Virus record (IMG/VR): IMGVR_UViG_3300048592_001371
Span: 32,001-96,000 of that record
Length of the DNA stretch: 64,000 nucleotides
Reading direction: 5' to 3' (one strand)
DNA from: a virus
Of this stretch, positions 1-64,000 are shown one piece after another. The notes below the pieces were generated by a model. The model searched no databases. It was not told the origin of the DNA and saw nothing but the letters and a program-made list of their open reading frames with translations. How positions within the stretch are numbered: position 1 is the first letter of the stretch; every line of letters starts with the position of its first letter. Made by a program: the position numbers and the translations under genes.

Positions 1-2
1 CC

Positions 3-2735
3 TACATTCTTCAAGGTACTGATCCTACCAACCTTGCTCACTGGCAGGAATTGCTGACACCGACGGATTCGGTAGCGTCCGTGAATGGCATGACGGGTGT
101 CGTTACGATCAGCACGATCACCGGCAATGCTGGTTCTGCAACGATTCTGCAAACGGGACGCACTATCGGAATGACAGGCGACGTGACGTGGACCAGCGCC
201 TCCTTCGATGGTTCTGGTAACGTCACGGGTTCTTCTACTCTGGCAAACTCCGGCGTCTCTCCCGGAACATACACCTCCGTGACGGTCGATGCCAAGGGTC
301 GTGTGACTTCCGGTTCCAATCCAGGTGGTGGCACGTTTGCGGACGGAACGGCCGGTTCACCCAGTATTACCTTCACTGCCGATACAGACACAGGTTTCTA
401 CCGCCAAGCTGCGAACACGATTGGAGTAGCGGCGGGCGGAATCGAGATAGGGCGTCTGTACAACAATGGTGGATACGGACAATTCCTGGTCAACGACACC
501 AACCCGAACCCGTCTCGTCCGATATATAGCGCGGTTGGCTTTGGCACTACCGGCTTCCACATCGGTAGCGCGACTTATGCGGGTATCTCGATCCAAGGAA
601 CAATGCGCCTGACAGTAGATAACACCGGGGCTGGCGTTAATGGCACCTTGAGCTGCAATGCTTTCACGGGTGGCGAAATCTCGATGAAGCCTGGCATAAG
701 CAATCCAGCGTATGGTGTAACGATCGAGGCCGGAGAGAATTCTGCTTCGGGGAACACGTCGGGAACGGTGTCGATCAAAGGTGGCTCTGGCGCGACGTGG
801 AACGCTCACGGTGGTTCTGTCCTACTCAGAGGTGGCGTGGCAGGCGCTACGAACCGCAACTCAGGTGATGTGAACATTGAGACTCCGGTTCCTACAGGCT
901 CCGGCAATGCTGGTAACATCTACATTCGTACGAATAACGTCCTGCGCTTCCGTATCAATGAATCAGGAGCCTTGGGTGTAGGTGTTGGCGCAAGCTACGG
1001 CAGTACGGGGCAGGTTCTTACGTCCCAGGGTACTAACTCGATTCCCATCTGGAGCACCATTTCGTCCACGCCGGCTGGTTCCAATACGGAGATTCAGTAC
1101 AACAACGCGGGAGCGTTTGGTGCCAGCTCCTACCACGCCTGGAATAACACTACTCGTGTGCTGACAGTTGCGGGCCCTGATTCGACAACGGCTACCATAG
1201 AAAACTTGACTGGCGACCAAAGACACCTTCTGATTAAAGCTGGAACGGCTGGGGCTAGCATGAATGGTGGCAACCTATCATTGCAGGCTACTGCTGGTTT
1301 GGCCGGTTCCAATGGTGGTAACGTCTTAATTACGGCCGGCGATGCTACTCTGGCTGTCGCGAACGTAGGCAAGATAGTGCTGCAGGCCGGATTGGCACCC
1401 TCCGGTAGCTCCACCGGGTACATCCAACTGGCCACATCAGCAGCTAACGCTTCCGTAAGTAGGTTGGTCATCAATCAAAACGGCTCGTGGTCCCTCGGTA
1501 ACCCAGGTGCCGGCACTGGTACAGCGGGGCAGTATTTTCAATCCGCTGGCTCCGGATCCCCGCCAACGTGGCAGTCATTCCCGACGACTGTGGCTGGATA
1601 TGGTATCACCGACGTCTATACCAAGACCGAGGTGGACAGTCTCATCACGGGACTTGATTTCAAAGCTTCTGTCCGTGTAGCTACTACGGCTCCGATTACG
1701 CTGTCGGGCACGCAGACAATCGACGGTGTTTCCGTGATTGCCGGTGACAGGGTACTCGTCAAGGATCAGGGAACGGCTTCCGAGAACGGCATTTACGTCT
1801 GCGCGGCCGGGTCCTGGTCACGGTCTACAGACGCGGACGTCAGTGCCGAAGTCACTACGGGAATGTATGTCTTCGTCAGCGAAGGTACATCGAACGCAGA
1901 TTCGGGCTGGGTGTTGTCGACCAATGACGCAATCACGTTAGGAACAACGGGTTTGACCTTCGTCCAGTTCAACGGCTTGGGGCAGATCACTGCGGGGGCC
2001 GGTCTTACCAAGACTGGCAACCAGTTGGACATCGTTACGGCCTCCTCTTCCCGTATCGTGGTAAACGCCAATGACATCGATCTGGCGACTACGGGTGTTG
2101 GCGCGGGAACGTACAATTCGTTGACCGTTGACGTGTATGGACGCGTAACGGCTGGTTCCAATCCGACGACACTTGCTGGGTACGGAATCACCGACGCACA
2201 GGGACTTGACACTACTCTGACTGCGCTGGCTGCGTTCAACACCAACGGTCTGATGGTGCAAACGGCTGCGGACACGTTCAACGCCAGAACACTGACAGGT
2301 ACGGCCAATCGCATCACCATTACGAACGGTGATGGTGTATCGGGCAACCCCGTGTTCGACATTGGTACAGACGTCGTGACGTTGACAGGCACGCAAACGC
2401 TGACCAACAAGACGATGACCAACGCTGACAATACGGCCCAAACGCTGACGGACGCGGCAACCATCAGTTGGGATATGAACAGCGGTGGTATTGCTACTGT
2501 GACGCTGGGTGGAAACCGGACGATGGCGGCGCCGACCAATCTCAAGAAAGGCACGTACATCTTGAAGGTGATTCAGGACGGTACGGGTAGCAGAACATTG
2601 GCCTGGAACGCGGTCTTCAAGTGGGCCAGCGGCACGGCACCTACTCTGTCGACAGCGGCCGGCACGGTGGACATACTGACATTCGTGTGCGACGGTACGA
2701 ACATGTACGGAAGCATTGTCAAGGCATTCTCTTAA
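3..2735 (+). CDS. Long tail fibre protein, 5' truncated by the window edge
   Basis: The frame is open from nt 3 (YILQGTDPTNLAHWQELLTPTDSV...). It is Gly/Thr-rich with fibre repeats (GTYTSVTVDAKGRVT, PTTLAGYGITDA), has the GLDFKASVRVA...GDRVLVKDQ domain, and ends in a ~95-aa domain (DILTFVCDGTNMYG). Confidence 0.85.
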   Translation, partial: YILQGTDPTNLAHWQELLTPTDSVASVNGMTGVVTISTITGNAGSATILQTGRTIGMTGDVTWTSASFDGSGNVTGSSTLANSGVSPGTYTSVTVDAKGRVTSGSNPGGGTFADGTAGSPSITFTADTDTGFYRQAANTIGVAAGGIEIGRLYNNGGYGQFLVNDTNPNPSRPIYSAVGFGTTGFHIGSATYAGISIQGTMRLTVDNTGAGVNGTLSCNAFTGGEISMKPGISNPAYGVTIEAGENSASGNTSGTVSIKGGSGATWNAHGGSVLLRGGVAGATNRNSGDVNIETPVPTGSGNAGNIYIRTNNVLRFRINESGALGVGVGASYGSTGQVLTSQGTNSIPIWSTISSTPAGSNTEIQYNNAGAFGASSYHAWNNTTRVLTVAGPDSTTATIENLTGDQRHLLIKAGTAGASMNGGNLSLQATAGLAGSNGGNVLITAGDATLAVANVGKIVLQAGLAPSGSSTGYIQLATSAANASVSRLVINQNGSWSLGNPGAGTGTAGQYFQSAGSGSPPTWQSFPTTVAGYGITDVYTKTEVDSLITGLDFKASVRVATTAPITLSGTQTIDGVSVIAGDRVLVKDQGTASENGIYVCAAGSWSRSTDADVSAEVTTGMYVFVSEGTSNADSGWVLSTNDAITLGTTGLTFVQFNGLGQITAGAGLTKTGNQLDIVTASSSRIVVNANDIDLATTGVGAGTYNSLTVDVYGRVTAGSNPTTLAGYGITDAQGLDTTLTALAAFNTNGLMVQTAADTFNARTLTGTANRITITNGDGVSGNPVFDIGTDVVTLTGTQTLTNKTMTNADNTAQTLTDAATISWDMNSGGIATVTLGGNRTMAAPTNLKKGTYILKVIQDGTGSRTLAWNAVFKWASGTAPTLSTAAGTVDILTFVCDGTNMYGSIVKAFS

Positions 2736-2752
2736 TAGCAACTGGAGGTATC

Positions 2753-3229
2753 ATGCAGAAAAGATACTGGAGAACATTGGGTGGGCTGGACGCGTATCTT
2801 GGCCAGTCGTTCAAGAACGACGATGGTACGAGTTACCCCGCGAATTGGTTGTCGCTGTCTAGCCCAGAAGAGAAACTGGCTATAGGTCTGCAGGAAATAG
2901 TTGAGGAAGTTGTGGAAGAGCCTCCGACACCCGCAACAGCCTTGGAGCTGATCGAAAACGCCAAGAATGCCAAGTTGGCAGGAGTCGTTTCGTGGAATGG
3001 TTATTTCTTTCCTGCGAATCCGATGTTCCAAGCACAGATAACAGGACTTGTACTCTCCTTCCGGGAAGGTATCCTGCCTGCGGATAGTCAGGTTGAAGTG
3101 CGAACAGCGGATAACGTGACCTTGATGCTGACCAAGGCCCAACTCCTAGAACTGTCTGGCGTTCTGTTGCAATACGTTCGGCAGGCTTACAAAGACGCTT
3201 GGGATGCGATCGACGCTTTAGCAGTCTAA
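2753..3229 (+). CDS. Tail fibre assembly/accessory protein (DUF4376-like C-terminus)
   Basis: GGAGG RBS before ATG 2753; lies directly after the fibre gene; motifs YPANWL and RTADNVTLMLT. Confidence 0.6.
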   Translation: MQKRYWRTLGGLDAYLGQSFKNDDGTSYPANWLSLSSPEEKLAIGLQEIVEEVVEEPPTPATALELIENAKNAKLAGVVSWNGYFFPANPMFQAQITGLVLSFREGILPADSQVEVRTADNVTLMLTKAQLLELSGVLLQYVRQAYKDAWDAIDALAV

Positions 3230-3238
3230 GGTGATACG

Positions 3239-4021
3239 ATGCTTCTGAATCCCATAGCATTTTGGTCGCCTGAAGTAGCGCCGACAAGTTTCGTATTCAA
3301 CGCGACAATCGCGTCCAACATCTACAATTACAACATAAAGTCTGCGGCCATAGCAGCCGGATGGAATCAGATATTACCCTTAACCGCTAACATCGCTATC
3401 AACAGCGGTATCTTTGTCGGTTCCACCTCCCCGGGAACACCAGCCTTCGATACTGGAATAACCTTCCCTGTAGGCAGTACGCTCGCGCTCATAAATCTGG
3501 GACGCATACAAGGGAAGGGTGGACAAGGAGGTTACGGGGCCGTTAGCTACAACGCCGCGAATGGATCTGCGGGTGGTACGGCGCTACGTGCTCAATACGC
3601 CATTTCCATTACCAACGGTAGTGGTTTAATATACGGAGGTGGCGGTGGCGGTGGCGGTGGTAGCAAAGTCTACTTCATGTCAGGCGACAAAACCCCCACC
3701 TGTTCAGCTGATGGATTCGGCGGTGGTGGTGGCGGTGGCGGTCAAGGATTCGATGGTGGGGCTTACGGCACAGGCTGGCATCCATACAATAACGGAAATT
3801 CCGGTACGTACTCGGCAGCCGGTGGTGTGAACACAATCAACTGTAGCCCGGCTGGCGTTGGTGGTAGCGCGGGCTCCTCTGGAGCAAACGGTGGACATCA
3901 GGCGGGTTACTGCGGAATTCATTATTCGGCGGGAACCGGGGGACCAGCCGGGTATGCGGTAATAGGTAACTCGTACATCACTTGGTTATCGGTAGGTACT
4001 CGACTCGGTCCAATTATCTGA
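3239..4021 (+). CDS. T2/T6 gp38-like glycine-rich receptor-binding adhesin
   Basis: The pattern NLGRIQGKGGQGG...AGGTAL...ITNGSGLIYGGGGGGGGG...GGPAGYAVIG...TW...GTRLG matches the polyglycine-II sandwich layout of gp38. Confidence 0.75.
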   Translation: MLLNPIAFWSPEVAPTSFVFNATIASNIYNYNIKSAAIAAGWNQILPLTANIAINSGIFVGSTSPGTPAFDTGITFPVGSTLALINLGRIQGKGGQGGYGAVSYNAANGSAGGTALRAQYAISITNGSGLIYGGGGGGGGGSKVYFMSGDKTPTCSADGFGGGGGGGGQGFDGGAYGTGWHPYNNGNSGTYSAAGGVNTINCSPAGVGGSAGSSGANGGHQAGYCGIHYSAGTGGPAGYAVIGNSYITWLSVGTRLGPII

Positions 4022-4031
4022 TAGGGAAATC

Positions 4032-4367
4032 ATGAATATCAAATGGCGAATCCTTGAATTGAATAAGGCTACTGGAAGTATCGTTGTCAATTTCTTCGAC
4101 GACACATTACTACCCGTAGGAGTTTCTTACAACTTTGATCTTCCAATCACAAACGGAGCCTTGCCCTCTGAAGAAGCTATCAAGGCTATGGTAAACGCTC
4201 AGATACCAATGCATATCTTCGATCGTATTGTTCAGCTACAATCGACAATAGACTCGACTTCGGTCGAAGAAATGATGTCCAAGACATACATAGCTGAGCC
4301 GCCCATCGGAGATATTCCGCCAATTGAAGTAATAGTGCAGCCAGCAATCGGGGTTGAGAATGTCTAG
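4032..4367 (+). CDS. Hypothetical tail-associated protein
   Basis: 111-aa ORF with RBS, in operon between tail genes. Confidence 0.6.
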   Translation: MNIKWRILELNKATGSIVVNFFDDTLLPVGVSYNFDLPITNGALPSEEAIKAMVNAQIPMHIFDRIVQLQSTIDSTSVEEMMSKTYIAEPPIGDIPPIEVIVQPAIGVENV

Positions 4368-4866
4368 TGTTAAATTCTCGAATCGCGTCGTTGGAGATTT
4401 CATCTTATACGAAGCAATTGGGGAAATCGGGGATACGCACGCGTTACGTTTCCCAGTAGAGATTCTTCCTGGGGAAGAACCCTACATTCCTGTGATTTTG
4501 TCCGGGAAATGGACATTCGGTCCCTTCCCCGATGACGTCACTATTGAGATGCTTCCTGGACATACTGGACATCTCAATCCCAAACCGGCCGGTTCTCGCG
4601 TCATCACTTGTGTCGAACCTGGCAAGTACATCTGTTGTCATCCAGTAGCCCGGGGTAACAAATTCGGACACCGACGCATAGTGCTTGCTCAAAACGAGGA
4701 AACAACAATTCGACAGGGTGCTACGCTCGTGGTTGCAACAGGAGACTTCAACCTCAATGCGGGTGTAACGAAAAACTCCCCTTTGATTGCAAATGTCCAA
4801 TCAGGCGACGCTGTGCTGAAAGCTATCTCGGCCCAGGTAATAGCAGTAGAGCTCTGGAAGCTGTGA
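4360..4866 (+). CDS. Hypothetical beta-rich (cupin-like?) protein
   Basis: ATG 4360 overlaps the upstream gene; the fold is a guess from alternating hydrophobic strands. Confidence 0.55.
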   Translation: MSSVKFSNRVVGDFILYEAIGEIGDTHALRFPVEILPGEEPYIPVILSGKWTFGPFPDDVTIEMLPGHTGHLNPKPAGSRVITCVEPGKYICCHPVARGNKFGHRRIVLAQNEETTIRQGATLVVATGDFNLNAGVTKNSPLIANVQSGDAVLKAISAQVIAVELWKL

Positions 4867-5639
4867 AGAAGCTTCATGTAATAGCCGGCTTGCCGCGCTC
4901 GGGGTCAACTCTGTTATCGGCGGTTCTGAAACAGAACCCCAAGTTTTACGCGGACATTACTTCGCCTCTGCTGAATTACGCAAGGGCGATTATAGACGAG
5001 ACGAGCAGGATTCCAGGAGCGGAAGCAACGGTTTCGGAAGAGGCTAGAGAACGCATCATTCGTGGGATTTTTGAGAGCTTTTACCTCGACTCCCCGAACG
5101 TAGTGTTCAATACGAACAGGACATGGTGTTCTGAGCTGCCTCTGTTAAAGGAAGTCTTTCCAGAAGCAAAGGTGATAGCTTGCGTTCGAGGATTAGGCTG
5201 GATAGCGGATTCGTTAGAGTTGCTATACCGAAAACATCCTACCTCTGTGCCCGGTATGTTCTTCAACGGGGACAGTAGGGCGAATGTGGAGCAACGAATC
5301 TCTACTTTGCTCAAGGACAACAGATTAATCGGAAGCGCTTTATCCTCGTTACGGGAAGGTCTTGCAAGTGAGCATTCGAAGGACGTACTGTTAGTCGAGT
5401 ATGACATGCTGACATCGAATCCAGGTGTCGAACTGCGACGCATATACGACTTCCTAGGTGAGCCAAATTTCGTTCATGATCTTGGATCTGTTTCGTATAA
5501 GAACGTAGCGTTCGATGAATCAGTTCGGATACCGGGCTTACATACAATCCGAAGACAGGTAACACACGTTCCGAGAAAGACCATTTTGCCGTATTCGCTG
5601 TTTGAGTCGCTAGAAGCGCAGAACTTCTGGCGTGTGTGA
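4863..5639 (+). CDS. Sulfotransferase family protein
   Basis: 5'-PSB motif IAGLPRSGSTLL, followed by KVIACVR...DS and LLVEYDML. Confidence 0.85.
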   Translation: MKKLHVIAGLPRSGSTLLSAVLKQNPKFYADITSPLLNYARAIIDETSRIPGAEATVSEEARERIIRGIFESFYLDSPNVVFNTNRTWCSELPLLKEVFPEAKVIACVRGLGWIADSLELLYRKHPTSVPGMFFNGDSRANVEQRISTLLKDNRLIGSALSSLREGLASEHSKDVLLVEYDMLTSNPGVELRRIYDFLGEPNFVHDLGSVSYKNVAFDESVRIPGLHTIRRQVTHVPRKTILPYSLFESLEAQNFWRV

Positions 5640-5660
5640 TAACTCTTCTAAGGACAGAGA

Positions 5661-6662
5661 ATGTTACTAGCACCCATGTCCTTTTGGACACCAGAAGTAG
5701 GAGGTGGAGGTGGGCCGTCTGGATCATCCTTGGTAGTAACGCACAATAACTCCCCGTATCTGATTAGGTACAATACGAGTGACTGGAGCCAGCTGGCAAA
5801 TCCAGGGACGTTACCTACAGGAAACGCAAACCACGCGGCATTTTCTCCAAACGGATCATTGCTGGCGATAGCGCATAACACGGCGCCGTACATAACCATC
5901 TACGAGACGGCGACGTGGACAAAGCTGCCGAATCCCTCGACGCTCCCGACCGGAGATGCGAACCGTGTGCGTTTTTCTCCGGATGGCAGCAAACTTGTTG
6001 TCACTTCGTATAACGCCTATTCTGGTGCGTCTAAGCTCCTTGTTTATGACACCAGTACGTGGGCCGCAATTTCTCCCGCATCACTCCCAGGGGGTATCCG
6101 GTGCTGGGGCGTTGATTTTTCACCCGACGGAACGCGATGCGCTGTCGGAGGTGTCTCGGCACCTAGGTTAGTGATATACGATACGGCCACATGGACGCCG
6201 ATTACCGGGCCTTCTTCGTTACCTACAGGTACGGGAACCTTTTATTGCTCCTTCTCACCGGACGGAACAAAATTAGCGGTTACGGATACGCTTACTCCCT
6301 GGATCTATATCTACAATACGAATGATTGGAGCAAACTAGCAAATCCCGCGGTATTACCGGGTTCTAACGGTCGAGGATGTTCTTGGTCGCCAGATGGGTC
6401 AAAATTGGCAGTAACCTCTACCTCGTCTCCTAGCTTGTCTGTCTATGAGACAACGGGGTGGACAAAGCTTACAATTCCGGGAGCCGCTCCAGCCGCGGGT
6501 AACCGATGCAAGTTTTCCCCCGATGGTACAAAGCTCGCTGTTTGCGATGGAACGACGTCTCCGTACATATTGCTGTATGAAACTGCCGGTTGGACACGTT
6601 TAGCTAACCCAGCTGTTTTACCCGCCGGTGCCGGCCAATCCCCGGCCTGGTCTCCGAATTAA
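5661..6662 (+). CDS. WD40-like beta-propeller protein, probable tail tip/receptor-binding protein
   Basis: About seven repeats of (F/W)SPDG(T/S)KLAV...IY(E/D)T.TW.KL.NP..LP.G. Confidence 0.8.
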   Translation: MLLAPMSFWTPEVGGGGGPSGSSLVVTHNNSPYLIRYNTSDWSQLANPGTLPTGNANHAAFSPNGSLLAIAHNTAPYITIYETATWTKLPNPSTLPTGDANRVRFSPDGSKLVVTSYNAYSGASKLLVYDTSTWAAISPASLPGGIRCWGVDFSPDGTRCAVGGVSAPRLVIYDTATWTPITGPSSLPTGTGTFYCSFSPDGTKLAVTDTLTPWIYIYNTNDWSKLANPAVLPGSNGRGCSWSPDGSKLAVTSTSSPSLSVYETTGWTKLTIPGAAPAAGNRCKFSPDGTKLAVCDGTTSPYILLYETAGWTRLANPAVLPAGAGQSPAWSPN

Positions 6663-6681
6663 CTTTGTCTGAGGAAATATC

Positions 6682-8553
6682 ATGGTCACAAGAGTAGGCT
6701 CGACAGTTCTAAAACCGAACCTTGTCCTTCCGGGCAATGAATCACTGACGATCCCCAAGGGTACGACGGCGCAAGCTCCTTCACCTGTGAATGGTATGCT
6801 CCGTTACGATGAGACGACCAACAAGTTCCGGGTAGTCGAGAACGGCGTCTGGGTTGATGGAGTTGGCGGTGGTGGTTCGAGTATCTTCAGTGATCTAGCG
6901 GCCGCGACTGCCGCTAACACCATCAATAACGGAGATCATCAACAGATCTGGAACTGGTCGCTTACCACGCTCAACAAGGTGGCGTTAAGCCTTGCGGAAA
7001 ACGTGGCGTCGACAGGCGTGAACTCCAAGATTCTTGAGATAGCGACGCTTGCTGGATCTACTGCCTCCCCTATACTCGTAAGCATTGGCGGACAAGCCGT
7101 ATTCCAAGTAATGAATACAGGAAGTGTTTCGCTAATCGCCACCGACGATGCCGGTAACGCCCTATCGTTAGCGGCGGGTAGTGGAGGGGCCTCTAGCCAG
7201 GGTGGGGTCGTGTCCATCGCAGCAGGTTACGCTGGCACAGGCAGTGCGCCGAATCGAGTTGGTGGGTCAGTGAACATAGAGGGTGGCAGTGGTCAGAACT
7301 CTGACAATATCGGCGATGGTGGCTATGTTGAGATTCGGGGTGGTGGCGCCGATCCGACGCAAGGTAACGGAGGATACGTCTGGATGTACGGAGGCAATTC
7401 CGATACATTAGGAGGCGGTGGTTACGTCCTAATAGAAGGGGGTTCTTCCGCCGTCGAAGGAAATGGAGGAAACCTAACGCTGAATGGTGGAAACGGGGCC
7501 GGCACAGGTACTCCGGGTTCCTTGATGTTGAATGGTGGAACGAGTGATCTGCTCGGAGGTGCCATCACCATTCAAGGCGGGGCTGCGGGTGGTACAGACC
7601 AAAGCGGTGGTAACGTCGTTATCGTTTCAGGCGATTGCACAGGAAACAATGGTTTCTCCGAAGTAGACCTGCGCAGTGGTCTGCTCGATTCCGGTACGAT
7701 GACAGCTAGTCTCATCGCGGTACAGACGCCAAGCAACGACGGCATGGGAAATAAGTCTGGTGGATCTATTGTGATCCAGGGTGGTGATGGAGACGATGGT
7801 GCTACTCCAGAAGACGCGCAAGGTGGTGGAATAAACATCTTTGCTGGATACGGTGGTCTGACAGGCGGCAATGGTGGAACCATTTCTATCTACGCTGGTG
7901 GTGCTCAGGGTGGTAATGATGACGGTGGCGATGCTGTTATCGGGGCCGGTGCCGCAGATGGTACGGGACAACACGGCAGTGTTATGCTTGTTGCAAACAA
8001 CACCAACGTCCAGCTCACAGGAACAGGGTCACTCGCGCATTGGCACCCATCGAATACTCTGCAAACAACCGACACCGATGGTTTCCTCTACATCCGTGGT
8101 ATGCCCGGTGTTCCAACAGGGACGCCGAATGCGTATGGTACTAGTCACCCCTTGGCGTGGGACAGCAGTGGCTCAGCTCTGTACGTCTACGACACGGCTT
8201 GGCACAAGTTAGCAACTGTAGATGCCATCAACATCTATACCAAGACACAGATCAGCGAAGCTGTGAGCTTGGGTCATAACACGGCTTGGGACGCAAGTGA
8301 CAACCAACATCTGATGGTGAACGTGAACGGAAGCGCTTTCACTGTTGCCAATCCGACAAATCAGCAGAACCAAGCGTACTACTCGATGTATATCGAATTC
8401 ACCACGACACACTCGGTCTCCTTCGGCAATGCATTCAAAGGACTGGCCGGATACACTCCCTCAGCTACGGCGGGCAAGAAGGACCACCTCACATTCAGAA
8501 GCGACGGTACGAACCTGATGTGCACAGGTATCGCTACGGACATTGGAGCCTAA
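6682..8553 (+). CDS. Glycine-rich tail fibre protein
   Basis: IPKGTTAQ...NGMLRY N-terminal motif, repeated GG.V.I.(A/G)G units, and the same C-terminal domain type as 3..2735 (DHLTFRSDGTNL). Confidence 0.75.
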   Translation: MVTRVGSTVLKPNLVLPGNESLTIPKGTTAQAPSPVNGMLRYDETTNKFRVVENGVWVDGVGGGGSSIFSDLAAATAANTINNGDHQQIWNWSLTTLNKVALSLAENVASTGVNSKILEIATLAGSTASPILVSIGGQAVFQVMNTGSVSLIATDDAGNALSLAAGSGGASSQGGVVSIAAGYAGTGSAPNRVGGSVNIEGGSGQNSDNIGDGGYVEIRGGGADPTQGNGGYVWMYGGNSDTLGGGGYVLIEGGSSAVEGNGGNLTLNGGNGAGTGTPGSLMLNGGTSDLLGGAITIQGGAAGGTDQSGGNVVIVSGDCTGNNGFSEVDLRSGLLDSGTMTASLIAVQTPSNDGMGNKSGGSIVIQGGDGDDGATPEDAQGGGINIFAGYGGLTGGNGGTISIYAGGAQGGNDDGGDAVIGAGAADGTGQHGSVMLVANNTNVQLTGTGSLAHWHPSNTLQTTDTDGFLYIRGMPGVPTGTPNAYGTSHPLAWDSSGSALYVYDTAWHKLATVDAINIYTKTQISEAVSLGHNTAWDASDNQHLMVNVNGSAFTVANPTNQQNQAYYSMYIEFTTTHSVSFGNAFKGLAGYTPSATAGKKDHLTFRSDGTNLMCTGIATDIGA

Positions 8554-8554
8554 G

Positions 8555-8785
8555 ATGAGAGTACGTAGCCGTAGCGAAATCGTTGGTCTGAGAAGGCAGC
8601 GTGGCTTCCTAGGAGGTATGGGCCCCGCAGCGAGCGGAGGAATTTCAGCCCTTCCTGAAATCGGACATTCCCTCCGTTTCAATTCGGCAGACTCGGCCTA
8701 TGCAACAATGGTTCCCGCAGTAGGGTATTTCGGCGCAATTCTAACACCCAAGGAAGTCCAGCAATTCCGGGACATGTACGAATGA
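8555..8785 (+). pseudogene. Probable internally deleted LamG/concanavalin-like tip protein
   Basis: The 76-aa ORF joins a typical domain start (SLRFNSADSAY) almost directly to a typical domain end (ILTPKEVQQFRDMY). Confidence 0.45.
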
Positions 8786-8793
8786 CGATAGTC

Positions 8794-8807
8794 ACAATAA
8801 TTTAAGA
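8794..8807 (+). promoter_or_regulatory. Putative phage late promoter ACAATAATTTAAGA
   Basis: An identical 14-mer occurs at 30553-30566; both copies are intergenic and upstream of structural or lysis operons. Confidence 0.55.
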
Positions 8808-8830
8808 GTGACGGATATAGGAAGGAAAAG

Positions 8831-10978
8831 ATGTCCTCCATACATTTCACAGATACCGTAACTCATCTTCCCGCCGAATGGGCGAATGACGTAGACGCTC
8901 TTGTCTATGACATTTTCTCCGCCGCGCAAACGCGCGCCGAAGCGCTGGTAGCCCTAGGATTGCGAGGGATGGCGTTGCAAAGCCCGGAATCGGTGAACAT
9001 CACCGGCGGGAACATTAACGGAGTTCAACTCGGCACCTTGAATGCGGTGCCGTTTGCCGTTATTGACATCCTGACATTGCAACAGGATCCTGTAGCCGAC
9101 GAGCAAGCGGTTCGTTTGGGCTACATGAAGTCCTTTGTCGATTCCGAAGTCGACGACAAGATATCCGTGTTCTCCAGCTCGCTTGGAGACATGGCATGGC
9201 AGAATGCGAACAACATCGCTGTCATCGGTGGCGTTCTTGACAACGTCACGATCGGCGGTTCTTCTCCGGCCAACGGCAAATTCATCAACCTGAAGATGAC
9301 GTCTTCTCCTTCGCAGGGTGACGATGTAATCACTCTGGGTTGGCTGCAAGCGGCCTATGGCCCGTTGTTCTCAAGCATCAAGTCGATGGCCTTTCAGGAA
9401 GACACGGCTGTTGACATAAACGGTGGCACGATCGACGGTGTGGACATTGGAAACGATGTTCCCGGATCGGGTATCTTCAGCGTTCTGCAAACAGCTACTG
9501 CGCCTACGTCAAACAACGACGTTACGAACAAGCTGTACGTCGATAACACGGTTGCAACTCTGATTTCCGGCCTTGGTACGATGGCGTACCAGAACCACGG
9601 AGCTGTGAACATTCTCGGTGGTACGATCCAGAACACCGTCATCGGTAGCTCCTTCCCAAATACTGGTCGATTCACTCAGGTGCAAATCGACAACAACCAA
9701 GCCTCGTTGTTCCTCCGAGCGGGAACAGCGGTGCCGGCCTCGGCCGAAGCGCGCATCTCCTTCCAGGAAGCTCTTGTCGAGCGTGGTCTGATTACGCTGG
9801 TTGGAGCGTCCAATACGGCCTACGATGCTTCGCTGCAAGGCTCGCTGTATATCCAAGCTGCGGCGACTCTTACGTTGCAAGGCTACTCAGCGGTTGCTAC
9901 GCTGACCGACTTAAACGGTCTGCATGTGAAGCATGGAACTCCGATTGCCAATCCGCTGACGATTACAACCTACACTCCCTCGATCACTGCCGGTGCCATT
10001 ACGGGAGCGGTCAAACGTGGCTCGGTAAGACTGTACGGCTCAGCAGTAGACTTTGGCACGATTCAGCAGAGCGCAACTTCGATGCATGTGGATGCGGGAT
10101 CCATTGTTCTGAACGGTATCGGGACAGGCACGATTCTCTTGAACGGTGCCGCGCCGGTCCTGGGTTCCGAACGGGCTCAGGCCCTCGACGGATTGTACGC
10201 AAACGTCCTGCGTTCACAGACCGCTTCTTTCGGTAATGTCGGTGCCACGGATACGGGATTATTGCTCAACGGCGTTACGATCAAACGTGCGAACATGTCG
10301 GGTGCCGAGCCCAACTCTACGTTGCGGATCGCGAACGCCAAGCAAGCGGGATCTACATTCTTGCAAGACACGCTGGCGGTTGATTTCTGCGCCGGCACTG
10401 ACACGGCTGTCGGTACAAAGATGGCCCAGATTCGAGTGCCTACGGAGGGTAGCGATCCTTCGTTCAATATCCGGGTGTATGATTCGGCCACTCTCGACCT
10501 GGAGCACATCGCGGCCTTCTACAAAGTTGGCATGGTTCTGGACAAGGACGGAATCGCCAAAGGCTGGCATTCGTTCTACGAATCTGCACTGGGCGTTACC
10601 GGAGCTGTGAACCTGGACATGGGCCTACATACGGTGTTCTATCAGAACATTGTGGGCGCTGTGACCTATACATTCTCGAACGTCCCTGCCCTGCCCGGCG
10701 TGATGCAACGCTTCGAGCTTTATGTCTATCAGGGTACAGGCGGAGCCGCGATCACTCTGCCTGCCGGTGTGTATTGGGCCACGCAGGTACCAAACTTTGC
10801 AGGAGCCCCGATAGGGCAAACGGACGTTATCGATCTGGTGACGTTCAATAGTGGAACAACGTGGGTAGCAAGCTGGAGACGGGGCCGTCCTGTGCCGTAT
10901 GGCGGAACCGTTGGTCACGTTCTTACTCGGGTTGCAGGTAGCGCTGATCCGTATGCCTGGCAAGCAGGTGGCGGTTAA
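8831..10978 (+). CDS. Tail fibre/structural protein
   Basis: Four repeats of (LG/IK).MA.Q...V.I.GG.ID...IG, the shared fibre C-terminal domain, and a terminal WQAGGG peptide. Confidence 0.75.
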   Translation: MSSIHFTDTVTHLPAEWANDVDALVYDIFSAAQTRAEALVALGLRGMALQSPESVNITGGNINGVQLGTLNAVPFAVIDILTLQQDPVADEQAVRLGYMKSFVDSEVDDKISVFSSSLGDMAWQNANNIAVIGGVLDNVTIGGSSPANGKFINLKMTSSPSQGDDVITLGWLQAAYGPLFSSIKSMAFQEDTAVDINGGTIDGVDIGNDVPGSGIFSVLQTATAPTSNNDVTNKLYVDNTVATLISGLGTMAYQNHGAVNILGGTIQNTVIGSSFPNTGRFTQVQIDNNQASLFLRAGTAVPASAEARISFQEALVERGLITLVGASNTAYDASLQGSLYIQAAATLTLQGYSAVATLTDLNGLHVKHGTPIANPLTITTYTPSITAGAITGAVKRGSVRLYGSAVDFGTIQQSATSMHVDAGSIVLNGIGTGTILLNGAAPVLGSERAQALDGLYANVLRSQTASFGNVGATDTGLLLNGVTIKRANMSGAEPNSTLRIANAKQAGSTFLQDTLAVDFCAGTDTAVGTKMAQIRVPTEGSDPSFNIRVYDSATLDLEHIAAFYKVGMVLDKDGIAKGWHSFYESALGVTGAVNLDMGLHTVFYQNIVGAVTYTFSNVPALPGVMQRFELYVYQGTGGAAITLPAGVYWATQVPNFAGAPIGQTDVIDLVTFNSGTTWVASWRRGRPVPYGGTVGHVLTRVAGSADPYAWQAGGG

Positions 10979-11059
10979 GAGCAACTCGTGTGACCGGTCA
11001 TGTAAATTAACATTGGCCGGGTACGGCACATTCAACCAAACCGTAATAGGAGAAGTAAC

Positions 11060-11413
11060 ATGGCAAAAATCGACGTCGCGCAGTCCCTGAAAACCATCGA
11101 TGGCAAATCCGACCTGACCCAGGTGGTCAAACAAGGTGATGCTCCGGTTCCTGTCACGCTGCGCGAAGTTTGCGTCCAGTGTCTTCTGACACCGACCGAC
11201 AAGGACGCCAATATCGGGGGCGACGAGAAGCACAAACGCTACACGCTGGCGCGCAAGATCGCTACGGCCGAAACAGGTGAAGATGGCACAAGCCTCGTTT
11301 CGCTGAAGTCGGACGAAATCCAGCTGCTGAAAGCCCAGATTCCCAACCTCTATACCTCGCTCGTTACCGGCCAGGCCTACAACCTGCTGGAAGGCGAGGC
11401 GGAAGCTGAGTAA
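11060..11413 (+). CDS. Conserved hypothetical phage protein
   Basis: Strong AGGAG RBS, biased codon usage, 117 aa. Confidence 0.7.
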   Translation: MAKIDVAQSLKTIDGKSDLTQVVKQGDAPVPVTLREVCVQCLLTPTDKDANIGGDEKHKRYTLARKIATAETGEDGTSLVSLKSDEIQLLKAQIPNLYTSLVTGQAYNLLEGEAEAE

Positions 11414-11415
11414 GA

Positions 11416-12300
11416 ATGCAAAACTACCAGATAACACAGGCCGGAATCACTGCCGCGTTCTACGCTGGCTCAGGTGGTCCCAAGATCGAGATCAACGAAT
11501 TTCGTCTTGGGACAGCCTACGGTTATACGCCGAGTCTAGCGGATACTTCCCTTCACGGGAGCGTCCTCTATTCCGGCGTGCCTCTGGGTTATGCTGTCAT
11601 TAATCAGGACACGTGTCAGTACTCGCTTCACGTCGACGAAACGGTAGGGAATTTTGACTTTGGCGAAATAGGATTGTACATCAACGGCGGAGTTCTCTTC
11701 GCCTTGCAATCCTTGCAGTTGCCGCAGCGCAAGATCGCTCAACCGGATTCCGACTGGAACGAGATTCTGCTGAAAGCTCAACTTCAGCTGACCAATCTGC
11801 CGGCCTTGATTCAGTGGACAGTTGAGAACCTGACGACAGGTGTTATTCTGGAGTTGTCGCAGTTCGAGCTGGTCGATCCACCGGATACGAGCGATGTGAA
11901 CGCATGCATCGTACACCAGGGGGATGAAGAAGGAAATCATGCGTTCATAACCAAGCGTGACGGTGACATCTGGGATGTTTCCACTCACCGTCACGCGGTG
12001 GTTGCGCAGGGTACTGTAGGTTCTGCAACGGGAGTGAGCGTGTCTTCTCCGGACATCTTCGGGGTGGACAGTTTGTTCCCATTAGGCAAATACCTGTTAC
12101 GATTCAGAACTGGCGTCCACAGGGGACAGTTTCGCAGGTTGGCGTATTCTCTGGGCTCAACCGTAGGTTGGGCTACCGCCTTCCCGACTCCAGCGAACGT
12201 AGGAGACAAGTTTGACATTCTTCAGTCGGACGTCAGTCTGCTGCAAGGTAGCGATGATCTATCGTTCCTGCATGCCCTGATGCTGAGGAAGACCAACTAG
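11416..12300 (+). CDS. Baseplate-proximal tail fibre/collar protein
   Basis: N-terminal ITQAG...GNFDFGEIGLY motif typical of myovirus fibre-attachment domains. Confidence 0.65.
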   Translation: MQNYQITQAGITAAFYAGSGGPKIEINEFRLGTAYGYTPSLADTSLHGSVLYSGVPLGYAVINQDTCQYSLHVDETVGNFDFGEIGLYINGGVLFALQSLQLPQRKIAQPDSDWNEILLKAQLQLTNLPALIQWTVENLTTGVILELSQFELVDPPDTSDVNACIVHQGDEEGNHAFITKRDGDIWDVSTHRHAVVAQGTVGSATGVSVSSPDIFGVDSLFPLGKYLLRFRTGVHRGQFRRLAYSLGSTVGWATAFPTPANVGDKFDILQSDVSLLQGSDDLSFLHALMLRKTN

Positions 12301-12308
12301 GTGGCTAT

Positions 12309-12626
12309 ATGTCCATTCAATATACGGGTCCCGGTGTAGCACTTGGGGTAGCACCAGTCACGGTCTACGCGTGCCCGATGACAATCAAGGCAGGAAACAT
12401 TGCTGGCGGTTTGATTGCCAACAATGATTCCGTGTTCCACAGAACGATCCTCGTCTCCGGTATGATTACGGGACGCAATCTTTCAGTCTTTACGGAAGTA
12501 GAAGTGCCTTACGGTTCCTCGCTTCCTTTGCCGGTCATGACGTTAAACCCAGGAGAAGAATTGCGTATGTGGGCTAACATTAGCGGCGTGGTCAACGTCA
12601 CACTATCAGTTGGGGAGCAGAAATGA
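12309..12626 (+). CDS. Hypothetical structural protein
   Basis: 105-aa beta-rich ORF in operon. Confidence 0.6.
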   Translation: MSIQYTGPGVALGVAPVTVYACPMTIKAGNIAGGLIANNDSVFHRTILVSGMITGRNLSVFTEVEVPYGSSLPLPVMTLNPGEELRMWANISGVVNVTLSVGEQK

Positions 12627-13060
12627 ACCACTTTGGATTTCCGTATATTCCAAGAGCGGCCCCGTTCGCCTTCAAGGAAGTGCCTCTGGGTTATGTCATC
12701 GGCCCCGATGATGTTGGCCTGACGCTGGGTTTGAATTTCACAGGAAGCATTTCCCTGCCCAAGATCAACGCCTTGCCATTCCCCAGAGCGTACTGTTTGA
12801 TGCTCGCGGCATTGGCCGGAAGCGTAACAATCCTCGTTCCCAGCGGTGACAACATTCGGGATGGGGTAGCAGATGTTGGGACGATGGTTCTGCCGCACGG
12901 AGCCTCGGCCCTTTATATACCGTGGGATATTTCCGCTTCTGGACGTTGGTGGTTGATACGTCAAGGGCGGACAGTGCCTCATGGTGGCGCAATCGGGCAA
13001 GTTCTTACTCGTGTTACGGGTACGGGCGATCCCTATGCGTGGCAAGCAGGCGGTGGTTAA
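12623..13060 (+). CDS. Hypothetical structural protein with terminal WQAGGG peptide
   Basis: Its last 33 aa are 24/33 identical to the end of 8831..10978. Confidence 0.65.
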   Translation: MNHFGFPYIPRAAPFAFKEVPLGYVIGPDDVGLTLGLNFTGSISLPKINALPFPRAYCLMLAALAGSVTILVPSGDNIRDGVADVGTMVLPHGASALYIPWDISASGRWWLIRQGRTVPHGGAIGQVLTRVTGTGDPYAWQAGGG

Positions 13061-13107
13061 TAGACCCGCCAATTTCGTGAACTAGTCACTTACTCTAGGA
13101 GAGAAAC

Positions 13108-13758
13108 ATGGGAATTCGTGCCATCATCAACAAGAAAACCGGGCGTCTGGTTTCGACCATAGCCGGGGACAGAACGTATGAAGCTTCTGCGGTTCTGGAA
13201 AGCAACCCGGATTTGCGCGTTCGCTACTTGAACGTCAAGCTCCCGACAGGTTACCGCCACGTCGACGCCTCGCGTTACAAGATCAATGCTCGAGGCGTGG
13301 TGTTCAAGTCGGCAGTGACTGCTGACGAAATCGTCGGCCTCCGTGTGGATGCGGCCAAGATTCGCGCTACAGCTCTGATCCGCACATTGGTCGAACTGAA
13401 ACGTCGGCCTCTGACCAAGAACTACACGCTGCAGGGTCAAACCTACCGCGAGAAAGCGTTGCAAGCCAAGGCCCTGAAAGACGCGCTTGTTGCCAATCCG
13501 GGAATGTCAGACACACAAGTCGAGGCCGTGGCACCTATGGTTCTCGACTACGCACGTCTGAAGGGCATTTCCAATTCGGCGGCCGCTGACGACATCTGTC
13601 TGAAGTGGGACGCGGTTCTGGCTACCGCGCGTACGACGGAGAACCAGCGCCAGACCTTCAACGAGCGCATCAAAACGGCGACTACAGAAGAAGAAGCTCT
13701 GGCTATCGAGCAAGAACTGCGCGACCTGATCACTGCCGCAACGCAGCCGGCCGCGTAA
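13108..13758 (+). CDS. Tail-fibre-assembly-like protein (paralogue 1)
   Basis: Motif Q..TY.EK...A...PM...A..KG.S...A..I...TE..R...I..A.T is shared with 20976, 25557, 27166 and 37227; strong RBS. Confidence 0.65.
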   Translation: MGIRAIINKKTGRLVSTIAGDRTYEASAVLESNPDLRVRYLNVKLPTGYRHVDASRYKINARGVVFKSAVTADEIVGLRVDAAKIRATALIRTLVELKRRPLTKNYTLQGQTYREKALQAKALKDALVANPGMSDTQVEAVAPMVLDYARLKGISNSAAADDICLKWDAVLATARTTENQRQTFNERIKTATTEEEALAIEQELRDLITAATQPAA

Positions 13759-13772
13759 TTCGTAGTACAACA

Positions 13773-13803
13773 AACGGGGTGGCTTTCCACCCCGTTACCT
13801 TTA
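13773..13803 (+). terminator. Intrinsic terminator-like hairpin
   Basis: Perfect 10-bp stem AACGGGGTGG-cttt-CCACCCCGTT followed by a short T-rich tract. Confidence 0.65.
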
Positions 13804-13814
13804 TTGGTACAGAA

Positions 13815-14543
13815 ATGTTGAGACTGTCCGAAATCTACAAACCTGTGTTCTCGGCAGATGATGTGAGACTGGTATCGGAAACATTCTGCCACTCACTCGC
13901 TCCCGGATACGCAGACATTATCGGCCGACTATCCAAAGGCCTGCAAGTCCGCTCTGCCTCTGATGCAGACCTTGACATGCTCAAGTATCTACGCGGACTT
14001 AACGTCCTCTCGTATGAGGACACTGCTCTCTCCAGCGAGAACCCACTCATGTACTGGCGCCTATTGGGTTACAGTACAGAGTACGTCCAGAAGCAAATCA
14101 AACACAATACAATTCGGGTACTAGGAGGGGACAACCCAGACATCGATGCCTTCTCAGAACAACTGGCCGCTCTGGGATGGACAATATGCGATGACAGTCG
14201 AGTACGGGTGATTCTGCTGAACAGCCAGGCTCAGATAGATGAAGCACTGTCGTTCTACGGTCTGCGTATGGCGACTATCCCAATAGTGCTAGATCGATTT
14301 CGCGCCTCAATTGGGCCGTTGTACTACCCCGGTTTGCTCGAATGGCCGAATCTGAGCAAACAAGCGGAAGCCTCTCCGGTCTACTTGAAAGAAGGGGCCG
14401 GACTGATTCCAGCGTACAAGTCGATTCAGCTAAGACTGGTTGCCTTGTACGTTGCAAGAATTCTGATGTGCCTTGAGGACATTGCGAGCTGTTTCCTAGA
14501 GCTCGATCTGACGACCATGCGAGTGAAGGAGCGACATGTCTGA
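13815..14543 (+). CDS. TOMM-type leader-peptide-binding / degenerate E1(ThiF)-like protein
   Basis: Motifs VRLVSE, YWRLLG...QKQI...IRVLG, SIGPLYYPG and C-terminal FLELDLTTMRVKERH parallel TOMM cyclodehydratase C-proteins. The usual Zn CxxC after GP...PG is missing. Confidence 0.55.
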   Translation: MLRLSEIYKPVFSADDVRLVSETFCHSLAPGYADIIGRLSKGLQVRSASDADLDMLKYLRGLNVLSYEDTALSSENPLMYWRLLGYSTEYVQKQIKHNTIRVLGGDNPDIDAFSEQLAALGWTICDDSRVRVILLNSQAQIDEALSFYGLRMATIPIVLDRFRASIGPLYYPGLLEWPNLSKQAEASPVYLKEGAGLIPAYKSIQLRLVALYVARILMCLEDIASCFLELDLTTMRVKERHV

Positions 14544-15450
14544 GATCACGAATTTCGACTTGTTCGTAGGGTACAATCAAAGGCCATGGACATTCTCTAC
14601 GAATCCTTCCGACAAGTTCATGGTCTGGTCGAAGCGCCTGAAGCGCAAAATCTTCCCCTTCCGAGACGAGCTAGCACAAGCGGCGCAAGAATTATCAGTA
14701 CGCGGACTAGGTCCCTTCTACGTTCTGTATTCTGGTGGCTACGACAGCGAAGCAATCCTAGCAGCCTTTCTGGAGAACGGTCTGCCTGTTGTCCCGATCA
14801 TGGTGCGATATACCGATGAGAGCAACTCGGAAGACTTTGAACACGGGCTAAACTACTTAGCCCACTACGAGATGTCTCCGATCATCTACGAGATAGATCT
14901 GGCGAAGTGGATACACTCACAGGAGTGTCGTGACCTAGCAGAGAAGGTGCAAGCCGGTGATCTAGCAACGACAGCCATCTACAAGGCTGTGCTAGATATG
15001 CCGCAACTGCGCGAAGGCTTCTTTATCATGGGTTTGCACGAACCAGCCATCTACGCCCAGGACACCGAAGAGAAGCGTGAATGGGTACTGCTGGAAGAGG
15101 AGAAGTGGTACGCACATCACAAATTCCTACTGGCCCACAATCTACGTGGGATAGGTGCCTTCATACACTACAGCCCGGAGCTTTACACGTCCTTCGTGGT
15201 CAATCCAGCGTACATGCGTGTGTATGCGAACATGTTCAATCCTGAGCTGTGGCAAGCCGAGTGGGTGAAGCATCAGTTGTTCTCAAAGTATCTGCGCTTG
15301 GAGCGTAGAGAAAAACGGACAGGGTTCGAAGCGATTCAAGGTGAGGTCAATCGTATCAACCACGAATGGATACGAGAGCACGAAGGATTGTGGGATAGGC
15401 ACTACGTGACGCCTGTCCTAGATTGGGTACGTGGAGTAGGCCACCTATGA
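14536..15450 (+). CDS. PP-loop ATP pyrophosphatase (adenine nucleotide alpha-hydrolase superfamily)
   Basis: VLYSGGYDSE PP-loop and C-terminal KRTGFE. Confidence 0.75.
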   Translation: MSEITNFDLFVGYNQRPWTFSTNPSDKFMVWSKRLKRKIFPFRDELAQAAQELSVRGLGPFYVLYSGGYDSEAILAAFLENGLPVVPIMVRYTDESNSEDFEHGLNYLAHYEMSPIIYEIDLAKWIHSQECRDLAEKVQAGDLATTAIYKAVLDMPQLREGFFIMGLHEPAIYAQDTEEKREWVLLEEEKWYAHHKFLLAHNLRGIGAFIHYSPELYTSFVVNPAYMRVYANMFNPELWQAEWVKHQLFSKYLRLERREKRTGFEAIQGEVNRINHEWIREHEGLWDRHYVTPVLDWVRGVGHL

Positions 15451-15905
15451 ATATAGTCAAGATCACAAACGACAAAGACGTGATGCGTCTCATGCTGGAG
15501 GAAAAGCGACCTCTGCAACAGGTCTTTGGCGTAGAGAACGTCATGCGCGGCTACACTGACGAGCAAAGCGGCTACTTCGGCGTCTACAAAGAGCTCTGTT
15601 TGTCTAGTGCCTATCAGTGCTCGGCTTGGTCTGATGTCCTGTTCGTACATGACATCGTTGGAGCAATTCAGGATGTCTGGTTGCACATACGAAACGGACG
15701 CAACTTTGTAGCATACGTCCGAAAGGGTAACATGCCGAGCCTGGGGGAGCTAGAAGGTCTGTTTGGCCTTCCCGTCTTCGCCAACAGCACACGGAATTTG
15801 GACTACGCAATGCTCCATTCTCTGTTCAACTACGTTCTTCCTCAAGAGAACGGTTACGTTATAGCGAGCCAAAAATGGGACATTCCATTGATGATAAGCC
15901 TGTAA
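15447..15905 (+). CDS. Hypothetical protein
   Basis: ATGA overlap with the upstream gene; 152 aa. Confidence 0.6.
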   Translation: MNIVKITNDKDVMRLMLEEKRPLQQVFGVENVMRGYTDEQSGYFGVYKELCLSSAYQCSAWSDVLFVHDIVGAIQDVWLHIRNGRNFVAYVRKGNMPSLGELEGLFGLPVFANSTRNLDYAMLHSLFNYVLPQENGYVIASQKWDIPLMISL

Positions 15906-16762
15906 TCATTTGCTCCTTCCCGAGGAGCGGCAGTACGTTGCTTCAACGATTGCTGAACACACATGACGATCTATGCATCTGGGGAGAGAACCTCGGTCTT
16001 CTGACAGCTATGCTAGACCAGATTGCAGCCTTGCGCTGGACGGGAACAGATCCCAAGACAGCGGCCCAAGTCAAACAATCTTCCGAATTTTCTCCGGTCA
16101 GCACTCCCTACACGGCTTTCGATCTGCAAGAAGCGTTCAAGAAACTCCTCGTCGGCTTTTACGCTAGAGGGTTGAAAGAGAATATACGCTGGGGCTACAA
16201 AGACCACAATCACTACTACCCATTCGATCTAATTGAGATCAACAAGATATTCCCCGGGGCTCAGTTCATCGTATTGAGAAGGAACGGTCCAGACTGTTGC
16301 ACGAAAGCTATATTGGCGCCTTGGGTGCGCGAGAAGATAGAAGGCACTCCGAGCCTGTTAGGAGTAGACGTGCGTGCCAGTATGGACAGCTTGGTCTCTT
16401 CCGTCATTCTCACCTATCTGCAATTCAACACCTTCGCTTCGAACGTCTACAAAAACAGAACAGACGTGAGGGTGATTGAGTACGAGGATCTGGTGCGAAG
16501 TCCTGAGCATGTGATCGAGCACTTGTCGCAATTCTTGAATCTACGGCAGGACGGCTGGAATATTGAAGCCTTCGAGACACAGCTATCAACGAAGCTGGGG
16601 AAAACGCCCAGTCAGGGAAGCTATGGCTTCATGACAGAAGAGTTGGTACGGGAGTACGTGGACAAGTGGTGGAGGAAACTGGTAGTAGAGGGCAACGTCG
16701 AACGGCGAGAGCGTGATCTTCGTTGGAACGTTGTGACGGGTAGACACTGGCGCTGGTACTGA
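15875..16762 (+). CDS. Sulfotransferase family protein
   Basis: ICSFPRSGSTLLQRLLNTH...GE, RWGYK, FPGAQFIVLRRN and IEYEDLV motifs. Confidence 0.85.
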   Translation: MGHSIDDKPVIICSFPRSGSTLLQRLLNTHDDLCIWGENLGLLTAMLDQIAALRWTGTDPKTAAQVKQSSEFSPVSTPYTAFDLQEAFKKLLVGFYARGLKENIRWGYKDHNHYYPFDLIEINKIFPGAQFIVLRRNGPDCCTKAILAPWVREKIEGTPSLLGVDVRASMDSLVSSVILTYLQFNTFASNVYKNRTDVRVIEYEDLVRSPEHVIEHLSQFLNLRQDGWNIEAFETQLSTKLGKTPSQGSYGFMTEELVREYVDKWWRKLVVEGNVERRERDLRWNVVTGRHWRWY

Positions 16763-16769
16763 GGAAATC

Positions 16770-17189
16770 ATGACTTCTGTTCGTGTATCGCAAGAGAAAC
16801 TGAAAACAGGCTCGCTGGACGTGGCGGAACTGGTTCTGGAAACCCAGCTCGATCTAGCGCGTAGAAACATTACCGCTGCGTACTTCCCAATACGAGAGGA
16901 ACTGGACGAGACATTAGTTCTGCGCGCCATGAACGGAGAACTGGCGGCTGTTCTCGTTTGGCGAAAGTATGTCGACTCTATCTGGATCATCATAGCAGCC
17001 GTGAAGGATGGCTTCCGAGGGCAAGGACTGCATCAACTGCTGCATCAAGAACTGGACAAGGTAGCGCGCCAACTTGGCATCGGCGTCATTGAGACGTATG
17101 TCGGGACAGAGAACAAATCAGTGCTGCGGTCCTACGAAAAGATGGGTATTACGCCACAGATGTACTACATCAAGAAAAAGGTGCCGTAA
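16770..17189 (+). CDS. GNAT acetyltransferase 1
   Basis: AVKDGFRGQGLH acetyl-CoA motif and ENKSVLRSYEKMG. Confidence 0.85.
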   Translation: MTSVRVSQEKLKTGSLDVAELVLETQLDLARRNITAAYFPIREELDETLVLRAMNGELAAVLVWRKYVDSIWIIIAAVKDGFRGQGLHQLLHQELDKVARQLGIGVIETYVGTENKSVLRSYEKMGITPQMYYIKKKVP

Positions 17190-18655
17190 TGCTGTTGGAG
17201 AACGTCGATCTGTTGCTCATTTCGGATTGCTACGAAACTCCGTATGTAAGGTATAGCGGCCCCTACGTCCTCGCTTCCTACCTTCGCAGGCATGGTCTGA
17301 GAGTGCAGGTAGTAGACTACTTTTCCCGCTTCACAGATACCGAGATAGAAACCATAGTAGACGTGTGCGTTGGCTCCAATACCAAGGCGGTAGGAGTATC
17401 GGATACATTCTCCGGCAAGCCCTTGCATGAGCTCGCAGATGGATCGACCTATGGTTGGCCCTTCTTCGAGAGGCATGACAGGATACGTCGCTTCATCGGC
17501 AATGTCAAGCGCAAGAATCCGAAAACGCGACTGTTGATGGGTGGGCAAAAGACCACTCAAGGACTAAGCGCCGGGTACATAGACACATACTTCCATGGGT
17601 TCGCCGAACAGTCACTTCTCGCTTATCTACAAAGCGAAGGACATGAAGTTCCACGTGTCGTCAAAGAAGCCACCATCCCGAATTGGAAAGACATCCCAAC
17701 CATTCATCACGAGTCCGACAACATCCTCGAAGGAGAAACGCTGCCGTTAGAAGTGTCTCGTGGCTGTATCTTCAACTGCAAATTCTGCTCATACCCCCGT
17801 CGAAATGCCAAGGACTTGAACTACATAAAGTCGGAGGAAGCTATCTACCAGCAGCTTCTGCACAACTATGAGCAATATGGCACTACCTGTTACACGCTAC
17901 TGGACGATACGCACAACGATTCGAAAGCCAAACTCGAAACCATTCGGAACGTTCTAGATCGTCTGCCGTTCAGCATCGAATTTGCTACCTATCTGCGGCT
18001 CGATCTGATAGCCAAAGATATGTCCACCGCGGAGTTGCTCATACGAAATGGACTACGTGGAGCCTTCTTCGGAATAGAGACACTACACAAGGAAGCGGGA
18101 CGACTCGTTGGAAAAGGCCTAGAGCCTGACGAAACGAGAAAGGCGCTGCGAAAATTACGGGAGTTGTGGGGAAACGAAGTAGGAACGCAAGGTGCTTTCA
18201 TCCTAGGCTTGCCGAAACAGCCAGAAGCTGATGTGATACTGATGTGCGAAGAGGTCTGCGACCCTTCCTTCCCGTTACATGGCCCAATATTCTTTCCGTT
18301 GATCATGTATCCAGGCAGGACAAATCCCTCACCGTTCGAGAAAAATCCGTCCCTATACGGGATACGCTTGGAGGAAGGGGATCGGCACGGGTATTGGCAT
18401 AATAGTGAAACCGGCATGGACTTCGAACGCGCGATAGAGATTCAAAACGAATACACGACGCGCATCTACCGCAATCACAGACGCCAATGTGGAGGTTTCT
18501 TGCCCATCATGGCAGTTAATCTAGGTATCAAAGCGCGGGACTTAATCGGCATGCCCGCGAGGGTCGCTCATAAGAAGTACAATATGCAGTCGAGGGAGTC
18601 TCCCTATTTGGCAAAGTACAAAGCAAAGGTTCTGGGAACAACGGAGGGGCAATGA
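17189..18655 (+). CDS. B12-binding (class B-like) radical SAM enzyme 1
   Basis: N-terminal GPYVLASYLR..G..V.VVD, SRGCIFNCKFC cluster motif, FFGIETL and FILGLP. Confidence 0.9.
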   Translation: MLLENVDLLLISDCYETPYVRYSGPYVLASYLRRHGLRVQVVDYFSRFTDTEIETIVDVCVGSNTKAVGVSDTFSGKPLHELADGSTYGWPFFERHDRIRRFIGNVKRKNPKTRLLMGGQKTTQGLSAGYIDTYFHGFAEQSLLAYLQSEGHEVPRVVKEATIPNWKDIPTIHHESDNILEGETLPLEVSRGCIFNCKFCSYPRRNAKDLNYIKSEEAIYQQLLHNYEQYGTTCYTLLDDTHNDSKAKLETIRNVLDRLPFSIEFATYLRLDLIAKDMSTAELLIRNGLRGAFFGIETLHKEAGRLVGKGLEPDETRKALRKLRELWGNEVGTQGAFILGLPKQPEADVILMCEEVCDPSFPLHGPIFFPLIMYPGRTNPSPFEKNPSLYGIRLEEGDRHGYWHNSETGMDFERAIEIQNEYTTRIYRNHRRQCGGFLPIMAVNLGIKARDLIGMPARVAHKKYNMQSRESPYLAKYKAKVLGTTEGQ

Positions 18656-19074
18656 AGGTAACATTCAGGACGGAGAAGGTATTTGAGTTGAACAACGAGG
18701 TCATAAAATTCATACTGTTGTCCTATGTCGAACTCCTGGATAGAAGTTTGTCCGGTATGGGAATTCCCTTCGCGAATACCGACGACGTTCTCATGGCTAC
18801 GAACGAAAAAGGGGACTTGACCGGCTGTATTGTGCTGAGGAAAACGAACGACGCCATCCCTACCTACTGGGTGATCCTAACGGCTGTGAAGCAAGAGTTC
18901 CGTGGTAAGGGACTGCATAAGCAAATGCACAGTCGCCTAGATGCGATTGCTCGGGCCAACGGCATCCAGTACATCTCATCCTACGTCTCTCCGAACAACA
19001 AGGAAAGCTTGAGGGCGTATGAGAAATTCGGCGCAGAACAGTCTATGATAAAGATCAACCGGAAGGTCTCGTAA
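18652..19074 (+). CDS. GNAT acetyltransferase 2
   Basis: AVKQEFRGKGLH and NNKESLRAYEKFG. Confidence 0.85.
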   Translation: MKVTFRTEKVFELNNEVIKFILLSYVELLDRSLSGMGIPFANTDDVLMATNEKGDLTGCIVLRKTNDAIPTYWVILTAVKQEFRGKGLHKQMHSRLDAIARANGIQYISSYVSPNNKESLRAYEKFGAEQSMIKINRKVS

Positions 19075-20540
19075 TGCTGTTAGAGAACGTCGACTTGCTA
19101 ATCGTTAGCGATTTCGCCAATCCCATCTACAAGTCACGCTACAGCGGTCCATACGTTCTCGCCTCCTACCTTCGCAGATTGGGTCTGCGCGTTCAGATAG
19201 TTGATTACATCTCCGAATTCTCGGACGAACAACTGCGGGATATCGTAGACGTTTGTGTCGGGAAGAATACCAAGGCCGTTGGCATTTCTGACACCTTCAG
19301 TTACTTCCAGACACACATGAACGCCAATCGAGTGAATGAGTTCACGATAGCGGGTTGGCCTTTCCTACGAGAGGAGCGGATCAAGGCCTTTGTCGCTAGA
19401 ATCAAGGGTATCAACCCCGATACGCAGATCATCATGGGTGGTGCTAAGTCGACGCGCTTCGATCAACCCGTTCCCTACGTAGACGTTCTATTCAGAGGAT
19501 TTTCCGAAGCGTCCCTAGCAAAGTATCTGATGTCCCGTCACCTGGGTTTGAACAGTTCGTCCTTCGTCGAGGAGCTTCCGATAGATGATTGGATAGACAC
19601 GGTCACTCATATGAGTCCGGAAGACAACCCCTTGGTCAACGAAACCGTTCCTTTGGAAATCTCCCGCGGATGCATATTCAACTGTAAATACTGTTCATAC
19701 CCACGTAAGGGAGCGAAGGACTTCGATTACATCAAGACGGAGGAATCGCTCTACCAAACGCTCTTTACGAACTACTCGGAGTTCGGCATTCGTCGCTACA
19801 TGCTGACGGATGATACGCACAACGATTCGATGTTCAAGCTTGAGCGCTTGCATCGCGTCACTCAACGGCTTCCCTTCAAGATCGAGTATAGCTCGTACAT
19901 CCGAGTCGACTTGCTTCACCGCTATCCTGAGATGATAGACCTGTTGAAAGAGATAGGTCTGAAAGGAGCGATGATGGGGATAGAAACCTTGAATTGGGAA
20001 ACGGGCAAGATAATCGGCAAAGGATTGCAGCCTAAGAAAACGATTGAAACGCTCCAGCTCTTACGTGAGAAGTGGGGCGACACGATCGGTACCCAAGGTA
20101 TGTTCATTCTTGGTTTGCCGCGCCAATCATACAAGGATGCTATCGCGATGTGTGAACGCATAAGCGCAGAAGACTTCCCATTGCATGAGGCACTATTCTT
20201 CCCTCTGTATTTCTTGACCCAGGCTCGCGTCAAGTCGGCTTTCGATATGGACTACGAAAGTTTCGGGTACAAGGTAGAGGGAAAAACGTGGGTCAACGAT
20301 CAAGGGATGACGTCCGAACAGGCAACAAAGCTGGCTAGGTATTACACGAACAAGAACAGAAAGAGCGGGCGTGAGAAGTTCGGTGGCAATCTGCCATTAC
20401 AGCTAGCCAATAGCGGATATGTCGTCGACGACTTGATAGGGAAACCGTTGGGCTCGTTTTTCGAGTCTGAGGAAGCAAAGGGACGCACTACTGAATATGT
20501 GCGTCGATACAAACGAAAACTTTTTGACGTAGAGGAATGA
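19074..20540 (+). CDS. B12-binding radical SAM enzyme 2
   Basis: SRGCIFNCKYC; paralogue of 17189. Confidence 0.9.
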   Translation: MLLENVDLLIVSDFANPIYKSRYSGPYVLASYLRRLGLRVQIVDYISEFSDEQLRDIVDVCVGKNTKAVGISDTFSYFQTHMNANRVNEFTIAGWPFLREERIKAFVARIKGINPDTQIIMGGAKSTRFDQPVPYVDVLFRGFSEASLAKYLMSRHLGLNSSSFVEELPIDDWIDTVTHMSPEDNPLVNETVPLEISRGCIFNCKYCSYPRKGAKDFDYIKTEESLYQTLFTNYSEFGIRRYMLTDDTHNDSMFKLERLHRVTQRLPFKIEYSSYIRVDLLHRYPEMIDLLKEIGLKGAMMGIETLNWETGKIIGKGLQPKKTIETLQLLREKWGDTIGTQGMFILGLPRQSYKDAIAMCERISAEDFPLHEALFFPLYFLTQARVKSAFDMDYESFGYKVEGKTWVNDQGMTSEQATKLARYYTNKNRKSGREKFGGNLPLQLANSGYVVDDLIGKPLGSFFESEEAKGRTTEYVRRYKRKLFDVEE

Positions 20541-20541
20541 C

Positions 20542-20976
20542 ATGGAACTAAAAATCCATAGTATTTCCATCATGCGCGTGTCAAACGATGTGCTGTCATT
20601 CATCCTTCGTACAATGGCCGATTTGGTAGAGGACGGACACTCGGGAAGAGGAATCGCTGTTACCAATGCGGACCACGTAGTCGTAGCAAGGCGTTCTGAC
20701 AATGGCGAACTCGTAGGAGTGCTTGTCTACGTAATAAATAGGCCGAAGGATTTGCTGTGGGTAAATCACGCCGCCGTCAAAGAGCAATATCGCGGACAGG
20801 GGATACATCGAAAGATGCATGCGATGCTCAAAGACATCGCCCGAAAGGAGAATGTCTACGAAGTTGGTTCCTACGTCTCTATTGAAAACAGGGCGAGTGT
20901 AGGGGCGCACAGCAAACGACCCGGCGTCAAGTTCCCAATGATGCGAGTATCCGTGCCCGTTACAGAGGACAAGTAA
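20542..20976 (+). CDS. GNAT acetyltransferase 3
   Basis: AVKEQYRGQGIH and ENRAS. Confidence 0.85.
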   Translation: MELKIHSISIMRVSNDVLSFILRTMADLVEDGHSGRGIAVTNADHVVVARRSDNGELVGVLVYVINRPKDLLWVNHAAVKEQYRGQGIHRKMHAMLKDIARKENVYEVGSYVSIENRASVGAHSKRPGVKFPMMRVSVPVTEDK

Positions 20977-21602
20977 TGAAACAATTCCGACGATTTTGGT
21001 TCTGCGTTGATCTACGCGACAATACTGTGCTGTATCTGGAGCACGACTTCGGTCACAATCAGCCTCCTGGAATAGACCCGGAGGCAAACGTCTTCCCTCT
21101 TGCGGGTATGTTCCCGACCGATTTTACACCGGCGACGTGTGCGAAATTCGAGTACGTCGATGGGGCACAAGTAGCATTGAAGAAGGAGAAGCTAACCCAG
21201 CGCCAAAGTCTGTTGCGCCAAAAATACGTAGCTTTGGCAAAGATCATGAAAGTGGTCTACTGGGGCAGAACGAAGGTCAACAAAGGTTGGCTGCAGCAGG
21301 ACGCCGTCTACAAAATGAAGTTGGACGCGGCTGTTGCCTATCTCAACAAAGAAGAGAATCCTCCGGGCCTAGCAATGCTGCAACATGAAGCCGATTTGCG
21401 GAAAACGACCGTCTATGCGATGGCGAAAGCAATAACCATCGCGGCGCAGGATAACGAGCGCATCCTGATCGACACGGAGAACTTTCGTCAGGAGTGGACT
21501 CAAAAAATCCGAGCTTGCTCAAGTCTGCTAGAGCTGCAGCAAGTGATGGATACTCTCCGCAGCGAAAGCTACATTCCGGTCACTATGGGGTTCCTGCAAT
21601 GA
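20976..21602 (+). CDS. Tail-fibre-assembly-like protein (paralogue 2)
   Basis: QDAVYKMKLDAA...MLQHEADLR...AKAI...TENFRQ motif. Confidence 0.65.
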   Translation: MKQFRRFWFCVDLRDNTVLYLEHDFGHNQPPGIDPEANVFPLAGMFPTDFTPATCAKFEYVDGAQVALKKEKLTQRQSLLRQKYVALAKIMKVVYWGRTKVNKGWLQQDAVYKMKLDAAVAYLNKEENPPGLAMLQHEADLRKTTVYAMAKAITIAAQDNERILIDTENFRQEWTQKIRACSSLLELQQVMDTLRSESYIPVTMGFLQ

Positions 21603-22621
21603 AATTCCTCGTCTTCCAACCAATGCCGAATACGGCGCACAAAGGACTGGCCCAGACACAGGTGGTGATAGGGAACTGCAATTCTCCGATCTCTCGTCTG
21701 AACCGATTCAAGACAGGGGACGTGCTCGATTACAAGTGCGTCTACCCAATCTTGGATTTGCGGACGGATATCAAAATGGCGGATCCGTTCGCCGAGTTCG
21801 ACGCGGCAATGTTGGCCGCGGCCGGTCGTATTCGAGACTTCTCCGAGAAGAACAATGTTCCTGTTCACGTGATGTGGAGCGGCGGTCTAGACAGCACCTG
21901 TGCCTTGGTAGCCCTTGTTCGGGCTGGCGTCCGACCGGTTGTGTTCTTGCATGGATATTCGATCCACGAGAACCCAACAATGTTCTACCAATTCGTCAAG
22001 GACTACGAAGTAGCACACGTCCGAGACACGGACAGGCTGTTCTCCGGGGCCGTTGTTATGGGTGAAGCCGGGGATCAACTCTTTGGTTCGGACATGATGA
22101 TCAAAATGCACAGGCGAGACCTGTTCGCTCCGAATTGGAAGGACTCGATCATCAACAATCTGAAAGAACGCGGACGCAGTCTTCTGGATACATTCTTGCC
22201 TATAGTGGATGAATGTCCACGACAGATCGAGTGTGCGGCCGATTTCTTTTGGTGGTGGAACTTCTCGCAGAAGTCTCAAGCGGTAGCTCTGCGCTACTTG
22301 ATAAACGCGAAGGATCCGGCGGACGCGGCCACGCGCTGGAGCCCTATCTTCATGGACAAGCAAATCCAGGAATGGTCGTTGAACGCACCGAGAGAGGCAA
22401 AGATCGATCCAAGCGTTGGCGTACCTAGCTACAAGCTGGCCATTCGTCGGTTCATTTCCAAGTACGCCAGCCCAGATTATGTACTGCCTTCGAAGATAGG
22501 TAGTTTGTATCGGACAATGATCATCTCGCAGCACAAACACCCCGCACTCGATGAGAACTATAACAAGGTGTCTGCGCTCGATGTCGACAAGCAACTACAC
22601 GTGAATTGGAGCTTCGCCTAA
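21599..22621 (+). CDS. Asparagine-synthetase-like PP-loop ligase lacking the glutaminase domain
   Basis: VMWSGGLDST and GEAGDQLFG motifs; ATGA-coupled start at 21599. Confidence 0.8.
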   Translation: MKFLVFQPMPNTAHKGLAQTQVVIGNCNSPISRLNRFKTGDVLDYKCVYPILDLRTDIKMADPFAEFDAAMLAAAGRIRDFSEKNNVPVHVMWSGGLDSTCALVALVRAGVRPVVFLHGYSIHENPTMFYQFVKDYEVAHVRDTDRLFSGAVVMGEAGDQLFGSDMMIKMHRRDLFAPNWKDSIINNLKERGRSLLDTFLPIVDECPRQIECAADFFWWWNFSQKSQAVALRYLINAKDPADAATRWSPIFMDKQIQEWSLNAPREAKIDPSVGVPSYKLAIRRFISKYASPDYVLPSKIGSLYRTMIISQHKHPALDENYNKVSALDVDKQLHVNWSFA

Positions 22622-24078
22622 TGCTGTTGGAGAACGTTGATCTACTGATCCTTAATGAGTTCTCTGATCCGTACTTCAAAGTGAGGTACTCGGGACCTTA
22701 CGTGCTTGCTTCGTACCTGCGTAATCGAGGATACCGTGTTCAAATACTCGACTATGTTTCGCATTTCACGGATGCTCAGTTGGTAAAGGCGCTACGAGTA
22801 TGCGTCGGCCCGAAAACGTTGGCTGTTGGCCTAGCCGGAACCTTCACGGTTTCCTTGAAGGCGACGTATTCGGCCAAGGATACGCCGGAGGCACGTACTG
22901 GATGGCCACTATGTCAGCCACGGCGCATCGACTTGTTCCTCGACACTGTACGGTCTATCAACCCAGAGACAAAGATCATCATGGGTGGGCATAGACACGG
23001 GTATGACTACCCGAGAGACGTGGACACCCTGTTCTTGGGGTTTTCCGAGGTATCTCTGTTCAATTACCTCGAGACTCTAAGAATAAACAACAGCTGGGTT
23101 CCCAAAGTCGTCCAGGAAGAAAAGCAAGAGGGTTGGAACAGAGACGTTTTTCTGTACTCGGAGGAGGACAACATCCTTCCCGGCGAGACGCTGCCTCTTG
23201 AGATTTCTCGCGGTTGTATTTTCAACTGCAAGTATTGCACGTATCCAAGACGCGGGGCGAAGGATTTCACCTACGTCAAAGACGAGGATGTGATACGTAC
23301 TCAACTGTCACACAACTATGACAAGTTCGGGGTTCTGAATTACACGCTGACGGATGACACACACAACGACACTGAAGAAAAACTGAAACGTCTCATTCGT
23401 GTTCAGAAGGAGTTGGGCATTCAAATACGCTATTCGGCGTATGCTCGTCTGGACCTCATTCATACCTTCCCACACACCGCGGACCTTCTATTCCAGGCCG
23501 GTATGCGTGGTCCCATGTTTGGCATCGAGACGCTGAATTGGGAAGCCGGGAAGATGATTGGCAAGGGCTTGCACCCAGACAAAGTCCGTGCGACATTGCA
23601 CCGACTACGCGCAGAATGGGGAGACGAAGTAGGCACGGAGGGGATGTTCATTCTCGGCTTGCCTAAGCAAAGTCGGTTAGACATGGTACGAATGGCCAAG
23701 GAACTGATGGATCCTTCGTTCCCTTTGCATTACGTGATTTTCTACGCCCTGATCATACAACCGTTGAAGGAAGACTCGGCCTTCAATCGAGAACCCGAGA
23801 AGTTTGGGTACGATACTTCAGTCAAAGCGGCGGGGAACTGGGTACGTGATGATGGTTTTACTGCTGACGAAGCGCGGCAGATGCAAATACTCTATACCAA
23901 TCAGATGATCGAGACGCAGCGAAACAAGTTTGGTGGTGTTCTACCGTTCTTGGTATCGAACGGTGGACGCTCTCTGCAAAGCATGATTGGAAAGCCATTG
24001 GAGTTGTCGCAGCGTGATTACATTGACGCGACACGCTACATGGAACGTTATCTAGCCAAGGTGTTTTCGGAGGACTAA
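22621..24078 (+). CDS. B12-binding radical SAM enzyme 3
   Basis: MLLENVDLL start as in paralogues 1 and 2; SRGCIFNCKYC. Confidence 0.9.
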   Translation: MLLENVDLLILNEFSDPYFKVRYSGPYVLASYLRNRGYRVQILDYVSHFTDAQLVKALRVCVGPKTLAVGLAGTFTVSLKATYSAKDTPEARTGWPLCQPRRIDLFLDTVRSINPETKIIMGGHRHGYDYPRDVDTLFLGFSEVSLFNYLETLRINNSWVPKVVQEEKQEGWNRDVFLYSEEDNILPGETLPLEISRGCIFNCKYCTYPRRGAKDFTYVKDEDVIRTQLSHNYDKFGVLNYTLTDDTHNDTEEKLKRLIRVQKELGIQIRYSAYARLDLIHTFPHTADLLFQAGMRGPMFGIETLNWEAGKMIGKGLHPDKVRATLHRLRAEWGDEVGTEGMFILGLPKQSRLDMVRMAKELMDPSFPLHYVIFYALIIQPLKEDSAFNREPEKFGYDTSVKAAGNWVRDDGFTADEARQMQILYTNQMIETQRNKFGGVLPFLVSNGGRSLQSMIGKPLELSQRDYIDATRYMERYLAKVFSED

Positions 24079-24942
24079 ATGTATTGGAACAGGTTGTTTG
24101 ACGACGTGGTTGACTTCACCCAGCATCGGTATTACTCACAGTTCGAGAATCTGAAATCCACGAACCCGCAGAATTTTCGCTGCGACCCACTAGCCCCGAG
24201 TCCTGTTCTTTTCTTGGGTTCCTGTGACATGGGTGGTCCTGTCAATAACGCAGACGAAGTGTGGCCGCGACGCGTGTATAGAAAACTATGTGAGTCGCAG
24301 GGGCGGTTCCCGTACATGGCTTTGTCCAAGATCAGCTCTGGACTAGAAGCCACGTTGCGTCGACTGTACATCTACTGCGAACTCGTAGGTCCGCCGAAAG
24401 TGCTCTATATGGTCATGCCTCGGCCAGTAAGCATTGAAATTCCTGTGAAGCGGTCGATGACAGATCCTCTCGTTGGAGTAACGGACATAGAGCGATACTT
24501 GACGTTCCTCGGCAAACTCCCAACAATCACAACCGAAGAGGTGTTCCTCTTCAAGAAGATTTCTGAGGTACTGATCGGTTTGTCTGAGAATGAGTCGTAC
24601 CAACTGTACCAGTTTGAAAAAGGGACCGCCTTCTTGCAGACGCTCTGTCGTTTGCACAATATCGAGTTACGCTGGACGCCCAATCTTAGTGCCACTGCCA
24701 TAGAGTACTACGCCAAATACTTTTCTCTGTTCCTGAGGGAGAATGATTTCATGCGGCAGACGTGTCTGGGTGTTGGCAAGGCTCTGGATTTCTCAGGCGA
24801 CGGATCTGTGGGCGACGAGACACAGGGCGTTATCGCTAATCTGATGCTGGATGGCAAACCCGGTGAATTTTCTCTAGACGCAACAAAGAAGCAGCTGGTC
24901 GAGAACTTGGAATTCAAACGCACAACCCTGGAGGAAAAATGA
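24079..24942 (+). CDS. Hypothetical protein, possibly a degenerate SGNH-hydrolase-like fold
   Basis: VLFLGSCDMGG...VWP...ALSKISSG...P.VLY.VMP resembles SGNH blocks I-III. Confidence 0.45.
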   Translation: MYWNRLFDDVVDFTQHRYYSQFENLKSTNPQNFRCDPLAPSPVLFLGSCDMGGPVNNADEVWPRRVYRKLCESQGRFPYMALSKISSGLEATLRRLYIYCELVGPPKVLYMVMPRPVSIEIPVKRSMTDPLVGVTDIERYLTFLGKLPTITTEEVFLFKKISEVLIGLSENESYQLYQFEKGTAFLQTLCRLHNIELRWTPNLSATAIEYYAKYFSLFLRENDFMRQTCLGVGKALDFSGDGSVGDETQGVIANLMLDGKPGEFSLDATKKQLVENLEFKRTTLEEK

Positions 24943-25547
24943 TACCACTACACGTAGCAAATCTCAATACACGGGACTATGTCCATGGCACGTCTATCAT
25001 GACAGGGCTGACGCGCTTCCTACTAGAAAATCACGATACCGTAACGGAATTCACCTTCCGTCTGTACAAGAAGCTCCTGACTTTGCCGCTACTGAGCATT
25101 ACCGAGAAACAGGTCGACAATCCAAAGGACTACGTCGCTACGGGTTCCTTCATGGGAAACGGCTCGCAATGGTTCTTCCAAATTCAGCCTTCAGTCCTTC
25201 CCGTGGAGCACGTTCTGCACATTGACGAGTCCGCTCTAGTAAATAGGATAGAACTGAGAGGAGACAGGTACGTCATAGACGTTGAAGAAAAAGACGACGT
25301 CTTTGTCACCTGGAATGCCATATCAAAGACGCACAACCTGAGAGTGTTCAGCGAGCTCGGCGTGACAAAGCCGGGTGGCCAGACATGGCTAACAGGACAA
25401 ACATTCAAAGACTTGTCCTTCTTGAGAACTCGGCCTGCGACATTGGGAAATTCGGTCGCGTTTCAGAGACTGTCCGAGCGCTGTATCAAACATGACATGT
25501 ACTACGACGAGGCAATAGTCGGAGACAAGACTATAGTCTATGCCTAA
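24939..25547 (+). CDS. Hypothetical protein (RDYVHGT motif)
   Basis: GGAGG RBS and ATGA overlap; function unknown. Confidence 0.6.
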   Translation: MIPLHVANLNTRDYVHGTSIMTGLTRFLLENHDTVTEFTFRLYKKLLTLPLLSITEKQVDNPKDYVATGSFMGNGSQWFFQIQPSVLPVEHVLHIDESALVNRIELRGDRYVIDVEEKDDVFVTWNAISKTHNLRVFSELGVTKPGGQTWLTGQTFKDLSFLRTRPATLGNSVAFQRLSERCIKHDMYYDEAIVGDKTIVYA

Positions 25548-25556
25548 GGGGACATA

Positions 25557-26165
25557 ATGCTGCAACTTGCTATCGATGTGACGGATGGTACGGTCATATA
25601 TGCCTTACCGGATGCGTACCGAATCTGCATGCCCAAATTGCGGACATGGATAGAAAACATCATACTCGATGTTCGGCTTCCCAAGGATTTCCCGATACGC
25701 GCATTAGGTTCACAGAATTTTGTCCGTATAGGGCTGGAAATTCAACGACGGGTGGATAGCGTCCCGGAAGCAGCTATGCTTCTGAATCTGAAATACCACT
25801 CCGTGGACAAAGTGAACATGCTGGTTAATGGACATCGCTTTGCAACGATGAACAAGTTGCTGTTGCAACCACGAGTGTACGAGCTAAAAATAGCGGAGGC
25901 TGAAGCCGTATTGAAGTCGGGCTCCAGTTTGGAGCCCGTAGAAAACGCGCCTATGCTGATAGAGGAAGCAAAAGCGCGGGGCCTATCTGTACGAGATGTT
26001 GCCAAGACTGTTCTACTGGCCAGAGACGATCAGGACGACATGCTGAAAAGGACGGAAGGTATGCGAATATCCGCCACTATTCGCATCTCCGAGGCAAAAA
26101 CACCGCAAGAGGTTTTCGAGATAATGTCGGGCTTCGAGGAAAGTTTCCACAACCGAGGCCTATGA
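25557..26165 (+). CDS. Tail-fibre-assembly-like protein (paralogue 3)
   Basis: QPRVYELKIAEA...PMLIEEAKARGLSV...AKTV...TEGMR. Confidence 0.65.
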   Translation: MLQLAIDVTDGTVIYALPDAYRICMPKLRTWIENIILDVRLPKDFPIRALGSQNFVRIGLEIQRRVDSVPEAAMLLNLKYHSVDKVNMLVNGHRFATMNKLLLQPRVYELKIAEAEAVLKSGSSLEPVENAPMLIEEAKARGLSVRDVAKTVLLARDDQDDMLKRTEGMRISATIRISEAKTPQEVFEIMSGFEESFHNRGL

Positions 26166-27169
26166 TGAGACCGTTGATCTACATAGGTACTCCTAGATAT
26201 CGAAACAGGGTTTTGCGTACTCTGTACCAAGTTCTGCATATCGACGTACCGATGTCTCGTTGTGCTTATCAGGAGTGCAACGTCGTCCCAGTCAGTCATG
26301 CTTTCCCTTTGATGTCCGAACATCGAATAGCGCCGTGTGCCCAGCCGCTTTATGAATTAGAACGCTTGGTCCTAGACAGGGCGACACAGCTTGTGTCGGA
26401 ATCGTCTCAGACGGGAAGGCCCATTTGCGTTAAATACTCCGGTGGTCTGGATAGTATGTTGGCACTCCTGGCCTTCGAACGAATTTCCGCAGAATACAAA
26501 GTCTTCCTGACGCCCAACTCCATCAAAGAAAATCCCACCGTCTTCAAAAAGTTCATTGCCCATCGTGAGTATTTTCACGCGAACGACCCTTCTGTCTTTG
26601 ACGGGCTCGTGATAACAGGAGACGGAGGGGATGCTCTATTTCTAGACGCTATCGTTAAAGGGCCGCAGATGAGGCATGGCGATGCGGTATTGGACTGGGA
26701 CTGGAAAGACGGTTTCGTGAAGGGTATGTGGGGCACGCCAGAAGAGAACAAGTTTGTCTTGGGACTACTAGAGCCGGCGATGCACGATTGTCCCTGGCCA
26801 GTGAAGACGGTTCGGGACTTCTTCGCTTGGACTGGCCTAGCGATCTTCTACCAACCGGAAGTATTGCGTTGGCTTCCTACACTACAGGATCCAAAGAAGA
26901 ACTGGCCTTGGGTCCGGCCGTTCTTTGCAACGAAGGAATTCGTGGAGTGGTCTCTTGGGCAAGAGCCGAAAATCAAGTATCCAAGTACGTCTGACTACAA
27001 ACCAACATTCCGAAAACTGTGTGAGAAATTTTCGGGACTGGATCTATCGGACATGAGGAAAGACTTCTCGCTAGGTAAGACGAGGGGTGCTGCTCCTATG
27101 GTGGTAGGCGTGATGGAAGACTTGACACACGTCACCACCGAAGGAATCGAAAAACTGGTAAAGGAATGA
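26162..27169 (+). CDS. Asparagine-synthetase-like PP-loop ligase
   Basis: VKYSGGLDS and GDGGDALF motifs. Confidence 0.8.
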   Translation: MMRPLIYIGTPRYRNRVLRTLYQVLHIDVPMSRCAYQECNVVPVSHAFPLMSEHRIAPCAQPLYELERLVLDRATQLVSESSQTGRPICVKYSGGLDSMLALLAFERISAEYKVFLTPNSIKENPTVFKKFIAHREYFHANDPSVFDGLVITGDGGDALFLDAIVKGPQMRHGDAVLDWDWKDGFVKGMWGTPEENKFVLGLLEPAMHDCPWPVKTVRDFFAWTGLAIFYQPEVLRWLPTLQDPKKNWPWVRPFFATKEFVEWSLGQEPKIKYPSTSDYKPTFRKLCEKFSGLDLSDMRKDFSLGKTRGAAPMVVGVMEDLTHVTTEGIEKLVKE

Positions 27170-27801
27170 ATATGGGCGCTCCGAATCTCTATCAACTCGC
27201 GGTTGATACACACGACAATACCATCATCTATGCGATGCCGGAAAGTTATCGGTTGTCCCTGCCAGATTTGAGAACCTGGGTGGAGAACAAACTGTTCTAC
27301 GGAAGCTTGCCTGAAGGCTTTCCAATACGCAATCTGGATAGTCAAAAGTTTGTGCTATCTGAGGGAAAGGTCCTAGCACGGAAGGACGAGGTTCGGGAAG
27401 GTGTCGCTTTGCTGAACGTGAAGTATTGGGCGATCGATCAGGTTCTAATGATCATCAACGGACAACGCTTCGCGGTAACAAACAAGCTGTTGATGCAGGA
27501 TAGGATATACGAGGCAAAGGTCGAGGAAGCGCGTCTGATTCTGGCAAGACAAGACGAGGAGCTCAGGAAGTCACACTTTGAGACATCTTGTCCTATGCTG
27601 TATGCTGAGTCCGAGGACAAAGGACTGAGTCTAAACGTCGTAGCAAAAACAGTGATGGTAGCATACGAAGAACAAATGTCTCGCTTGAAGAAAACGGAGA
27701 TCATGCGAATGGCGATAACGAACAAAATCGCCAATGCCGAGACAGAGGAACAAGTTCGGGCTCTGTTGAAGGACGTCAAACTCTATTTCTACACGAGATG
27801 A
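27166..27801 (+). CDS. Tail-fibre-assembly-like protein (paralogue 4)
   Basis: Close paralogue of 25557 (NG.RFA..NKLL.Q.R.YE.K..EA). Confidence 0.65.
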   Translation: MNMGAPNLYQLAVDTHDNTIIYAMPESYRLSLPDLRTWVENKLFYGSLPEGFPIRNLDSQKFVLSEGKVLARKDEVREGVALLNVKYWAIDQVLMIINGQRFAVTNKLLMQDRIYEAKVEEARLILARQDEELRKSHFETSCPMLYAESEDKGLSLNVVAKTVMVAYEEQMSRLKKTEIMRMAITNKIANAETEEQVRALLKDVKLYFYTR

Positions 27802-28805
27802 AACTCCTCAGCTACCACAACAATCCGATGTTCAAGAACAGGACGTTGAATACATTCTTCAACGTGCTCAACGTCGAGGCACCTATGTCTAGGTGTTCTT
27901 ACCAAGGATGCAATGTCCTACCTGTTCATCACTTGTTGCCTCCAATGTCGGAGTATGCAATACGTGTCGTTTCGCAGCCGGGTGCCGAGCTGGAGACGAT
28001 AGTCGAAGCAAGGGTGCGCGAGCTGGTCAACGAAGCACGCCAATTTGATCTGCCAATTCACCTCAAGTACTCTGGTGGTTTGGACAGCCTGCTCGTGCTG
28101 CTCATGTTACATAGGTGTGACGCGGATTTCGTTGTCTATCTGACTCCCGATTCCATCAAAGAGAACCAAGACGTATTCAAGAGATATGTCTCGAACCGAG
28201 ATTTCAAACACGTCAATTGTCCTAGTCTGTTCGACGGACTGATAATTTCAGGAGACGGGGCCGATGCTCTGTTCATAGACATGCTGGCAACAAGCGTAGT
28301 TTCCAAACACGGAGAGACGTCCTTGGATTGGAAATGGGAAGAAGGCTTTGTGAAAGGCATGTACGGAACGGAACAAGAGAACAACGAAGTGCTCGAATTG
28401 CTCTTTCCCGCTCTCGACGAATGTCCTTGGGAGGTAGAGACAGTTCGGGACTTCTTCGCTTGGACTGGCCTAGCGATCTTCTACCAGCACGAGACGTATC
28501 GTTGGCTTCCGACCATGCCTAATCCGGCAGAGAATTTCGCGCGCTTCCGACCGTTCTTTCCAACGAAGGATTTCGTCGAATGGTCTTTGGGACAGGAAAC
28601 GAAGGCCAAGTTTCCGAGCTTCACCGATTACAAACCGGCATTTAGGAAGCTGTGCGAAAAGCTAACGGGTCTTGACTTTTCCTACATGCGGAAAGACTTT
28701 TCGCTGTGGAAGACCGTAGCAGGTAATCGTCTGCATCCCGGTGTCAAAGATGATCTCTCGATTGCAACTATCGAAGAAATAGAACAGGCCGCTATCTATC
28801 CATGA
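27798..28805 (+). CDS. Asparagine-synthetase-like PP-loop ligase
   Basis: LKYSGGLDS and GDGADALF; tandem paralogue of 26162 with the same 335-aa length. Confidence 0.8.
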   Translation: MKLLSYHNNPMFKNRTLNTFFNVLNVEAPMSRCSYQGCNVLPVHHLLPPMSEYAIRVVSQPGAELETIVEARVRELVNEARQFDLPIHLKYSGGLDSLLVLLMLHRCDADFVVYLTPDSIKENQDVFKRYVSNRDFKHVNCPSLFDGLIISGDGADALFIDMLATSVVSKHGETSLDWKWEEGFVKGMYGTEQENNEVLELLFPALDECPWEVETVRDFFAWTGLAIFYQHETYRWLPTMPNPAENFARFRPFFPTKDFVEWSLGQETKAKFPSFTDYKPAFRKLCEKLTGLDFSYMRKDFSLWKTVAGNRLHPGVKDDLSIATIEEIEQAAIYP

Positions 28806-29908
28806 CCGCAAATCTTCTCGATATGTACAAGCCCTTCGTCGAGGACTATCAAGGACCGTGTCTTGTCATCGACCGGGCCTCGATTTTCGAGCGCATAAAA
28901 CGCTTCCTTCGCGCGGTGCCGAACGTCCTCCCGTATTATGCAATGAAGGCGAACCCGCATCCCGGTGTTCTACAGACGGTTTCGGACGCGGGTATAAACT
29001 TTGACGTTGCCTCGGCAGACGAGATTCTCTTGCTGGAGCGTACTGGTCTGAACGTGCGTCATGTGCTGTTCAGCAATCCTGTCAAGAAACCAAGCGACAT
29101 CGCTTACGCAGCTTGGAATGGCATTCAGAACTATGCAATAGATAGCCAAGAGGAAATGTTCAAGATACTGTCTATCGTGCCGCACGCCAAGATGTACGTT
29201 CGTTTGTCTTTGCCACCCAGCACCGCGGATTCCCCACTCAATGACAAATTCGGTATTGACTTGTATGAGCTAGAAGGCCTGCTCCGGATAGCTAAAACGG
29301 TCAAGGCGGACATCTGTGGAGTAACATTCCACGTTGGCTCTCAATGTCGCTATCTCGACAGTTGGGGAGACGCTATAGGAATTGCTCTCAAAGCCGGCGA
29401 GATGCTTCTGCGCGAAGGCTTTCGGTTCGAGTTGCTCAACCTGGGTGGCGGCTTTCCCGTTTCCTACACGCGTCCAATACCTGAGATCGAAGACATTGGT
29501 CTGGTGCTGGATAGGCTGTTGCAAGATCTGCCGAAAGAAACACGAGTGGTTGCCGAGCCGGGACGACACCTGGTTGCGGAATCAGGCATGCTGATCTGCC
29601 AAGTAATAGCAACCTCTACGAGGAAGGGTACTCGTTGGGCCTACTTGGATGTCGGTACATACAACGGATTGGTAGAAACGATCCAAGGCGTTGAGTGTAA
29701 TTTCTGCTATACGCAAGAAGGCGACACGGATCTTTGGAATGTAGCGGGTCCAACGTGTGATTCAAACGACATCATGTCTAAGAGGGTCCGTCTACCCCGG
29801 AATCTGGCAACTGGAGATTTTCTCTATGTGCCGAATGCCGGGGCCTATTCGGTAGCCAGTGCAAGTACATTCTGCGGAGCACACATTCCGGAGGTTATCC
29901 TATTGTGA
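28802..29908 (+). CDS. Type III PLP-dependent ornithine/lysine decarboxylase
   Basis: YAMKAN (PLP lysine), FDVAS, DKFG, FHVGSQ, LNLGGGF, AEPGR, GPTCDSND and GAY motifs. Confidence 0.92.
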   Translation: MTANLLDMYKPFVEDYQGPCLVIDRASIFERIKRFLRAVPNVLPYYAMKANPHPGVLQTVSDAGINFDVASADEILLLERTGLNVRHVLFSNPVKKPSDIAYAAWNGIQNYAIDSQEEMFKILSIVPHAKMYVRLSLPPSTADSPLNDKFGIDLYELEGLLRIAKTVKADICGVTFHVGSQCRYLDSWGDAIGIALKAGEMLLREGFRFELLNLGGGFPVSYTRPIPEIEDIGLVLDRLLQDLPKETRVVAEPGRHLVAESGMLICQVIATSTRKGTRWAYLDVGTYNGLVETIQGVECNFCYTQEGDTDLWNVAGPTCDSNDIMSKRVRLPRNLATGDFLYVPNAGAYSVASASTFCGAHIPEVILL

Positions 29909-30429
29909 ATCATGGACGCGTACTGTGGCTGACAGGTTTGAGTGGGTCGGGCAAGACCACTCTGGCTTGGGCACTTGACGAATTCCTACAACGCAAAGGA
30001 ATTGCTACTTCTGTCATCGACGGAGACGAGATACGCAAAACCCTGTGTAAGGATCTGGGGTATACGGCGGAGGACAGAACAGAGAACCAGCGGCGCATCG
30101 CAGGACTGGCGAGAAAACAAGCCGATCTCGACCTCACAGTAATCGTGGCCACCATCAGCCCGAGATTCAAACATCGGGTACTGGCCGAAGAGATAATCCA
30201 CCCGATCGACTTCTACGAAATCTACCTAGCCACTCCCCTCGAAGAATGCGAGAGGCGCGATCCGAAAGGGATGTACGCCAAAGCCAGAAGAGGGGAGATC
30301 AGTGCCTTCACCGGAGTTACCGATCCGTATGAGGAACCCGAACACCCCGATGTGAAAATCCCTCCGTCTTTCTCCCTCCGAGAAGCACTTCAAGCAATCG
30401 AACGGTCTGTCCGTTTCACGATTCTCTAG
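29905..30429 (+). CDS. cysC: Adenylyl-sulfate (APS) kinase
   Basis: LWLTGLSGSGKTT, DGDEIR..L..DLGY...DR.EN..R, RDPKGMY.KA..GEI..FTG..DPYE.P. Confidence 0.95.
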   Translation: MNHGRVLWLTGLSGSGKTTLAWALDEFLQRKGIATSVIDGDEIRKTLCKDLGYTAEDRTENQRRIAGLARKQADLDLTVIVATISPRFKHRVLAEEIIHPIDFYEIYLATPLEECERRDPKGMYAKARRGEISAFTGVTDPYEEPEHPDVKIPPSFSLREALQAIERSVRFTIL

Positions 30430-30450
30430 TCTCTCACTAATTTCCCTTTG

Positions 30451-30536
30451 CGTTGCATTGAGTCTCCATTCACCACCCCTCCTCCTCTTGGTGTGGTTTT
30501 AAGGCCGGCCGGACTTTGTCTTACCGGCCTTCTTTC
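30451..30536 (+). ncRNA. Candidate small RNA with a CCUCCUCC loop and terminator
   Basis: Follows CTAATTT; hairpin CACC-CCTCCTCCTCTT-GGTG, then an AAGGCCGG/CCGGCCTT stem with a T-rich tail. Confidence 0.35.
30501..30536 (+). terminator. Intrinsic terminator closing the enzyme cluster
   Basis: AAGGCCGG (30501-8) pairs with CCGGCCTT (30524-31), followed by CTTTCT. Confidence 0.6.
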
Positions 30537-30552
30537 TGCTGTCCGTTCCGGA

Positions 30553-30566
30553 ACAATAATTTAAGA
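30553..30566 (+). promoter_or_regulatory. Putative phage late promoter ACAATAATTTAAGA
   Basis: Identical to 8794-8807. Confidence 0.55.
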
Positions 30567-30605
30567 CTGTAGAGCAAAATCCCATTTTTGGTAGAAAGGA
30601 CCGAT

Positions 30606-31001
30606 ATGCTCAAGGGTATACTCGAGACACTAACGCCGCCCCAAGTGAAGATAGCTATCTTCGGGTTGCTGTCTTTGGCAATGATTGGCCTGTTGCTTGG
30701 CGTGTACTTCTACGGACGACACGACGGAGCAGCGGCCAACGAAGTGAAGTGGCAGAAATGGCAAGCGGAATACTTCGAAGAACTGAAGGAGAAGATCGAA
30801 GGTGTGCAAAAGTACGCTTCCGAACAAACGGCCGAAGTCAAGAAGGGAACCGCGTCCACGAACGCACGAGTGAATACCGTGCTTGAAGAAATTCGCAAGA
30901 AGGGACCGACGGTAATCTACGACGCGGAGAAAAAGGCCTGCGAATTCAAACCCGGGTTTCAGTTGAACTGGTCAACCATCAATAAGGAGGCCAACAAATG
31001 A
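30606..31001 (+). CDS. Inner-membrane spanin (Rz-like)
   Basis: Single N-terminal TM helix followed by a helical periplasmic region; overlaps a downstream lipoprotein gene. Confidence 0.7.
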   Translation: MLKGILETLTPPQVKIAIFGLLSLAMIGLLLGVYFYGRHDGAAANEVKWQKWQAEYFEELKEKIEGVQKYASEQTAEVKKGTASTNARVNTVLEEIRKKGPTVIYDAEKKACEFKPGFQLNWSTINKEANK

Positions 31002-31261
31002 GACTCCTCGGAATAGTCCTTGTGCTGTCTTTGACGGCCTGTGGTGGTAATCCTCTGAAAGATTTGGGTAGTGGCGCTATCGAGATAGACAGCTACCTAC
31101 TGGAAGAGTGTCCAGCCCTCGAAGAAACTGTTGTCATCAAGGACGAGACCCAGCTGTGGGAAGTGAAGGTACGAGAAACCAAACAGTATGCGGAGTGCAG
31201 AAAGAAGCAGAAAGGTTTGGCGAACGTAGTGAAGAAGGCTTTCAACCTCGAAAAGAAGTAA
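30998..31261 (+). CDS. Outer-membrane spanin lipoprotein (Rz1-like)
   Basis: Signal peptide with lipobox LTAC; further Cys residues (LLEECP, YAEC). Confidence 0.75.
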   Translation: MRLLGIVLVLSLTACGGNPLKDLGSGAIEIDSYLLEECPALEETVVIKDETQLWEVKVRETKQYAECRKKQKGLANVVKKAFNLEKK

Positions 31262-31271
31262 CGGAGGCTAA

Positions 31272-31637
31272 GTGGAAACGCCACATATCGACATCACCAA
31301 GAACGCAACGTGGTTGCGTTCTTTCTCATTAACGGACAACCTCGGAAGACCTTTCGGTAACTCCAATTGGGACTTGTCCTTCGCACTTCTCGATTCGCGC
31401 GATCCGAACGTGGTCTTGCTTGCTGTTGACAAGGCCTCCGGTCGTTGCTGGTGGGACGGACAAAACACCGTGATGGTCTCGCTACCGGATGAAGTGACGA
31501 ATGCGCTTCAGGTCCCTCAGGCGAGATTCTACCTCAAAGTGATTTCCAACGATCCTGTGATCGACCCTACCGGGTACGGAAGAATCGTCTGTAATGGCGT
31601 CCTTAACATCAACCCAGCGGCTCCAGCGCCGCATTAA
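31272..31637 (+). CDS. Hypothetical structural (Ig-like) protein
   Basis: GGAGG RBS with GTG start; beta-rich. Confidence 0.55.
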   Translation: METPHIDITKNATWLRSFSLTDNLGRPFGNSNWDLSFALLDSRDPNVVLLAVDKASGRCWWDGQNTVMVSLPDEVTNALQVPQARFYLKVISNDPVIDPTGYGRIVCNGVLNINPAAPAPH

Positions 31638-31649
31638 CGGAGAGAAAGA

Positions 31650-32483
31650 ATGGGAACAGTCTACGCACCCGATCCTTTGATTAACGTGTCGCTGGGCTTT
31701 GGCGGCGGAGGAAGCGGAAGTGGTAGTGGCAGCTGTGGCTGCTCTTCCTCTTCGATCTACGCTCTGTGCCCGGCCAACGCGGGGAACGGTCTCGCCAATA
31801 ACCCTCCAGGAGTCAATCCTATGCAAGCTGCTGCAATCGTCTATGTGCCGGCGTTCAAAGCCGTGGCCATGGGAACCAATGGTGTTACGTTGGCGGACAA
31901 TACAAATCCGGCACACCGTGATGTTGTCCTCGGCCTGTCAGACAACAACTATACGCCGGGCGCGATGGTGAACATCTTCCACGGTGGTCCCATCACCAAT
32001 CCGATCCCCGGTGTGGGTGGCTGGAACTGGGTCGTGAACGATCCGATCTGGCTGCAAGCCAACGGCGATCTGGCCCAGACTCTTCCGCCAAGCGGCTTCC
32101 TACAGAAGATGGGCTTCGCTCTGTCTTCCAATACGATGATGATTCGACTTGGAGACAGCGAAAGCGTTCCGACAGTCGTGGCATACCCGTATGCAGCTAC
32201 GATCAACTTTGATTGCCGCGCCGCTGACGTGGGTGACATCACACTCACGGGCCCCGCTACTCTCAACTTCACAGGTGGCGAAGACGGTCAAGAAGTGTAT
32301 GTCCGAGCCACGCAGGACGCCGTTGGCAGTCAAGTCCTCACATGGGGCGCTATGGTTGCATTCCCGGGTGGCATTCCTCCTGGCCAGACAGCAACTGCTC
32401 TGCGTACAGACGTCTATCGTCTGCAGTACAACGCTGCCCTTACCAAGTATGTCGTGATCGACGCCGACCTCGACCTGGCCTAA
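31650..32483 (+). CDS. Structural fibre/decoration protein with the shared fibre C-terminal domain
   Basis: W.W....PIWL..NG.L.Q..P..GFLQ..G.A.S motif and C-terminal ATQDAVGSQVLTW...FPGG..P...RTDV. Confidence 0.65.
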   Translation: MGTVYAPDPLINVSLGFGGGGSGSGSGSCGCSSSSIYALCPANAGNGLANNPPGVNPMQAAAIVYVPAFKAVAMGTNGVTLADNTNPAHRDVVLGLSDNNYTPGAMVNIFHGGPITNPIPGVGGWNWVVNDPIWLQANGDLAQTLPPSGFLQKMGFALSSNTMMIRLGDSESVPTVVAYPYAATINFDCRAADVGDITLTGPATLNFTGGEDGQEVYVRATQDAVGSQVLTWGAMVAFPGGIPPGQTATALRTDVYRLQYNAALTKYVVIDADLDLA

Positions 32484-32484
32484 G

Positions 32485-32928
32485 ATGGAACTGAAACTTA
32501 CCAGATTAACCTTTACGGACAAGAGTACCATCAGCGAGTTGTCGGTTGATGGGAAATATCAGTGCTACGTGCTGGAGGACGTTGTCCGTGAGGGTCCTAA
32601 GGTGTACGGCCAAACAGCTATCCCGTATGGCCGTTACAAGATCGACGTTACGTACTCGAATCGGTTCAAGCGCGATCTTCCTTTGCTGCTCGAAGTTCCC
32701 AATTTCGAGGGTATTCGAATCCATCCAGGAAACTCTCCGCAGAACACGGAAGGTTGTTTGCTTCCAGGTAGGACAAGTGGCCTAAATTGGGTAGGTGAAA
32801 GCCGGGCTGCCTTCAATGAACTGTTCGACAAAATAGATCGAGCGGTCGAGAACGACGAGGAAGTGTGGATTACCGTAGTAGACGGTCGAGAAGTGAACGA
32901 TCCTTCTGCTGAATCAAACTTTGCGTAA
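32485..32928 (+). CDS. DUF5675-family protein, candidate cell-wall enzyme
   Basis: LED...K.YGQTAIPYGRY...LLEVPNFEGIRIHPGN...TEGCLLPG motif. Confidence 0.75.
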   Translation: MELKLTRLTFTDKSTISELSVDGKYQCYVLEDVVREGPKVYGQTAIPYGRYKIDVTYSNRFKRDLPLLLEVPNFEGIRIHPGNSPQNTEGCLLPGRTSGLNWVGESRAAFNELFDKIDRAVENDEEVWITVVDGREVNDPSAESNFA

Positions 32929-32937
32929 GGAGCAAAC

Positions 32938-33387
32938 ATGCCAGGACCTATTCTCCCATCGGATTTCGTGCCTTACGGTTATCCCAAAGGGCCAGATTTT
33001 AACCTGCCAAGCAATGGCAGTATGCCTCCCAATAGCGTCCAGCCGTTGCGCGATCCGTACCGGGTAGGTCTGACGGCATTCGTCGATAACCTCGTCGAGC
33101 AGTATTCGGATGGCTCGCGAGACTATCTCTTCGTACTCAATAGGCAGTCAGTACCGGAAGTGGAAGCGTTGATAGTCCTCAGCGCTGTTCCTACGGTCGC
33201 CAAATTCACGTTGTCCAATACGGACTTGGTGATGCGTGACCTCGAACTGGTCGAAGCGTCGTCTCCGGTTGCCAATTGTCTGTGGCAGGACCTTCCCGGT
33301 GGTCTGGTAACTCGTTACGAGGTTCCCCGAGGAACGCGGGCTGTTCTGTTGCATTACACCGGCTGGGCCAACATCACTCAAGTATAA
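32938..33387 (+). CDS. Hypothetical (probably structural) protein
   Basis: AGGAG RBS; 149 aa. Confidence 0.6.
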   Translation: MPGPILPSDFVPYGYPKGPDFNLPSNGSMPPNSVQPLRDPYRVGLTAFVDNLVEQYSDGSRDYLFVLNRQSVPEVEALIVLSAVPTVAKFTLSNTDLVMRDLELVEASSPVANCLWQDLPGGLVTRYEVPRGTRAVLLHYTGWANITQV

Positions 33388-33397
33388 GGATTAGGAA

Positions 33398-35074
33398 GTG
33401 CCAATCAAAGTCTTGAGACCGCAGAAGCGGCTGGCAATCGAATTCATAGAAGTGCTGTACGTGACGGCGGCGTACTTCCACAACTATGCAAAGAACGGGG
33501 AAGGCACGATCCCGAAGGAACTTGTTCCTAAGGTTCGTCAATGGGCACCAGAAGCAGTTTCCTTTCTAAGGAAGCATTCTGTTCCCATTCGCAACTTCCA
33601 GAAGTGGGTCAACTCGATTGTCAGCGGTACGTACCAGAACGAGGACGGGTTGGTCGTACTGGCCGATTTCTTCAAAGACCTGCGCAGCGGTTTTCGGAAC
33701 ATCCAGCGTGATCCTGAAGTGACGCACAACGAAATCGCCGTCATGAAAGCCTTGCGAGGCTGGATAAAGTCGGGTCGTGCAAGCGCCTATCGCAATCTCC
33801 AGAAGGGTATTGGCCTGCTCCAGCTCGATCCTTCCATCGTCAGCGTCTTCCGTACTGAGTCGGGCTCGCAGGAACCAATTCGGAAACAACTCAAACCCTT
33901 GGTCAAGTTGTTCACAGGACGCGAGAACACAAACATGACGCTCGAAGAGCGCATGAAGGCCAAGGACAAGAATCGGGACAAGTACCGCGAGTTCTTGAAA
34001 CTGCGAAAGGCACTTGTCGACGTCTACAACAACGAACTAAGAAACTACGTCCGAGACAGGAATGGCAAGCCGCAACCGGTCGCCGAAGTGAAACGCCACA
34101 TGCAATCGAACGGTATCGAGGATCGGTTGCCAGATGGCTTTGCAGGACTGGTGGACGAACACAGCGTCCTCTATACCTCTGGTGGGAAACCGATCGACGG
34201 GTACGTAGATCGTCCTGTCAAGATGAACCCCTCCTACGATCCCGATAAGGACGACCAGTACGTTTTCACGGCTGTTACGGACGCAGGTGCGACGCAGCAC
34301 TTCTACACTACGACGTACCGGGAGCAGAAAAAGACAGAGAAGTACTCCAACGTCGCCGATCTTATCAACCGCTCAGAAGTCATTCGCAAGAAGTGGTTGA
34401 AGGATCTGAAATCGGATGAGGAAACTCGGTACATCCCAGCTGCGATGATGGAGATCGTGTATCTCACAGCGCAGCGAATTGGCACTCCGGGCAATAAGGC
34501 CGGCGGACAAGCGACCTACGGTCTGTCTACTTTGCTAGTAGGGCACGTCAAGAAGCGTGGGAACAGCATCCTGTTCGATTACCTAGGAAAAGATGGAGTG
34601 CGGCATAAGCACATGATCAAAGCCGAGACGCTGGAAACAAAACGTATCGTGCAAATCATCACGGAGCTCATGGCCGGCAAGAAACGTGCCGATCCCTTGT
34701 TCACTACCGGGACGCGCGATTACAATGCTCGGATGATCAATTCGTACTTCCGTCGTTTAGCGGGAAGCAAGGTACATATCCACAACATCCGTCACATGCG
34801 CGGTACAAAACTGGCTTCCGAAATTCTGGAGAACTCACCATTACTGTCACGCAAAGTTGCGGTCCAGCAGACGGAAGCAGAGCGCTGGTTCAAACAAGCC
34901 ATGACAAAGGTCGGATCCCTCCTGGGACATGTGCGGGGTGTCGGAACTCTACAAAAGATCACCCCCGGCACTGCGATCAAAAGCTATATCGATCCCGAGC
35001 TGTCGCGTGACTTCTTCCGCAAGCTAAACCTGAGGATTCCGAAATGGCTCATGACCAAGAACGCAGGGGCGTAA
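33398..35074 (+). CDS. DNA topoisomerase IB with a long N-terminal extension
   Basis: The catalytic pentad is recognisable: RIG, TYGLSTL, FDYLGKDG, HNIRH, LGH and KSYIDP. Confidence 0.85.
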   Translation: MPIKVLRPQKRLAIEFIEVLYVTAAYFHNYAKNGEGTIPKELVPKVRQWAPEAVSFLRKHSVPIRNFQKWVNSIVSGTYQNEDGLVVLADFFKDLRSGFRNIQRDPEVTHNEIAVMKALRGWIKSGRASAYRNLQKGIGLLQLDPSIVSVFRTESGSQEPIRKQLKPLVKLFTGRENTNMTLEERMKAKDKNRDKYREFLKLRKALVDVYNNELRNYVRDRNGKPQPVAEVKRHMQSNGIEDRLPDGFAGLVDEHSVLYTSGGKPIDGYVDRPVKMNPSYDPDKDDQYVFTAVTDAGATQHFYTTTYREQKKTEKYSNVADLINRSEVIRKKWLKDLKSDEETRYIPAAMMEIVYLTAQRIGTPGNKAGGQATYGLSTLLVGHVKKRGNSILFDYLGKDGVRHKHMIKAETLETKRIVQIITELMAGKKRADPLFTTGTRDYNARMINSYFRRLAGSKVHIHNIRHMRGTKLASEILENSPLLSRKVAVQQTEAERWFKQAMTKVGSLLGHVRGVGTLQKITPGTAIKSYIDPELSRDFFRKLNLRIPKWLMTKNAGA

Positions 35075-35075
35075 G

Positions 35076-35600
35076 ATGCCGTACAAGATAACGAACCTGA
35101 CACGCGAACGGCTCACGATCGATCAATTGCGTCTGCTACCTGGTATCGAAGCAAGCGTTGATGATCTGTCTGACAACCTAACGAGTGCCTGGCACAAGCA
35201 GTTGATCTACATCGATCCGCCTCCGGGTTCCGGCGGACCAGCAGTGATGAACGTGAACGTGGTGAATACGAGTGCCAATCCGGTTCCGATCATCGCGCCC
35301 GTCAGTGGACTCGCAATACGTCTGCCGAATGCAACTCCAGATGTGAACTACTTTGACATCACGACGACACCTACCCAAGTTCTACCGGCAAATGCGAACC
35401 GCAAGTCTCTGTTCCTTGAGAACACATCGGGCAACCGGACAGTGTGGCTGGCTTACTCAAGTGCCGAATGTCTGGTCGATGAGTGTATCAAGCTGCCGCC
35501 GAATTACTACTACGAGGTACGGTTGCATGTCCCGACCTTGGAGCTCTGGTTGAGAACAACGACAGGTACTGCCCGCGTCATCATAGAGGAGGGGACATGA
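35076..35600 (+). CDS. Hypothetical structural protein
   Basis: LPANANRKSLFLEN.S...VWL motif seen in phage virion proteins. Confidence 0.6.
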   Translation: MPYKITNLTRERLTIDQLRLLPGIEASVDDLSDNLTSAWHKQLIYIDPPPGSGGPAVMNVNVVNTSANPVPIIAPVSGLAIRLPNATPDVNYFDITTTPTQVLPANANRKSLFLENTSGNRTVWLAYSSAECLVDECIKLPPNYYYEVRLHVPTLELWLRTTTGTARVIIEEGT

Positions 35601-35601
35601 T

Positions 35602-35865
35602 ATGCCGATGGGGCCTATTGACTACTCGGGACTCGGAGGAGACACGAATGGCATCTGGGTAGCGCAAGACATGCCCACCGGAGCAACCGATGGAGTGAAT
35701 ACTGTGTTTGTGCTCACAGATTTGCCCAAAACGGACTCCGAAATCATTCGCAAGAACGGACTGGTTCTTGTTCGGAACTGGGACTACACAATCGTTGGGA
35801 ATACGCTTACGATCATGACACCGCCTCTCCCGACAGACTACATCACCGCTTCATACTTCAAATAG
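35602..35865 (+). CDS. Small structural repeat-domain protein
   Basis: PTG..DGVNTVF.L...NGL...DYTI.G.T domain, also found at the C-terminus of 35878..37200. Confidence 0.6.
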   Translation: MPMGPIDYSGLGGDTNGIWVAQDMPTGATDGVNTVFVLTDLPKTDSEIIRKNGLVLVRNWDYTIVGNTLTIMTPPLPTDYITASYFK

Positions 35866-35877
35866 GAGTAAGTAACC

Positions 35878-37200
35878 ATGCCTGTGACAAAGATTCGTGG
35901 TAATACACAGATCATCGACGGTACAATCTACGATGCGCAGATTGCAACAGCCGCCGCCATTCAGCTGACCAAGATCCAGAACGGAAGCAGCATTCTGCTG
36001 GCAACGGGTACTGTTGCTATGACGGCGGATTTCAACGTCGGTGGTAATAATATCATCAACGTCGCAGCCCCGATAAACCCGAACGACGCAGCCAACAAAG
36101 CTTACGTCGATGCGGCCATTACCGGACTGGATCTGAAACAGTCTGTCCGGGTAGCCTCTCCGGGTGGCAACGTCAACATCTCCGCGCCGGGTGCGACAAT
36201 CGACGGCATCACAATGACTGTTGGAGATCGCGTTCTGTTGAAGGACCAGACAATTGCTTCCGAGAATGGCTTGTGGGAGTGGACAGGTGCTGCTTCCGCA
36301 ATGACCAGAACACTGGATGCGGATAACAATGCCGAGGTGAATACGGGCTTGTTCGTCTTCGTCGAAGAAGGTAGCGTGAACGGGGCAACGGGCTGGGCTC
36401 TGACCACTCCGAATCCAATCAACATCGGCGTTACCAACCTTACCTTCACGCAGTTCAGTGGTAGCGGTTCCTACACGTCAGGTGACGGATTGACCCTGGT
36501 CGGAAACCAGTTCTCCGCGGTGGCTGCAGACGCGACGATTGTCGTTAGCCCCTCGGGCATTCGTTTCCGGACAGTGACTTCTGGCGACATCATCGTAGGT
36601 AATGCGTCCAACGTCGCTACCCCAGTGACGATGAGTGGTGATGCAACGATTACCAATACGGGCGTGCTTGCTATCAGCAATAACGTCATCACTCCGGCGA
36701 AGCTGACGCGTCAGACCTCAGGGCAACTGTTGTTTGGTCAAGGTGCCGGTGCTGATCTGGCCTGGGCCTCGATGAGCGGCGATGCAACGATTACCAATGC
36801 TGGTCTGATAACGATTGGCAACAACGTCATCACAGCAGCCAAGATGGCGCGCCAGCCTACCGGGTCAATCGCTATCGGTCAAGGTGCCGGTACAGACCTG
36901 GCATGGCAGACAGTGAGCGGAGACGCTACTCTGAGCGCAGCGGGTGTTCTGACTATCAACGCGGGTACGTTCCTGAACGCACACCAGGTCAAGAACGAGA
37001 CGCCGTCTGGTACGGTCAACGGCGTGAACGTGACCTTTGTCTTGGCGAATACTCCCCTGTCCGGAACACTTACCCTGTACCTGAACGGCCTGGAGCAAGA
37101 AGGCGGTGCTGGCAACGACTACACCATCTCCGGTGCCACGATTACCTTCACCAATGCTCCGGTGTCTGGCGACAAAGTTCGCGCTGACTACTGGTACTAA
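35878..37200 (+). CDS. Tail/head fibre protein
   Basis: Shares the GLD.K.SVRVA...GDRVL.KDQ...ENG domain with 3..2735; three SGDAT(I/L) repeats. Confidence 0.75.
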   Translation: MPVTKIRGNTQIIDGTIYDAQIATAAAIQLTKIQNGSSILLATGTVAMTADFNVGGNNIINVAAPINPNDAANKAYVDAAITGLDLKQSVRVASPGGNVNISAPGATIDGITMTVGDRVLLKDQTIASENGLWEWTGAASAMTRTLDADNNAEVNTGLFVFVEEGSVNGATGWALTTPNPINIGVTNLTFTQFSGSGSYTSGDGLTLVGNQFSAVAADATIVVSPSGIRFRTVTSGDIIVGNASNVATPVTMSGDATITNTGVLAISNNVITPAKLTRQTSGQLLFGQGAGADLAWASMSGDATITNAGLITIGNNVITAAKMARQPTGSIAIGQGAGTDLAWQTVSGDATLSAAGVLTINAGTFLNAHQVKNETPSGTVNGVNVTFVLANTPLSGTLTLYLNGLEQEGGAGNDYTISGATITFTNAPVSGDKVRADYWY

Positions 37201-37226
37201 GCAACGATCTAACCTAGGATTGGTAT

Positions 37227-37751
37227 ATGATCAAGATCGACTATGAGTATAAGGGTGAGAGGATGGAGAAGCTCCTGCAAGAGGCCGGGGTTTCTCTTAC
37301 ACCCATAGACGGGGAATGGTTTGCCGCCGATGAGAAAGCGGCTACGGCTCAGCAAATCTGCACGTCCTATCCTCTCGACGCCTACAAGGCCGAAGTGATA
37401 GACGCTATTTTGGCGCACGGTGCCGCGATACGTGGACAATTCATTACGCGTTCTCCACAAGAGATGGCTTCCTGGTCTGTGAAGTATCAAATGGCATTAG
37501 AAGTACAAGCCGGTAGGCCGGAAAATGCCGCGGGATTAGCCGCGGAAGCTCAGATAAGAGGGGTGGCCCTGGAAGACATGGTGAACAGGGTACTGAACAA
37601 CGCTGTTCAGTATCTGGGCTTCGAAGCATTCGTTTCTGGCATGGAAGGAAAGTTTAAGGACATGGCTCTGCAATCGGCCACTCCATCTCTAGTAGGTGCG
37701 ATTCCTTGGGAATTCGATTGGACTACCTTGCTACCGAAGACAGGAGGCTGA
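37227..37751 (+). CDS. Tail-fibre-assembly-like protein (paralogue 5, in canonical position)
   Basis: EMASWSVK...A...LAAEAQIRGV...V.RVL.NA motif; sits between two fibre genes. Confidence 0.65.
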   Translation: MIKIDYEYKGERMEKLLQEAGVSLTPIDGEWFAADEKAATAQQICTSYPLDAYKAEVIDAILAHGAAIRGQFITRSPQEMASWSVKYQMALEVQAGRPENAAGLAAEAQIRGVALEDMVNRVLNNAVQYLGFEAFVSGMEGKFKDMALQSATPSLVGAIPWEFDWTTLLPKTGG

Positions 37752-37752
37752 C

Positions 37753-38745
37753 ATGCCAGTAACCGGTCTTCGTATCAGTCAAGTATCGGAAGCATTGCGC
37801 GATGGATCAGGCACTTGCGAAATAGGCGCTACCCCCGTCATTCGGACGATTGGAGGTTTGCCGAAAGCAGATTGGTCCCAATCCTCTGTGGAAGGACTAA
37901 TGCTTCCGAGAGGAACGACAGCGCAAAGGCCAACCACCGACAGACCTCTGGTCCGTCACAATCAGGATACGGGCCTACCGGAATTGTACCTCCCACAAGC
38001 CGAGGTCTGGGTTCCTTTGCAAGGCCGGCATAGTTACAAGAATATCGTTTCCTCGTACATCGAGGATGATTTTCTAGGAGCTGTATTCAGCGGTTCTATG
38101 GGTTGGGTAGGGAATACGTCTGGCGGGGGCGGTGCCGCGGCAGGTCTAGATGCGGCTTGGCCTACTACCGATAGGAATTTTGTGGGGGCGGCGCGTCTCT
38201 ACACGGGAACTAACTCGTCGGGCCAGGCACGTATGCAGTTGGGGCGTACTTACCTGCCGCGCGTGAATGTGTCGGGAGTAGCGAGTACGTTCATAATGTT
38301 TGGGATGTTTGGACGTATCAACATCCCTGTGCTGAGTACCGCAGCCCAGCGTTTCTCTGTCAAATTTGGACTTACCCAGAACACGTTTCCAATAGGGACA
38401 ACGAATGATCGCTTGATGTTGACGTATGACGATTCGGTCAATGGTGGTAGGTGGCAGGCCGAAAACTATCTTTCCTCCTTATCAAGCGCGGATACTGGAG
38501 TAGCCGTTACTACGGAGTCACATACTCTGGGAGTGGTCTACGTGTCGGACTACACTACGGGCTCTCTCGTTGAGACCGTTCACTATTATGTGGATTCAGA
38601 CTCGCCGGTTGCCTCGATTGCCACTCAGATTCCGTTTGGAACATTACTTCGGCCCTGTGTCTACATGGCAAAATCGGTGGGTAATACGGCTAGAGCGACG
38701 TATATCGACTACACGGCTATTGAGACCGTCGGCATGAGGGATTGA
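37753..38745 (+). CDS. Tail fibre/tip protein
   Basis: LPRGTTAQRP...VRHN N-terminal fibre motif and a lectin-like beta-rich C-terminus. Confidence 0.65.
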   Translation: MPVTGLRISQVSEALRDGSGTCEIGATPVIRTIGGLPKADWSQSSVEGLMLPRGTTAQRPTTDRPLVRHNQDTGLPELYLPQAEVWVPLQGRHSYKNIVSSYIEDDFLGAVFSGSMGWVGNTSGGGGAAAGLDAAWPTTDRNFVGAARLYTGTNSSGQARMQLGRTYLPRVNVSGVASTFIMFGMFGRINIPVLSTAAQRFSVKFGLTQNTFPIGTTNDRLMLTYDDSVNGGRWQAENYLSSLSSADTGVAVTTESHTLGVVYVSDYTTGSLVETVHYYVDSDSPVASIATQIPFGTLLRPCVYMAKSVGNTARATYIDYTAIETVGMRD

Positions 38746-39115
38746 CCACGACGCTAGCGCTACTGTCAAAATCGTGTGTGCCGTATTCGGAGATCGCTTG
38801 GCGAGCGCTTATCTTGGTATTCGCTAGCCAGACAGTGATTCCATCTGCAGATTCGAAATAGCAGTAGAACAGGTCGTTGACGACAAGCTCCCCGAACAAG
38901 AGATGTTCGTATTTGTCCGTATCAACTACCCAAGCGCGGTGTTCAGGAAGAATGTTGAATTCTGGTCCTCCAATTACCCGAGCCCGCCTTTCCTCTTTCT
39001 TGAAGCAACGAGAAAAGACAGGATACGCAATACCCAGGTATTGATTAGACCAGCAGTAAAACTCATGATTGAGAGGGACATCTGAAAAGGGCAGAATCTT
39101 AAGGCGCGGTTCCAT
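38717..39115 (-). CDS. Hypothetical protein
   Basis: Fills the gap on the minus strand; GGAG upstream of ATG 39115. Confidence 0.5.
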   Translation of the reverse strand: MEPRLKILPFSDVPLNHEFYCWSNQYLGIAYPVFSRCFKKEERRARVIGGPEFNILPEHRAWVVDTDKYEHLLFGELVVNDLFYCYFESADGITVWLANTKISARQAISEYGTHDFDSSASVVVNPSCRRSQ

Positions 39116-39126
39116 AGGGGACTCCA

Positions 39127-39561
39127 ATGTTCGTCAGCACTGCAAAATACATTTACACTCTCGAGAGCGATTTTTCCTACGCTACCGGGATACCCATCCC
39201 GCGTCCCTTCATGTTCGGGACATCTTCGCGTAACTGGTTGTCGATCAGCGAAGAGGGCGTTATCTCCATCTCGGTTGGGTATTCCTGGGACGGGTGTAGT
39301 CCGAAATTTCGTCTACTCTGGTCGAAGTACGTCTTCGGAGCATCGGACGGGGCTATCAAACCGGAAACAGGCAAGCCTCAATGCTACTACGGATCGCTGG
39401 TTCACGACGCGTGTTATCAGTTCATGGATGCGGCCTTCCCGTATAACCGGAAGCAGGTAGACGGCTTCTTCTACGATCTGATAAAGCGCGACGGCTTCAA
39501 GTACGCTACTGAGTATTACAAGATAGTCCGGGCTGTCGGTGGAGTCTGGCACAAACTATAA
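39127..39561 (+). CDS. DUF1353-like protein
   Basis: GYSWDGCS...SLVHDACYQ...RKQVD..F...Y..VR..G motif. Confidence 0.7.
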   Translation: MFVSTAKYIYTLESDFSYATGIPIPRPFMFGTSSRNWLSISEEGVISISVGYSWDGCSPKFRLLWSKYVFGASDGAIKPETGKPQCYYGSLVHDACYQFMDAAFPYNRKQVDGFFYDLIKRDGFKYATEYYKIVRAVGGVWHKL

Positions 39562-39570
39562 GGAACAGAA

Positions 39571-40002
39571 ATGGCATCAAAGATCAAGGTACTCGCGGCA
39601 CCTGTGAATTTCGACAAGTACGTCGCACAGTTCATGTATCGCTTTCCTGGACTGCAGAAGATGAACAGCTCCTACGGCCGGTGCAAGCTAGTGTCGTACG
39701 AGTTGGCGAAATTCCTGCGGGAGCACGGAGTCAAGGCTTTCATCTATCACCTTGAAGGTATTAAGCCGGGTACGTATCCGAATCCGCACAAGGACTACCA
39801 AGAGAAGAAACCTTCAGATTGGTCGCACTACATCGTCAAGGTTGGCAACAAAGGAATTGATCTGACGGCCAAGCAGTTTGACAAGTCGGCCTCGGTACCA
39901 CTTGTTGCTCCCATCAGCGAGTTCAAAGCGAAGTGGGAGAAATGCTCACGCGACGACTTCATGAACAAATTTCTGGAGGACGCGCTGAGGGCGCGTATCT
40001 GA
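39571..40002 (+). CDS. Papain/transglutaminase-like Cys-His-Asp protein
   Basis: GRCKLVS...SHYIVKV....IDLTAKQF. Confidence 0.55.
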   Translation: MASKIKVLAAPVNFDKYVAQFMYRFPGLQKMNSSYGRCKLVSYELAKFLREHGVKAFIYHLEGIKPGTYPNPHKDYQEKKPSDWSHYIVKVGNKGIDLTAKQFDKSASVPLVAPISEFKAKWEKCSRDDFMNKFLEDALRARI

Positions 40003-40003
40003 C

Positions 40004-40408
40004 ATGGACACTATAGTCATTCTTCTGAAAGGTATAGATACGCTGGCCGTCATCCTAGCCCTTCTTGTTTTGTCTTTCGGCATTCTGGCGTGGCGCTCCA
40101 CCCGCAATAAGGAGCAGCGTTTCGACTTCGAGGAGCTATTCCTTGACGAGGTTGGACGCACTTCCCTATACAAGCTTGGTCAGTTCATAGCCCTGTGCTT
40201 TTCGACGTGGGGTTTTGTCTATCTGACGCTGGCGTACAAATTGTCGGAATGGTACTTCACTGCATACATGGTTGCCTGGGCGGGTGCGAACGTAGCTAAC
40301 AAGTACATAGAAACGAGGAAGTCGGTGACTCCCATTCCTGACATGAAGAAACCGGAAGAGAAGAAGGCGGTCAAGGTCAGCGGAACCAAAGACGACGAAG
40401 ACGATTGA
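40004..40408 (+). CDS. Membrane protein, holin candidate
   Basis: Three hydrophobic segments and a highly charged C-terminal tail. Confidence 0.6.
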   Translation: MDTIVILLKGIDTLAVILALLVLSFGILAWRSTRNKEQRFDFEELFLDEVGRTSLYKLGQFIALCFSTWGFVYLTLAYKLSEWYFTAYMVAWAGANVANKYIETRKSVTPIPDMKKPEEKKAVKVSGTKDDEDD

Positions 40409-41393
40409 CAACGGCTATAGGCAGGTCGACGGGGTCTATCTTCTTGAAGGGAGTCTTGCCTTTCTTGATACGGGCCTTGTTCATCCGTTCTTCGATCGCC
40501 TTCATGTTTATACTCTTCACTTCCAGCAACCCAGCGCAGGATCGTTTGATTTTGCGCTGGGCCTTCCTCCCGGCCTCGTCCGAGTCCATCATCAAAACAA
40601 CGCTCTCGATCCCTATCGCAATCAGCAGGTCGCGCTTCTTCTCGTCCCAATTGTGTGTCCCTAGAATGGCCACGGCAGGCAGTCCACACGCTATGAGCCG
40701 TAGCGCGTCACGGGCCCCTTCCACAATGATGATGCGACGATATTTCCTGGCCTGTTTCCGAACATGATCTAGCGGGAATAGTCCCTTCTCACGGGCCCAG
40801 ACGCCCGATGAATTGACATAGGCAAGTATGTCCTTGGTTGGCGGACGTTCCATCAGGGCTTTGATGCCTCCAACCATACACTTGTTCACAACGATAGGCA
40901 GAAAGACCACTTCATCCTGCGTCTTGGAATCGAGTGCCAGTTGGGCACCTATCTTGGACAACAGTTGTCCAGGTATGGATCGCCAGTCCATGTGCGTCGG
41001 CCAGGACACTACAAATTCCAGACCGAGGTCATCTGTAATGGCGTCGAACGACTGGGCAATATCGTCCGGTTCAAGCAAATTCTTGTCGATGTCCCGACCA
41101 TGAAACTCGGTGACTTGATCGTTGCGACCGTTCACCTTCATCAGGCCGAACGCGTCGGCAAGCTCGTTCCACTTCCCGTGTTTCGTACACCCGAAACAGT
41201 AAAATGATCCTATAGGGCGCTTGCTCTTGGGGTCGAGATTGATGATGAGCGACGGATCGCTGTCTTTATGGAACGGACAGACAATCATTATCCCGGAAGC
41301 GTTCCCCTTCTTGGCTCCGCGAATCCGAGTTACTTCCTGTTCAATAATACGGTGTGACTCTGAGACGTGGCTACCACGACCGAAAGCGTACAA
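40377..41393 (-). CDS. DNA primase (CHC2 zinc finger plus TOPRIM)
   Basis: CPFHKDSDPS...FYCFGC, IIVEGARDAL and LMMDSDEAG motifs; probable TTG start at 41393 after AGGAG. Confidence 0.85.
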   Translation of the reverse strand: MYAFGRGSHVSESHRIIEQEVTRIRGAKKGNASGIMIVCPFHKDSDPSLIINLDPKSKRPIGSFYCFGCTKHGKWNELADAFGLMKVNGRNDQVTEFHGRDIDKNLLEPDDIAQSFDAITDDLGLEFVVSWPTHMDWRSIPGQLLSKIGAQLALDSKTQDEVVFLPIVVNKCMVGGIKALMERPPTKDILAYVNSSGVWAREKGLFPLDHVRKQARKYRRIIIVEGARDALRLIACGLPAVAILGTHNWDEKKRDLLIAIGIESVVLMMDSDEAGRKAQRKIKRSCAGLLEVKSINMKAIEERMNKARIKKGKTPFKKIDPVDLPIAVVNRLRRLWFR

Positions 41394-41429
41394 GGCGTAC
41401 TCCTGTTTTTTGACAAGATACTTTACAAG

Positions 41430-42086
41430 ATGAAACCCAAGAAAGAACACTACGAACGATTGAGGTACTACCTGGCGAATCGTGTGTATTCACCACGGTC
41501 CATGTCCAACATCGACATAGATTTGCTGAATTACGGGTGGATACTGCCGTCTACCCAACCCGGAATCAAAGGTTTTTTGGCTTCCCCGGTCGGTATCCAG
41601 GCATTCAAAGAACTACGCCGGAAGCAATCGACCAAGTTTGATACCCATAACACGTTAGCGTCCCGTCTGGCACAGTATCTTCAAGCCCGGAACAGGATCA
41701 CCTACGAGAACATAGAGCTAAAGGCTGAGTATGAAGGACGTATTAGACCATGCCGGCCTGACGTCTTTTCCCTGATGTGCACGTACAAGGCTACCAAGTT
41801 GCACCCTTTCATCCACGAAGTGAAGGTGTCGCGAGCAGATTTTCTGAACGAAGTGAAGAACGGGAAGAAACTCTATCTGTACTCGCAGTTAGCCGAACGG
41901 GTTTTCTTCGTTACGCCTGCGGACTTGGTAACGAAACAGGAAATACCGGAAGACTTGGGGTTGATCTACGAGACGAAGCCAAACACATTCCGACTTGTCA
42001 AAAGAGCCGTTCAGAACAAAGTTCCTAGGTATCGTACTGCGATGTGGATGAGATTGGTACTGAAGAAAGGAAGTACTGCTAGATAG
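41430..42086 (+). CDS. MmcB-like PD-(D/E)XK endonuclease
   Basis: RPDVF...IHEVKVSRADFL.E...FFVTP..LV...EIP...GLI. Confidence 0.7.
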   Translation: MKPKKEHYERLRYYLANRVYSPRSMSNIDIDLLNYGWILPSTQPGIKGFLASPVGIQAFKELRRKQSTKFDTHNTLASRLAQYLQARNRITYENIELKAEYEGRIRPCRPDVFSLMCTYKATKLHPFIHEVKVSRADFLNEVKNGKKLYLYSQLAERVFFVTPADLVTKQEIPEDLGLIYETKPNTFRLVKRAVQNKVPRYRTAMWMRLVLKKGSTAR

Positions 42087-42765
42087 GGATTCAAAACCAA
42101 CAGCCTGAATTGTTCATTTGTCCCACAGAGTTTTTTGTTCCTTCAATGTACTTCTTGTACTTCTCTCTGTGTTAAGCCTTGTCACGTCATTCCATTTCAT
42201 TCCATGACGGTTTCTACTTCGTAGAATTTTTCCTTCTGTCCATTGTCATGTTCATCATCTGGAACCTTTTGGTTCCTAGGAACCTTTTCGTTCCTTCGGT
42301 CCATCGGTTTCTTAAATTCTCTGAATTACTTTACAATGAAATCACGGGTATCGACCACTCCGTTTTACTCTTTACCACTCTTTACCGCTTATACACCCAA
42401 ATACCCACTCTTTTTGCAATATACCGCTGTACTGCCAATATTTATTTTCCGGTGACTCCCAATGACGCATAACTCTTTGATGTTCCGAGAATTTGTGTGC
42501 CGAGCAGTAAAAATTGGTAGGAATTGGTAAAATCCGAGAATGCATCCGTTCGGTGGCTGACAGACGGGTTTTCGGAAGGCACACAAATTGCATAAAAAAG
42601 TCTTGAGAACTCAATATGTTCCGTGTGCGGAAAAAGAGTTATGACAAAAATAGGGTGTCAGAAACGACCGTGTCTCGTGTCTGCGTCAAATCCTTTCCTG
42701 TCTTCCATCTCCTTCGCGTGACGCGTCTCTGTAAATAGAAAGAACACACGCGTCCAGAGGCACCT
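42087..42765. other. Long AT-rich non-coding region with repeats and nested inverted repeats (candidate origin and/or ncRNA)
   Basis: The only large intergenic gap in the window: pyrimidine-rich left half, purine-rich right half, 11- and 12-bp perfect inverted repeats. Confidence 0.6.
42730..42737 (+). promoter_or_regulatory. Putative phage promoter TGTAAATA
   Basis: Also at 43710, 49829 and 55933, with variants at 53815 and 62538; each lies shortly upstream of a start codon. Confidence 0.55.
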
Positions 42766-43728
42766 ATGTTCGGAAAAGAATCGGTTCAGAAGGAATTCGC
42801 CCGCGCCTATCAGAAGGCCATGTCGGAAACCTTGGAGTTGCGCTTGTCTGATCTCACAGAGGAAGAGCAGAAGGAGTACTGGCACTACGACAAGAGATTC
42901 TCACCCTCCTCATTCCCGTTCTGTGGTTTGCGCCGTATCTACATGCGCCTCATTGCTGAGGCCAATCCCTTGGTCTACGACAGTTTTTCCGGCGACTATT
43001 TCCGGAACGTAGGAATCGTTGCCCATACGGTACTTCAGCGCTGGTTGTCTCGGCAAGGAAGTTTCATAGGCGATTATGTCTGTCTGGACTGCAAGCACCG
43101 ACATGAGTTCACTACCTGGCCCGGGAAGTGCAAGAAGTGCGGCTCAATACGAGTAGAGCACAAGGAATTGGGTGGGAAGTACGGCGGCCACATGGGTTGG
43201 AAAAGCGACCACGTATTCCAGACAAAGAAAGGGAAGCTCTACATTGTCGACTACAAGACAACTACGTCCTATCAGATTGCAAATCACAAGAAGGACGGGA
43301 AGACGTTTCCTTACGTCGGCAATCGCATCCAGGCTGAATCCTACGTACCTTTAGCCGAGGATCGGTACAAACGAAAATTTGCGGGGTGCATCTTGGCCTA
43401 CGCAGCACGGGACAATCCGATCTACAACATAGCTATCGTCACGATAGAGATGGACGCCGAGAGAAAAGACGAGCTGCGTAAGCGCATGAAGAAGTGGCAC
43501 AGACAGTTCGAGCTGGCCCTCGTGCCGACTGTCGAGAACGTGAAGATACTGCATAAGCAAAAGCTCTGTTGCGACAAACAGTTCTACAAAGAGAACGTCG
43601 CCAATGCCTACAACCCGTGTCCGCTTTCCAAGGTTTGCTTCAAGCGCGAGAAGTTGGTTCTTGAGTTGAAAGCCGCGCTGAAGACGTATCGGAAGAATCA
43701 GTCACAGACTGTAAATAAAGCCAAGTAA
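42766..43728 (+). CDS. Cas4-like PD-(D/E)XK exonuclease
   Basis: SPSSFPFC, IVDYKTT, Q..SY and C-terminal CC...CPLSKVC; inserted CxxC...CxxC ribbon. Confidence 0.7.
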   Translation: MFGKESVQKEFARAYQKAMSETLELRLSDLTEEEQKEYWHYDKRFSPSSFPFCGLRRIYMRLIAEANPLVYDSFSGDYFRNVGIVAHTVLQRWLSRQGSFIGDYVCLDCKHRHEFTTWPGKCKKCGSIRVEHKELGGKYGGHMGWKSDHVFQTKKGKLYIVDYKTTTSYQIANHKKDGKTFPYVGNRIQAESYVPLAEDRYKRKFAGCILAYAARDNPIYNIAIVTIEMDAERKDELRKRMKKWHRQFELALVPTVENVKILHKQKLCCDKQFYKENVANAYNPCPLSKVCFKREKLVLELKAALKTYRKNQSQTVNKAK

Positions 43729-43743
43729 CGTCAGGAGACAGAC

Positions 43744-44217
43744 ATGCCCGAAGGTTTCACAGTATCTTGTTCCATTTCACGCACGGTTGCCGAACGCTAT
43801 CACGACATTAGCTGCGGACATCGCGTCTACGGACATGAATCAAAATGTGCCCACTTGCACGGTCACAACTACCGCGTCCACTTCACGGTTGAGGCACCGG
43901 AGTTGGACCACGTTGGACGCGTGATGGACTTCTCGGTCATCAAGTCGCATCTTTGCATGTGGCTGGAAGACAATTGGGATCACAAATTCCTGATATGGGA
44001 AAACGACCCCGATGCGCTCACATTGCAGAGAATCGATCCCGAGGGCGTAGTGATCGTTCCGTTCAACCCAACCGCTGAGAACATGGCCAAATATCTGGTT
44101 GATGACGTAGGTATTCGTCAATTGACCGCTACGGGTTGTAGGCTCGTCAAGGTTCGTATCGAGGAAACTGCGAAGTGCAGCGCGTCCTTTATGCGCGGAG
44201 AAGAGGTTCGCATATGA
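43744..44217 (+). CDS. queD: 6-carboxytetrahydropterin synthase
   Basis: GHR....KCAHLHGHNY, VMDF, WDHKFL, PTAENMA and IEET motifs. Confidence 0.92.
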   Translation: MPEGFTVSCSISRTVAERYHDISCGHRVYGHESKCAHLHGHNYRVHFTVEAPELDHVGRVMDFSVIKSHLCMWLEDNWDHKFLIWENDPDALTLQRIDPEGVVIVPFNPTAENMAKYLVDDVGIRQLTATGCRLVKVRIEETAKCSASFMRGEEVRI

Positions 44218-45179
44218 GCATCAAGACAGGCGACTACGTCCTCGCAAGCATTGACAACAAGAAGAAGCTTGTGCACGTGACAGGAGTAGGAGACGGGAAG
44301 TTCAACGGCGTTCTTGACCACAACCGGGCCTACGCTCCGGAGAACGTGAAGTACAAGCTGTCGAGCGTTGTCGCCAACCTCGGTCCCGATCCCGCGCCCG
44401 GAGCCGCGTATGGATGCTTGATCGAACCGTATCGTCGTTCCTTCTCGTACAAGGACTGGGGTGATATCCATACGCATGTCAAGGCCGACAAAGCTATCCA
44501 GGAAGCCATTCGCGCCGGACTGGACAAGACATACGCCATTCTGAAAAAGTACAAACTCACGGGCTTCCTACCTATCGACATTGAGATTCGCCCCAAGAAG
44601 GGTGTTCATGCCGGATCATGGACAAGGTCGAAGAAGGACAAGCGCTCCTTGATGATCCTTCGGTCGCGGGAGGATTGCATTGCGATGTATCCACAGCTTG
44701 TGATGCACGAAGCGGCACACGGGATTTGGTACAACTGTGTCCCACTAGCCTACAAGGCGAAGTGGATCAAGCTCTATCACAGCTACTTGCGCTTCTCCAA
44801 CATCACCGTCAAGGATCTCGAATCCATCAAAGACAGTTTCTTCGATCAACCGCAGCCCGTGAGAGAATTCCAGGGACAACTTGAGGAAGAGGACGCCTTC
44901 TTGTTCAAGAAGGTACTGGATTGGATCAAAGACAATCACCGCATGACGACGAGGCACCTTGACGAAATCGTGCTGTCCGGGGAAACAGAATTTCTGGAGA
45001 AGCTCTGGCCTACTTACGAGATGCTCGTCACAGATTGCGAAGTTGTTATTTCCGACTACGCTCGCAAAAGCGTTGAGGAATTCTTCGCAGAAGCTGTGTC
45101 GTTTCATCTGATGTCCAAGATCAAACTGCCCAAGAAGATAGTCACGGCAGTAGAAAAGACGCTACAGGCAAGCAAATGA
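44214..45179 (+). CDS. Zincin-like metallopeptidase domain protein
   Basis: MHEAAHG (HExxH) plus distal SDYARKSVEEFFAE. Confidence 0.65.
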   Translation: MSIKTGDYVLASIDNKKKLVHVTGVGDGKFNGVLDHNRAYAPENVKYKLSSVVANLGPDPAPGAAYGCLIEPYRRSFSYKDWGDIHTHVKADKAIQEAIRAGLDKTYAILKKYKLTGFLPIDIEIRPKKGVHAGSWTRSKKDKRSLMILRSREDCIAMYPQLVMHEAAHGIWYNCVPLAYKAKWIKLYHSYLRFSNITVKDLESIKDSFFDQPQPVREFQGQLEEEDAFLFKKVLDWIKDNHRMTTRHLDEIVLSGETEFLEKLWPTYEMLVTDCEVVISDYARKSVEEFFAEAVSFHLMSKIKLPKKIVTAVEKTLQASK

Positions 45180-46681
45180 AAAAAGAGAAGAAGGCCAAGA
45201 AGGGAAAATACAGCATCATCCCAGCCGCGTACAGCTACCTCAAGTTCGGAGGCATTGGGCTGTACGTTCGGTACGCCAGAAGCAAGGTCAAAGAAGTCCA
45301 TGTGAAGGAGAAGAAGTCAGACTACATCTGGCTGGAAACTCCAGACAGGGAATTGTTGATCGTCAGCAACCTGAACAAGGAACTTCCCTTCTATCCGACC
45401 GAAGGTACGTTCGACGAATTCGTACCGGTCAGCCTGTTTCACCCGACGGCGAACGATTTCGATTTTGACTTCTGCATGGTTAATTTCACAGAACATGCAA
45501 TCGAGAAAGGCCCTCGTCAAAATCCCGGATTGAGGCTGGACAGGGAAACTTCCCACATTCAGATCATGTCGGATAGCGGTGGTTTCCAGTTACGGACAGG
45601 CGCCGCCGACTATATCAACCCCATCGAGCTTGCCGAGTGGTGTAACGACAACGTCAACATGACGATGGCGCTCGATATCCCCGTCTTGTACAACGACCGT
45701 GACTTGCTGAAACGCTCAGCACGCATTCAGAAGCGCAACAACGAAGTTATGCTCGAGCACGCACACCCGGAAATGGAACTTATCAACATTGTTCACGGCG
45801 CAAGCTGGGCAGAACGGAAAGAGTTCCTAACCTGGGTGGACAACGAGAAGATCGATCGACTCGCTATGGGTAGTGGTCTGGATCTGGGCGTGCTAGCAAA
45901 TACGATCGGCCTAATGGATCTGATTCTTACGTCACGGCCATTCAAGCATTACCACATTTTGGGTGTGTCGAATGCGCTGAGAATCATCCCGTTGATGCGG
46001 GCCGCCCATCATGGAATGGCGCCGCTGATTACGTCTGATTCCACGACGTACATCATGCGGGCTACCGCTCGGATGTTCCTCAATTTTGAGACACTGATTT
46101 CCAAGCATACGACCACACCGATTGGTACGCAGCTGGCTTCTCGCAATGTGAACAACCGAACGGACGTGCATTCATTGCTCCCGTGCTCCTGCGCCATTTG
46201 CAGTAGAATCCGCTATATGGACGTGTTCTCCTTGTTTGGAGGTCCCGTACATGCCTTGCTGTCGACGCATAACATGATCAAGTTCAACAGCTACCTCCAG
46301 GCCATGCAAGATTACATGCATTTGCCGTTCAAGGAGCTGAAGGAGATCTTGGTAGCTCAGCACAAAGGACATTTGGATCTTGACGAGAGCCTGCGTTCCG
46401 TGCAGTTCATCGACGAGATCGTAGATACGAACATTGCGAAGGCGGTGACAAAATTCAGCCGGTACAAGGCCCGTTCCCGCTACGATCAGTTCGGGAGCAA
46501 CAAGCACTTTGCCAAGAACAATTCTCTTTGGGGAGGGGAATATACAGGAACAGAACCGGCAGAGCTTGCTGGACAATCGAAAGTGAAACAGCTGGATCGT
46601 TTGAAACAGGTGTTATCCATGTATGAAAATCCGAAGTCGCTGAAACGTCCAACAACAATCAAGAAAGGAAGGGGAGGTTGA
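45176..46681 (+). CDS. TGT/DpdA-like 7-deazaguanine transglycosylase
   Basis: MSDSGGFQ, MALDIP, IVHG, HILGVS, TSDSTT and Zn site LPCSCAIC...HN. Confidence 0.8.
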   Translation: MKKEKKAKKGKYSIIPAAYSYLKFGGIGLYVRYARSKVKEVHVKEKKSDYIWLETPDRELLIVSNLNKELPFYPTEGTFDEFVPVSLFHPTANDFDFDFCMVNFTEHAIEKGPRQNPGLRLDRETSHIQIMSDSGGFQLRTGAADYINPIELAEWCNDNVNMTMALDIPVLYNDRDLLKRSARIQKRNNEVMLEHAHPEMELINIVHGASWAERKEFLTWVDNEKIDRLAMGSGLDLGVLANTIGLMDLILTSRPFKHYHILGVSNALRIIPLMRAAHHGMAPLITSDSTTYIMRATARMFLNFETLISKHTTTPIGTQLASRNVNNRTDVHSLLPCSCAICSRIRYMDVFSLFGGPVHALLSTHNMIKFNSYLQAMQDYMHLPFKELKEILVAQHKGHLDLDESLRSVQFIDEIVDTNIAKAVTKFSRYKARSRYDQFGSNKHFAKNNSLWGGEYTGTEPAELAGQSKVKQLDRLKQVLSMYENPKSLKRPTTIKKGRGG

Positions 46682-46683
46682 CA

Positions 46684-47199
46684 ATGACCATTATTCGCCG
46701 AGAGCTTTCGACACGTAGTCCTGAGACAAATCACAGTCTCAGTGCCGTGCTGGAGCTAGACGTTCCTCAAGGAACGCGACTCCCGTGGAGTTCTTGGTTG
46801 TACTCCGTGGAACGAGCCTTGTCCTACATGCTCGAATTTGCGTTGAAGAGCCGTCAGCTTGATTTGACGAACGACCTGTCCCGCCTCGCGTATCTGGTCA
46901 AGGATCAAATGCTTCCGCGCGAGCCAATGTCGTGTCTTTCGATGAACGTGACCAACTTTACGTTCGTCGCCCGTTACCAGATTGGTAAGGAAAATATCTC
47001 ATTCGCCGTCACCCTTTTCTGGAACTACAAGGGGAATTTGAAGGCGACTCCATTAGGAGATGTAAAAGATGCCTCTCAAGATTGCTCAGATACTCAAGGC
47101 CTCCACACCACAGCAGATGGACGGATCCGACTATGTGCAGATACGATCGGTAAAAAGCGGCGTGTTCAAAAAGACAAACACGCGGATTGTAAAATGTAA
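46684..47199 (+). CDS. Hypothetical protein
   Basis: GGAGG RBS; its 3' end overlaps the next gene by about 130 nt. Confidence 0.5.
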   Translation: MTIIRRELSTRSPETNHSLSAVLELDVPQGTRLPWSSWLYSVERALSYMLEFALKSRQLDLTNDLSRLAYLVKDQMLPREPMSCLSMNVTNFTFVARYQIGKENISFAVTLFWNYKGNLKATPLGDVKDASQDCSDTQGLHTTADGRIRLCADTIGKKRRVQKDKHADCKM

Positions 47200-47515
47200 G
47201 ACGCTGTCAATAGCGACACCGGACGGAACTCCGAAGAAGAAACGCAAGGTCTACACTTCCGTGGTCTACGGCGTTACGCCCCCTGACAAGAAAACGGGGA
47301 AGTACTTCAAATTGTCTGACAGCCAGGTCAAGGTTTCGTGCAATTGCGACGCCTTCGTTTTTCAGGGTGGTGAGTGGGCGCTCTGGAAGCACGGAGCCGC
47401 GGACATTGTCTACGGCAATGGACGTCCACCAGACGTTCGCAATCCTCGTTACCGGCCTTGGGCATGCAAACACTTAATCAAAGTCATGAAAGAGATTCTT
47501 CGGAGGCGTGTCTGA
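47069..47515 (+). CDS. SWIM zinc-finger protein
   Basis: VSCNCDAF...ACKHL; AGGAG RBS. Confidence 0.75.
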   Translation: MPLKIAQILKASTPQQMDGSDYVQIRSVKSGVFKKTNTRIVKCKTLSIATPDGTPKKKRKVYTSVVYGVTPPDKKTGKYFKLSDSQVKVSCNCDAFVFQGGEWALWKHGAADIVYGNGRPPDVRNPRYRPWACKHLIKVMKEILRRRV

Positions 47516-48033
47516 TGCTGCCTTATGACAAGATCGCGTCTGAGACGACTATCAAGCTTGCCATCCATCGCATCGCCGGCCGACTCAACCATCGCTTCTG
47601 TGACAGACGAGAAATACCGGTGCTGATGCCCGTCATGCTGGGCAGCTTCATGTTCTTCGCTCGTTTGCTCCCGTATCTCAAGTTTGCCTATGACGTGGAT
47701 TATGTCCACGCCACCCGATATGCGGACAACAAACCCGGCGAGCTGACATGGATCAAGGAACCTAACTGTCCCTATCCCGGTCGTGACATCGTTGTTCTGG
47801 ATGACATATTGGACGAGGGGATAACCCTGTCCGCTATCAAGACAACGCTGTTGGACAAGTACGAGGTTGCCTCGGTAATGTGCGTCGTCCTTTTCGACAA
47901 GATGATCCAATACCCTAAGACAATCAAGCCCGACCTGTTCGGTCTAACTGTTCCAAATCGCTACGTCTTCGGATTCGGCCTCGATCACCAAGGCCATGAA
48001 AGACACCACACCAGCCTGTATGCCTTGAGATAG
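47515..48033 (+). CDS. Hypoxanthine/guanine phosphoribosyltransferase-like protein
   Basis: VVLDDILDEGITL PRPP motif and YVFGFGLD. Confidence 0.88.
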   Translation: MLPYDKIASETTIKLAIHRIAGRLNHRFCDRREIPVLMPVMLGSFMFFARLLPYLKFAYDVDYVHATRYADNKPGELTWIKEPNCPYPGRDIVVLDDILDEGITLSAIKTTLLDKYEVASVMCVVLFDKMIQYPKTIKPDLFGLTVPNRYVFGFGLDHQGHERHHTSLYALR

Positions 48034-48041
48034 GAGAACAA

Positions 48042-48830
48042 ATGCAGCACACTGTTCAGTTTGTTGATAACAACATTGCCACGCGTGACTACTCACATAT
48101 CAAAAAGAACCACCTCCTCGTCACGAGCGTGTTCTACACCGTACAAGGCGAAGGACCGCATGGGGGCATCCCGGCCGTCTTCATTCGACTTGCCGGCTGC
48201 AACCGGGGAATCAAGCGGGACTGCTGGTTCTGCGATACCAATTTTTTGTTCGCCGAGGGTACTCAACGCTCCTACACGGATCTGTTGGAAGAGATCGGCA
48301 AGCGGCAGGTTCGGCCCAGCCTGGACAAACCCCTCATAGTCATCACAGGGGGCGAACCGCTTCTGCAAGAAACCAATCTGGCTCCCTTCGTACATGAGCT
48401 TTGCGTCAATGGGTACCAAGTTCAAGTTGAAACGAACGGTGACCGGCTGCGCTTGAATTCGTTGCCGCGTGCCCTGATCGTAATGAGTCCGAAAGCCTCG
48501 ATGCGGGCTAAGCGCTATACCAAACCGCACAAAGAGGCCCTAGAGAGGGCGGATTACCTCAAGTTCCTGCTCGAAGCCAAAGAGGGCCCCTATCATGATG
48601 TAGCCGACTATGCGACTGACTTTGCTGACAGGAAAGGTTCCTATCGCGTCTTCCTCAGCCCGATTTCCGAATACGCTCGGGACATAGTACCGGGCGAAAC
48701 CGCCAGCATGTGGACAGGTCTATACGACCGCGACATAGCGCGCATCAATCATAGCTATGCGGCTCGTTACGCTATGAAGTATGGCTACAGACTCAGCATG
48801 CAACAGCATCTGTATTGCACGGTAGAATGA
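48042..48830 (+). CDS. queE: 7-carboxy-7-deazaguanine synthase (radical SAM)
   Basis: FYTVQGEG..G.PAVFIRLAGCN......CWFCDT, ITGGEPLLQ, VETNG, SPK and RLSMQQH. Confidence 0.9.
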   Translation: MQHTVQFVDNNIATRDYSHIKKNHLLVTSVFYTVQGEGPHGGIPAVFIRLAGCNRGIKRDCWFCDTNFLFAEGTQRSYTDLLEEIGKRQVRPSLDKPLIVITGGEPLLQETNLAPFVHELCVNGYQVQVETNGDRLRLNSLPRALIVMSPKASMRAKRYTKPHKEALERADYLKFLLEAKEGPYHDVADYATDFADRKGSYRVFLSPISEYARDIVPGETASMWTGLYDRDIARINHSYAARYAMKYGYRLSMQQHLYCTVE

Positions 48831-48833
48831 TAA

Positions 48834-49883
48834 ATGAAGGGTAGCCACGTCCTCAACGTATTGAAATCAGTCACAGAAAGAATAGATGTCAATCACACCA
48901 GTGGACAGCTATTCGAGGTCCTGGACACCCTTCTCTACCGGGCGATCGACCCGATTATCGAGAACTCGAATTACGTCGATCGCATGCTGAGTATCGTACT
49001 GGCCTGGTACACTCAGAATCAGCGTCGCAAGATATCACCCCTCCCCAAAGAACGCTTCAACACCTACGTCATCGCCTTCCTGACGACCAAAGACGTAACG
49101 CTGCGGAAGAAAATCTACCGTCGCCTTGGTCTAGAGCGGAACATTACCTTCTTCATCGTCAGCCGTTGGTTGCAACTCCTGCGTCCGTGGCAAGATCTTC
49201 ATATCCGACATACGCGAGGCGAGCCTGTTTTGCAGGAAATGGCCTCGATAGAGAGAAGCGTTCTGGTCTTCAACAACCATAATCTTTTCGCTATCATCCA
49301 AGAAGCAAAATGTTGGTACGAGAAATCGAGCGATTTCAAGCAGCGTCTCTTGGAGAAGTACATGCGCTTCATCATGCTCGAAGCGCTTCATCATTACAAA
49401 GCCCAACAGCTTCACAATCCCCACCTTCGCTTAGAGCTAGACGAGGTAGCACAGAACTTTGTCCTGGCTACCTACAAGGCCATCGACAAGTTCGACGCCA
49501 ACCGAGGTACTCTCACCACGTACATCCAGAACTGGCTGAAGAACGCGAAGGTGTCAAACCACTTCCGGCATGAGTACGGAACGGCGTACAACATCCCACA
49601 CAGCCGAAAAATGAAGATCGCTTCCAAAAGCGATACCACCACGAACAATCTGTACGTTGAACTAGACAAAGAGGAGGTACTCGAAGTCGCCGACGAGCTT
49701 TCGGTAGAAGCCGACGTCGTGCGTCGCAATGAGATAGACTTCATCCGCATGCTGGCCAAAGAAGCAGACCCCGAAGGAATAGGTCGAATGTTTTTGGGGA
49801 TAGGCGAATACTTCCCTACTCCCAACTTTGTAAATAAACACGAAGCACACAGCACCACAGCAACAACCGCATCCACCTCTTGA
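48834..49883 (+). CDS. Phage sigma-70-like transcription factor
   Basis: Region-2-like LDEVAQN....KAIDKFD...GTLTTYI..W. Confidence 0.7.
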   Translation: MKGSHVLNVLKSVTERIDVNHTSGQLFEVLDTLLYRAIDPIIENSNYVDRMLSIVLAWYTQNQRRKISPLPKERFNTYVIAFLTTKDVTLRKKIYRRLGLERNITFFIVSRWLQLLRPWQDLHIRHTRGEPVLQEMASIERSVLVFNNHNLFAIIQEAKCWYEKSSDFKQRLLEKYMRFIMLEALHHYKAQQLHNPHLRLELDEVAQNFVLATYKAIDKFDANRGTLTTYIQNWLKNAKVSNHFRHEYGTAYNIPHSRKMKIASKSDTTTNNLYVELDKEEVLEVADELSVEADVVRRNEIDFIRMLAKEADPEGIGRMFLGIGEYFPTPNFVNKHEAHSTTATTASTS

Positions 49884-49896
49884 TAGGAGATAATAA

Positions 49897-51246
49897 ATGC
49901 CTAAGATGGAACGCAAGACCGGCTTTGCCGGGGTAAAACCGCCACGGCGTGGCGGTAACAATGGGCCCAAGATGGAAGAGCTTTTTGACGTTCTCCAATG
50001 GCCCAAGAAGCCAGAGTACGTCGCATTCCGGTTCGTGCGCGAGGACCTTTTGGTTTCGGAAGGAGTCCACAAGGTCAAGATTCGCAAGAAAGACGGACAG
50101 GTGATCGAGATCACCAAGAAGTGCCTGGCCTACGATCCGGACACTCAAGAACGGGACAGCACCAAGAAATGTCCGTATTGCAAACTGGAGAACGCTCGTT
50201 TCTCCATGCGCTACTTTGCCAACGCAATCGTTCGTGACGTGCAAGAGAACGCACCCCGGAAGCAGAAGCCACTGACCAAGGAAGAGAAGAAAACAGGCTT
50301 CAAGGATATCAATTCCGAATCCTGGACGCCTGTCCGGGTTGTTCGCATTCCCGCAACGGTGGCTGACAAGTTGCGCGAAATCGGCGAAAGGAACATTGTT
50401 AAGAAGGGCGACAAGAAGAAGTCGTTCTCCGTCACGCATCCGCAATACGGCATCGACATCTCCATTCGTTTCGATCCGAAGAAACCCGGCACTGAGATGT
50501 ACTCCGTGGACAAAGGAGAGCGCTCTCCTCTGACCGAGGAAGAGGAAGCTTACTTGCTGTGGGATCTGACCAAGCTCCCACCCGTCGAAAGTCTTGAAGA
50601 TGCCAAGGCGGAAGCTAAGAGCCTAGGCGAGCGCAACCCGGATGCCAAGAAGGGTAAGGGTCGCGATGAAGACGACGAGGACGAGGACGAAGATGATGAC
50701 GAGGACGAAGACCTGAAGAAAAAGAAGGGTAAGGGCAAGTCCAAATCGAAACACGATTCCGACGATGATGACGACGACGAGGACGAGGACGAAGAAGACG
50801 AGGACGACGAGGACGAAGAAGACGAAAAGCCCTCGAAGAAGTCGAAGTCCAAGAAGTCAAAATCGAAGTCCGACGACGAAGACGACGACGAATTAGACGA
50901 CGAGGACGAGGAAGACGAAGAAGACGACGAGGACGAAAAGCCCTCGAAGAAATCCAAGTCCAAGAAGTCGAAGTCAAAGTCAAAGAAATCGTCCGACGAC
51001 GACGAGGAAGAAGACGATGATGACGAGGACGAAGACGACGAGGAGGAGGAAGACGAAAAGCCCTCGAAGAAGTCGAAATCGAAGTCCAAGTCCAAGTCAA
51101 AGAAATCGTCCGACGATGACGATGACGATGACGACGATGACGACGATATAGACCTCGATGACATGGACGAAGACGAGGAAGAAGACGAGGACGAAGAAGA
51201 CGAAAAGCCCTCGAAGAAGTCGAAGTCCAAGAAGTCAAAGAAGTAA
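49897..51246 (+). CDS. Probable single-stranded DNA-binding protein with an acidic/KS-repeat tail
   Basis: gp32-like N-domain (C...CPYC, YFANAI.R, HP.YG.DI), immediately upstream of recA; ~200-aa low-complexity tail. Confidence 0.65.
   Translation: MPKMERKTGFAGVKPPRRGGNNGPKMEELFDVLQWPKKPEYVAFRFVREDLLVSEGVHKVKIRKKDGQVIEITKKCLAYDPDTQERDSTKKCPYCKLENARFSMRYFANAIVRDVQENAPRKQKPLTKEEKKTGFKDINSESWTPVRVVRIPATVADKLREIGERNIVKKGDKKKSFSVTHPQYGIDISIRFDPKKPGTEMYSVDKGERSPLTEEEEAYLLWDLTKLPPVESLEDAKAEAKSLGERNPDAKKGKGRDEDDEDEDEDDDEDEDLKKKKGKGKSKSKHDSDDDDDDEDEDEEDEDDEDEEDEKPSKKSKSKKSKSKSDDEDDDELDDEDEEDEEDDEDEKPSKKSKSKKSKSKSKKSSDDDEEEDDDDEDEDDEEEEDEKPSKKSKSKSKSKSKKSSDDDDDDDDDDDDIDLDDMDEDEEEDEDEEDEKPSKKSKSKKSKK
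50821..51218 (+). repeat. Four copies of the 20-mer GACGAAAAGCCCTCGAAGAA (DEKPSKK)
   Basis: Copies start at 50821, 50932, 51052 and 51199. Confidence 0.85.
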
Positions 51247-51262
51247 CAGGTGTGGTGCGTTA

Positions 51263-51296
51263 GCGGGAGCCTCTTAGACGGGGTTCCCGCCTTTTT
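51263..51296 (+). terminator. Intrinsic terminator
   Basis: GCGGGAGCCTC / GGGGTTCCCGC stem followed by CTTTTT. Confidence 0.75.
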
Positions 51297-51310
51297 GCAG
51301 AGGTATTCAC

Positions 51311-52708
51311 ATGGTCGCTCGAAAGAAAACGACTCGCGTAGAAAAAAGAAGCAAAAAAGCGAGTGAGGCAAAACCTAAATTTGCGTTCGACTACGGCGCC
51401 ATCCTAGGCGACGTAGAGAAGAAATTTCGCATTACTTCCGGCTACGCCTCTAATGTGGATCGGATGCATAGTGGCTCTTTGATTCTTGATCTGCTAACGG
51501 CAGGAGGAATCTACCCGGGACGCTGGTACTCCTTCATCGGAAAAGAAGCTTCAGGTAAGTCCACGGCCCTCATGTCTATAGCGGGCGCTTCTATTACGGC
51601 GAATGTCCCTCTTCGTCTCTACTATGACTTCGAAGGCTCGGTCGAAACTGGGTATTTCTCGCAGATGCTTCCCATGAAGATATCCGTAGACGATCTCTTC
51701 GGTGTGAAGGACGCGAAGACAGGGAAGTACGTCAAGCGTGGTTTGATTGACCACTACACTCCGGATGTGGCTGAAACGTTCTTCGATTCCGTAGCTTCCT
51801 TGCTCCGTCGCATGCCGGACAAGGTATTCGTCAAGGAGCGGAACAAGTGGTATCTGGTGTTCGAGGACAACAAGCAGAACAAGACGTACAAAGAGCACTC
51901 TGACAGGTCTCTGTCTGGCGATGGCCATATCTACGTTGAAGCTGAGGACGGTTCGCCCCAGGCCGTGATATTCCTCGATTCGTATCCAGCAATGCTACCG
52001 GATCGTTTGGATGAAGACGATGCTGGTAGCGGTATGGCAGCCCAGGCCCGAATGTTCTCCGAACAACTCAAGAAGGTTCGGCCAAAGTTGCGTCGCAAAC
52101 ACGTCACCGTTATCGGCGTCAATCAACTTCGTATGCGTCCGGGACCCAGCTTTGGAAACCCTGAATACGAGCCGTGTGGCGAGGCAGTGAAATTCGTAAC
52201 CGACGGCCGTGTCATCATGCGCGCTGTATCCATTCCCAAGCACGCAGTCGGTACTGGCAAAGTAGCAGAGGAAGACTCCGTCCTTTCAAAAGGGAATGAC
52301 TCCTACCGCTACATCAAGTGCCAGATGGCTAAGAACAAAATGGGTCCGAATTTCCGCGAAGGCTACCTCCGTGTTTGGATGGACGATCCGAAAGGAAAAG
52401 GCCACGGCTTTGACCCAGTCTTTGACGTCTGGGAGTACCTGCATCTGACAGGTCAACTCAATGGCAACATGAAGAAATTCGAGATCACTATTGCCGAGAC
52501 CAAAAAGACGTACAAGATGTCTTGGTACGATCTCAAAGAGCTTGTGCTGTGCAAAGGCGATGCTCTGAGGAAAGTGCATAAGAAGCTCAAACTCAAGGAA
52601 CGGCTTGACCTGCGGAAGATAGCTCGGAGGCAGCTCAAAACTGGTGCCTCCGAACTGCTCTATTCGGAAGCCAAGAACAAGGGCAAAGAGAAACCAACGG
52701 AGGAATGA
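51311..52708 (+). CDS. recA: RecA/UvsX-like recombinase
   Basis: SGSLILD...GGI..GR, Walker A GKEASGKST, IFLDS, AAQARM.S, NQLR and KNK. Confidence 0.88.
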   Translation: MVARKKTTRVEKRSKKASEAKPKFAFDYGAILGDVEKKFRITSGYASNVDRMHSGSLILDLLTAGGIYPGRWYSFIGKEASGKSTALMSIAGASITANVPLRLYYDFEGSVETGYFSQMLPMKISVDDLFGVKDAKTGKYVKRGLIDHYTPDVAETFFDSVASLLRRMPDKVFVKERNKWYLVFEDNKQNKTYKEHSDRSLSGDGHIYVEAEDGSPQAVIFLDSYPAMLPDRLDEDDAGSGMAAQARMFSEQLKKVRPKLRRKHVTVIGVNQLRMRPGPSFGNPEYEPCGEAVKFVTDGRVIMRAVSIPKHAVGTGKVAEEDSVLSKGNDSYRYIKCQMAKNKMGPNFREGYLRVWMDDPKGKGHGFDPVFDVWEYLHLTGQLNGNMKKFEITIAETKKTYKMSWYDLKELVLCKGDALRKVHKKLKLKERLDLRKIARRQLKTGASELLYSEAKNKGKEKPTEE

Positions 52709-53259
52709 GAATGATTCATGCACGCGAAGACTACAATCGAATCCAGGATCCGAAAAACCACATTGGCGAAAACGAGCCTGTGTTTTTGTTGCGCGCGAAG
52801 GATATATCGGCCCCGGCCACGGTAGAGAAGTGGGCCGAACTGAATCGCCTTCACGGTGGTGATCCGGAGCTAACACGTTTAGCACAAAATCAGGCTCAAG
52901 CCATGCGTGTATGGCAGAGTGTCTACGGCTGCAAGGCCGCCGATTATCGAGGAGAACCTATGTGTGAAGCTTGTGGTGAAGAAGTCAAACCAGCGTACTC
53001 TTTTTCGGAAGCCCTTCATTGGATGAAGCAGGGCAAGAAGATGGCTCGTACCGGATGGAACGGTAAGAACATGTTCGTCTATCTCGTTCAAGGCAGTACA
53101 TTCAATGTCAATCGTGCGCCTCTGCTCGGTATCTTCCCGGAAGGCACCGAGGTGACATATCGTCCTCATTTGGACATGAAGTACGCGGACGGAACATTCG
53201 GCGTTTGGCTGGCGTCACAGTCCGACATCCTGGCAGACGATTGGGTGATGGTGGAGTAA
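52705..53259 (+). CDS. DUF2829-domain protein
   Basis: FSEAL..MK.GKK.AR.GWNGK.MF.YL...WLASQSDILADDW. Confidence 0.8.
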   Translation: MRMIHAREDYNRIQDPKNHIGENEPVFLLRAKDISAPATVEKWAELNRLHGGDPELTRLAQNQAQAMRVWQSVYGCKAADYRGEPMCEACGEEVKPAYSFSEALHWMKQGKKMARTGWNGKNMFVYLVQGSTFNVNRAPLLGIFPEGTEVTYRPHLDMKYADGTFGVWLASQSDILADDWVMVE

Positions 53260-53811
53260 ATGGAATACTCGGCAGATCGGTTGCCTTTCATGAAATTCGA
53301 TGTGAGACTACCGGTCTTGTCTGAGGAGGGAACACCTCTTTTCAAAGTTCTGCTACCCGAGTGTACCGAGTACGAGTCAAGCGTGATTTGTGCCGATCTG
53401 ACTACGTGCTCGGTTCGAGCCTTTGTTCGGAACGGCGAGCAATTGACTGACGTCCGTTTGAATACCTCCATTCTGGGAATAGTACCCTTGTTCTCGGATG
53501 GATCGCCGTATTCAGAAACTGTGTGGAGTGAACGGCCAGGGGGCTCGGAGCCCTCGATCACAATACGCCCGACTTGTTCCTCCATCACCAAAAACCTGAT
53601 ACCGCCAACGCGGCTTTTTCCGTTTCACAGAGCTCTGAAGCTGATGCTAAATGGAAACATTGCGCATCGAGAAAGCATCCAGCCTACGAAGCACTTGTTC
53701 CTATTCTGTAAAAAGATAGTGTATCGTAGCATGGATAATCCAGACCTCTGCTTCTATTACACACCCACGATAGAAGACATGCTGGCAACGGACTGGACGA
53801 TTTCCGATTGA
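53260..53811 (+). CDS. Protein with a degenerate DUF2829-like C-terminus
   Basis: FHRALKLM..G....R...YTPTIEDMLATDW. Confidence 0.6.
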   Translation: MEYSADRLPFMKFDVRLPVLSEEGTPLFKVLLPECTEYESSVICADLTTCSVRAFVRNGEQLTDVRLNTSILGIVPLFSDGSPYSETVWSERPGGSEPSITIRPTCSSITKNLIPPTRLFPFHRALKLMLNGNIAHRESIQPTKHLFLFCKKIVYRSMDNPDLCFYYTPTIEDMLATDWTISD

Positions 53812-53868
53812 ATCAATAAATAGCCCGAAGCGGGTAGCAGACCATTTTTCAACATTAGGAGTCCTACT

Positions 53869-54171
53869 ATGGCTAGAGCCAAAAAGAGCACCGCTGAGGC
53901 GGAAGATACCGAAAAGAAGGTGAAGAAGGTTCGCAAGGTCCGGAAAGCCAAGGCCGAGAAGCCCGCCAAGCCGGAGAAAAAGGTCCGTAAGGTCCGCAAG
54001 ACAAAAGCCGAGAAGCCCGTCAAAGAAAAGAAGACGCGCCGAGTCAAGGCGAAAGTGAAGGCGGACAAGCCGGTGAAGGAGAAGAAACCCCGGGTCAAAA
54101 AGACCAAAGCGGCGAAGCCTGTCAAGAAGACACGGAAGGTCCGCAGGTCGAAAAAGGCCGATTCCGAGTAA
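53869..54171 (+). CDS. Histone H1-like lysine-rich DNA-binding protein
   Basis: Repeats of KKV(R/K)KVRK.KAEKP.K; strong AGGAG RBS and its own terminator. Confidence 0.75.
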   Translation: MARAKKSTAEAEDTEKKVKKVRKVRKAKAEKPAKPEKKVRKVRKTKAEKPVKEKKTRRVKAKVKADKPVKEKKPRVKKTKAAKPVKKTRKVRRSKKADSE

Positions 54172-54179
54172 CAACTCCG

Positions 54180-54233
54180 ACAGGGTATCGCGGTCACTAG
54201 AAATCACCTAGCCGCGATACCCTGTTTGTTTTT
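54180..54233 (+). terminator. Intrinsic terminator
   Basis: ACAGGGTATCGCGG / CCGCGATACCCTGT 14-bp stem plus TTGTTTTT. Confidence 0.8.
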
Positions 54234-55268
54234 ATGACTATGTGGACAGAAGGTATTGCGATCGGTGACTTGCACACCGACAAAGCCAACTTGGCTAAGT
54301 ATTTCGACGATCCATTAGCCCTGCAAATGAAGGCCGTCGACAAGCGTCTCCAATACGCATTGGGGCGCGGAATCCGCTACGTCCTCTTCTTGGGCGACAT
54401 CTGTGAATACGTCCAGATGTCGGAAGCGGCTCGCGTCGCTTTCCTGCGCCTACTCAAGAAGTATGATGGGAGGCTAGAAATCTACATCATTCTCGGCAAT
54501 CACGACTACGCAGAGAGTGGGGTTCATAGTCTGCTATCCTTCATCGAGATGTGCCGACATGGTATGTTTGAGACCGTTCACGTCTTCGACACGCCTCAGA
54601 TTGTAGAGCTTGGAAAAGTGCCGTTTCACTTCTTGCCCTACCCACATACCAAACCCTTGGACAAATCGCCGGGGGTTTGCGTAGCACACTACGAGGTACG
54701 TGGAGCCAAGCGGGACAACGGTCGTATCATCAAGGAAGGGGACACACCAGAATTCAAAAGGCACATGTTCATACAGGGACATTTGCATACGCCTCAGGTA
54801 GTGGGAAGACACGTCTACGCAGGTACTCTGTATCAGATGTCCTTTGGCGAAACGCTCGACAAAGGCTTTCTACGCTTCCGTTGTCGGATAGTAGACGGAC
54901 AGTTGGAATTCAAGCATAAACACGTATCAATCGAGCCTGAGTTCAAGCTTGTAAATTTGGTAGTAGAGGACAAACAGGATCTGAAGAAGATAACGAGTGA
55001 TCCGACTACCCGATACAAACTCTTTGTCCAGGAGGACGTCTCGATCCCGAACGACTTCCTGTTAAAGCACACAAACATTGTGAACCGTTTGTCGTTCTCT
55101 TCGCAGGAAGAACTCCAGGCCTTGGAGAACGAAGAATTTGCACTAGAGACACAGTCAATAGAGCTGTCTCATGAGAGGTTGCTGCCCAATTTTTTGAAGA
55201 AGAAGTTGGGACTAGGCAAGCCGCAGATCAACCGAGCACTTGAGCTGTTGGACAGGTTCAAAAAATGA
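54234..55268 (+). CDS. sbcD: SbcD/Mre11-like metallophosphoesterase nuclease
   Basis: GDLH, LGDI, LGNHD, GHLH and Y.G...Q.SFGE motifs. Confidence 0.85.
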   Translation: MTMWTEGIAIGDLHTDKANLAKYFDDPLALQMKAVDKRLQYALGRGIRYVLFLGDICEYVQMSEAARVAFLRLLKKYDGRLEIYIILGNHDYAESGVHSLLSFIEMCRHGMFETVHVFDTPQIVELGKVPFHFLPYPHTKPLDKSPGVCVAHYEVRGAKRDNGRIIKEGDTPEFKRHMFIQGHLHTPQVVGRHVYAGTLYQMSFGETLDKGFLRFRCRIVDGQLEFKHKHVSIEPEFKLVNLVVEDKQDLKKITSDPTTRYKLFVQEDVSIPNDFLLKHTNIVNRLSFSSQEELQALENEEFALETQSIELSHERLLPNFLKKKLGLGKPQINRALELLDRFKK

Positions 55269-55930
55269 AAACCATCTCGGTACAGGTAGGAACGCGTACC
55301 TTTCAATTGGAGCGTTCTGATCCTGTCAGCGTAATCGGTGATGAGGAGTTAGACCATCACCTGTACCATCTTGGGAGTGTGTGCTGGCGTTTCTTCAGTT
55401 CCTATATCGATCAGTTGTCGAAGAAGATTCTGGATGGGACGTTGAAGTCGAATAGCATCTATAGTGAGGCTCTTGAAGACGTTAGGACTTTGGTAGAGAA
55501 ACCGGACATAGCAGACACACTTTCTCGCTACGAAGTGCTGTTCCAGTATCGTCGCCTTATGCGACTGGTCAATCAAATAGATTGGTCCGGTGCCGAATAT
55601 TTGGAACCAGGAAGTGTTACGCGTGATTTGGTATCCCGGGTAGACACCTACTTTAATCAAGCGCGTACCGATCAACATTTTGTGTTCTTGAACGTGCTGC
55701 AGAGCAAACGCGTCCCCAAGCAGTTGATCGATCTGTTAGATGCTCCAAGGGTGGTGGCGGTAACGGCTAAGAAAAGGCGTTTGACTACTGAGCCAGCCTT
55801 GGGAGTAGAGCTGACCGTTTATACCGCCATTGAAGGATCGGATGACGACTTGGGTCAGATCGATAGCGTATTCCTGCTGCGTCAAGGACTGGATGGCTAT
55901 CAAGGCATGCCGTTGGAGCAACACCTGTGA
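55265..55930 (+). CDS. Hypothetical protein
   Basis: ATGA overlap; 221 aa. Confidence 0.6.
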   Translation: MKTISVQVGTRTFQLERSDPVSVIGDEELDHHLYHLGSVCWRFFSSYIDQLSKKILDGTLKSNSIYSEALEDVRTLVEKPDIADTLSRYEVLFQYRRLMRLVNQIDWSGAEYLEPGSVTRDLVSRVDTYFNQARTDQHFVFLNVLQSKRVPKQLIDLLDAPRVVAVTAKKRRLTTEPALGVELTVYTAIEGSDDDLGQIDSVFLLRQGLDGYQGMPLEQHL

Positions 55931-55951
55931 AGTGTAAATAGACTGGACACG

Positions 55952-57046
55952 TTGATGGCAACAGACAAAACAATGAAAGCAGTACAGCCTTGGGCAACCA
56001 AGTATCGTCCGCGCAAGTTCGGAGAAGTCGTAGGACAAGACGACGTAGTGATGCGTCTTCGCGGTATCATCAAAAGCCGGGCCTTGCCGAACGCCATTCT
56101 GTTCGCAGGCCCGTCTGGCTGCGGCAAAACTACGTTGGCTCGCATTTTTGCTCGCTATGTGAATTGCGACGAAGGAACGCTCTGCGGCAAATGTCCGTCC
56201 TGTTTGGAGCCGTTTGACAACCACCCAGATATTCTGGAGACGAATGCCGCCGATGCACGGGGTATTGACGACATCCGCAATCTGATACGGCAAGCGCAAT
56301 TCAAACCGCGGAACCATATTCGGGTGTTCATCATTGACGAAACGCATCAGCTGACGCCGCAGGCCCAGCAAGCGTTCCTCAAACCTTTGGAACAGCCACC
56401 GTCGCATACGCTGTATATCTTCTGCACTACGGATCCGCAAAAGTTCACGGACGCAATGTTGAACCGTTGTCAGAGGATGGAAATTCTCCTACCGTCGAAA
56501 GAAGCTCTGATCGAACGGTTGAAGAAGATTGCGGAGAAGGAAAGCCTCAAGATTGAGAATAGCGTGTATGCCGCGGCTGCGGAGTATTCCGGCGGTCACG
56601 TTCGCAGCGCTATTAACATCCTGGAGGGAGCGGCGCAGATGTTGCGCGCTGATCCGAAGATCGAGACGAAGAAGCTCGTTAAGAAGTTGGCTGCGAATAC
56701 CGAGCCCGAATCAGCAATGGTCGCTGTCAAGATATTGCTTGGCCTGTATCTTGGCAAGAAGAAACCTGTTGTAGCAGCAATCTTCGATTGCAGCAATGCG
56801 ATCGAGTTGCTGAATTTGTGTCTGCGTATGAACCAATACCTGATTGGTACAGAGTATGCGCCTGAGAGCCGCAACATTTGGCATACCGCAGATTTGAAAC
56901 GCTTCAAGGTGCTTGTGAAAGACAAGTGCCCTGACGTTTCTGTTTCGCACTTCCTTGAGGTGCACAAAAGGTTGGTAGACCTGCGAGCGGAGTTGCAAAA
57001 CTTTGCTGTCGCGGAAATTCCCTTACTCTTAGCGAGGCTAACATGA
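55952..57046 (+). CDS. dnaX: Clamp-loader subunit (DNA Pol III gamma/tau-like)
   Basis: KYRP..F.EVVGQ, GPSGCGKTTLAR, CGKC.SC, IIDETH.L...AQ.AFLK.LE.PP and RCQ. Confidence 0.9.
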   Translation: MMATDKTMKAVQPWATKYRPRKFGEVVGQDDVVMRLRGIIKSRALPNAILFAGPSGCGKTTLARIFARYVNCDEGTLCGKCPSCLEPFDNHPDILETNAADARGIDDIRNLIRQAQFKPRNHIRVFIIDETHQLTPQAQQAFLKPLEQPPSHTLYIFCTTDPQKFTDAMLNRCQRMEILLPSKEALIERLKKIAEKESLKIENSVYAAAAEYSGGHVRSAINILEGAAQMLRADPKIETKKLVKKLAANTEPESAMVAVKILLGLYLGKKKPVVAAIFDCSNAIELLNLCLRMNQYLIGTEYAPESRNIWHTADLKRFKVLVKDKCPDVSVSHFLEVHKRLVDLRAELQNFAVAEIPLLLARLT

Positions 57047-57435
57047 TCATGACCACCTTCAACAAGGCTGGTAGCAAAAAGGTTCGGACAATTGGTTTGA
57101 CCAAGCTGGCAATCTCTGCCAAGGCCACCGTAGAACAGGACGCACTGCCTGCCAATAACTTCGACGTTACGGCCTCGAAGCTCCGTTTGGCCGAAGACGT
57201 GCTGGCCGCAGCTTGCAACAGCCCGTGGCTCGACAAGGCACCCTCCCGGGCTGTTGCAATGGAAAGACTCACAGAGGAGCTGCGTCTGTACTTAACGCAG
57301 CCGCGCTTCGATCATCTGAGCCTCCAAATGGAGCATGAGAAGCTCAAGCAAGAACACGAGGCTCTCAAGCGCAGCCACATATCCCTCAAGGGCGCCTTCA
57401 CCAAGCAACAGAAAAAGAGCGAGGCCGCGAAATGA
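57043..57435 (+). CDS. Hypothetical protein
   Basis: Coupled ORF in operon. Confidence 0.55.
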   Translation: MIMTTFNKAGSKKVRTIGLTKLAISAKATVEQDALPANNFDVTASKLRLAEDVLAAACNSPWLDKAPSRAVAMERLTEELRLYLTQPRFDHLSLQMEHEKLKQEHEALKRSHISLKGAFTKQQKKSEAAK

Positions 57436-57923
57436 GCGAGGCGATCGGACAAACCTCAGCACCTGCTCTCACAGGTCCCAAGACTCTTGAACAGCGCGTT
57501 CGAGTACGTGTCCAGGAGTCGATCAACAGCGTTCTGGAAGACGAGGAACTGAACAAGCTCGTGGACGATGAGCTGGTCAAACTTCTCAAGGGACACACGA
57601 TACCCGCACGTGACAGTTGGACCAAACCGGTGGAGCATCCACCTGTGCTTCCCCTCTGGGTGAAATCCGAAGCCGAAGCCCAGATGAAAGCGCGTCTTGC
57701 GGCGCGAATCACGGAGCTGCTCAACGCACCTGAATTCCAGATAAATCGTTCCTACGATGGGTCGTCCTCGAATCCCTTGATCGAATTCGGTCCCGAACTG
57801 GAGAAGGCGTTCCGAGCAATCGCTCCTTTACTGGTGCAGAACATGTTCGGAGAGCTGATTGCGTTCTCTATTCAGCAAATGAAGAACGCGCTCATGAATC
57901 AGAATTCGGGTCGAGGTTACTGA
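57432..57923 (+). CDS. Hypothetical protein
   Basis: ATGA overlap; 163 aa. Confidence 0.6.
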   Translation: MSEAIGQTSAPALTGPKTLEQRVRVRVQESINSVLEDEELNKLVDDELVKLLKGHTIPARDSWTKPVEHPPVLPLWVKSEAEAQMKARLAARITELLNAPEFQINRSYDGSSSNPLIEFGPELEKAFRAIAPLLVQNMFGELIAFSIQQMKNALMNQNSGRGY

Positions 57924-57924
57924 G

Positions 57925-58344
57925 ATGGAGACTCTGATGCGTTCGTCACTGCTGTCCTGGTTCCACAAACTCCTGTACGGGAAACGCGAGCAAAAACAGT
58001 TGCCACGTACCTTGGATAAAATCCTGAACATCGACGTGGTACGTGGACATGACAGTCTGGACGTGCATCTGGACAAACCACTACGCATCTATGCACCGCT
58101 AATCGTACTCCGTTCGACCGAGGCCGGACTATGGTTGAACCCACAGATAGACAACATTCCGGCATTGGTAGAACGATTCGAGCGTGAGCAGGACAGACAC
58201 CGAGCCGGAAATTTCGTGCACGTTCCATTCAAGCAAATGCTGGCCCACAAGAGGGCTCACCAGTCAAGCGCCATGTTCAAAGCGGAGGCCTATCGGAAAA
58301 AGAAAGGCTGTGGGAAATGCGGCGGTTGTTCAGGTTGTCACTGA
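57925..58344 (+). CDS. Hypothetical protein with a Cys-rich C-terminus
   Basis: Ends in KKKGCGKCGGCSGCH. Confidence 0.55.
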   Translation: METLMRSSLLSWFHKLLYGKREQKQLPRTLDKILNIDVVRGHDSLDVHLDKPLRIYAPLIVLRSTEAGLWLNPQIDNIPALVERFEREQDRHRAGNFVHVPFKQMLAHKRAHQSSAMFKAEAYRKKKGCGKCGGCSGCH

Positions 58345-58353
58345 GGAGAAACC

Positions 58354-58581
58354 ATGGAAGAGATCGTCGAAGTTTTACGAGGTATCCAAACGTCCTTGGA
58401 TCAACAGAATCAGATCCTCGAACGCCAGACGCAAGTTCTGGAGAAGATCAATTTCTTCGATCATGAATTGGCCCGAGCGCAGCAGATGGTTCATCTGAAA
58501 CGCAATCCCGATCTGATGAAGGCAGTCATAGAGGAAATGCAGACTCCCACAATACTTCCTGATTCAGGACCGCCGAAATGA
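58354..58581 (+). CDS. Hypothetical protein
   Basis: GAGGAG RBS; 75 aa. Confidence 0.6.
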   Translation: MEEIVEVLRGIQTSLDQQNQILERQTQVLEKINFFDHELARAQQMVHLKRNPDLMKAVIEEMQTPTILPDSGPPK

Positions 58582-58859
58582 TTCCGGTTGTCCGTTTGGG
58601 GGACCTATCCTCGGGCCATTGTTATTCCCCACGCCCGAACGACGAAGCCTCGCCCGACGTATTCGCCAACAGCATTCCAGTGCATCGACAGGGTGACCAC
58701 TGGATGACTCATTGCTGTGGAGACGATTGTCACGATGGACGATTGGCTTCCGGGTCGCCCGACACCTTCACCAATGGAAAGCAAACTTGCCGGATCGGTG
58801 ATCCGGTGAATTGTGGGGATTTCGCCAATACTGGCTCACCTGACGTTTTCGTGAACTAA
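58578..58859 (+). CDS. PAAR-repeat spike tip protein
   Basis: VVRLGD...GH, VHRQGD...H, GS..F.NGK...RIGD.V.CG....GS.DVF. Confidence 0.9.
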   Translation: MIPVVRLGDLSSGHCYSPRPNDEASPDVFANSIPVHRQGDHWMTHCCGDDCHDGRLASGSPDTFTNGKQTCRIGDPVNCGDFANTGSPDVFVN

Positions 58860-58860
58860 C

Positions 58861-59256
58861 ATGGACAAAGAACAGATAATCGACAAAGGCGTGGTAGCAA
58901 CAGCAATCCTGACCAATGGCATTGAGGTCATAGGCCTCTTCTTCAACATTGTGTTCGAGGATGGCTACTGGAGGTTGATCGATGAAGAGAATCGTCTGAT
59001 CCGCATTGAGCGGCCCCTACGTCTGCTTACTGGAATCATACTCGCTCCGCACGAGAACGGTCTGGTGCCGCAACCCGTCGCTAACCCGGCTCCTATGTTG
59101 TCCATGGGAATGAATATCAACGAATTCTCCTTGGACTTCTCTGAGTTCTTCATCATGATGCCGGCCAATCCCGGTGCCGAGAAGATGTACCTTCAACTTA
59201 CTTCCGGGATTGCAATGCCGAATGCACAGCAAGCGTCCTCCATACTTCGGAGCTAA
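58861..59256 (+). CDS. Hypothetical protein
   Basis: 131-aa ORF in operon. Confidence 0.6.
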   Translation: MDKEQIIDKGVVATAILTNGIEVIGLFFNIVFEDGYWRLIDEENRLIRIERPLRLLTGIILAPHENGLVPQPVANPAPMLSMGMNINEFSLDFSEFFIMMPANPGAEKMYLQLTSGIAMPNAQQASSILRS

Positions 59257-59259
59257 GTC

Positions 59260-59865
59260 ATGCGCGTGATAGGGATTCTTGGCGAGAAAGGTAGCGGCAA
59301 GTCTACCGTGGCGAAGATTATCACTCGGCTACTCCCTTGTAGGATGTATGCCTTTGCAGACCCTCTCAAGGAACTGTGCCAAGACATCTATTGCCTTCCG
59401 CACGAATGCTTCTACGGGGACGATGACCAAAAGAACAAGGTCGTGGAAGAGATAGGTGTATCCGGCCGTCACATACTCCAATTCATCGGCACAGAGGTGT
59501 TCCGCAACATAGATGAACATACGTGGATCAACTATCTGGAAAGGGAGTTGCAAAAGCTCAGTGTCGAGAACCTTCGACCCATCCCGCGCATTCTGCGTCT
59601 GCTAGGGATCAAGAAGAAAATGATCCACGCCGTCATTCAAGACGTTCGCTTCCTCAACGAAGCCGAAATGCTGCTATTCCTGCGCTGGTCTTGCCCTAGT
59701 ATCGACACCAGCGTTGTCTACGTCACCGGCCGCGGCGGTAGTGACGACAAACACGCCTCTGAGGTTGAGGTTCGCAAGACGGCTGCTAAGTCCACACATT
59801 GCATCAAGAACAATGGAACCCTTGCGGATCTTGAGAACAAGGTCAAATACACCTTGGATATCTGA
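59260..59865 (+). CDS. Deoxynucleoside monophosphate kinase
   Basis: IGILGEKGSGKST, FADPLK, R.ILQ.IGTE..R, DVRF.NEA and H.SE. Confidence 0.88.
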   Translation: MRVIGILGEKGSGKSTVAKIITRLLPCRMYAFADPLKELCQDIYCLPHECFYGDDDQKNKVVEEIGVSGRHILQFIGTEVFRNIDEHTWINYLERELQKLSVENLRPIPRILRLLGIKKKMIHAVIQDVRFLNEAEMLLFLRWSCPSIDTSVVYVTGRGGSDDKHASEVEVRKTAAKSTHCIKNNGTLADLENKVKYTLDI

Positions 59866-59866
59866 C

Positions 59867-60091
59867 ATGGGCGATGCCGCGGACGACTGTTTCGACCTAG
59901 CTCTGCAACAGCAAGTAGAACATGACACTGACGTGGCCTACTGGATGCAGCAAAAGGACTCGGTACTGAAATTGGCTACTGCCAAGTCTCGCAAGCCAAT
60001 AATCGTTTCGATCCGCCAGCAAAGAAATCTCAGTCACAAACAACGCCTGGTCCTGGCGCGCTACATAGCGAACAAACAGGACGATTCTTAG
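59867..60091 (+). CDS. Hypothetical protein
   Basis: ATG 59867 (MGDAADD...) fills the gap between genes. Confidence 0.5.
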   Translation: MGDAADDCFDLALQQQVEHDTDVAYWMQQKDSVLKLATAKSRKPIIVSIRQQRNLSHKQRLVLARYIANKQDDS

Positions 60092-60100
60092 GAGAATAAA

Positions 60101-61474
60101 ATGCAAGAACACGAAGTCACGATTCTGCCGTCCGAGTATCGCTCCGATCCCGAGGTAGTGGCCATGCTGCAAGCCTTCTATTCCCGGTCGATCGAGGGCA
60201 TTAAGCCTCGTTTGGAACGTCTTGGTCCGGATCTGGGAGGCGTCAAGAAGAGCCTCAATCAGTACATGGTCAACTATGGACACGCAAGCATCGGCGACTG
60301 CGCTACCGTCCCTATCTTCCTCGAAAACGTCTCCATCCTAGCAGCGAAGGCCATCCAGGACAGCCCGCTCTTCAATGGCCAGGAATGCAGCACACGTTAC
60401 ATTGAGTTGAGCGGGAAGTGCTACAGCACGGGTGCCGTCATGTCGAAATTCCAGAGAGACTGGCTGGCGATGTATCACGAGACGCTCGAAGCCCTGATCG
60501 AAGGAATCACGCAGAAGCACCCTATCACGGACTATTTCGAGAATCCTACCGAAGCCGAGTCGAAGAAATACCAGAACACTGTCAAGGCCAAAGCCTTCGA
60601 CATAGCCCGCGCTTTCATCCCGGCGGGTGCGTGTACGAATACGAGCTGGAACGCTACTCTTCGCAAGGCCAAAGAGCATTGCCTGTTCCTGATGGGACAT
60701 CCTCTGGTCGAGGTTCGCTCTATCGCTGTGTCCACGCTCTCGCGTCTCGCAAGCGAGTTCCCGCATTCCTTCCTGTCGCAAGGAGAGCTTCTCACTAAGG
60801 AAGATACCGAAGTCAGCGCCTGGCACGTTGCAAATCCCGAGCTGTATTATCAGACGGACAGTTCGCTGACCAGCCTTACAGACCGCGCCGTTCTCTTCTC
60901 TGGCAAATTGTCAGATACGGTTAGGAACCTTATCACTTCCATGCCCCGCAAGAGAACATATCTGCCACAGGCGTTTAACCACGAGGTGGAAGTCGAGCTC
61001 CGTGGGACGATAGACTATGGTTGTTGGCGTGAGCTTCAGCGGCACCGCAATGGAGTGTGTCGCAATCCGCTGCTTACCCCACACATGGGAATTCACAACT
61101 GGTACTACTCGCAGCTTGAAGAGTATCTTCCAGAGCAGAAAATGGAAGACCTTCGGTCGAGGATAGCCTTCCTCTTCCTAGAGATAATGGACACCCTCAA
61201 GTACGACGACTACGGCCGACAGTATGCCCTCCCTCTTGGGACAGTTGTCCTGTTTAAGGTTCATTACGGTCTGTCCGAGATTTTGTATTTCTCTCGTCTG
61301 CGTTCCAGCACAACGGTACATCCCATTCTCAGGCGAATCACGCAGTTCCTGGCCCGAGAGTTTGAAACCAACTATGGCGTGTCCACAATGGCGGACATGT
61401 CCGAGGAAGCAAAGGGATTGAATCTGAAACGTGGTTCACAAACCATTGAAAAGAAGGAGACATCAAATGCCTAG
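60101..61474 (+). CDS. thyX: FAD-dependent thymidylate synthase (double-domain ThyX-like)
   Basis: YGHASI, QECSTRY, FDIARAF.P and RELQRHR motifs. Confidence 0.8.
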   Translation: MQEHEVTILPSEYRSDPEVVAMLQAFYSRSIEGIKPRLERLGPDLGGVKKSLNQYMVNYGHASIGDCATVPIFLENVSILAAKAIQDSPLFNGQECSTRYIELSGKCYSTGAVMSKFQRDWLAMYHETLEALIEGITQKHPITDYFENPTEAESKKYQNTVKAKAFDIARAFIPAGACTNTSWNATLRKAKEHCLFLMGHPLVEVRSIAVSTLSRLASEFPHSFLSQGELLTKEDTEVSAWHVANPELYYQTDSSLTSLTDRAVLFSGKLSDTVRNLITSMPRKRTYLPQAFNHEVEVELRGTIDYGCWRELQRHRNGVCRNPLLTPHMGIHNWYYSQLEEYLPEQKMEDLRSRIAFLFLEIMDTLKYDDYGRQYALPLGTVVLFKVHYGLSEILYFSRLRSSTTVHPILRRITQFLAREFETNYGVSTMADMSEEAKGLNLKRGSQTIEKKETSNA

Positions 61475-61988
61475 CAAGCAAGTCCGATCGCCGTATTGGG
61501 ATACGGAGAAGTACCCCTCGGTGTATGACGACGGACACCACGAGGTAAAGATCCTGAAGGTGATGTCGCGCCAGCACTACTTCCTGCGTCGTGAACGTGT
61601 CACGGGGGACTACCTGAATTCCCCAAAGGATCTTAGCCAATCCCGACCTCCGGTCGACCTCACGGTGGCCTACGATCTGAAAGGACGCTATCTGGGTAAT
61701 CCAGACACGGCTCTGGTCCTGTGTCGGGACCATGGCATAGAACAATTTGAGCTTGCTTCTCCGACCAACAAGACACTGTCCGTCGGATTCAGCCCTTCCA
61801 AGAATCGTTGGTTCGGCTGGTCGCATCGAGCGATTTGTGGCTTTAGCATAGGCGACAAATTGTTCGACGAAGAGGCCTACGCGACATTATCGGACAAGAC
61901 ACCTTTCCGAAACGCTGGTAAGACTACGATCCGAACCCTGGATCAGGCCAAACAAGCAGCCATCAATTTCGCCAAGTACATATCCTGA
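61467..61988 (+). CDS. Conserved hypothetical phage protein
   Basis: AGGAG RBS; SVGFS....WFGWSHRAI.GF motif. Confidence 0.65.
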   Translation: MPSKQVRSPYWDTEKYPSVYDDGHHEVKILKVMSRQHYFLRRERVTGDYLNSPKDLSQSRPPVDLTVAYDLKGRYLGNPDTALVLCRDHGIEQFELASPTNKTLSVGFSPSKNRWFGWSHRAICGFSIGDKLFDEEAYATLSDKTPFRNAGKTTIRTLDQAKQAAINFAKYIS

Positions 61989-61989
61989 C

Positions 61990-62559
61990 ATGAAAACCTT
62001 CCTTGACATCATTGACGAACACGGACCGGAGTTGTTCCGCTGTTACGCGATAGCCAATTTTGTTCCTACGTATCCGGACTTCATCAACGAATTCCACGGA
62101 CTTCTCGCAAATCAAACGCGCCGAATAGCGTGGTTCCGTGAGCACGACTTTTCCGATCCGCATTACTATCTGGCCCAGCCAATTACCGGCTTCAACGGTG
62201 GCAAGCCCGAGTGGCACACAAAGCTGGGAACAGTCGTCAAGTTAGCGGATCCGACGGGAGACCATGTACTCCCTCCGAGTACGCTCAGTCCGAAGCTGAT
62301 CGTCGCTATCGACTTCCTGTTGATTCTCAGTTCATTGGGCGTCATCTGGGACATGACGAATGGTCCGAGCGTGGGCGCGACGGCCGAAGTTTGTTTCGCA
62401 AACATTATGAACCGACACGTTCTCATGATACGCGGAGCCAATCAGCGCGTGTCTGCTTTCGCCGAGGCTATGTGTCAGAGCGTCGCGACTCCCAATCAGT
62501 TGATCGATCAGATCATCGCTGGTCAAACTCCGTTGACGGTAAATAGAGGAGACTCCTGA
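61990..62559 (+). CDS. Nucleoside 2-deoxyribosyltransferase-like protein
   Basis: YYLAQPITG...D...SVGATAEV.FA pattern of the NDT/Rcl family. Confidence 0.55.
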   Translation: MKTFLDIIDEHGPELFRCYAIANFVPTYPDFINEFHGLLANQTRRIAWFREHDFSDPHYYLAQPITGFNGGKPEWHTKLGTVVKLADPTGDHVLPPSTLSPKLIVAIDFLLILSSLGVIWDMTNGPSVGATAEVCFANIMNRHVLMIRGANQRVSAFAEAMCQSVATPNQLIDQIIAGQTPLTVNRGDS

Positions 62560-62570
62560 TAGGAACGTAA

Positions 62571-64000
62571 ATGAAAGAGCTTCGGAGAATCGGCCTCAAG
62601 AACATCATCTACTTTAAGAAGGCGTCTCTGTCCTTTCGCCCTGGTCTCACGTTCATCCTGGGCCGCAACAAGAACGCAGGTGGCAAGAAAGCGTCTAACG
62701 CGGCTGGTAAGTCAAGTCTTTTCTTCCCCGTCTACTCGGCCTTTGGCTTTTCCAATCCCATTGTCAAAGGCAAGCACGTTCTCAAAACGGTGTATGGCAA
62801 GAACTCGGCTACGATGCTGGAGTTCAAGAACGGCAAACATCTCTGGCGAATCGAAAAATCCAAGAGCAAGTTGAAGCTTTTCCGCGATGGGAAAGACATT
62901 CAGATTCGCACATCCACTCTAGCCCAAGAACGCATTGATCGTTTGCTGGATACGACAGAGGACGAGTTCTACAGCATCTATTACATCGACTCCAGTCGGC
63001 CACACCTGTTCCAAAACGGCACGTCCGCAGAGCGGTTTGCTTTCATCACCCGTATGTTCCGGCTGTCAGACATTGACGAGATACGCCGCAAGATCAAGTC
63101 TGAGATTTCCGACATGAACGTGGAGACCTCTACTCGGGAACGCTTGAAAGAGGAACTCGATCAGCTAGTAGCGGACTTCGATGGTAATGACATTGCAGAC
63201 CTGAATGGACAGTATTCAGATCTCACGGAGAAGCAGAAGTCGCTTGTCAAGAAACAGGTGAAGCTAGAGCGACATCTTCATGTCCTAGACGTGGCGCGTT
63301 CCTTTGCGAAGCAGCACAAAAAGCTGAAAGCTCTGGAAGAGGAGTTGGGGCTTGGTACAACCGACATTACCGAGGCTATCAAGAAAACCAATCGGCTTCT
63401 GCGACAGTTTGAAGAAAGCAGCGAACAGCTCGGAGCATACAAGGCCTACCGCAAGAAGTGGAAAGAGCTGAGTGCAAAGCGCAAGGCTCTGCCGAGCGAT
63501 GGGATAACCTCGGTAGCCGAGCTCAAGAAAAAGATACGCAGCATTGAGAATGACCTTCAGAGGTATTCGGACATAGAGAAACCTACCAAGCCCGACTCTC
63601 CTGGCGTTAGCGAAGGGACACTGGCAAAGTTGAAGAAATACGGAATCTCTCTCGATGCTTCCGGGAAGGAAAAACTAGCGAAAGCCATTGGTAAGTATGC
63701 TAGCCTCCATACCACGGCTAAGGAACAACTGGAAGAATTCGACCGACACTTATCCGACCACGACGTAACCAATTGTCCGACGTGTCACTCCTCTCTGTCG
63801 AAAGGAACCAAGAAGTCGCTTCGGCAAGCTCTTGCGGACAAGGCCGCGGATGCATACTCGAAATACGACGCAGTACGCGCGCTGCAAACTGTCTATGGCT
63901 CGGCAATGGAGTGGGTGCGTTACGAGAAGGATTTGGGAGACTACCAGAAGGCGCGCCGCAAACACAATGAGATACTTGCCGAACATGATCTAGAGGCGAT
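62571..64000 (+). CDS. sbcC: SbcC/Rad50-like ATPase, 3' truncated (absent from the ORF track)
   Basis: Reads MKELRRIGLKNII...GLTFILGRN...NAAGKSS (Walker A), then coiled coil and a CPTC zinc hook near 63775. Confidence 0.85.
   Translation, partial: MKELRRIGLKNIIYFKKASLSFRPGLTFILGRNKNAGGKKASNAAGKSSLFFPVYSAFGFSNPIVKGKHVLKTVYGKNSATMLEFKNGKHLWRIEKSKSKLKLFRDGKDIQIRTSTLAQERIDRLLDTTEDEFYSIYYIDSSRPHLFQNGTSAERFAFITRMFRLSDIDEIRRKIKSEISDMNVETSTRERLKEELDQLVADFDGNDIADLNGQYSDLTEKQKSLVKKQVKLERHLHVLDVARSFAKQHKKLKALEEELGLGTTDITEAIKKTNRLLRQFEESSEQLGAYKAYRKKWKELSAKRKALPSDGITSVAELKKKIRSIENDLQRYSDIEKPTKPDSPGVSEGTLAKLKKYGISLDASGKEKLAKAIGKYASLHTTAKEQLEEFDRHLSDHDVTNCPTCHSSLSKGTKKSLRQALADKAADAYSKYDAVRALQTVYGSAMEWVRYEKDLGDYQKARRKHNEILAEHDLEA

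Follow-up and report, generated by a model that had tools for sequence, protein, structure and literature searches.

The window analysed here is a 64,000-nucleotide stretch of DNA from an uncultured giant phage, the sequence of which occurs in sludge and sediment metagenomes. The record to which it belongs is only ~50% complete, and no ACP was found in it. Between positions 13108 and 30429 (~17 kb), 21 co-directional open reading frames lie on the + strand, adjacent ones being separated by -31 to +9 bases, with the sole exception of 56 bases between g01 and g02. This block is a real, tightly packed operon; an earlier note had described it in the same way but with 22 genes. The genes are intact in strains across four studies, where length changes are 3-base insertions or deletions or, in g13, paired +1/-1 changes; two single-base length changes fall outside genes. 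As the note had stated, tail and lysis genes flank the operon: tail-fibre PHROGs are found 5′ of it, and an Rz-like i-spanin and a lipobox-bearing o-spanin 3′ of it. The features of the operon are as follows.

g01, 13108..13758, + strand: helper protein of family famA, 216 aa; member of alignment A2; weak paralogy to g16 and g18
g02, 13815..14543, + strand: 242 aa, putative E1-like or TOMM leader-binding-like fold; overlaps g03 by 8 bases
g03, 14536..15450, + strand: PP-loop ATPase of a second family (PP3), with SGGYDS
g04, 15423..15905, + strand: 160 aa, no family match
g05, 15875..16762, + strand: PAPS-dependent sulfotransferase; Sulfotransfer_3, 3.4e-21
g06, 16770..17189, + strand: GNAT; Acetyltransf_1, 4.6e-7, 30.6 bits against a cut-off of 20.7
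g07, 17189..18655, + strand: radical SAM enzyme of class-B-like architecture; Radical_SAM, 8.8e-13
g08, 18652..19074, + strand: GNAT; Acetyltransf_1, 7.2e-11; EctA-like, 9e-7, sub-threshold
g09, 19074..20540, + strand: radical SAM paralogue; Radical_SAM, 6.1e-16; 47-48% identity to g07 and g13
g10, 20542..20976, + strand: GNAT; Acetyltransf_1, 3.7e-9
g11, 20976..21602, + strand: famA helper, paralogous to g18; phrog_21671 (unknown function), 2.7e-7
g12, 21599..22621, + strand: glutaminase-less AsnB-class PP-loop ligase; 27-28% identity to g17 and g19; in alignment A1
g13, 22606..24078, + strand: radical SAM paralogue; Radical_SAM, 1.7e-13
g14, 24079..24942, + strand: 287 aa, conserved FLGSCD block
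g15, 24939..25547, + strand: 202 aa
g16, 25557..26165, + strand: famA helper; 43% identity with g18; phrog_21671, 1.8e-4
g17, 26162..27169, + strand: AsnB-class PP-loop ligase; AF2 model, pLDDT 91.8
g18, 27166..27801, + strand: famA helper; AF2 model, pLDDT 90.8
g19, 27798..28805, + strand: AsnB-class PP-loop ligase; 56% identity with g17
g20, 28802..29908, + strand: fold-III PLP decarboxylase of the ornithine/lysine-decarboxylase type; Orn_Arg_deC_N, 1.5e-49
g21, 29905..30429, + strand: adenylyl-sulfate (APS) kinase; TIGR00455
30501..30531 (approx.), + strand: terminator-like hairpin at the operon end; fold -22.7 kcal/mol, z -2.85

The closing terminator proposed earlier corresponds to this stable hairpin with CUUUCU directly 3′ of it, but the consensus scanner made no call. 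Another stable hairpin (13773-13796; -20.9 kcal/mol, z -3.24) follows g01. Clear membrane segments were found in none of the 21 proteins.

Enzyme and helper families

Four PP-loop ligases had been noted in the operon. SGGxDS is indeed present in g03, g12, g17 and g19, but only three of the four are AsnB-class ligases. The motif is invariant across alignment A1, and the g17 model matched 12 AsnB-class entries over 190-260 residues with Z scores of 11.1-13.4, whereas other PP-loop families reached at most 6.4. A search of 1.84 billion representatives gave 271 relatives of g17 at E≤1e-3. The Pfam family Asn_synthase does not match g17 and weakly matches just 3 of 60 relatives. The ligases share their PP-loop and a TGE.GDQLFG-type second motif with class-II asparagine synthetases and enzymes derived from them, namely with the C-terminal synthetase domain of AsnB, human ASNS, beta-lactam synthetase, carbapenam synthetase and TsnB9; lasso-peptide cyclases also fall in this group. 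Unlike these enzymes, the phage ligases (335 aa) have no N-terminal glutaminase domain and are coupled to a phage-specific helper protein. From the two motifs and the AsnB-class fold, the expected chemistry is adenylation of a carboxylate with subsequent formation of an amide. The remaining PP-loop protein, g03, belongs elsewhere: its profile (A6) matched NH3-dependent NAD synthetase in the PDB at 1.9e-7 and also TtuA, MnmA, TilS and QueC, and hhalign of its family against the AsnB-like family gave 96.5% over 99 columns. Of 77 radical SAM loci, 26 contain a g03 homologue.

The partners of these enzymes, g01, g11, g16 and g18, are a phage-specific helper family of ~210 aa each, so that four helper genes are paired with four PP-loop genes. 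A PP-loop gene lies directly 3′ of g11, g16 and g18, with overlapping stops and starts, while g02 intervenes after g01. The AF2 model of g18 consists of a beta N-domain and a helical bundle and is compact and folded, without a free tail; its matches are limited to uncharacterised phage proteins. These four proteins had been labelled as tail-fibre-assembly-like, for which no Pfam, PHROG-function or solved-fold support was found, and a role as fibre chaperones is not demonstrable on these grounds. The family bears a faint resemblance to DUF4376.

The three radical SAM paralogues (488-490 aa, 45-48% identical) had been described as B12-binding. The enzyme class stands, with CxxxCxxC invariant in alignment A4, but B12 binding found little backing: the Pfam B12-binding domain matched one of the three (g13) at 16.5 bits against a threshold of 32.1, and the B12 radical SAM families of NCBIfam gave sub-threshold matches only, the PhpK family being the top NCBIfam match of g07 (67.5 bits, sub-threshold). 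The family has 236 confirmed relatives in viral contigs, against 10 in a set of 185,579 species represented by one genome each. The three predicted GNATs (g06, g08 and g10) all exceed the Acetyltransf_1 cut-off, and their top sub-threshold matches are to diaminobutyrate acetyltransferase (EctA-type).

Three further assignments were borne out. The sulfotransferase g05 scores 77 bits against a Sulfotransfer_3 cut-off of 27, and its nearest solved structure, a weak match, is protein-tyrosine sulfotransferase 1 (E 0.002). The APS kinase g21 scores 186 bits against the TIGR00455 cut-off of 138.7. For g20, the nearest solved relative is ornithine decarboxylase (2.2e-52), followed by Lys/Orn decarboxylase (2.4e-48) and the arginine decarboxylase of PBCV-1 (2e-37); no NCBIfam equivalog was above cut-off.

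The TOMM/E1-like identity proposed for g02 is a lead only. Its whole-protein look-alikes in the Atlas (features 0.93; TM by query 0.69-0.78) fall in TOMM leader-binding and ThiF-like clusters, so that structure and language model point the same way, but sequence profiles do not: no homologue was found in Pfam, NCBIfam, PHROG, PDB sequences or a 5.8-billion database, and phmmer found a single one (L158) in 157 related loci. As for the smaller genes, g04 is unrelated to the c35 family that lies 3′ of PP3 in other phages. No PDB relative of g14 was found; in 5 of 77 loci its homologues lie beside genes for PP3 and radical SAM enzymes, and the one homologue of g15 adjoins a g14 homologue in L100.

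Related islands in other phages

The helper-ligase cassette and the radical SAM family are encountered again on hundreds of contigs from uncultured phages (IMG/VR loci), and the PP3, GNAT and g14 families are also found in many uncultured phages. The 80 related loci contain 102 ligase genes, of which 33 are directly preceded, on the same strand, by a gene for a helper homologue. The cassette is extended by a GNAT in L070 and L074 (GNAT-helper-ligase) and by a radical SAM gene in L016, L031 and L071, while PP3, g14 and g15 are grouped in L100 and L087. Among the 149 proteins neighbouring radical SAM homologues in 17 loci, there are 21 FA_desaturase, 11 Asp_Arg_Hydrox, 4 TauD and 4 SDR proteins, with ketoacyl synthase and P450 represented by one protein each. 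One neighbouring delta-9-type desaturase has membrane helices and three histidine boxes. SPASM radical SAM and Asp/Asn-hydroxylase-type genes are also encoded in related loci.

The operon shares with these islands the cassette, PP3, the radical SAM family, the GNAT and g14/g15. Whereas the other islands carry desaturases and Asp/Asn-hydroxylase-type and TauD oxygenases, it has none of these oxygen-dependent enzymes, and it adds three GNAT/radical SAM pairs, the sulfotransferase with its APS kinase, the decarboxylase and the E1-like protein. When the 157 related loci were searched with phmmer, GNAT and one g02 homologue were all that turned up of the four additions. The operon is best explained as an oxygen-independent form of a class of enzyme islands, widespread among giant phages but undescribed, whose core is a helper specific to phages coupled to an asparagine-synthetase-class ligase without a glutaminase domain. 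No published description of this class was found in the literature.

The related loci also bear on the substrate. From its position in the tail-fibre module, the earlier note had concluded that the enzymes decorate the phage's own fibres or adhesins and thereby alter host range, adhesion or resistance. The operon does lie directly 3′ of tail-fibre genes and 5′ of the spanins, and there are papers on virion protein modification (PMC13445384, PMC12014285). Yet 147 of the 157 related loci have no homologue of the window's fibre-like proteins (10 do), the 25 commonest PHROG families among 137 cassette neighbours include no tail-fibre family, lone ligase homologues are located between terminase subunits, and a chaperone function of the helpers for fibres is not demonstrable. 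Since the related loci are mostly unlinked to tail-fibre genes, which the note itself had named as refuting its proposal, the link looks incidental rather than functional, and fibre decoration is quite improbable. A virion target is weakened but keeps some probability, because two homologous PP-loop genes of the isolated Pseudomonas phage Cygsa01 stand immediately behind baseplate wedge genes and the genes of three hypothetical proteins.

The PHROG matches of the 137 cassette neighbours (within 6 genes, 22 loci) are mostly to nucleotide-metabolism and auxiliary genes, led by exonuclease, RNR, PhoH, dCMP deaminase and radical SAM. Such neighbours would suit a hypermodification pathway for DNA or tRNA bases, of the thymidine or 7-deazaguanine kind, in which the PP-loop enzymes, radical SAMs, GNATs, PLP decarboxylase and P-loop kinase work on the base. 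According to PMC8989533, the same classes (radical SAM, PLP decarboxylase, GNAT and P-loop kinase) are grouped in phages M6, ViI and PaMx11 and act on DNA there. The families matched by g03 (MnmA, TilS, TtuA, QueC) act on bases. The details speak against it: Thymidylat_synt (dUMP hydroxymethylase) homologues and TGT/DpdA matches are lacking in the ~50% complete record, and QueC does not exceed its cut-off there; TGT is found in none of five related contigs, one of them 93% complete; the operon's kinase is a genuine APS kinase with a sulfotransferase as its partner; and the three ligases are AsnB-class rather than of a base-modifying PP-loop class. The radical SAM type described in PMC8989533 is spore-photoproduct-lyase-like, whereas that of the operon is class-B-like. 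Base modification is very improbable.

Candidate acceptors

The reading tentatively favoured here is a helper-guided, ATP-dependent amide ligation on a carboxylate, followed by acetylation, radical methylation and sulfation, with a protein or peptide as the probable acceptor. The ligases would adenylate the carboxylate with ATP and join it to an amine, most likely a diamine produced by g20, the ornithine-decarboxylase-type enzyme of the operon. The GNATs would then acylate free amino groups, the three class-B-like radical SAMs may add methyl groups to unactivated carbons or alter them by other radical chemistry, and the sulfotransferase would add sulfate from PAPS, the last step of which would be supplied by the phage APS kinase. 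The carboxylate could belong to the helpers themselves or to another late phage protein, not specifically to tail fibres, and might be recognised via the E1-like or leader-binding-like g02, whose gene is coupled to that of the PP-loop enzyme g03.

Such an acceptor recalls RiPP pathways that have an E1-like leader-binding partner (the TOMM C-protein) and share the tailoring classes, with C-methyltransferases of the class-B radical SAM type, N-acetylation by GNATs and tyrosine sulfation. RaxST/RaxX is an example of the last. The RiPP-like flavour noted earlier gains some support from the TOMM- and ThiF-like look-alikes of g02 and the weak protein-tyrosine sulfotransferase match of g05; the hairpin after the first gene is a further shared feature, and the SPASM and Asp/Asn-hydroxylase-type genes of relatives point the same way. 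In contrast to RiPP pathways, the operon has no YcaO, precursor peptide, protease or exporter, and the ATP enzyme beside g02 is a PP-loop protein. The description of a tailoring cluster without scaffold enzyme, precursor peptide, transporter or glycosyltransferase holds. Several findings count against a protein or peptide: no precursor peptide gene fits the operon gaps, the helper is compact with no free tail, and g02 is a single source of evidence with no sequence support.

Nearly as likely, if itself doubtful, is a small-molecule or lipid-like product: the operon would make or alter either a free metabolite, such as a polyamine amide bearing acetyl, methyl and sulfate groups, or a component of the infected-cell envelope, the helpers being specificity or scaffolding subunits only. 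The solved AsnB-class relatives (asparagine, beta-lactam and carbapenam synthetases, TsnB9) act on small molecules, the GNATs match EctA-type small-amine acetyltransferases best, and both the amine and the final step towards PAPS are provided by the phage itself; the first two points also weigh against a protein acceptor. As related islands are rich in membrane delta-9-type desaturases (among them the one with three histidine boxes) and SDRs, with one ketoacyl synthase and one P450, besides Asp_Arg_Hydrox and TauD, lipid-like substrates are indicated, which likewise counts against a protein or peptide. However, the record contains no desaturase, PP-binding carrier or Asp/Arg hydroxylase over cut-off, the operon encodes no scaffold synthase or transporter, all of its proteins are soluble, and g02 resembles a peptide-binding partner.

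Genome context and operon layout

The window covers bases 32001-96000 of a single record of 123,553 bases that is classed as 'provirus' and has a completeness estimate of ~50%. The operon's proteins are also carried by a contig of 207,582 bases. The features referred to below are as follows.

13108-30429, + strand: the operon, with its ORFs numbered g01 to g21
13773-13796: a hairpin between the stop of g01 and g02
30588-31261: a spanin pair
33398-35074: a 558-aa protein (phrog_23460)

The 558-aa protein shares ~27-33% identity with the annotated topoisomerase IB of the phages NCTB, Motura, phiRSL1 and PaBG, whose genomes measure 220-258 kb, and on this sequence similarity it places the phage near their giant-phage group. 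As the same proteins are found on the 207,582-base contig and the topoisomerase-like kin belong to phages of 220-258 kb, the virus is a giant myovirus-type phage. No close cultured relative was found by megablast of the cluster, or by tblastn of g12, g09 and g18, in 50,697 GenBank phage records. Comparison with Achromobacter phage Motura, a distant cultured relative, revealed a divergence too great to tell whether the operon is an insertion. A 403-aa protein of Motura (record 91499-92707) is annotated as 'acyl-carrier-protein'.

An earlier note, based on the sequence alone, described the operon as a co-directional run of 22 genes that is flanked by tail and lysis genes and closed by a terminator. 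The co-directional run is as described, although 21 ORFs were found in it. The flanks were confirmed by tail-fibre PHROG matches upstream and the spanin pair downstream. The run is closed by a hairpin (-22.7 kcal/mol) with U-rich sequence behind it; the consensus scanner did not call this hairpin. Gene junctions range from -31 to +9 bases, the one exception being a 56-base gap after g01. Since no intergenic gap is longer than this, a precursor gene does not fit between the operon genes, in keeping with the note's statement that there is no precursor peptide. The hairpin between g01 and g02 is GC-rich, has a 10-bp stem (-20.9 kcal/mol, z -3.24) and a U-rich tail, and may serve as a terminator or an attenuator, setting g01 apart from the enzyme genes downstream. 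The G+C content over 14001-30000 is 0.495-0.510, slightly under that of most flanking bins (0.525-0.560; one upstream bin has 0.486). In the spanin pair, a 137-aa Rz-like protein, matched to i-spanin in PHROGs and with an N-terminal membrane helix, is followed by an 87-aa o-spanin that has a lipobox (LSLTAC) and whose start lies 4 bases ahead of the i-spanin stop.

Helper proteins and AsnB-class ligases

Four paralogues, g01, g11, g16 and g18, each stand ahead of a PP-loop gene (with g02 between g01 and g03) and are here called helpers. They had been taken for tail-fibre-assembly-like proteins, a doubtful label. None has a Pfam match, and the sole PHROG match is phrog_21671, of unknown function. 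The likeness to DUF4376 is faint: in the Atlas, DUF4376 has a TM score of 0.42 and Caudo_TAP one of 0.29, and in BFVD DUF4376 appears at E 1.8e-3 with a TM of 0.33, while an annotated fibre-assembly protein ranks 48th at E 0.42. The top BFVD matches of g18 are uncharacterised phage proteins, including those of Prochlorococcus phage P-HM2 and cyanophage S-RIM14. With uncharacterised phage proteins matching best and the DUF4376 and fibre-assembly matches so faint, these proteins are regarded as a helper family of their own rather than as fibre chaperones. In the g18 model (pLDDT 90.8) a small beta domain precedes a helical bundle; the model found no Foldseek match in the PDB at E ≤ 1e-3, the best Z of the wide VIA search was 7.0, to generic helical bundles, and g18 matched only itself in a search of 5.8 billion proteins. 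In an alignment of the four helpers with 31 proteins from related loci, the last residue is L, I, V or F in 24 of the 35. A C-terminal motif resembling E-x-x-x-(Y/N)-x-x-(L/I) is frequent; among the window's four it is seen in g16 alone.

The count of four PP-loop proteins holds, as SGGxDS occurs in four: g12, g17 and g19 form one family and g03 belongs to a second (PP3). Across 60 sequences of the first family, the PP-loop residues S93, G94, G95, D97 and S98 are invariant. The AlphaFold model of g17 (pLDDT 91.8) matched 12 AsnB-class entries at Z 11.1-13.4, whereas all other PP-loop families reached at most 6.4, and its top Foldseek match was 1ct9 (3.2e-4). The model aligns solely to the C-terminal halves of AsnB-class enzymes of 470-580 aa; the N-terminal Ntn glutaminase domain is absent from g12, g17 and g19, which have 335-340 aa. 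Pfam Asn_synthase (PF00733) does not match these three at E ≤ 0.01 and gives weak matches in only three of the 60 family members, the best being 9e-4. ATP-dependent carboxylate adenylation with amide formation can be assigned to the three AsnB-class ligases with some confidence. The profile of PP3 matches NAD synthetase, TtuA, MnmA, TilS and QueC over the nucleotide-binding part only. Prediction of a g17-g16 complex gave 0.48, 0.00 and 0.00 in three runs, and is used neither for nor against a pairing of the two proteins.

Related loci and the fibre-decoration claim

Among 1.84 billion representative proteins, 271 match the ligase family at E ≤ 1e-3, and in IMG/VR no fewer than 253 places were confirmed for it; a scan of viral contigs with g17 alone as query gave no match. 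In the 80 loci kept, where genes were called by greedy ORF picks, there are 102 ligase genes. A helper homologue lies immediately upstream on the same strand for 33 of the 102; upstream there is another ligase for nine, and for 57 some other gene of that strand. The ligase genes can be multiplied, with five in a row in one locus (L030, 6422-12407) and four in another (L042, 5689-12146). Many lone ones (L041, L072, L040 and others) lie between small and large terminase genes in T4-like structural blocks, and a homing-endonuclease-like gene is often adjacent.

The radical SAM family of the operon is mainly viral, with 236 confirmed relatives in viral contigs versus 10 across 185,579 species (one genome each), and several of these 10 seem to be phage contigs within MAGs. 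Its 77 loci contain PP3 in 26, an AsnB-like ligase in 26, a GNAT in eight, g14 in five, and g15 and g02 in one each. A recurrent order was found in the relatives: PP3, an uncharacterised protein of ~205 aa, a membrane desaturase, variable enzymes, helper, ligase and cupin. The variable enzymes are of the Asp/Asn-hydroxylase type, radical SAM-SPASM proteins, GNATs or enzymes of the window's radical SAM type. Giant phages carry a conserved, virus-restricted enzyme system with a helper and a glutaminase-less AsnB-class ligase as its core. No paper on this class of helper-ligase island was found in a literature search that covered texts outside supplementary files. Phage auxiliary tailoring islands assembled from known enzyme families are, as a broader kind, already known.

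The neighbours were counted in two censuses, each of which reports the 25 commonest families, so that families with single-protein matches may lie outside it. The first compared with PHROGs 137 of the 186 eligible neighbours (120 aa or longer, no more than six genes from a helper-ligase cassette), in 22 of 26 cassette loci; it leaves out L022, L035, L071, L074, L075, L076, L077 and L080 as well as identified radical SAM and PP3 genes. Exonuclease led with six matches, ahead of a radical SAM family with five and a DNA-binding protein with three; RNR small subunit, PhoH, dCMP deaminase, pyrophosphohydrolase, NAD synthetase, endolysin and homing endonuclease had two each. Tail-fibre families do not appear among the 25 commonest of these 137 neighbours. 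The second census took 149 uncharacterised neighbours (170 aa or longer) in 17 of the 77 radical SAM loci, picked for holding several cluster families. It yielded FA_desaturase (21), Asp_Arg_Hydrox (11), further radical SAM proteins (7), TauD (4) and SDR (4); ketoacyl synthase and P450 were single proteins.

It had been proposed that the operon decorates the phage's own fibres, and that its relatives should lie next to tail genes. The proposal had position alone as its basis, and homologues of the window's fibre-like proteins were found in only 10 of 157 related loci, which means that the position in a fibre module is not conserved. The proposal is therefore improbable. Of the queries against the GenBank phage records, only a related ligase (from L034) gave a match, in the cultured Pseudomonas phage Cygsa01. 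There, two PP-loop genes, distant homologues of the phage PP-loop ligase families, do follow baseplate wedge genes (record 11421-13570), a point in favour of the proposal. Their annotation as 'tRNA-specific 2-thiouridylase MnmA' is probably a generic PP-loop call.

Proposed tailoring chemistry and possible acceptors

The radical SAM paralogues g07, g09 and g13 are 45-48% identical, and the three cysteines of CxxxCxxC (C200, C204 and C207) are invariant in their alignment. They were described as B12-binding. The radical SAM part is secure, with PF04055 over its cut-off in all three, but the B12-binding domain stays below threshold: PF02310 matched g13 only, at 16.5 bits (cut-off 32.1). The best NCBIfam matches are the B12 families PhpK, TIGR04072, HpnJ and BzaD, all far under their cut-offs, and cobalamin binding by the three proteins is plausible on these sequence matches. 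The three GNATs (g06, g08 and g10) are secure, and N-acylation together with radical modification of unactivated carbons is proposed with some confidence. The sulfotransferase g05 (Sulfotransfer_3) is equally secure and the APS kinase g21 passes the equivalog TIGR00455 (186 bits against 138.7), from which sulfation with a phage-boosted PAPS supply can be suggested with a similar degree of confidence. For g20, named as an ornithine decarboxylase, a fold-III PLP decarboxylase was confirmed (PF02784, 1.5e-49; PF00278, 2.1e-17) but not the substrate: no NCBIfam equivalog was over its cut-off, lysA scoring 170.6 against 297.9. Its nearest solved relatives are ODC (2.2e-52), then bacterial lysine/ornithine decarboxylases and a chlorovirus arginine decarboxylase. 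That the phage makes its own diamine through g20 is also held with some confidence. No family was assigned to g04, g14 and g15. The family that follows PP3 in other phages is related neither to g04 nor to GNATs, and HMMs of 27 neighbour families did not match g02, g04, g05, g14 or g15.

The protein g02 had been called a TOMM-type leader-binding or E1-like protein. Fold look-alikes agree with this, while membership by sequence profile was not obtained: g02 has no Pfam, NCBIfam or PHROG match, no match to PDB sequences at E ≤ 10, and found only itself among 5.8 billion proteins. In the ESM Atlas it resembles TOMM leader-binding and ThiF clusters (feature score 0.93; TM by query 0.69-0.78 over 225-241 residues), an assignment that comes from a single source and a predicted model and applies to the fold rather than to residues. 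No YcaO was found by Pfam in the 20 operon proteins scanned.

What the enzymes act on can be approached from several sides. A protein or peptide acceptor is the reading to which we tentatively lean. It is favoured by the fold look-alikes of g02, a weak match of g05 to tyrosine sulfotransferase, the one-to-one pairing of helpers and ligases, the hairpin 3' of g01, and the presence in relatives of SPASM and Asp/Asn-hydroxylase-type enzymes. A small or lipid-like product is only slightly less likely. The substrates of the solved AsnB-class relatives are small molecules, the GNATs have EctA-like matches, the building blocks are self-supplied and the relatives are rich in desaturases, all of which speak for such a product. 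Among lipid hallmarks, neither FA_desaturase nor a PP-binding (carrier) domain was found in the record, and Asp_Arg_Hydrox matches it in a single stretch only, at 13.6 bits and interrupted by three stops. The record is without any of the relatives' oxygen-dependent enzymes, and the operon is an oxygen-independent variant that adds sulfation, a polyamine supply and a candidate E1-like protein, g02.

A nucleic-acid target is less likely, since the hallmark genes are missing. For thymidine hypermodification there is no thymidylate-synthase homologue to serve as a dUMP hydroxymethylase (no PF00303 match in the 123.5-kb, ~50% complete record). A 7-deazaguanine modification with the PP-loop enzymes in the place of QueC was rejected because no TGT/DpdA occurs in the record or in five related contigs: PF01702 had no match in either at E ≤ 0.001 for the record, though a divergent DpdA could escape this profile. 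QueC itself scored 15.9 bits on g03, under its cut-off.

A more specific but improbable form of the protein-acceptor reading is that the helpers are dedicated carriers, loaded by the ligases with a diamine that is then tailored. Each cognate AsnB-class ligase would tether the diamine onto a helper carboxylate, and the GNATs, radical SAM enzymes and sulfotransferase would build a modified polyamine-like group on it. The g02/g03 pair would be a new E1-like and PP-loop pair for recognition and activation that replaces YcaO. PEARL or LysW carriers follow a comparable protein-templated logic. If this were true, a phage-specific protein-templated biosynthetic logic would be common to hundreds of giant phages, and aerobic tailoring sets (desaturase/oxygenase) could be exchanged for anaerobic ones (radical SAM/sulfation). 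The chemistry of the operon is unusually explicit, comprising diamine and PAPS supply, acetylation, radical methylation and sulfation, and together with the candidate leader-binding-like protein this makes it a good candidate for reconstitution. Once the acceptor is identified, several protein families that occur only in phages, with hundreds of members, would be given a function, and it would become clear whether infecting phages carry out chemistry of a protein-templated or RiPP-like kind.

Metagenomes with this record are of sludge-bioreactor, sediment and aquatic origin and come from four studies. No RNA data set is listed among them, and the one run labelled RNA-Seq, marked 'probably DNA', gave four short contigs and is accorded no weight as evidence of expression. 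Strains differ in length by 3-base insertions or deletions, by two paired +1/-1 changes in g13 and by two single-base changes outside genes. Both pairs occur in one aquatic-metagenome strain, inside 15 bases of g13 (window 23078-23092), and restore the frame; four of the remaining six differences are multiples of three, and the other two are the single-base ones.

Follow-up and report, generated by a model that had tools for sequence, protein, structure and literature searches.

What enzyme does a protein built like the leader-binding "C protein" of azoline cyclodehydratases serve in a phage where no YcaO is seen? The question is raised by a gene at 13815-14543 of the window (the whole 64,000-nucleotide stretch of viral DNA analysed here), which an earlier note had read as an orphan leader-binding E1-like protein working with a PP-loop enzyme. 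The window belongs to a source record of 123,553 bases (the trimmed part of a 207,582-base contig; CheckV completeness 50%).

The E1-like gene lies on the plus strand and has a stop-free translation of 242 aa, with its stop codon at 14541-14543. All four motifs listed in the earlier note are present in this translation: LVSE (residues 19-22), YWRLLG (80-85), SIGPLYYPG (165-173) and LELDLTTM..K.H (228-241). These motifs go beyond chance, because S21, E22, W81, G85, G167, P168 and E229 are invariant or near-invariant in a 12-sequence family alignment (21-49% identity). The family alignment has 13 invariant columns, and the polar residues Q94, S137, R161, Y190 and E229 of the E1-like domain are invariant, with H97 and R163 near-invariant. 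The reported absence of a Zn-binding CxxC also holds: the cysteines fall at residues 25, 125, 219 and 226, and neither CxxC nor GxGxxG occurs in the 242-aa translation. Among the best-supported differences listed for near-identical strains from other samples, 10 of 14 within the gene are synonymous, and the E1-like gene is under purifying selection. The family is small and its members come from metagenomic and large viral contigs only; P0003, a phytoplasma protein of 1,455 aa that matched in 16 stretches, was left out of the alignments as a probable repeat artefact.

To describe the fold we used an AF2 model built on a 10-row MSA (pLDDT 81.5, pTM 0.72; a single-sequence AF2 model reached a pLDDT of only 34.9). 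According to this model and VIA-align, residues 1-68 (13815..14018, plus strand) form an RRE-like winged-helix domain and residues 73-242 (14031..14543, plus strand) a shortened E1-like (ThiF/MoeB-fold) domain with neither a Gly-rich ATP loop nor a CxxC. The best superposition of the whole model was with LynD (VIA-align Z 13.8, residues 1-242). Residues 1-68 matched the solved RREs of TbiB1 (Z 7.7), TigE (7.1), lasso B1 (6.9), PbtF (6.7), ThcOx (6.7) and PqqD (5.6), and residues 73-242 matched MccB (Z 10.5), PaaA (9.9), NAE1 (9.8) and MoeB (9.7); E1-like enzymes of tRNA modification were among the fold matches at Z 5.5-5.6. Foldseek returned 55 PDB matches at E <= 0.001, headed by LynD (E 6.7e-15), TruD (7.5e-13), McbB (3.6e-10), MccB (2.3e-8), PaaA, ThiF (7.8e-6) and MoeB. 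In the ESM Atlas we found TOMM leader-binding clusters (score 0.93), with a TM of 0.78 to the N-terminal part of a protein with a fused YcaO, while BFVD gave weak ThiF matches only (best, a crAss001 protein, E 1.4e-4, TMq 0.34). The segment that follows beta1 in the E1-like protein (P0001) is TIRVLGGDNPDID; no Gly-rich loop is present after beta1 in this protein or, by inspection, in the other family members. The E1-like domain, at about 170 aa, is some 70 residues below ThiF and MoeB chains (240-244 residues). In the predicted fold, then, an RRE at the N-terminus leads into an E1-like domain in which no functional ATP site is expected. The C-protein fold proposed in the earlier note is borne out by model matches to the N-terminal half of LynD and TruD, and then to McbB, with structural matches found both to RREs and to ThiF-like proteins.

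We found no match to the E1-like protein in four family libraries (Pfam at E <= 10, NCBIfam at E <= 0.01, PHROGs and PADLOC), and the family models for RRE, ThiF and TOMM did not match it even at E <= 10, nor did those for PqqD match it. Searches against PDB sequences by phmmer and by profile returned noise only, tblastn against phages and a word-index search gave nothing useful, and a scan of genome contigs with query A7 returned only one 21-residue match, in one MAG (L103). Proteins resembling phrog_21671 were considered as relatives and ruled out (hhalign probability 0.1). Because no sequence model matches, membership of the family is assigned from predicted structure only, and the E1-like assignment depends on a structure predicted from 10 sequences. 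Judged by the model, the gene product corresponds structurally to the C protein that binds the leader in azoline cyclodehydratases.

The neighbouring gene (14536..15450, plus strand) encodes a 304-aa PP-loop ATP pyrophosphatase that is weakly QueC-like, with SGGYDSE at residues 66-72. The SGGxDS motif is kept in all 4 orthologues and in 77 of the 78 family loci that were scanned. The PADLOC QueC model matched the protein with an E of 9.5e-5, and Pfam QueC (PF06508) reached 15.5-15.9 bits, under its 22-bit cut-off; no cysteine is invariant among the orthologues, whereas canonical QueC has a zinc-binding cysteine cluster. Profile matches in the PDB were to PP-loop enzymes only, none of them significant (Cap9, E 2.4). 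By sequence the protein is nearer QueC than AsnB; the Atlas places it in a viral family whose structures match Asn_synthase clusters (TM 0.65-0.66). A Shine-Dalgarno-like GAAGGAG lies 5' of the ATG at 14536, and this start is favoured over the database gene call at M29 because G12 and Y13, which belong to the long form, do not vary among the 4 orthologues. The wider phage PP-loop family is large (144 relatives in one scan); tblastn of the PP-loop genes against isolated phages gave no match. We also considered the N-terminal extension as a docking peptide specific to the clade that accompanies the E1-like gene, and rejected this idea since a similar region of 47-111 aa (median 56) occurs family-wide.

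The genetic tie between the two genes, as claimed in the earlier note, is real and conserved. The PP-loop ATG at 14536 precedes the E1-like stop, giving the reported overlap a length of 8 nt, and the two genes are translationally coupled. The same junction is covered by a 1,704-nt contig from a different study. The closest E1-like relative (P0002) and a PP-loop orthologue (P0029) are both found on a 74,660-base contig, and the P0005 cluster of E1-like sequences is tied to the P0036 PP-loop cluster by six contigs of matching size, one of which, of 1,299 bases, carries fragments of genes from both clusters. Adjacency is not universal, because three or four other genes lie between the pair in loci L100 and L101; the distance is 2.1 kb in L100 and 1.7 kb in L101/L102. 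All 5 PP-loop rows with a known E1-like link fall in one 14-row clade (SH-aLRT 98), and the E1-like gene is present with 5 of the 6 clade members whose context is visible. The exception, L160, is a long-branch member from a 389-kb record in which, at 98% completeness, no E1-like gene is present. An E1-like partner is absent from most of the large PP-loop family: the E1-like gene was found in 0 of 155 other PP-loop or radical-SAM loci, with none near 75 of 78 other PP-loop loci or near 98 of 98 radical-SAM/PP-loop loci. No gene family other than the PP-loop clade was seen to accompany the E1-like gene throughout, in the three phage islands as well as the small contigs. When the E1-like protein (A8) and the PP-loop protein (A9) were co-folded, the scores were 0.32, 0.31 and 0.30 where the mark was 0.32, and three controls scored 0.00.

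No YcaO was visible to the earlier note, and the wider search agrees. PF02624 at E <= 1 had no match in the phage's own record (0 of 1) or in related viral records (0 of 3), all four records being incomplete (29-72%); the same model matched 7 of 14 genomes in a control search. Nor did we find a precursor-like ORF of at least 20 aa that would fit the gaps beside the E1-like gene in the window or in L101, and no peptide common to the three phages was seen. A Gly-rich tail, DPYAWQAGGG, shared by two window proteins is not supported as a general E1-type substrate, as C-terminal Gly is not enriched (5 of 140, 20 of 256 and 12 of 162 ORFs) and G002 has no shared C-terminal tail; it may still be a candidate in this phage alone.

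The surroundings of the pair are those of an enzyme island. Upstream, a gene for a 216-aa protein (13108..13758, plus strand) is a distant paralogue of three phrog_21671-like proteins, each of which precedes a PP-loop paralogue elsewhere in the island, and L100 has a relative at the second gene position upstream of its E1-like gene. The 216-aa gene and the E1-like gene are separated by 56 nt, and in this gap a consensus scan marks a terminator-like hairpin at 13773..13796 on the plus strand (10 pairs, 7 of them G-C, and a loop of 4, followed by ACCTTTATTG). This hairpin suggests that a new or attenuated transcription unit may open with the E1-like gene. A search for transcription data found no RNA dataset; two runs labelled RNA-Seq are probably DNA and gave short pieces only. 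Downstream, the ATG of a gene for a 152-aa protein with no family match (15447..15905, plus strand) overlaps the PP-loop stop in an ATGA; we considered whether it is a homologue of the 143/144-aa products encoded after the E1-like gene in L100 and L101, and the similarity is not significant (hhalign E 0.087). The rest of the island (15875..30429, plus strand), which we treat as context only, encodes a sulfotransferase, an APS kinase and an Orn/DAP-type decarboxylase, together with three pairs of GNAT and B12-radical-SAM proteins and three further PP-loop paralogues with phrog_21671-like partners, so that the surrounding island holds four PP-loop paralogues in all. The islands of L100 and L101 encode P4H-like 2OG oxygenases, Asp/Asn beta-hydroxylases, TauD, PhyH and FA_desaturase-like proteins. 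This island type is widespread in phages and usually occurs without the E1-like gene. A tblastn search with a radical-SAM gene and a phrog_21671-like gene gave no match in isolated phages. The earlier inference that the cluster acts on peptide or protein substrates is conjectural for the island as a whole. The phage also carries the counter-defence genes Tad2-like and Tad6.

Comparison with known systems helps to place the pair. The azoline C proteins (McbB, and the N-terminal domains of LynD, TruD and PatD) share the layout of an RRE followed by an E1-like domain lacking the ATP loop, but they are about 264-300 aa against 242 aa here and have a fused or separately encoded YcaO, whereas no YcaO was found in 4 of 4 (incomplete) records here. 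In addition, the present protein has no CxxC zinc site and no sequence-model match, is phage-borne and has a PP-loop enzyme as its conserved neighbour. The Ocin-ThiF-like partners of thiopeptide and heterocycloanthracin systems, such as PbtF (RRE Z 6.7, residues 1-69), are likewise stand-alone RRE-bearing ThiF-like proteins; they serve YcaO, and the NCBIfam models for them do not match our protein. ThiF-like domains that act purely in peptide binding alongside YcaO are described in PMC12596934, which also describes MccB and PaaA as binding ATP and adenylating the peptide themselves. These two enzymes likewise combine an RRE-like clamp with an E1-like domain, but their ATP loop is absent here. 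On the side of the PP-loop enzyme, the nearest comparison is with FzmA of fosfazinomycin and with the lasso cyclase and its B1 protein (Z 6.9, residues 1-67), where a PP-loop enzyme also works with an RRE. In PMC13622209, FzmA is described as an asparagine-synthetase-like enzyme with a fused RRE that acts on a 22-aa peptide by modifying its C-terminal carboxylate; discrete RREs accompany its enzyme cluster in 79% of cases, and RRE-directed PP-loop enzymes activate a carboxylate to form an amide- or hydrazide-type bond. In these systems the RREs are PqqD-like and fused or free-standing, whereas here the RRE lies within the E1-like protein, and the enzymes are larger than the 304-aa PP-loop protein, which, to judge by length alone, would hardly accommodate a glutaminase domain. 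An RRE that works for a PP-loop enzyme, which the earlier note implied to be new, is less so, because asparagine-synthetase-like enzymes with fused or discrete RREs are known from PMC13622209. Finally, QueC-like PP-loop enzymes also occur as Cap9 (type IV CBASS) and QatC with QatB, where a specific complex holds a protein as their substrate; PMC13279940 has these QueC-family enzymes targeting protein N-termini. They belong to host defence, and their partner, which carries an N-terminal Gly motif, is what they modify and not an RRE/E1-like protein.

The best reading of these observations, which we hold tentatively as plausible but short of probable, is that a non-catalytic RRE/E1-like scaffold recruits a substrate for a PP-loop adenylating enzyme. 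In a small group of large phages, the C-protein equivalent would now partner a phage-type, QueC/asparagine-synthetase-like PP-loop ATP pyrophosphatase and not YcaO. We infer the binding between the two proteins, the peptide substrate and the chemistry, which may run as follows. The N-terminal winged-helix RRE would bind a short segment of a ribosomal peptide or protein, and the E1-like domain, with no ATP site, would dock on the PP-loop enzyme and position the substrate. The PP-loop enzyme would then use ATP to adenylate a carboxyl group, either the C-terminus or an Asp/Glu of the bound peptide; alternatively, it would adenylate a small carboxylic acid, to be coupled afterwards to a peptide amine. 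The product would carry an amide-type bond. The likeliest candidate substrates are the virion fibre-associated proteins encoded just upstream.

One alternative is that the E1-like protein may be a general adaptor that recruits substrate for several tailoring enzymes of the island (oxygenases, sulfotransferase, radical-SAM enzymes and GNATs), with the PP-loop gene as just one neighbour. Such a role would fit its occurrence in islands that are rich in enzymes and vary in content from phage to phage, the genes that separate the pair in L100 and L101, and the discrete RREs that serve several enzymes in multi-enzyme RiPP pathways. Our comparison of loci makes it unlikely: the PP-loop clade is the only family constant with the E1-like gene across the three islands and the small contigs, and the island enzymes also occur in 98 and 75 other loci where no E1-like gene is found. 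Distinctly unlikely, too, is a role for the pair on a nucleobase, nucleotide or nucleic acid, in which the QueC-like enzyme would convert 7-carboxy-7-deazaguanine supplied by QueD and QueE of the phage, and the winged helix would bind nucleic acid and not a peptide. We found that the phage encodes QueD (43744-44217), a phosphoribosyltransferase (47374-48033) and QueE (48042-48830) and that, with neither canonical QueC nor TGT in the record, the PP-loop gene is the only QueC-like match there; the PADLOC QueC hit (E 9.5e-5) and the fold matches to E1-like tRNA-modification enzymes (Z 5.5-5.6) agree with such a role. However, neither QueD nor QueE was found in the 3 related records with the pair (29-72% complete), the PP-loop orthologues have no conserved cysteine for the QueC zinc site, and the N-terminal domain best matches peptide-binding RREs and the whole protein LynD.

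The remaining alternatives separate the E1-like protein from its neighbour. It might target the host, by redirecting a host YcaO or as a decoy for a host peptide or a component of an E1-type defence. A fold typical of YcaO partners in a set of viral records where YcaO is seen in 0 of 4, together with the other counter-defence genes of the phage, is what such a role would predict, but the conserved linkage and translational coupling to the PP-loop gene would be left unexplained and PADLOC has no match for the protein, so we consider it quite improbable. Still less do we favour a catalytic role, as a non-canonical ThiF-like adenylyltransferase of the MccB/PaaA type that would modify the C-terminus or a side chain of a peptide while the PP-loop enzyme acts separately. 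This would require ATP chemistry from a domain that has no Gly-rich loop (in P0001 or, by inspection, the family), is about 70 residues shorter than ThiF/MoeB chains and is missed by the Pfam ThiF model even at E <= 10. That MccB (Z 10.5) and PaaA (Z 9.9) are among the best matches to residues 73-242 speaks for it, as do Q94, S137, R161, Y190 and E229, which with H97 and R163 could form a site; the invariant polar residues may belong to an active site and not to a passive scaffold.

Returning to the scaffold reading, a more specific and speculative form, which we think unlikely, is a RiPP-like phage module independent of YcaO. Here the E1-like scaffold would hand a segment of the phage's own virion fibre protein to the QueC-like PP-loop enzyme for ligation, perhaps of a 7-deazaguanine carboxylate made by QueD and QueE, a "deazaguanylation" of structural proteins.

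Overall, our findings suggest a so far undescribed route by which phages modify peptides or their own proteins. In the literature that we found, leader-binding E1-like proteins are partners of YcaO only; the main text of a 2025 review of ThiF-like enzymes names no partner besides YcaO and mentions no phage, PP-loop or QueC, and the main text of a 2026 survey of the QueC family contains no mention of ThiF, E1-like, RRE or viral proteins. If the pairing is true, the E1-like scaffold would be re-usable by a second class of ATP-dependent enzymes, and the pair would be a way into the function of a very large phage PP-loop family. It would also place phage-encoded post-translational chemistry beside the tail-fibre genes, where it may affect host recognition.

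The open reading frame at 13815-14543 (+) translates to P0001, a protein of 242 aa that the earlier note had read as a TOMM leader-binding/E1-like protein. P0001 has no family match in Pfam (even at E <= 10), PHROGs, NCBIfam or PADLOC, and none among PDB sequences, isolated phages or in a word-index protein search. For an AlphaFold2 model built with a 10-row alignment (pLDDT 81.5, pTM 0.72), the best Foldseek matches in the PDB were the heterocyclases LynD (6.7e-15) and TruD (7.5e-13), followed by McbB of microcin B17 synthetase (3.6e-10), MccB (2.3e-8), PaaA, ThiF and MoeB. A second structure aligner, independent of Foldseek and run on 48,161 chains, matched LynD over residues 1-242 (Z 13.8), with a high rmsd (7.6 A), so that the relative placement of the two domains is uncertain. 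By the same aligner, residues 73-242 match MccB, PaaA and MoeB (Z 10.5, 9.9 and 9.7), and residues 1-68 match RRE structures (TbiB1 7.7, TigE 7.1, lasso B1 6.9, PbtF RRE 6.7, ThcOx 6.7, PqqD 5.6). The ESM Atlas, with its own model of P0001, returned TOMM leader-binding clusters (score 0.93) and a match at TM 0.78 to the N-terminal portion of a protein fused to YcaO. Since Foldseek, the second aligner and the ESM Atlas agree, the RRE/E1-like assignment of the predicted fold is well supported, through its likeness to LynD, TruD, McbB, MccB, ThiF/MoeB and RRE structures.

Exhaustive HMMER searching of 1.84 billion representatives gave 10 proteins at E <= 0.001. P0002 (240 aa, 49% identical) is the closest, and eight have 217-247 aa and 24-32% identity; a 1,455-aa phytoplasma match was dropped as a repeat protein. 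Two more relatives taken from viral contigs bring the family alignment to 12 rows, with 13 invariant columns (E22, L39, W81, Q94, L117, G121, S137, P156, R161, G167, P168, Y190 and E229). Several of these fall within the four motifs quoted in the earlier note, all of which we located in P0001 (residues 19-22, 80-85, 165-173 and 228-241). Sequence inspection also confirmed that the Zn-binding CxxC is absent, as is GxGxxG; the cysteines are residues 25, 125, 219 and 226.

The overlap with the downstream PP-loop gene (14536-15450 (+)) likewise stands, as its start at 14536, with GAAGGAG 5' of it, lies 8 nt ahead of the E1-like stop. A database gene call places the start at M29; we accept the overlap because all four orthologues share G12 and Y13 of the long form. 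The PP-loop stop in turn overlaps a 152-aa gene (ATG at 15447), and a terminator-like hairpin (13773-13796) separates the E1-like gene from the gene upstream. Strains 95-99% identical to this region occur on contigs of two other studies, and one 1,704-nt contig from another study spans the E1-like/PP-loop junction. Among the best-supported strain differences listed within the E1-like gene, 10 of 14 are synonymous. Over window 13108-16762, such strains occur in metagenomes of sediment and of bioreactor sludge, each from a different study; in one variant, small deletions lie immediately upstream of the hairpin and 3 nt are inserted after 15450.

The 304-aa PP-loop neighbour carries an SGGYDSE motif and matches PADLOC QueC (E 9.5e-5); Pfam QueC scores 15.5-15.9 bits, below the 22-bit cut-off, and the PDB profile matches are all non-significant (NAD synthetase at 0.032, nitrile synthetase, GMP synthase and Cap9). 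This sequence evidence on its family is of a single kind throughout and weak; Atlas structures place the protein at TM 0.65-0.66 to Asn_synthase clusters. The phage family that includes it is very large: one viral-contig scan gave 144 relatives, from which 78 loci were kept.

The link between the two genes is conserved. P0002 and the PP-loop orthologue P0029 (69% identical to the neighbour) are each found on a contig of 74,660 bases, and the E1-like cluster P0005 and the PP-loop cluster P0036 have members on size-matched contigs (3742, 18227, 5143, 2641, 1299 and 20659), the 1,299-base contig holding fragments of both genes (74 aa and 251 aa). The genes lie 2.1 kb apart in the viral locus L100 and 1.7 kb apart in L101/L102, which are near-identical records. 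In a quick maximum-likelihood phylogeny of 74 PP-loop sequences (four from window paralogues, 10 from databases and 60 from viral loci, the last all distinct and at least 230 aa long after removal of identical copies and shorter proteins), all five rows with a known E1-like link group inside one 14-row clade (SH-aLRT 98). Five of the six clade members with visible surroundings have the E1-like gene, the exception being L160, which forms a long branch and stems from a 389-kb record that is 98% complete and has no family member. No E1-like gene was found within 10 kb at any of the 75 remaining PP-loop loci outside the clade. Both the overlap in the window and co-occurrence in relatives bear out the genetic coupling noted earlier.

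The claim that no YcaO accompanies the pair can be extended beyond the window. The phage's own 123,553-base record, an IMG/VR 'provirus' cut from a 207,582-base contig (estimated completeness 50%), has no YcaO (PF02624) match at E <= 1, and three related viral records holding a family member (176.9, 133.9 and 105.5 kb; 72, 37 and 29% complete) have none, making four of four records, every one incomplete; a control search matched in 7 of 14 genomes. A search for precursors gave no precursor-like ORF of 20 aa or more in the gaps of the window or of L101, and no peptide shared between the three phages. A Gly-rich C-terminal tail is not supported as a general substrate mark, though it may play a part in this phage: a 715-aa tail fibre (8831-10978) and a 145-aa protein (12623-13060) both end in DPYAWQAGGG after a similar stretch of ~30 residues, three L100 proteins carry (VGTP)n repeats followed by a terminal VGSPVG, and C-terminal glycine tails are not general. 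The N-terminus MLLxPxxFWxPEV is common to a gp38-like adhesin (3239-4021) and a beta-propeller protein (5661-6662), and at least five fibre paralogues (genome 22106-42978) have in common an N-terminal module of ~100 aa, also present in L100.

The E1-like gene heads a 17-kb enzyme island flanked by tail-fibre genes and a spanin-like gene. Each of the four PP-loop paralogues (SGGxDS) in the island follows a phrog_21671-like protein of ~200-216 aa with no known fold or PDB relative (13108-13758, 20976-22621 and 25557-28805); in the first of these repeated pairs the E1-like gene lies in between, and in the others the PP-loop gene comes directly next. Three pairs of GNAT and B12-binding radical-SAM genes (16770-24078) encode radical-SAM proteins of 488-490 aa that are 45-48% mutually identical and all begin MLLENVD. 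Their family has 89 relatives in one viral-contig scan, usually surrounded by FA_desaturase-like, Asp/Asn-hydroxylase-like, TauD and PhyH genes. The island also encodes an Orn/DAP-type decarboxylase, an APS kinase (29905-30429) and a Sulfotransfer_3-type sulfotransferase (15875-16762), a second of which lies within the tail-fibre block (4863-5639); together these suggest PAPS-dependent sulfation of some target. Elsewhere in the window are the counter-defence genes for a Tad2-like domain protein (53260-53811) and a homologue of the type I Thoeris inhibitor Tad6 (61431-61988; E 6e-35), and a 558-aa protein with a eukaryotic-type topoisomerase IB catalytic core (33398-35074; Pfam E 4e-24, phrog_23460 E 1.6e-100). 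L100 is syntenic with the window through a tail fibre, a tail-collar fibre, a phrog_21671-like gene and then the E1-like gene. The enzyme set differs, however: L100 and L101 encode P4H-like 2OG oxygenases, TauD, PhyH and FA_desaturase-like proteins and three Asp/Asn beta-hydroxylase-like proteins, adjoining small (VGTP)n-tailed proteins, a collagen-like fibre and a Pro/Thr-rich protein. The pattern of P4H-like genes beside (VGTP)n-tailed, collagen-like or Pro/Thr-rich-linker proteins (L100 9296-9985, 6142-6534 and 8192-8701; L101 7686-8324, 4086-5243 and 8387-9958) suggests phage-encoded prolyl hydroxylation of fibre proteins.

We tentatively favour a reading, at somewhat under even chance, in which P0001 is a non-catalytic recruiting subunit: its RRE would bind a peptide segment, its E1-like domain, lacking an ATP site, would dock on the PP-loop enzyme, and that enzyme would adenylate a carboxyl group and then form an amide-type bond. 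We show the predicted fold, the loss of motifs, the gene coupling and the co-occurrence, and infer the binding, the substrate and the chemistry. The proline-rich proteins beside prolyl-hydroxylase-like genes in relatives would favour protein substrates. Related mechanisms are the McbBCD architecture, C-terminal adenylation by MccB and the E1-like/PP-loop/ubiquitin-like trio of tRNA thiolation. As precedents, FzmA, an asparagine-synthetase-like enzyme with a fused RRE, attaches hydrazine to a 22-aa peptide at the carboxylate of its C-terminal Arg, and discrete RREs accompany the FzmA enzyme cluster in 79% of cases (PMC13622209), Cap9 targets a protein N-terminus for modification (PMC13279940), and peptide-binding-only ThiF-like domains are described only alongside YcaO (PMC12596934). 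The recruiting-subunit reading is weakened by the lack of a precursor-like ORF or shared peptide, by the other genes between the pair in L100 and L101, by the one clade member without an E1-like partner, by most of the PP-loop family needing no such partner, and by C-terminal glycine tails not being general. Invariant polar residues in the E1-like domain weaken it too, since they may have a role beyond peptide holding.

That P0001 is instead a general adaptor serving several island enzymes is doubtful; 98 loci surrounding B12-radical-SAM genes or other PP-loop genes contain no E1-like gene within 10 kb. A nucleobase or nucleic-acid substrate is unlikely. It would fit the grouped QueD-like (43744-44217), phosphoribosyltransferase (47374-48033) and QueE-like (48042-48830) genes, which we take, as a guess from deazapurine pathways, to be a possible 7-carboxy-deazaguanine nucleotide route, and which occur with no canonical QueC or TGT/DpdA in the 123.5 kb of the record. 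However, the three related records have neither QueD nor QueE, which speaks against deazaguanine as the explanation in general, even if CDG from the host could serve there. We give little probability to P0001 acting with or against a host system, and marginally less to its being an unusual adenylating enzyme that works by itself.

Both the fold of P0001 and the guidance of a PP-loop enzyme by an RRE are already known. Full-text literature searches yielded no description of the E1-like/PP-loop pair, although supplementary neighbourhood tables could bear on this; the main text of a 2025 review of ThiF-like enzymes lacks the words phage, PP-loop and QueC, and that of a 2026 QueC-family survey lacks ThiF, E1-like, RRE and viral. 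What is new is that, in large phages, an E1-like scaffold of the C-protein type occurs without YcaO and is tied to a clade of QueC-like PP-loop enzymes. Viral contigs often carry similar islands that lack the E1-like gene, so that the E1-like/PP-loop pair is a rare extra in a phage island that is itself widespread and variable.

Follow-up and report, generated by a model that had tools for sequence, protein, structure and literature searches.

A candidate two-component amide ligase shared by uncultivated phages and CPR bacteria

Introduction

In lasso-peptide biosynthesis the cyclase, which is AsnB-like and forms amides at the expense of ATP, depends on recognition of its substrate by a small separate RRE (the PqqD-like B1 protein). 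An RRE (RiPP recognition element) has a winged helix-turn-helix fold of ~90 residues and binds a precursor through its leader or follower peptide. In QatB–QatC and CdnD–Cap9, a QueC-type PP-loop enzyme forms a heterodimer with a partner protein, which serves as its second substrate (PMC13376578). Proteins with DUF4376 are proven fiber chaperones in Alteromonas phages (PMC7289586, PMC10579305).

The locus considered here lies in a window of 64,000 nt, the whole stretch of DNA that was analyzed, taken from a viral record of 123.5 kb that is ~50% complete; all coordinates are positions in the window. The source phage is described as large and jumbo-type. An earlier note on this DNA proposed that a fiber-binding chaperone fold had been duplicated and recruited as an RRE-like adaptor, by which each of several AsnB-like ligases would be directed to a particular fiber. 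The analysis reported here favors, at a probability of about 55%, an ancient, co-inherited two-component amide ligase in which the partner would be a docking or specificity subunit.

Gene layout of the cassettes

Three canonical partner/ligase pairs lie on the + strand. The first consists of a 208-aa partner (20976..21602; family HMM, blastp and a phrog_21671 match at E 2.7e-7) and a 340-aa AsnB-synthetase-like PP-loop ligase with an SGGLDS motif (21599..22621; ligase HMM A4, E 6e-93). The second joins a 202-aa partner (25557..26165; AF2 model, family HMM and blastp) to a 335-aa AsnB-like ligase (26162..27169; AF2 model at pLDDT 84.8, VIA and Foldseek), and the third joins a 211-aa partner (27166..27801; family HMM and blastp) to another ligase of 335 aa (27798..28805; blastp and HMM A4). 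ATGA stop/start overlaps are found at 21599, 26162, 27166, 27798 and 28802; they bound the third partner gene at both ends and tie the stop of ligase 3 to the start of a decarboxylase gene. The ORF coordinates confirm the claim that 20976, 25557 and 27166 each overlap the start of an AsnB-like ligase gene in this way, and the translational coupling of the two genes counts in favor of a two-component system. One more ATGA overlap, at 20976, is the junction between a GNAT gene and the first partner.

The fourth and most divergent paralog (216 aa; 13108..13758, + strand; blastp, family HMM and hhalign) lacks direct coupling to a canonical ligase, which counts against a two-component system. The next gene opens at an ATG at 13815, after a gap of 56 nt without overlap; it encodes a 242-aa protein (13815..14543, + strand) and in turn overlaps, at 14536, the gene of a second-type PP-loop protein (304 aa, SGGYDS; 14536..15450, + strand). 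The paralog had been said to precede a "TOMM-like" plus PP-loop pair; the gene order holds, but the label is unsupported, as the 242-aa protein has no family match (query 13755-14543, 20 codons too long at the N-terminus) and neither YcaO nor SagB is present in the record. The second-type PP-loop protein matches HMM A4 in its PP-loop region only (E 7.5e-4). It is related to L044_1314_2249 (blastp E 1.7e-19), to c37 of other phage clusters and to another SGGxDS protein in 3 of 11 CPR loci.

The cassettes are surrounded by three class B (B12-type) radical SAM paralogs (17189..18655 on the + strand, 19074-20540 and 22621-24078), each with a GNAT gene beside it (16770-17189, 18652-19074 and 20542-20976), and by a sulfotransferase, an APS kinase and a fold-III decarboxylase. 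Directly 5' of the paralogs stand a 145-aa fiber-tail-bearing protein (13108), a GNAT (20976), an uncharacterized gene (25557) and a ligase (27166). The whole cluster is flanked by fiber-like genes.

The partner family

The four paralogs are homologous, as the earlier note had supposed. Local blastp aligns 25557 with 27166 at E 9e-57, 20976 with 25557 at E 2e-10 and 13108 with 27166 at E 5e-7, and a partner-family HMM built from 60 database relatives and run on every ORF of 50 aa or more in the record (738 in total) recovers all four at E 1e-33 to 2e-46, the next ORF scoring E 0.07. A search of 1.84 billion proteins yields 494 family representatives at E ≤ 1e-3 (50% identity clustering). Both this family and the ligase family are without a Pfam or NCBIfam model, and tblastn finds no relatives of partner or ligase in 50,697 GenBank phage records. 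Three of the four paralogs match phrog_21671, a PHROG family without annotation, over ~140 residues at E 2.7e-7 to 2.8e-4; 13108 has no match to it.

In the AF2 model of 25557 (pLDDT 81), residues 1-64 form an N-terminal beta domain and residues 71-199 a C-terminal helical bundle. The C-terminal helical domain, with its R..Q..VY..K..EA and TE..R motifs, is present in all four paralogs, among which Q104, Y108, K111, A115, M133, A149, T166, E167 and R170 are invariant. Among the best 150 family matches, 149 reach the end of the profile and 86 begin only past profile position 60; as judged from sequence, conservation in the family is concentrated in the C-terminal domain. Comparison of the partner fold with the PDB returns only generic helical bundles (Z ≤ 9.9), so a docking or specificity role is without structural precedent. 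By analogy with the lasso-peptide RRE and cyclase, an adaptor or specificity role may reasonably be proposed, but the RRE-like part of the earlier idea found no RRE-type winged-helix match in Foldseek PDB or VIA-wide searches, whose rows span mainly residues 39-202 and barely cover the N-terminal beta domain.

A 174-aa protein encoded between two fiber-like genes (37227..37751, + strand; iterated HMM and hhalign) had been grouped with the four paralogs through a common motif. With the first family HMM it ranks 8th of 738 (E 2.8), and with an iterated HMM 5th of 738 (E 0.0017). Profile–profile comparison gives a probability of 87.6% (E 3.5e-6) and, in a second comparison, 95.3% (E 2e-8, 126 columns). 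A null run of 290 single-sequence hhalign comparisons puts it 5th (E 1.4e-5), the next ORF lying at 1.2e-3. As read from the second profile–profile alignment, 37227 retains R94, K111, A115 and an aromatic residue at Y108, but lacks Q104 and, in the TE..R part of the motif, E167 and R170. The kinship itself is upheld to the extent that 37227 is a probable remote homolog of the partner C-terminal helical domain. A chaperone role for it would be suggested by position, since a fiber-like gene lies directly 5' of 37227 and of none of the four paralogs. It has only three database relatives and no Pfam, PHROG or NCBIfam function.

The phage also encodes a DUF4376 tail-fiber-chaperone-type gene (2753..3229, + strand; PF14301 at E 4.5e-9, 33.5 bits, over the cut-off), which sits just 3' of the fiber gene 51-2735. 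When the whole record is searched with PF14301 at E ≤ 10, window positions 2933-3223 are the sole match. None of the 60 partner-family members matches DUF4376, nor do the four paralogs or 37227 at E ≤ 0.1, and the DUF4376 protein falls outside the top 12 of 290 hhalign scores against the partner family. By these comparisons, the phage's own DUF4376 chaperone is unrelated to the partner family.

Identity of the ligases

Residues S93, G94, G95, D97 and S98, which form the SGGxDS PP-loop motif, are invariant in 16 aligned members of the ligase family. The top five VIA matches of the ligase 2 model all come from the AsnB family (AsnB, ASNS, TsnB9, beta-lactam synthetase and carbapenam synthetase); their Z values, from highest to lowest, are 14.1, 13.5, 13.0, 11.9 and 10.5 over 191-246 aligned residues, whereas other PP-loop enzymes reach Z ≤ 8.5 (Cap9 6.3, QueC 5.4). 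Foldseek matches the ligase model to 1ct9 at E 2.9e-4. The structural alignments begin at target residues ~135-159, past the glutaminase domain, and the class II (Ntn) glutaminase domain is absent from the ligases, which measure 335-340 aa and have no GATase Pfam match. Against PF00733 (Asn_synthase), 21599 scores 13.2 bits (cut-off 21), and 26162, 27798 and four relatives do not match. By predicted fold, the ligases are glutaminase-less AsnB-type synthetases, in line with their original description as AsnB-like. Viral contigs carry the family on at least 294 stretches.

Co-occurrence and co-divergence of partner and ligase

Scoring of the gene neighborhoods with a family HMM, which the earlier note had advised, places a ligase next to the partner in nearly every locus when partners are searched for first. 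In CPR genomes, the partner abuts an SGGxDS ORF of ~366 aa in 11 of 11 loci, and these ORFs match the window ligase HMM at E 4e-16 to 8e-28. In metagenomes, a ligase adjoins in 24 of 28 loci, and in three of the four exceptions the contig ends within 77 nt; the genome and metagenome locus sets overlap, as at least L128 and L017 have contigs of equal length. The synteny in CPR may partly come from shared ancestry. One viral contig (L008) carries three partners and two ligases.

When ligases are searched for first, a partner adjoins 33 of 86 viral ligase ORFs (80 loci); it is found directly 5' of the ligase 29 times by HMM and four more times by hhalign (probability 90%). Every one of the 32 partners detected by HMM touches a ligase. 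The remaining 53 ligase genes, largely of other clades, have a different gene 5' (a T4-type small terminase in 24 loci), and hence the ligase family does not universally need this partner. When 85 ligases are placed on a tree, presence of a partner takes 4 changes compared with 27.9 for shuffled labels (0 of 500 shuffles as low), and 39 of the 43 partnered ligases fall in a single clade.

Partner and ligase genes diverge in parallel within the window and with the same topology: partners are 43-44% (25557/27166), 24% and 21% identical, and ligases 55-56% (ligases 2 and 3), 26% and 26%. Adjacency holds across CPR classes and unrelated phages at ~20% sequence identity. The conserved adjacency in phages and CPR and the congruent divergence argue that the pair is a genuine functional unit, and the pairing recognized from the window alone is thus sustained. 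Its recurrence in uncultivated phages and CPR points to an old two-part enzyme and not to a tail-fiber helper invented by this phage. The proposed duplication and recruitment of a fiber chaperone fold is not supported: the pair forms an old module that also occurs where no fiber genes are recognized, and any recruitment may have run in either direction.

A homolog of the B12-type radical SAM protein (34% identical, E 4e-85) lies directly 5' of the partner in six other viral loci, in the company of the second PP-loop type, TauD, a desaturase-like protein, a cupin and a twitch radical SAM protein. The CPR loci include a SagD-type YcaO in 7 of 11 cases and SagB in 5 of 11, as well as transporters. 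No recognized fiber genes are found among the cassette neighbors in the other viral and CPR loci, and a scan of the CPR loci for precursor peptides among small Cys/Ser/Thr-rich ORFs returned noise only. The company of radical SAM, YcaO/SagB and dioxygenase genes makes a peptide, a protein or a tailored small molecule a likelier substrate than a specific tail fiber.

Proposed mechanism and alternatives

As a two-component amide ligase, the cassette would encode in its 3' gene a glutaminase-less AsnB-type synthetase that adenylates a carboxylate with ATP and joins it to an amine, by analogy with AsnB, beta-lactam synthetase and TsnB9. The C-terminal helical domain of the partner, with its near-invariant R, Q, Y, K, E and R, would dock on the ligase or complete it, and the variable N-terminal domain may select or present the substrate. 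Against docking, the strict conservation of charged residues would fit just as well with a catalytic site, a ligand site or a residue that is modified. The module would be ancient and common to many uncultivated phages and CPR bacteria, and in this phage it would have been duplicated as a unit to give three canonical pairs and a divergent fourth beside the second PP-loop type.

The partner might instead be a second substrate or carrier that receives the adenylated carboxylate, or has a residue of its own activated, as in QatB–QatC, CdnD–Cap9 and TtuB–TtuA. The strict 1:1 gene coupling, the co-divergence and the invariance of K111 and E167 within a helical domain that does not resemble an enzyme would suit such a role, and PP-loop enzymes whose neighboring partner enters the active site are on record (PMC13376578). 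This explanation is nevertheless unlikely: the partners have no conserved terminus, with Gly2 present among the four paralogs in 13108 only (also in the relatives P0004 and P0005), starts of MK, ML and MN in 20976, 25557 and 27166, respectively, and differing C-termini, and the ligase fold is of AsnB type rather than QueC type.

Recruited tail-fiber chaperones acting like an RRE, each steering its ligase to covalently modify one virion fiber, make a distinctly doubtful explanation. The fiber-like genes that flank the cluster, the remote homology of the fiber-flanked 37227, and the precedent of the Alteromonas chaperones agree with it, as do a cluster auto-named "tail protein family" among the ESM-feature neighbors of 25557 and BFVD fold matches labeled DUF4376 at ranks 12, 21, 24 and 34. 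However, the module is found in CPR bacteria as well as in 33 viral loci where the annotated neighbors are enzymes and not fibers, the PF14301 search misses the partners and 37227, the true DUF4376 chaperone does not score against the partner family, and 37227 lacks the invariant Q, E and R. No modified fiber residue, leader sequence or docking site was identified, and nothing links any ligase to one fiber; the assignment of each ligase to a particular fiber is not supported.

Very improbably, a hitherto undescribed protein- or peptide-amidating two-component system, common to CPR bacteria and phages and here triplicated with the GNAT/B12-type radical SAM pairs and a sulfation pathway, could decorate the phage's own receptor-binding fibers, each N-domain picking one fiber; if true, this would be the first phage-encoded RiPP-like tailoring of virion proteins. 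There is an equally slim chance that the cassette serves DNA or nucleobase hypermodification, in which amines from the neighboring decarboxylase would be amide-linked to a carboxylated base (e.g., 7-carboxy-7-deazaguanine or a modified pyrimidine) and the partner would be a DNA- or nucleotide-handling subunit. Phage thymidine-hypermodification clusters bring together genes for radical SAM enzymes, PLP decarboxylases, GNATs and P-loop kinases with unassigned "amidoligase" genes (PMC8989533), and dCMP deaminase, RNase H and nucleases occur among the neighbors in other viral loci. Yet these nucleic-acid neighbors are ordinary T4-like core genes, the kinase of the cluster is a full-length APS kinase paired with the sulfotransferase, the ~50% complete record holds no thymidylate-synthase-like hydroxymethylase, and the CPR context is one of YcaO/SagB and transporters, not DNA enzymes. 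Least probable of all are independent genes that are merely co-transcribed and adjacent through operon packing or shared descent: many ligase-family members have no partner and overlaps are common among phage genes whatever their function, but the adjacency persists across CPR classes and unrelated phages at ~20% identity, is kept through duplications and follows one ligase clade.

The two linked protein families of the putative amide ligase are currently nameless, and the pair is kept from genome-reduced, ultra-small CPR bacteria to jumbo-type phages. Its travel with radical SAM, YcaO/SagB and oxygenase genes points to unexplored amide-forming chemistry within viral auxiliary metabolism, for which peptide or protein tailoring, nucleobase hypermodification and a small metabolite are candidate roles. 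Once the substrate is defined, hundreds of viral and CPR genes would gain an annotation together, and it would become possible to test whether phages use the cassette route to tailor their own virions or DNA.

Comparison with known systems

The DUF4376 chaperones (gp27 of Alteromonas phage V22 and gp9 of A5) are small phage proteins of a size like that of the partners. Their label is borne by some BFVD structural neighbors of the partner and their position is matched by 37227, but their Pfam domain is missing from the partners, from 37227 and from the 60 family members. QatB–QatC and CdnD–Cap9 likewise consist of a PP-loop enzyme encoded beside a partner of no known family (PMC13376578); in contrast to them, the cassette ligase is of AsnB type, the partner has no conserved Gly2 tail and the context is biosynthetic rather than a defense operon. 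The AsnB family (AsnB, beta-lactam synthetase, carbapenam synthetase and TsnB9) shares SGGxDS and the nearest predicted fold with the cassette ligases. These differ from it in that the phage and CPR enzymes (335-366 aa) lack the N-terminal glutaminase domain, either fall below the Pfam Asn_synthase threshold or do not match it at all, and have a dedicated partner gene 5'. With respect to lasso systems, no B2 protease or precursor peptide was identified with the cassette, the ligase lacks the N-terminal domain of the cyclase, and the partner, unlike the lasso RRE, is a protein of ~200 aa with a beta domain and a helical bundle. The lasso cyclase and its RRE are still the closest functional analogy to the adaptor idea, as they too combine an AsnB-like enzyme with a separate small protein.

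Partner and ligase genes in the phage

The main result of this analysis is that the pairing of a partner protein of ~200 aa with an AsnB-like PP-loop ligase of 335–340 aa is more than local. The window carries three such cassettes, in which the partner genes 20976–21602, 25557–26165 and 27166–27801 (all +) precede the ligase genes 21599–22621, 26162–27169 and 27798–28805 (all +), and a divergent partner paralogue at 13108–13758 (+). The ATGA overlaps of the three partners with the ligase starts, reported in the earlier note, were borne out (20976/21599, 25557/26162 and 27166/27798), and the same overlap joins 26162/27166 and 27798/28802. The proposed homology of the four partners also held: they are true paralogues by local blastp (E 9e-57 to 5e-7), and a family HMM recovers them at E 1e-33 to 2e-46, apart from the other 734 ORFs of the record, the best of which reaches E 0.07.

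The window covers bases 32001–96000 of an IMG/VR virus record that is 123.5 kb long and estimated to be ~50% complete. The UvsX-like recombinase of the record shares ~40% identity with homologues in 200–270-kb Vibrio, Dickeya and Erwinia phages (tblastn, GenBank phages), which marks it as a large myovirus-type phage. An enzyme block, entirely on the + strand, separates two groups of fibre-like genes, the first at 51–2735 (894 aa), 8831–10978 (+, 715 aa) and 11416–12300 and the second at 35878–37200 and 37750–38745. The block encodes a sulfotransferase, three pairs of a GNAT and a class-B radical-SAM protein, PP-loop proteins, a fold-III PLP decarboxylase and a full-length APS kinase. Downstream of partner paralogue 13108, across a short gap, come 13815–14543 (+) and next a gene for a second type of PP-loop protein (14536–15450, +). 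The product of 13815–14543, previously called 'TOMM-like', has no match in Pfam or NCBIfam, and neither YcaO nor SagB was found in the phage record. Two in-cluster genes, 24079–24942 and 24939–25547 (both +), are also matchless in Pfam and NCBIfam; the second encodes 202 aa, the length of a partner, yet does not resemble the partner family and has no match in PHROGs. The gene for a 145-aa protein (12623–13060, +) stops just upstream of 13108; this protein and the 715-aa fibre-like protein 8831–10978 have in common a C-terminal tail of ~33 residues (73% identity, three terminal glycines), perhaps a repeat motif of fibres or a tag carried by both.

Association of partner and ligase in other genomes

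With the partner subfamily alignment as query, 11 loci were retrieved from species-representative genomes, all of them CPR/Patescibacteria MAGs from several lineages. The partner abuts a gene for a ~366-aa SGGxDS protein in 11 of 11, and these proteins match the window-ligase HMM (E 4e-16 to 8e-28). In metagenomes this query yielded 31 loci, which partly duplicate the CPR genome set; the partner was recognised by ORF calling and HMM in 28, the ligase adjoins it in 24 of these 28, and in three of the four exceptions the contig ends at most 77 nt from the partner. Head-to-tail PAAP and PAP arrangements (P, ligase; A, partner) occur in the metagenome loci L114, L115 and L124, so the window's phage is not alone in having duplicated the module. 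The small viral contig L008 (8.9 kb) carries three partners and two ligases. Amid these copies, at L008:4113–4607, lies an Acb1-type anti-CBASS gene (PF23474, E 1.8e-24) that overlaps a ligase start.

The search that began from the ligase found relatives encoded on 294 viral stretches. Neighbourhoods were counted in the best 80 of these 294, which hold 86 ligase ORFs: a partner lies directly upstream by HMM in 29 of the 86, and four further viral ligases have a divergent upstream partner (hhalign probability 90%). Every HMM-detected partner in the viral loci touches a ligase (32/32).

Partner and ligase are also co-inherited. Mapped on an unrooted maximum-likelihood tree of 85 distinct ligases, presence of a partner requires four changes, compared with a mean of 27.9 when the labels are shuffled (0 of 500 shuffles as low), and one clade (SH-aLRT 93) holds 39 of the 43 partnered ligases. 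Within the window, identities give the same topology for partners and ligases, with 25557/26162 and 27166/27798 grouped and 20976/21599 outside, the pattern expected if whole cassettes were duplicated. The CPR ligases form a well-supported group (SH-aLRT 100) within viral diversity that includes the viral locus L084, a placement suggestive of exchange between phages and CPR bacteria; with the tree unrooted and the window's three ligases on long branches, no donor or direction is drawn from it. A sizeable fraction of the ligases without a partner is flanked by T4-type genes for the small and the large terminase (24 loci), and thus the ligase family as a whole does not need the partner. Loci of this unpartnered clade comprise L032, L035, L053, L058 and about 20 other viral loci, the small terminase being a weak PF11053 match (E 7.5e-5).

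A candidate two-component amide ligase

The description of the enzymes as AsnB-like ligases without a glutaminase domain is right by predicted fold. The AF2 model (pLDDT 84.8, pTM 0.87) is nearest to five AsnB-family structures, TsnB9, beta-lactam synthetase, human ASNS, carbapenam synthetase and E. coli AsnB (Z 10.5–14.1); other PP-loop enzymes reach Z ≤8.5, Foldseek agrees with the AsnB-family result, and the structural alignments start past the targets' glutaminase domain. At the sequence level, the family scores under every Pfam and NCBIfam threshold, and its match in a PDB-sequence profile search is limited to the PP-loop motif. The SGGxDS motif is invariant in the three canonical ligases, whose pairwise identity is 26–56% (local blastp).

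In the AF2 model of the partner (pLDDT 81), a small beta domain at the N-terminus precedes a bundle of long C-terminal helices. Four residues of the helical domain (R94, K111, E167, R170) are invariant and four more (Q104, Y108, A115, A149) almost so, which leaves the N-terminal part as the variable part of the protein. Comparison of the model with the PDB (Foldseek) and VIA-wide returned generic helical bundles only, with chaperone, RRE and enzyme folds absent from matches that covered mainly residues 39–202, and its neighbours among the predicted viral structures of BFVD are uncharacterised proteins of phages, a few with the label DUF4376. The Atlas suggests PF27318 (HI1402_helical) as a candidate family. 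An exhaustive profile search placed 494 representatives in the family at E ≤1e-3, and none of 60 sampled carries a relevant Pfam domain. The family has no Pfam or NCBIfam model; the sole family covering it is a PHROG without known function.

Each cassette is best read as encoding a two-component amide ligase, a reading in which our confidence is about 0.55. The AsnB-type subunit would adenylate a carboxylate and then couple it to an amine, the conserved helical domain of the partner would dock on or complete the enzyme, and the variable N-domain would add specificity. Homology, adjacency, co-inheritance and fold are observed; we infer binding, chemistry and this division of labour. Complex prediction for ligase 26162 and partner 25557 (alignments A4 and A6) scored 0.04, 0.38 and 0.10 (mark 0.32) without controls and speaks neither for nor against binding. 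Alternatively, the partner could be a protein substrate or carrier of the ligase, by analogy with QatB–QatC and CdnD–Cap9 (PMC13376578, in excerpt). This alternative is weakened by the lack of a conserved terminus in the partner, and we consider it unlikely.

Relation to fibre chaperones

Slightly less likely still is the model of the earlier note, in which a fibre-chaperone fold was duplicated and recruited as an RRE-like adaptor directing each ligase to one fibre. That model compares the partners with 37227–37751 (+, 174 aa), a protein encoded between two fibre-like genes and said to share the partners' motif. The C-terminal ~120 residues of 37227 align to the partner helical domain (hhalign probability 88–95%), and among the 290 ORFs of a genome-wide hhalign null it takes fifth place, with the ORF in sixth place trailing by two orders of magnitude. 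37227 is probably a remote homologue of that domain; the motif itself is incomplete, as Q104, E167 and R170 are absent from 37227 in the alignment. The protein has three database relatives (word-indexed protein search) and no functional annotation in Pfam, PHROG or NCBIfam, and it is its gene position that suggests a chaperone role.

The phage also encodes a canonical DUF4376 protein (2753–3229, +; PF14301, 33.5 bits, over the cut-off) directly downstream of the fibre gene 51–2735. Experiments in Alteromonas phages have established this type of protein as a fibre chaperone (PMC7289586, PMC10579305, both in excerpt), and 2753–3229 is probably the chaperone of fibre 51–2735, of the V22 gp27 type. 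It has no similarity to the partner family by hhalign, so duplication and recruitment of a fibre chaperone in this phage is unsupported; any relationship between chaperone and partner would be ancient and could have run in either direction. Fibre genes are absent from the annotated neighbours of the module elsewhere.

Neighbouring genes

The gene directly upstream of the partner in six further viral loci encodes a 515-aa protein homologous to the B12-type radical SAM proteins of the window (34% identity, E 4e-85). The same clusters encode a homologue (E 1.7e-19) of the second PP-loop type seen in the window, which also occurs, as a small protein, in 3 of the 11 CPR loci. Recurrent viral neighbours are a TauD-type dioxygenase, a desaturase-like di-iron protein and a twitch-domain radical SAM protein, and a cupin neighbours the module in 12 partner-bearing loci. 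Among the CPR loci, a SagD-type YcaO (217 bits, against a cut-off of 219) lies 2–4 kb from the pair in 7 of 11 and a SagB-family dehydrogenase (over cut-off) at the same distance in 5 of 11; a sodium:solute symporter is found in 6 of 11 and PaaK-like ligases in one locus. YcaO, SagB and similar neighbours are peptide- or metabolite-tailoring enzymes; a search of the CPR loci for precursor peptides yielded noise only. Five of the 11 CPR loci (L010–L020) also encode a PQQ-propeller/PRTase protein.

The enzyme mix resembles that of thymidine hypermodification (PMC8989533, in excerpt), but a role of the cassettes in DNA hypermodification gains no support from the CPR context, and no thymidylate-synthase-like gene was found in the record, itself ~50% complete; such a role is improbable. 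Mere co-transcription of partner and ligase is the least probable of these explanations.

Comparison with known systems

A tblastn search of 50,697 GenBank phage records found no relative of the ligase, partner 20976, 37227, the two-domain relative P0013 or two viral ligases; the UvsX-like gene, used as a positive control, matched 132 records. A word-indexed protein search with 25557 returned the query itself only, and scans of viral contigs found no relatives with alignment A1 or the relatives P0003 and P0008, and with alignment A3 the contig L008 and a false locus, L009 (no HMM match). The names returned by a cluster look-up were uninformative, and a full-text literature search (supplements outside its scope) found no description of the partner–ligase pair. 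The partner family, the glutaminase-less ligase clade and the strict coupling of the two across phages and CPR bacteria all appear to be undescribed. Systems of this kind, in which a PP-loop or AsnB-like enzyme has a small partner dedicated to it, are already known.
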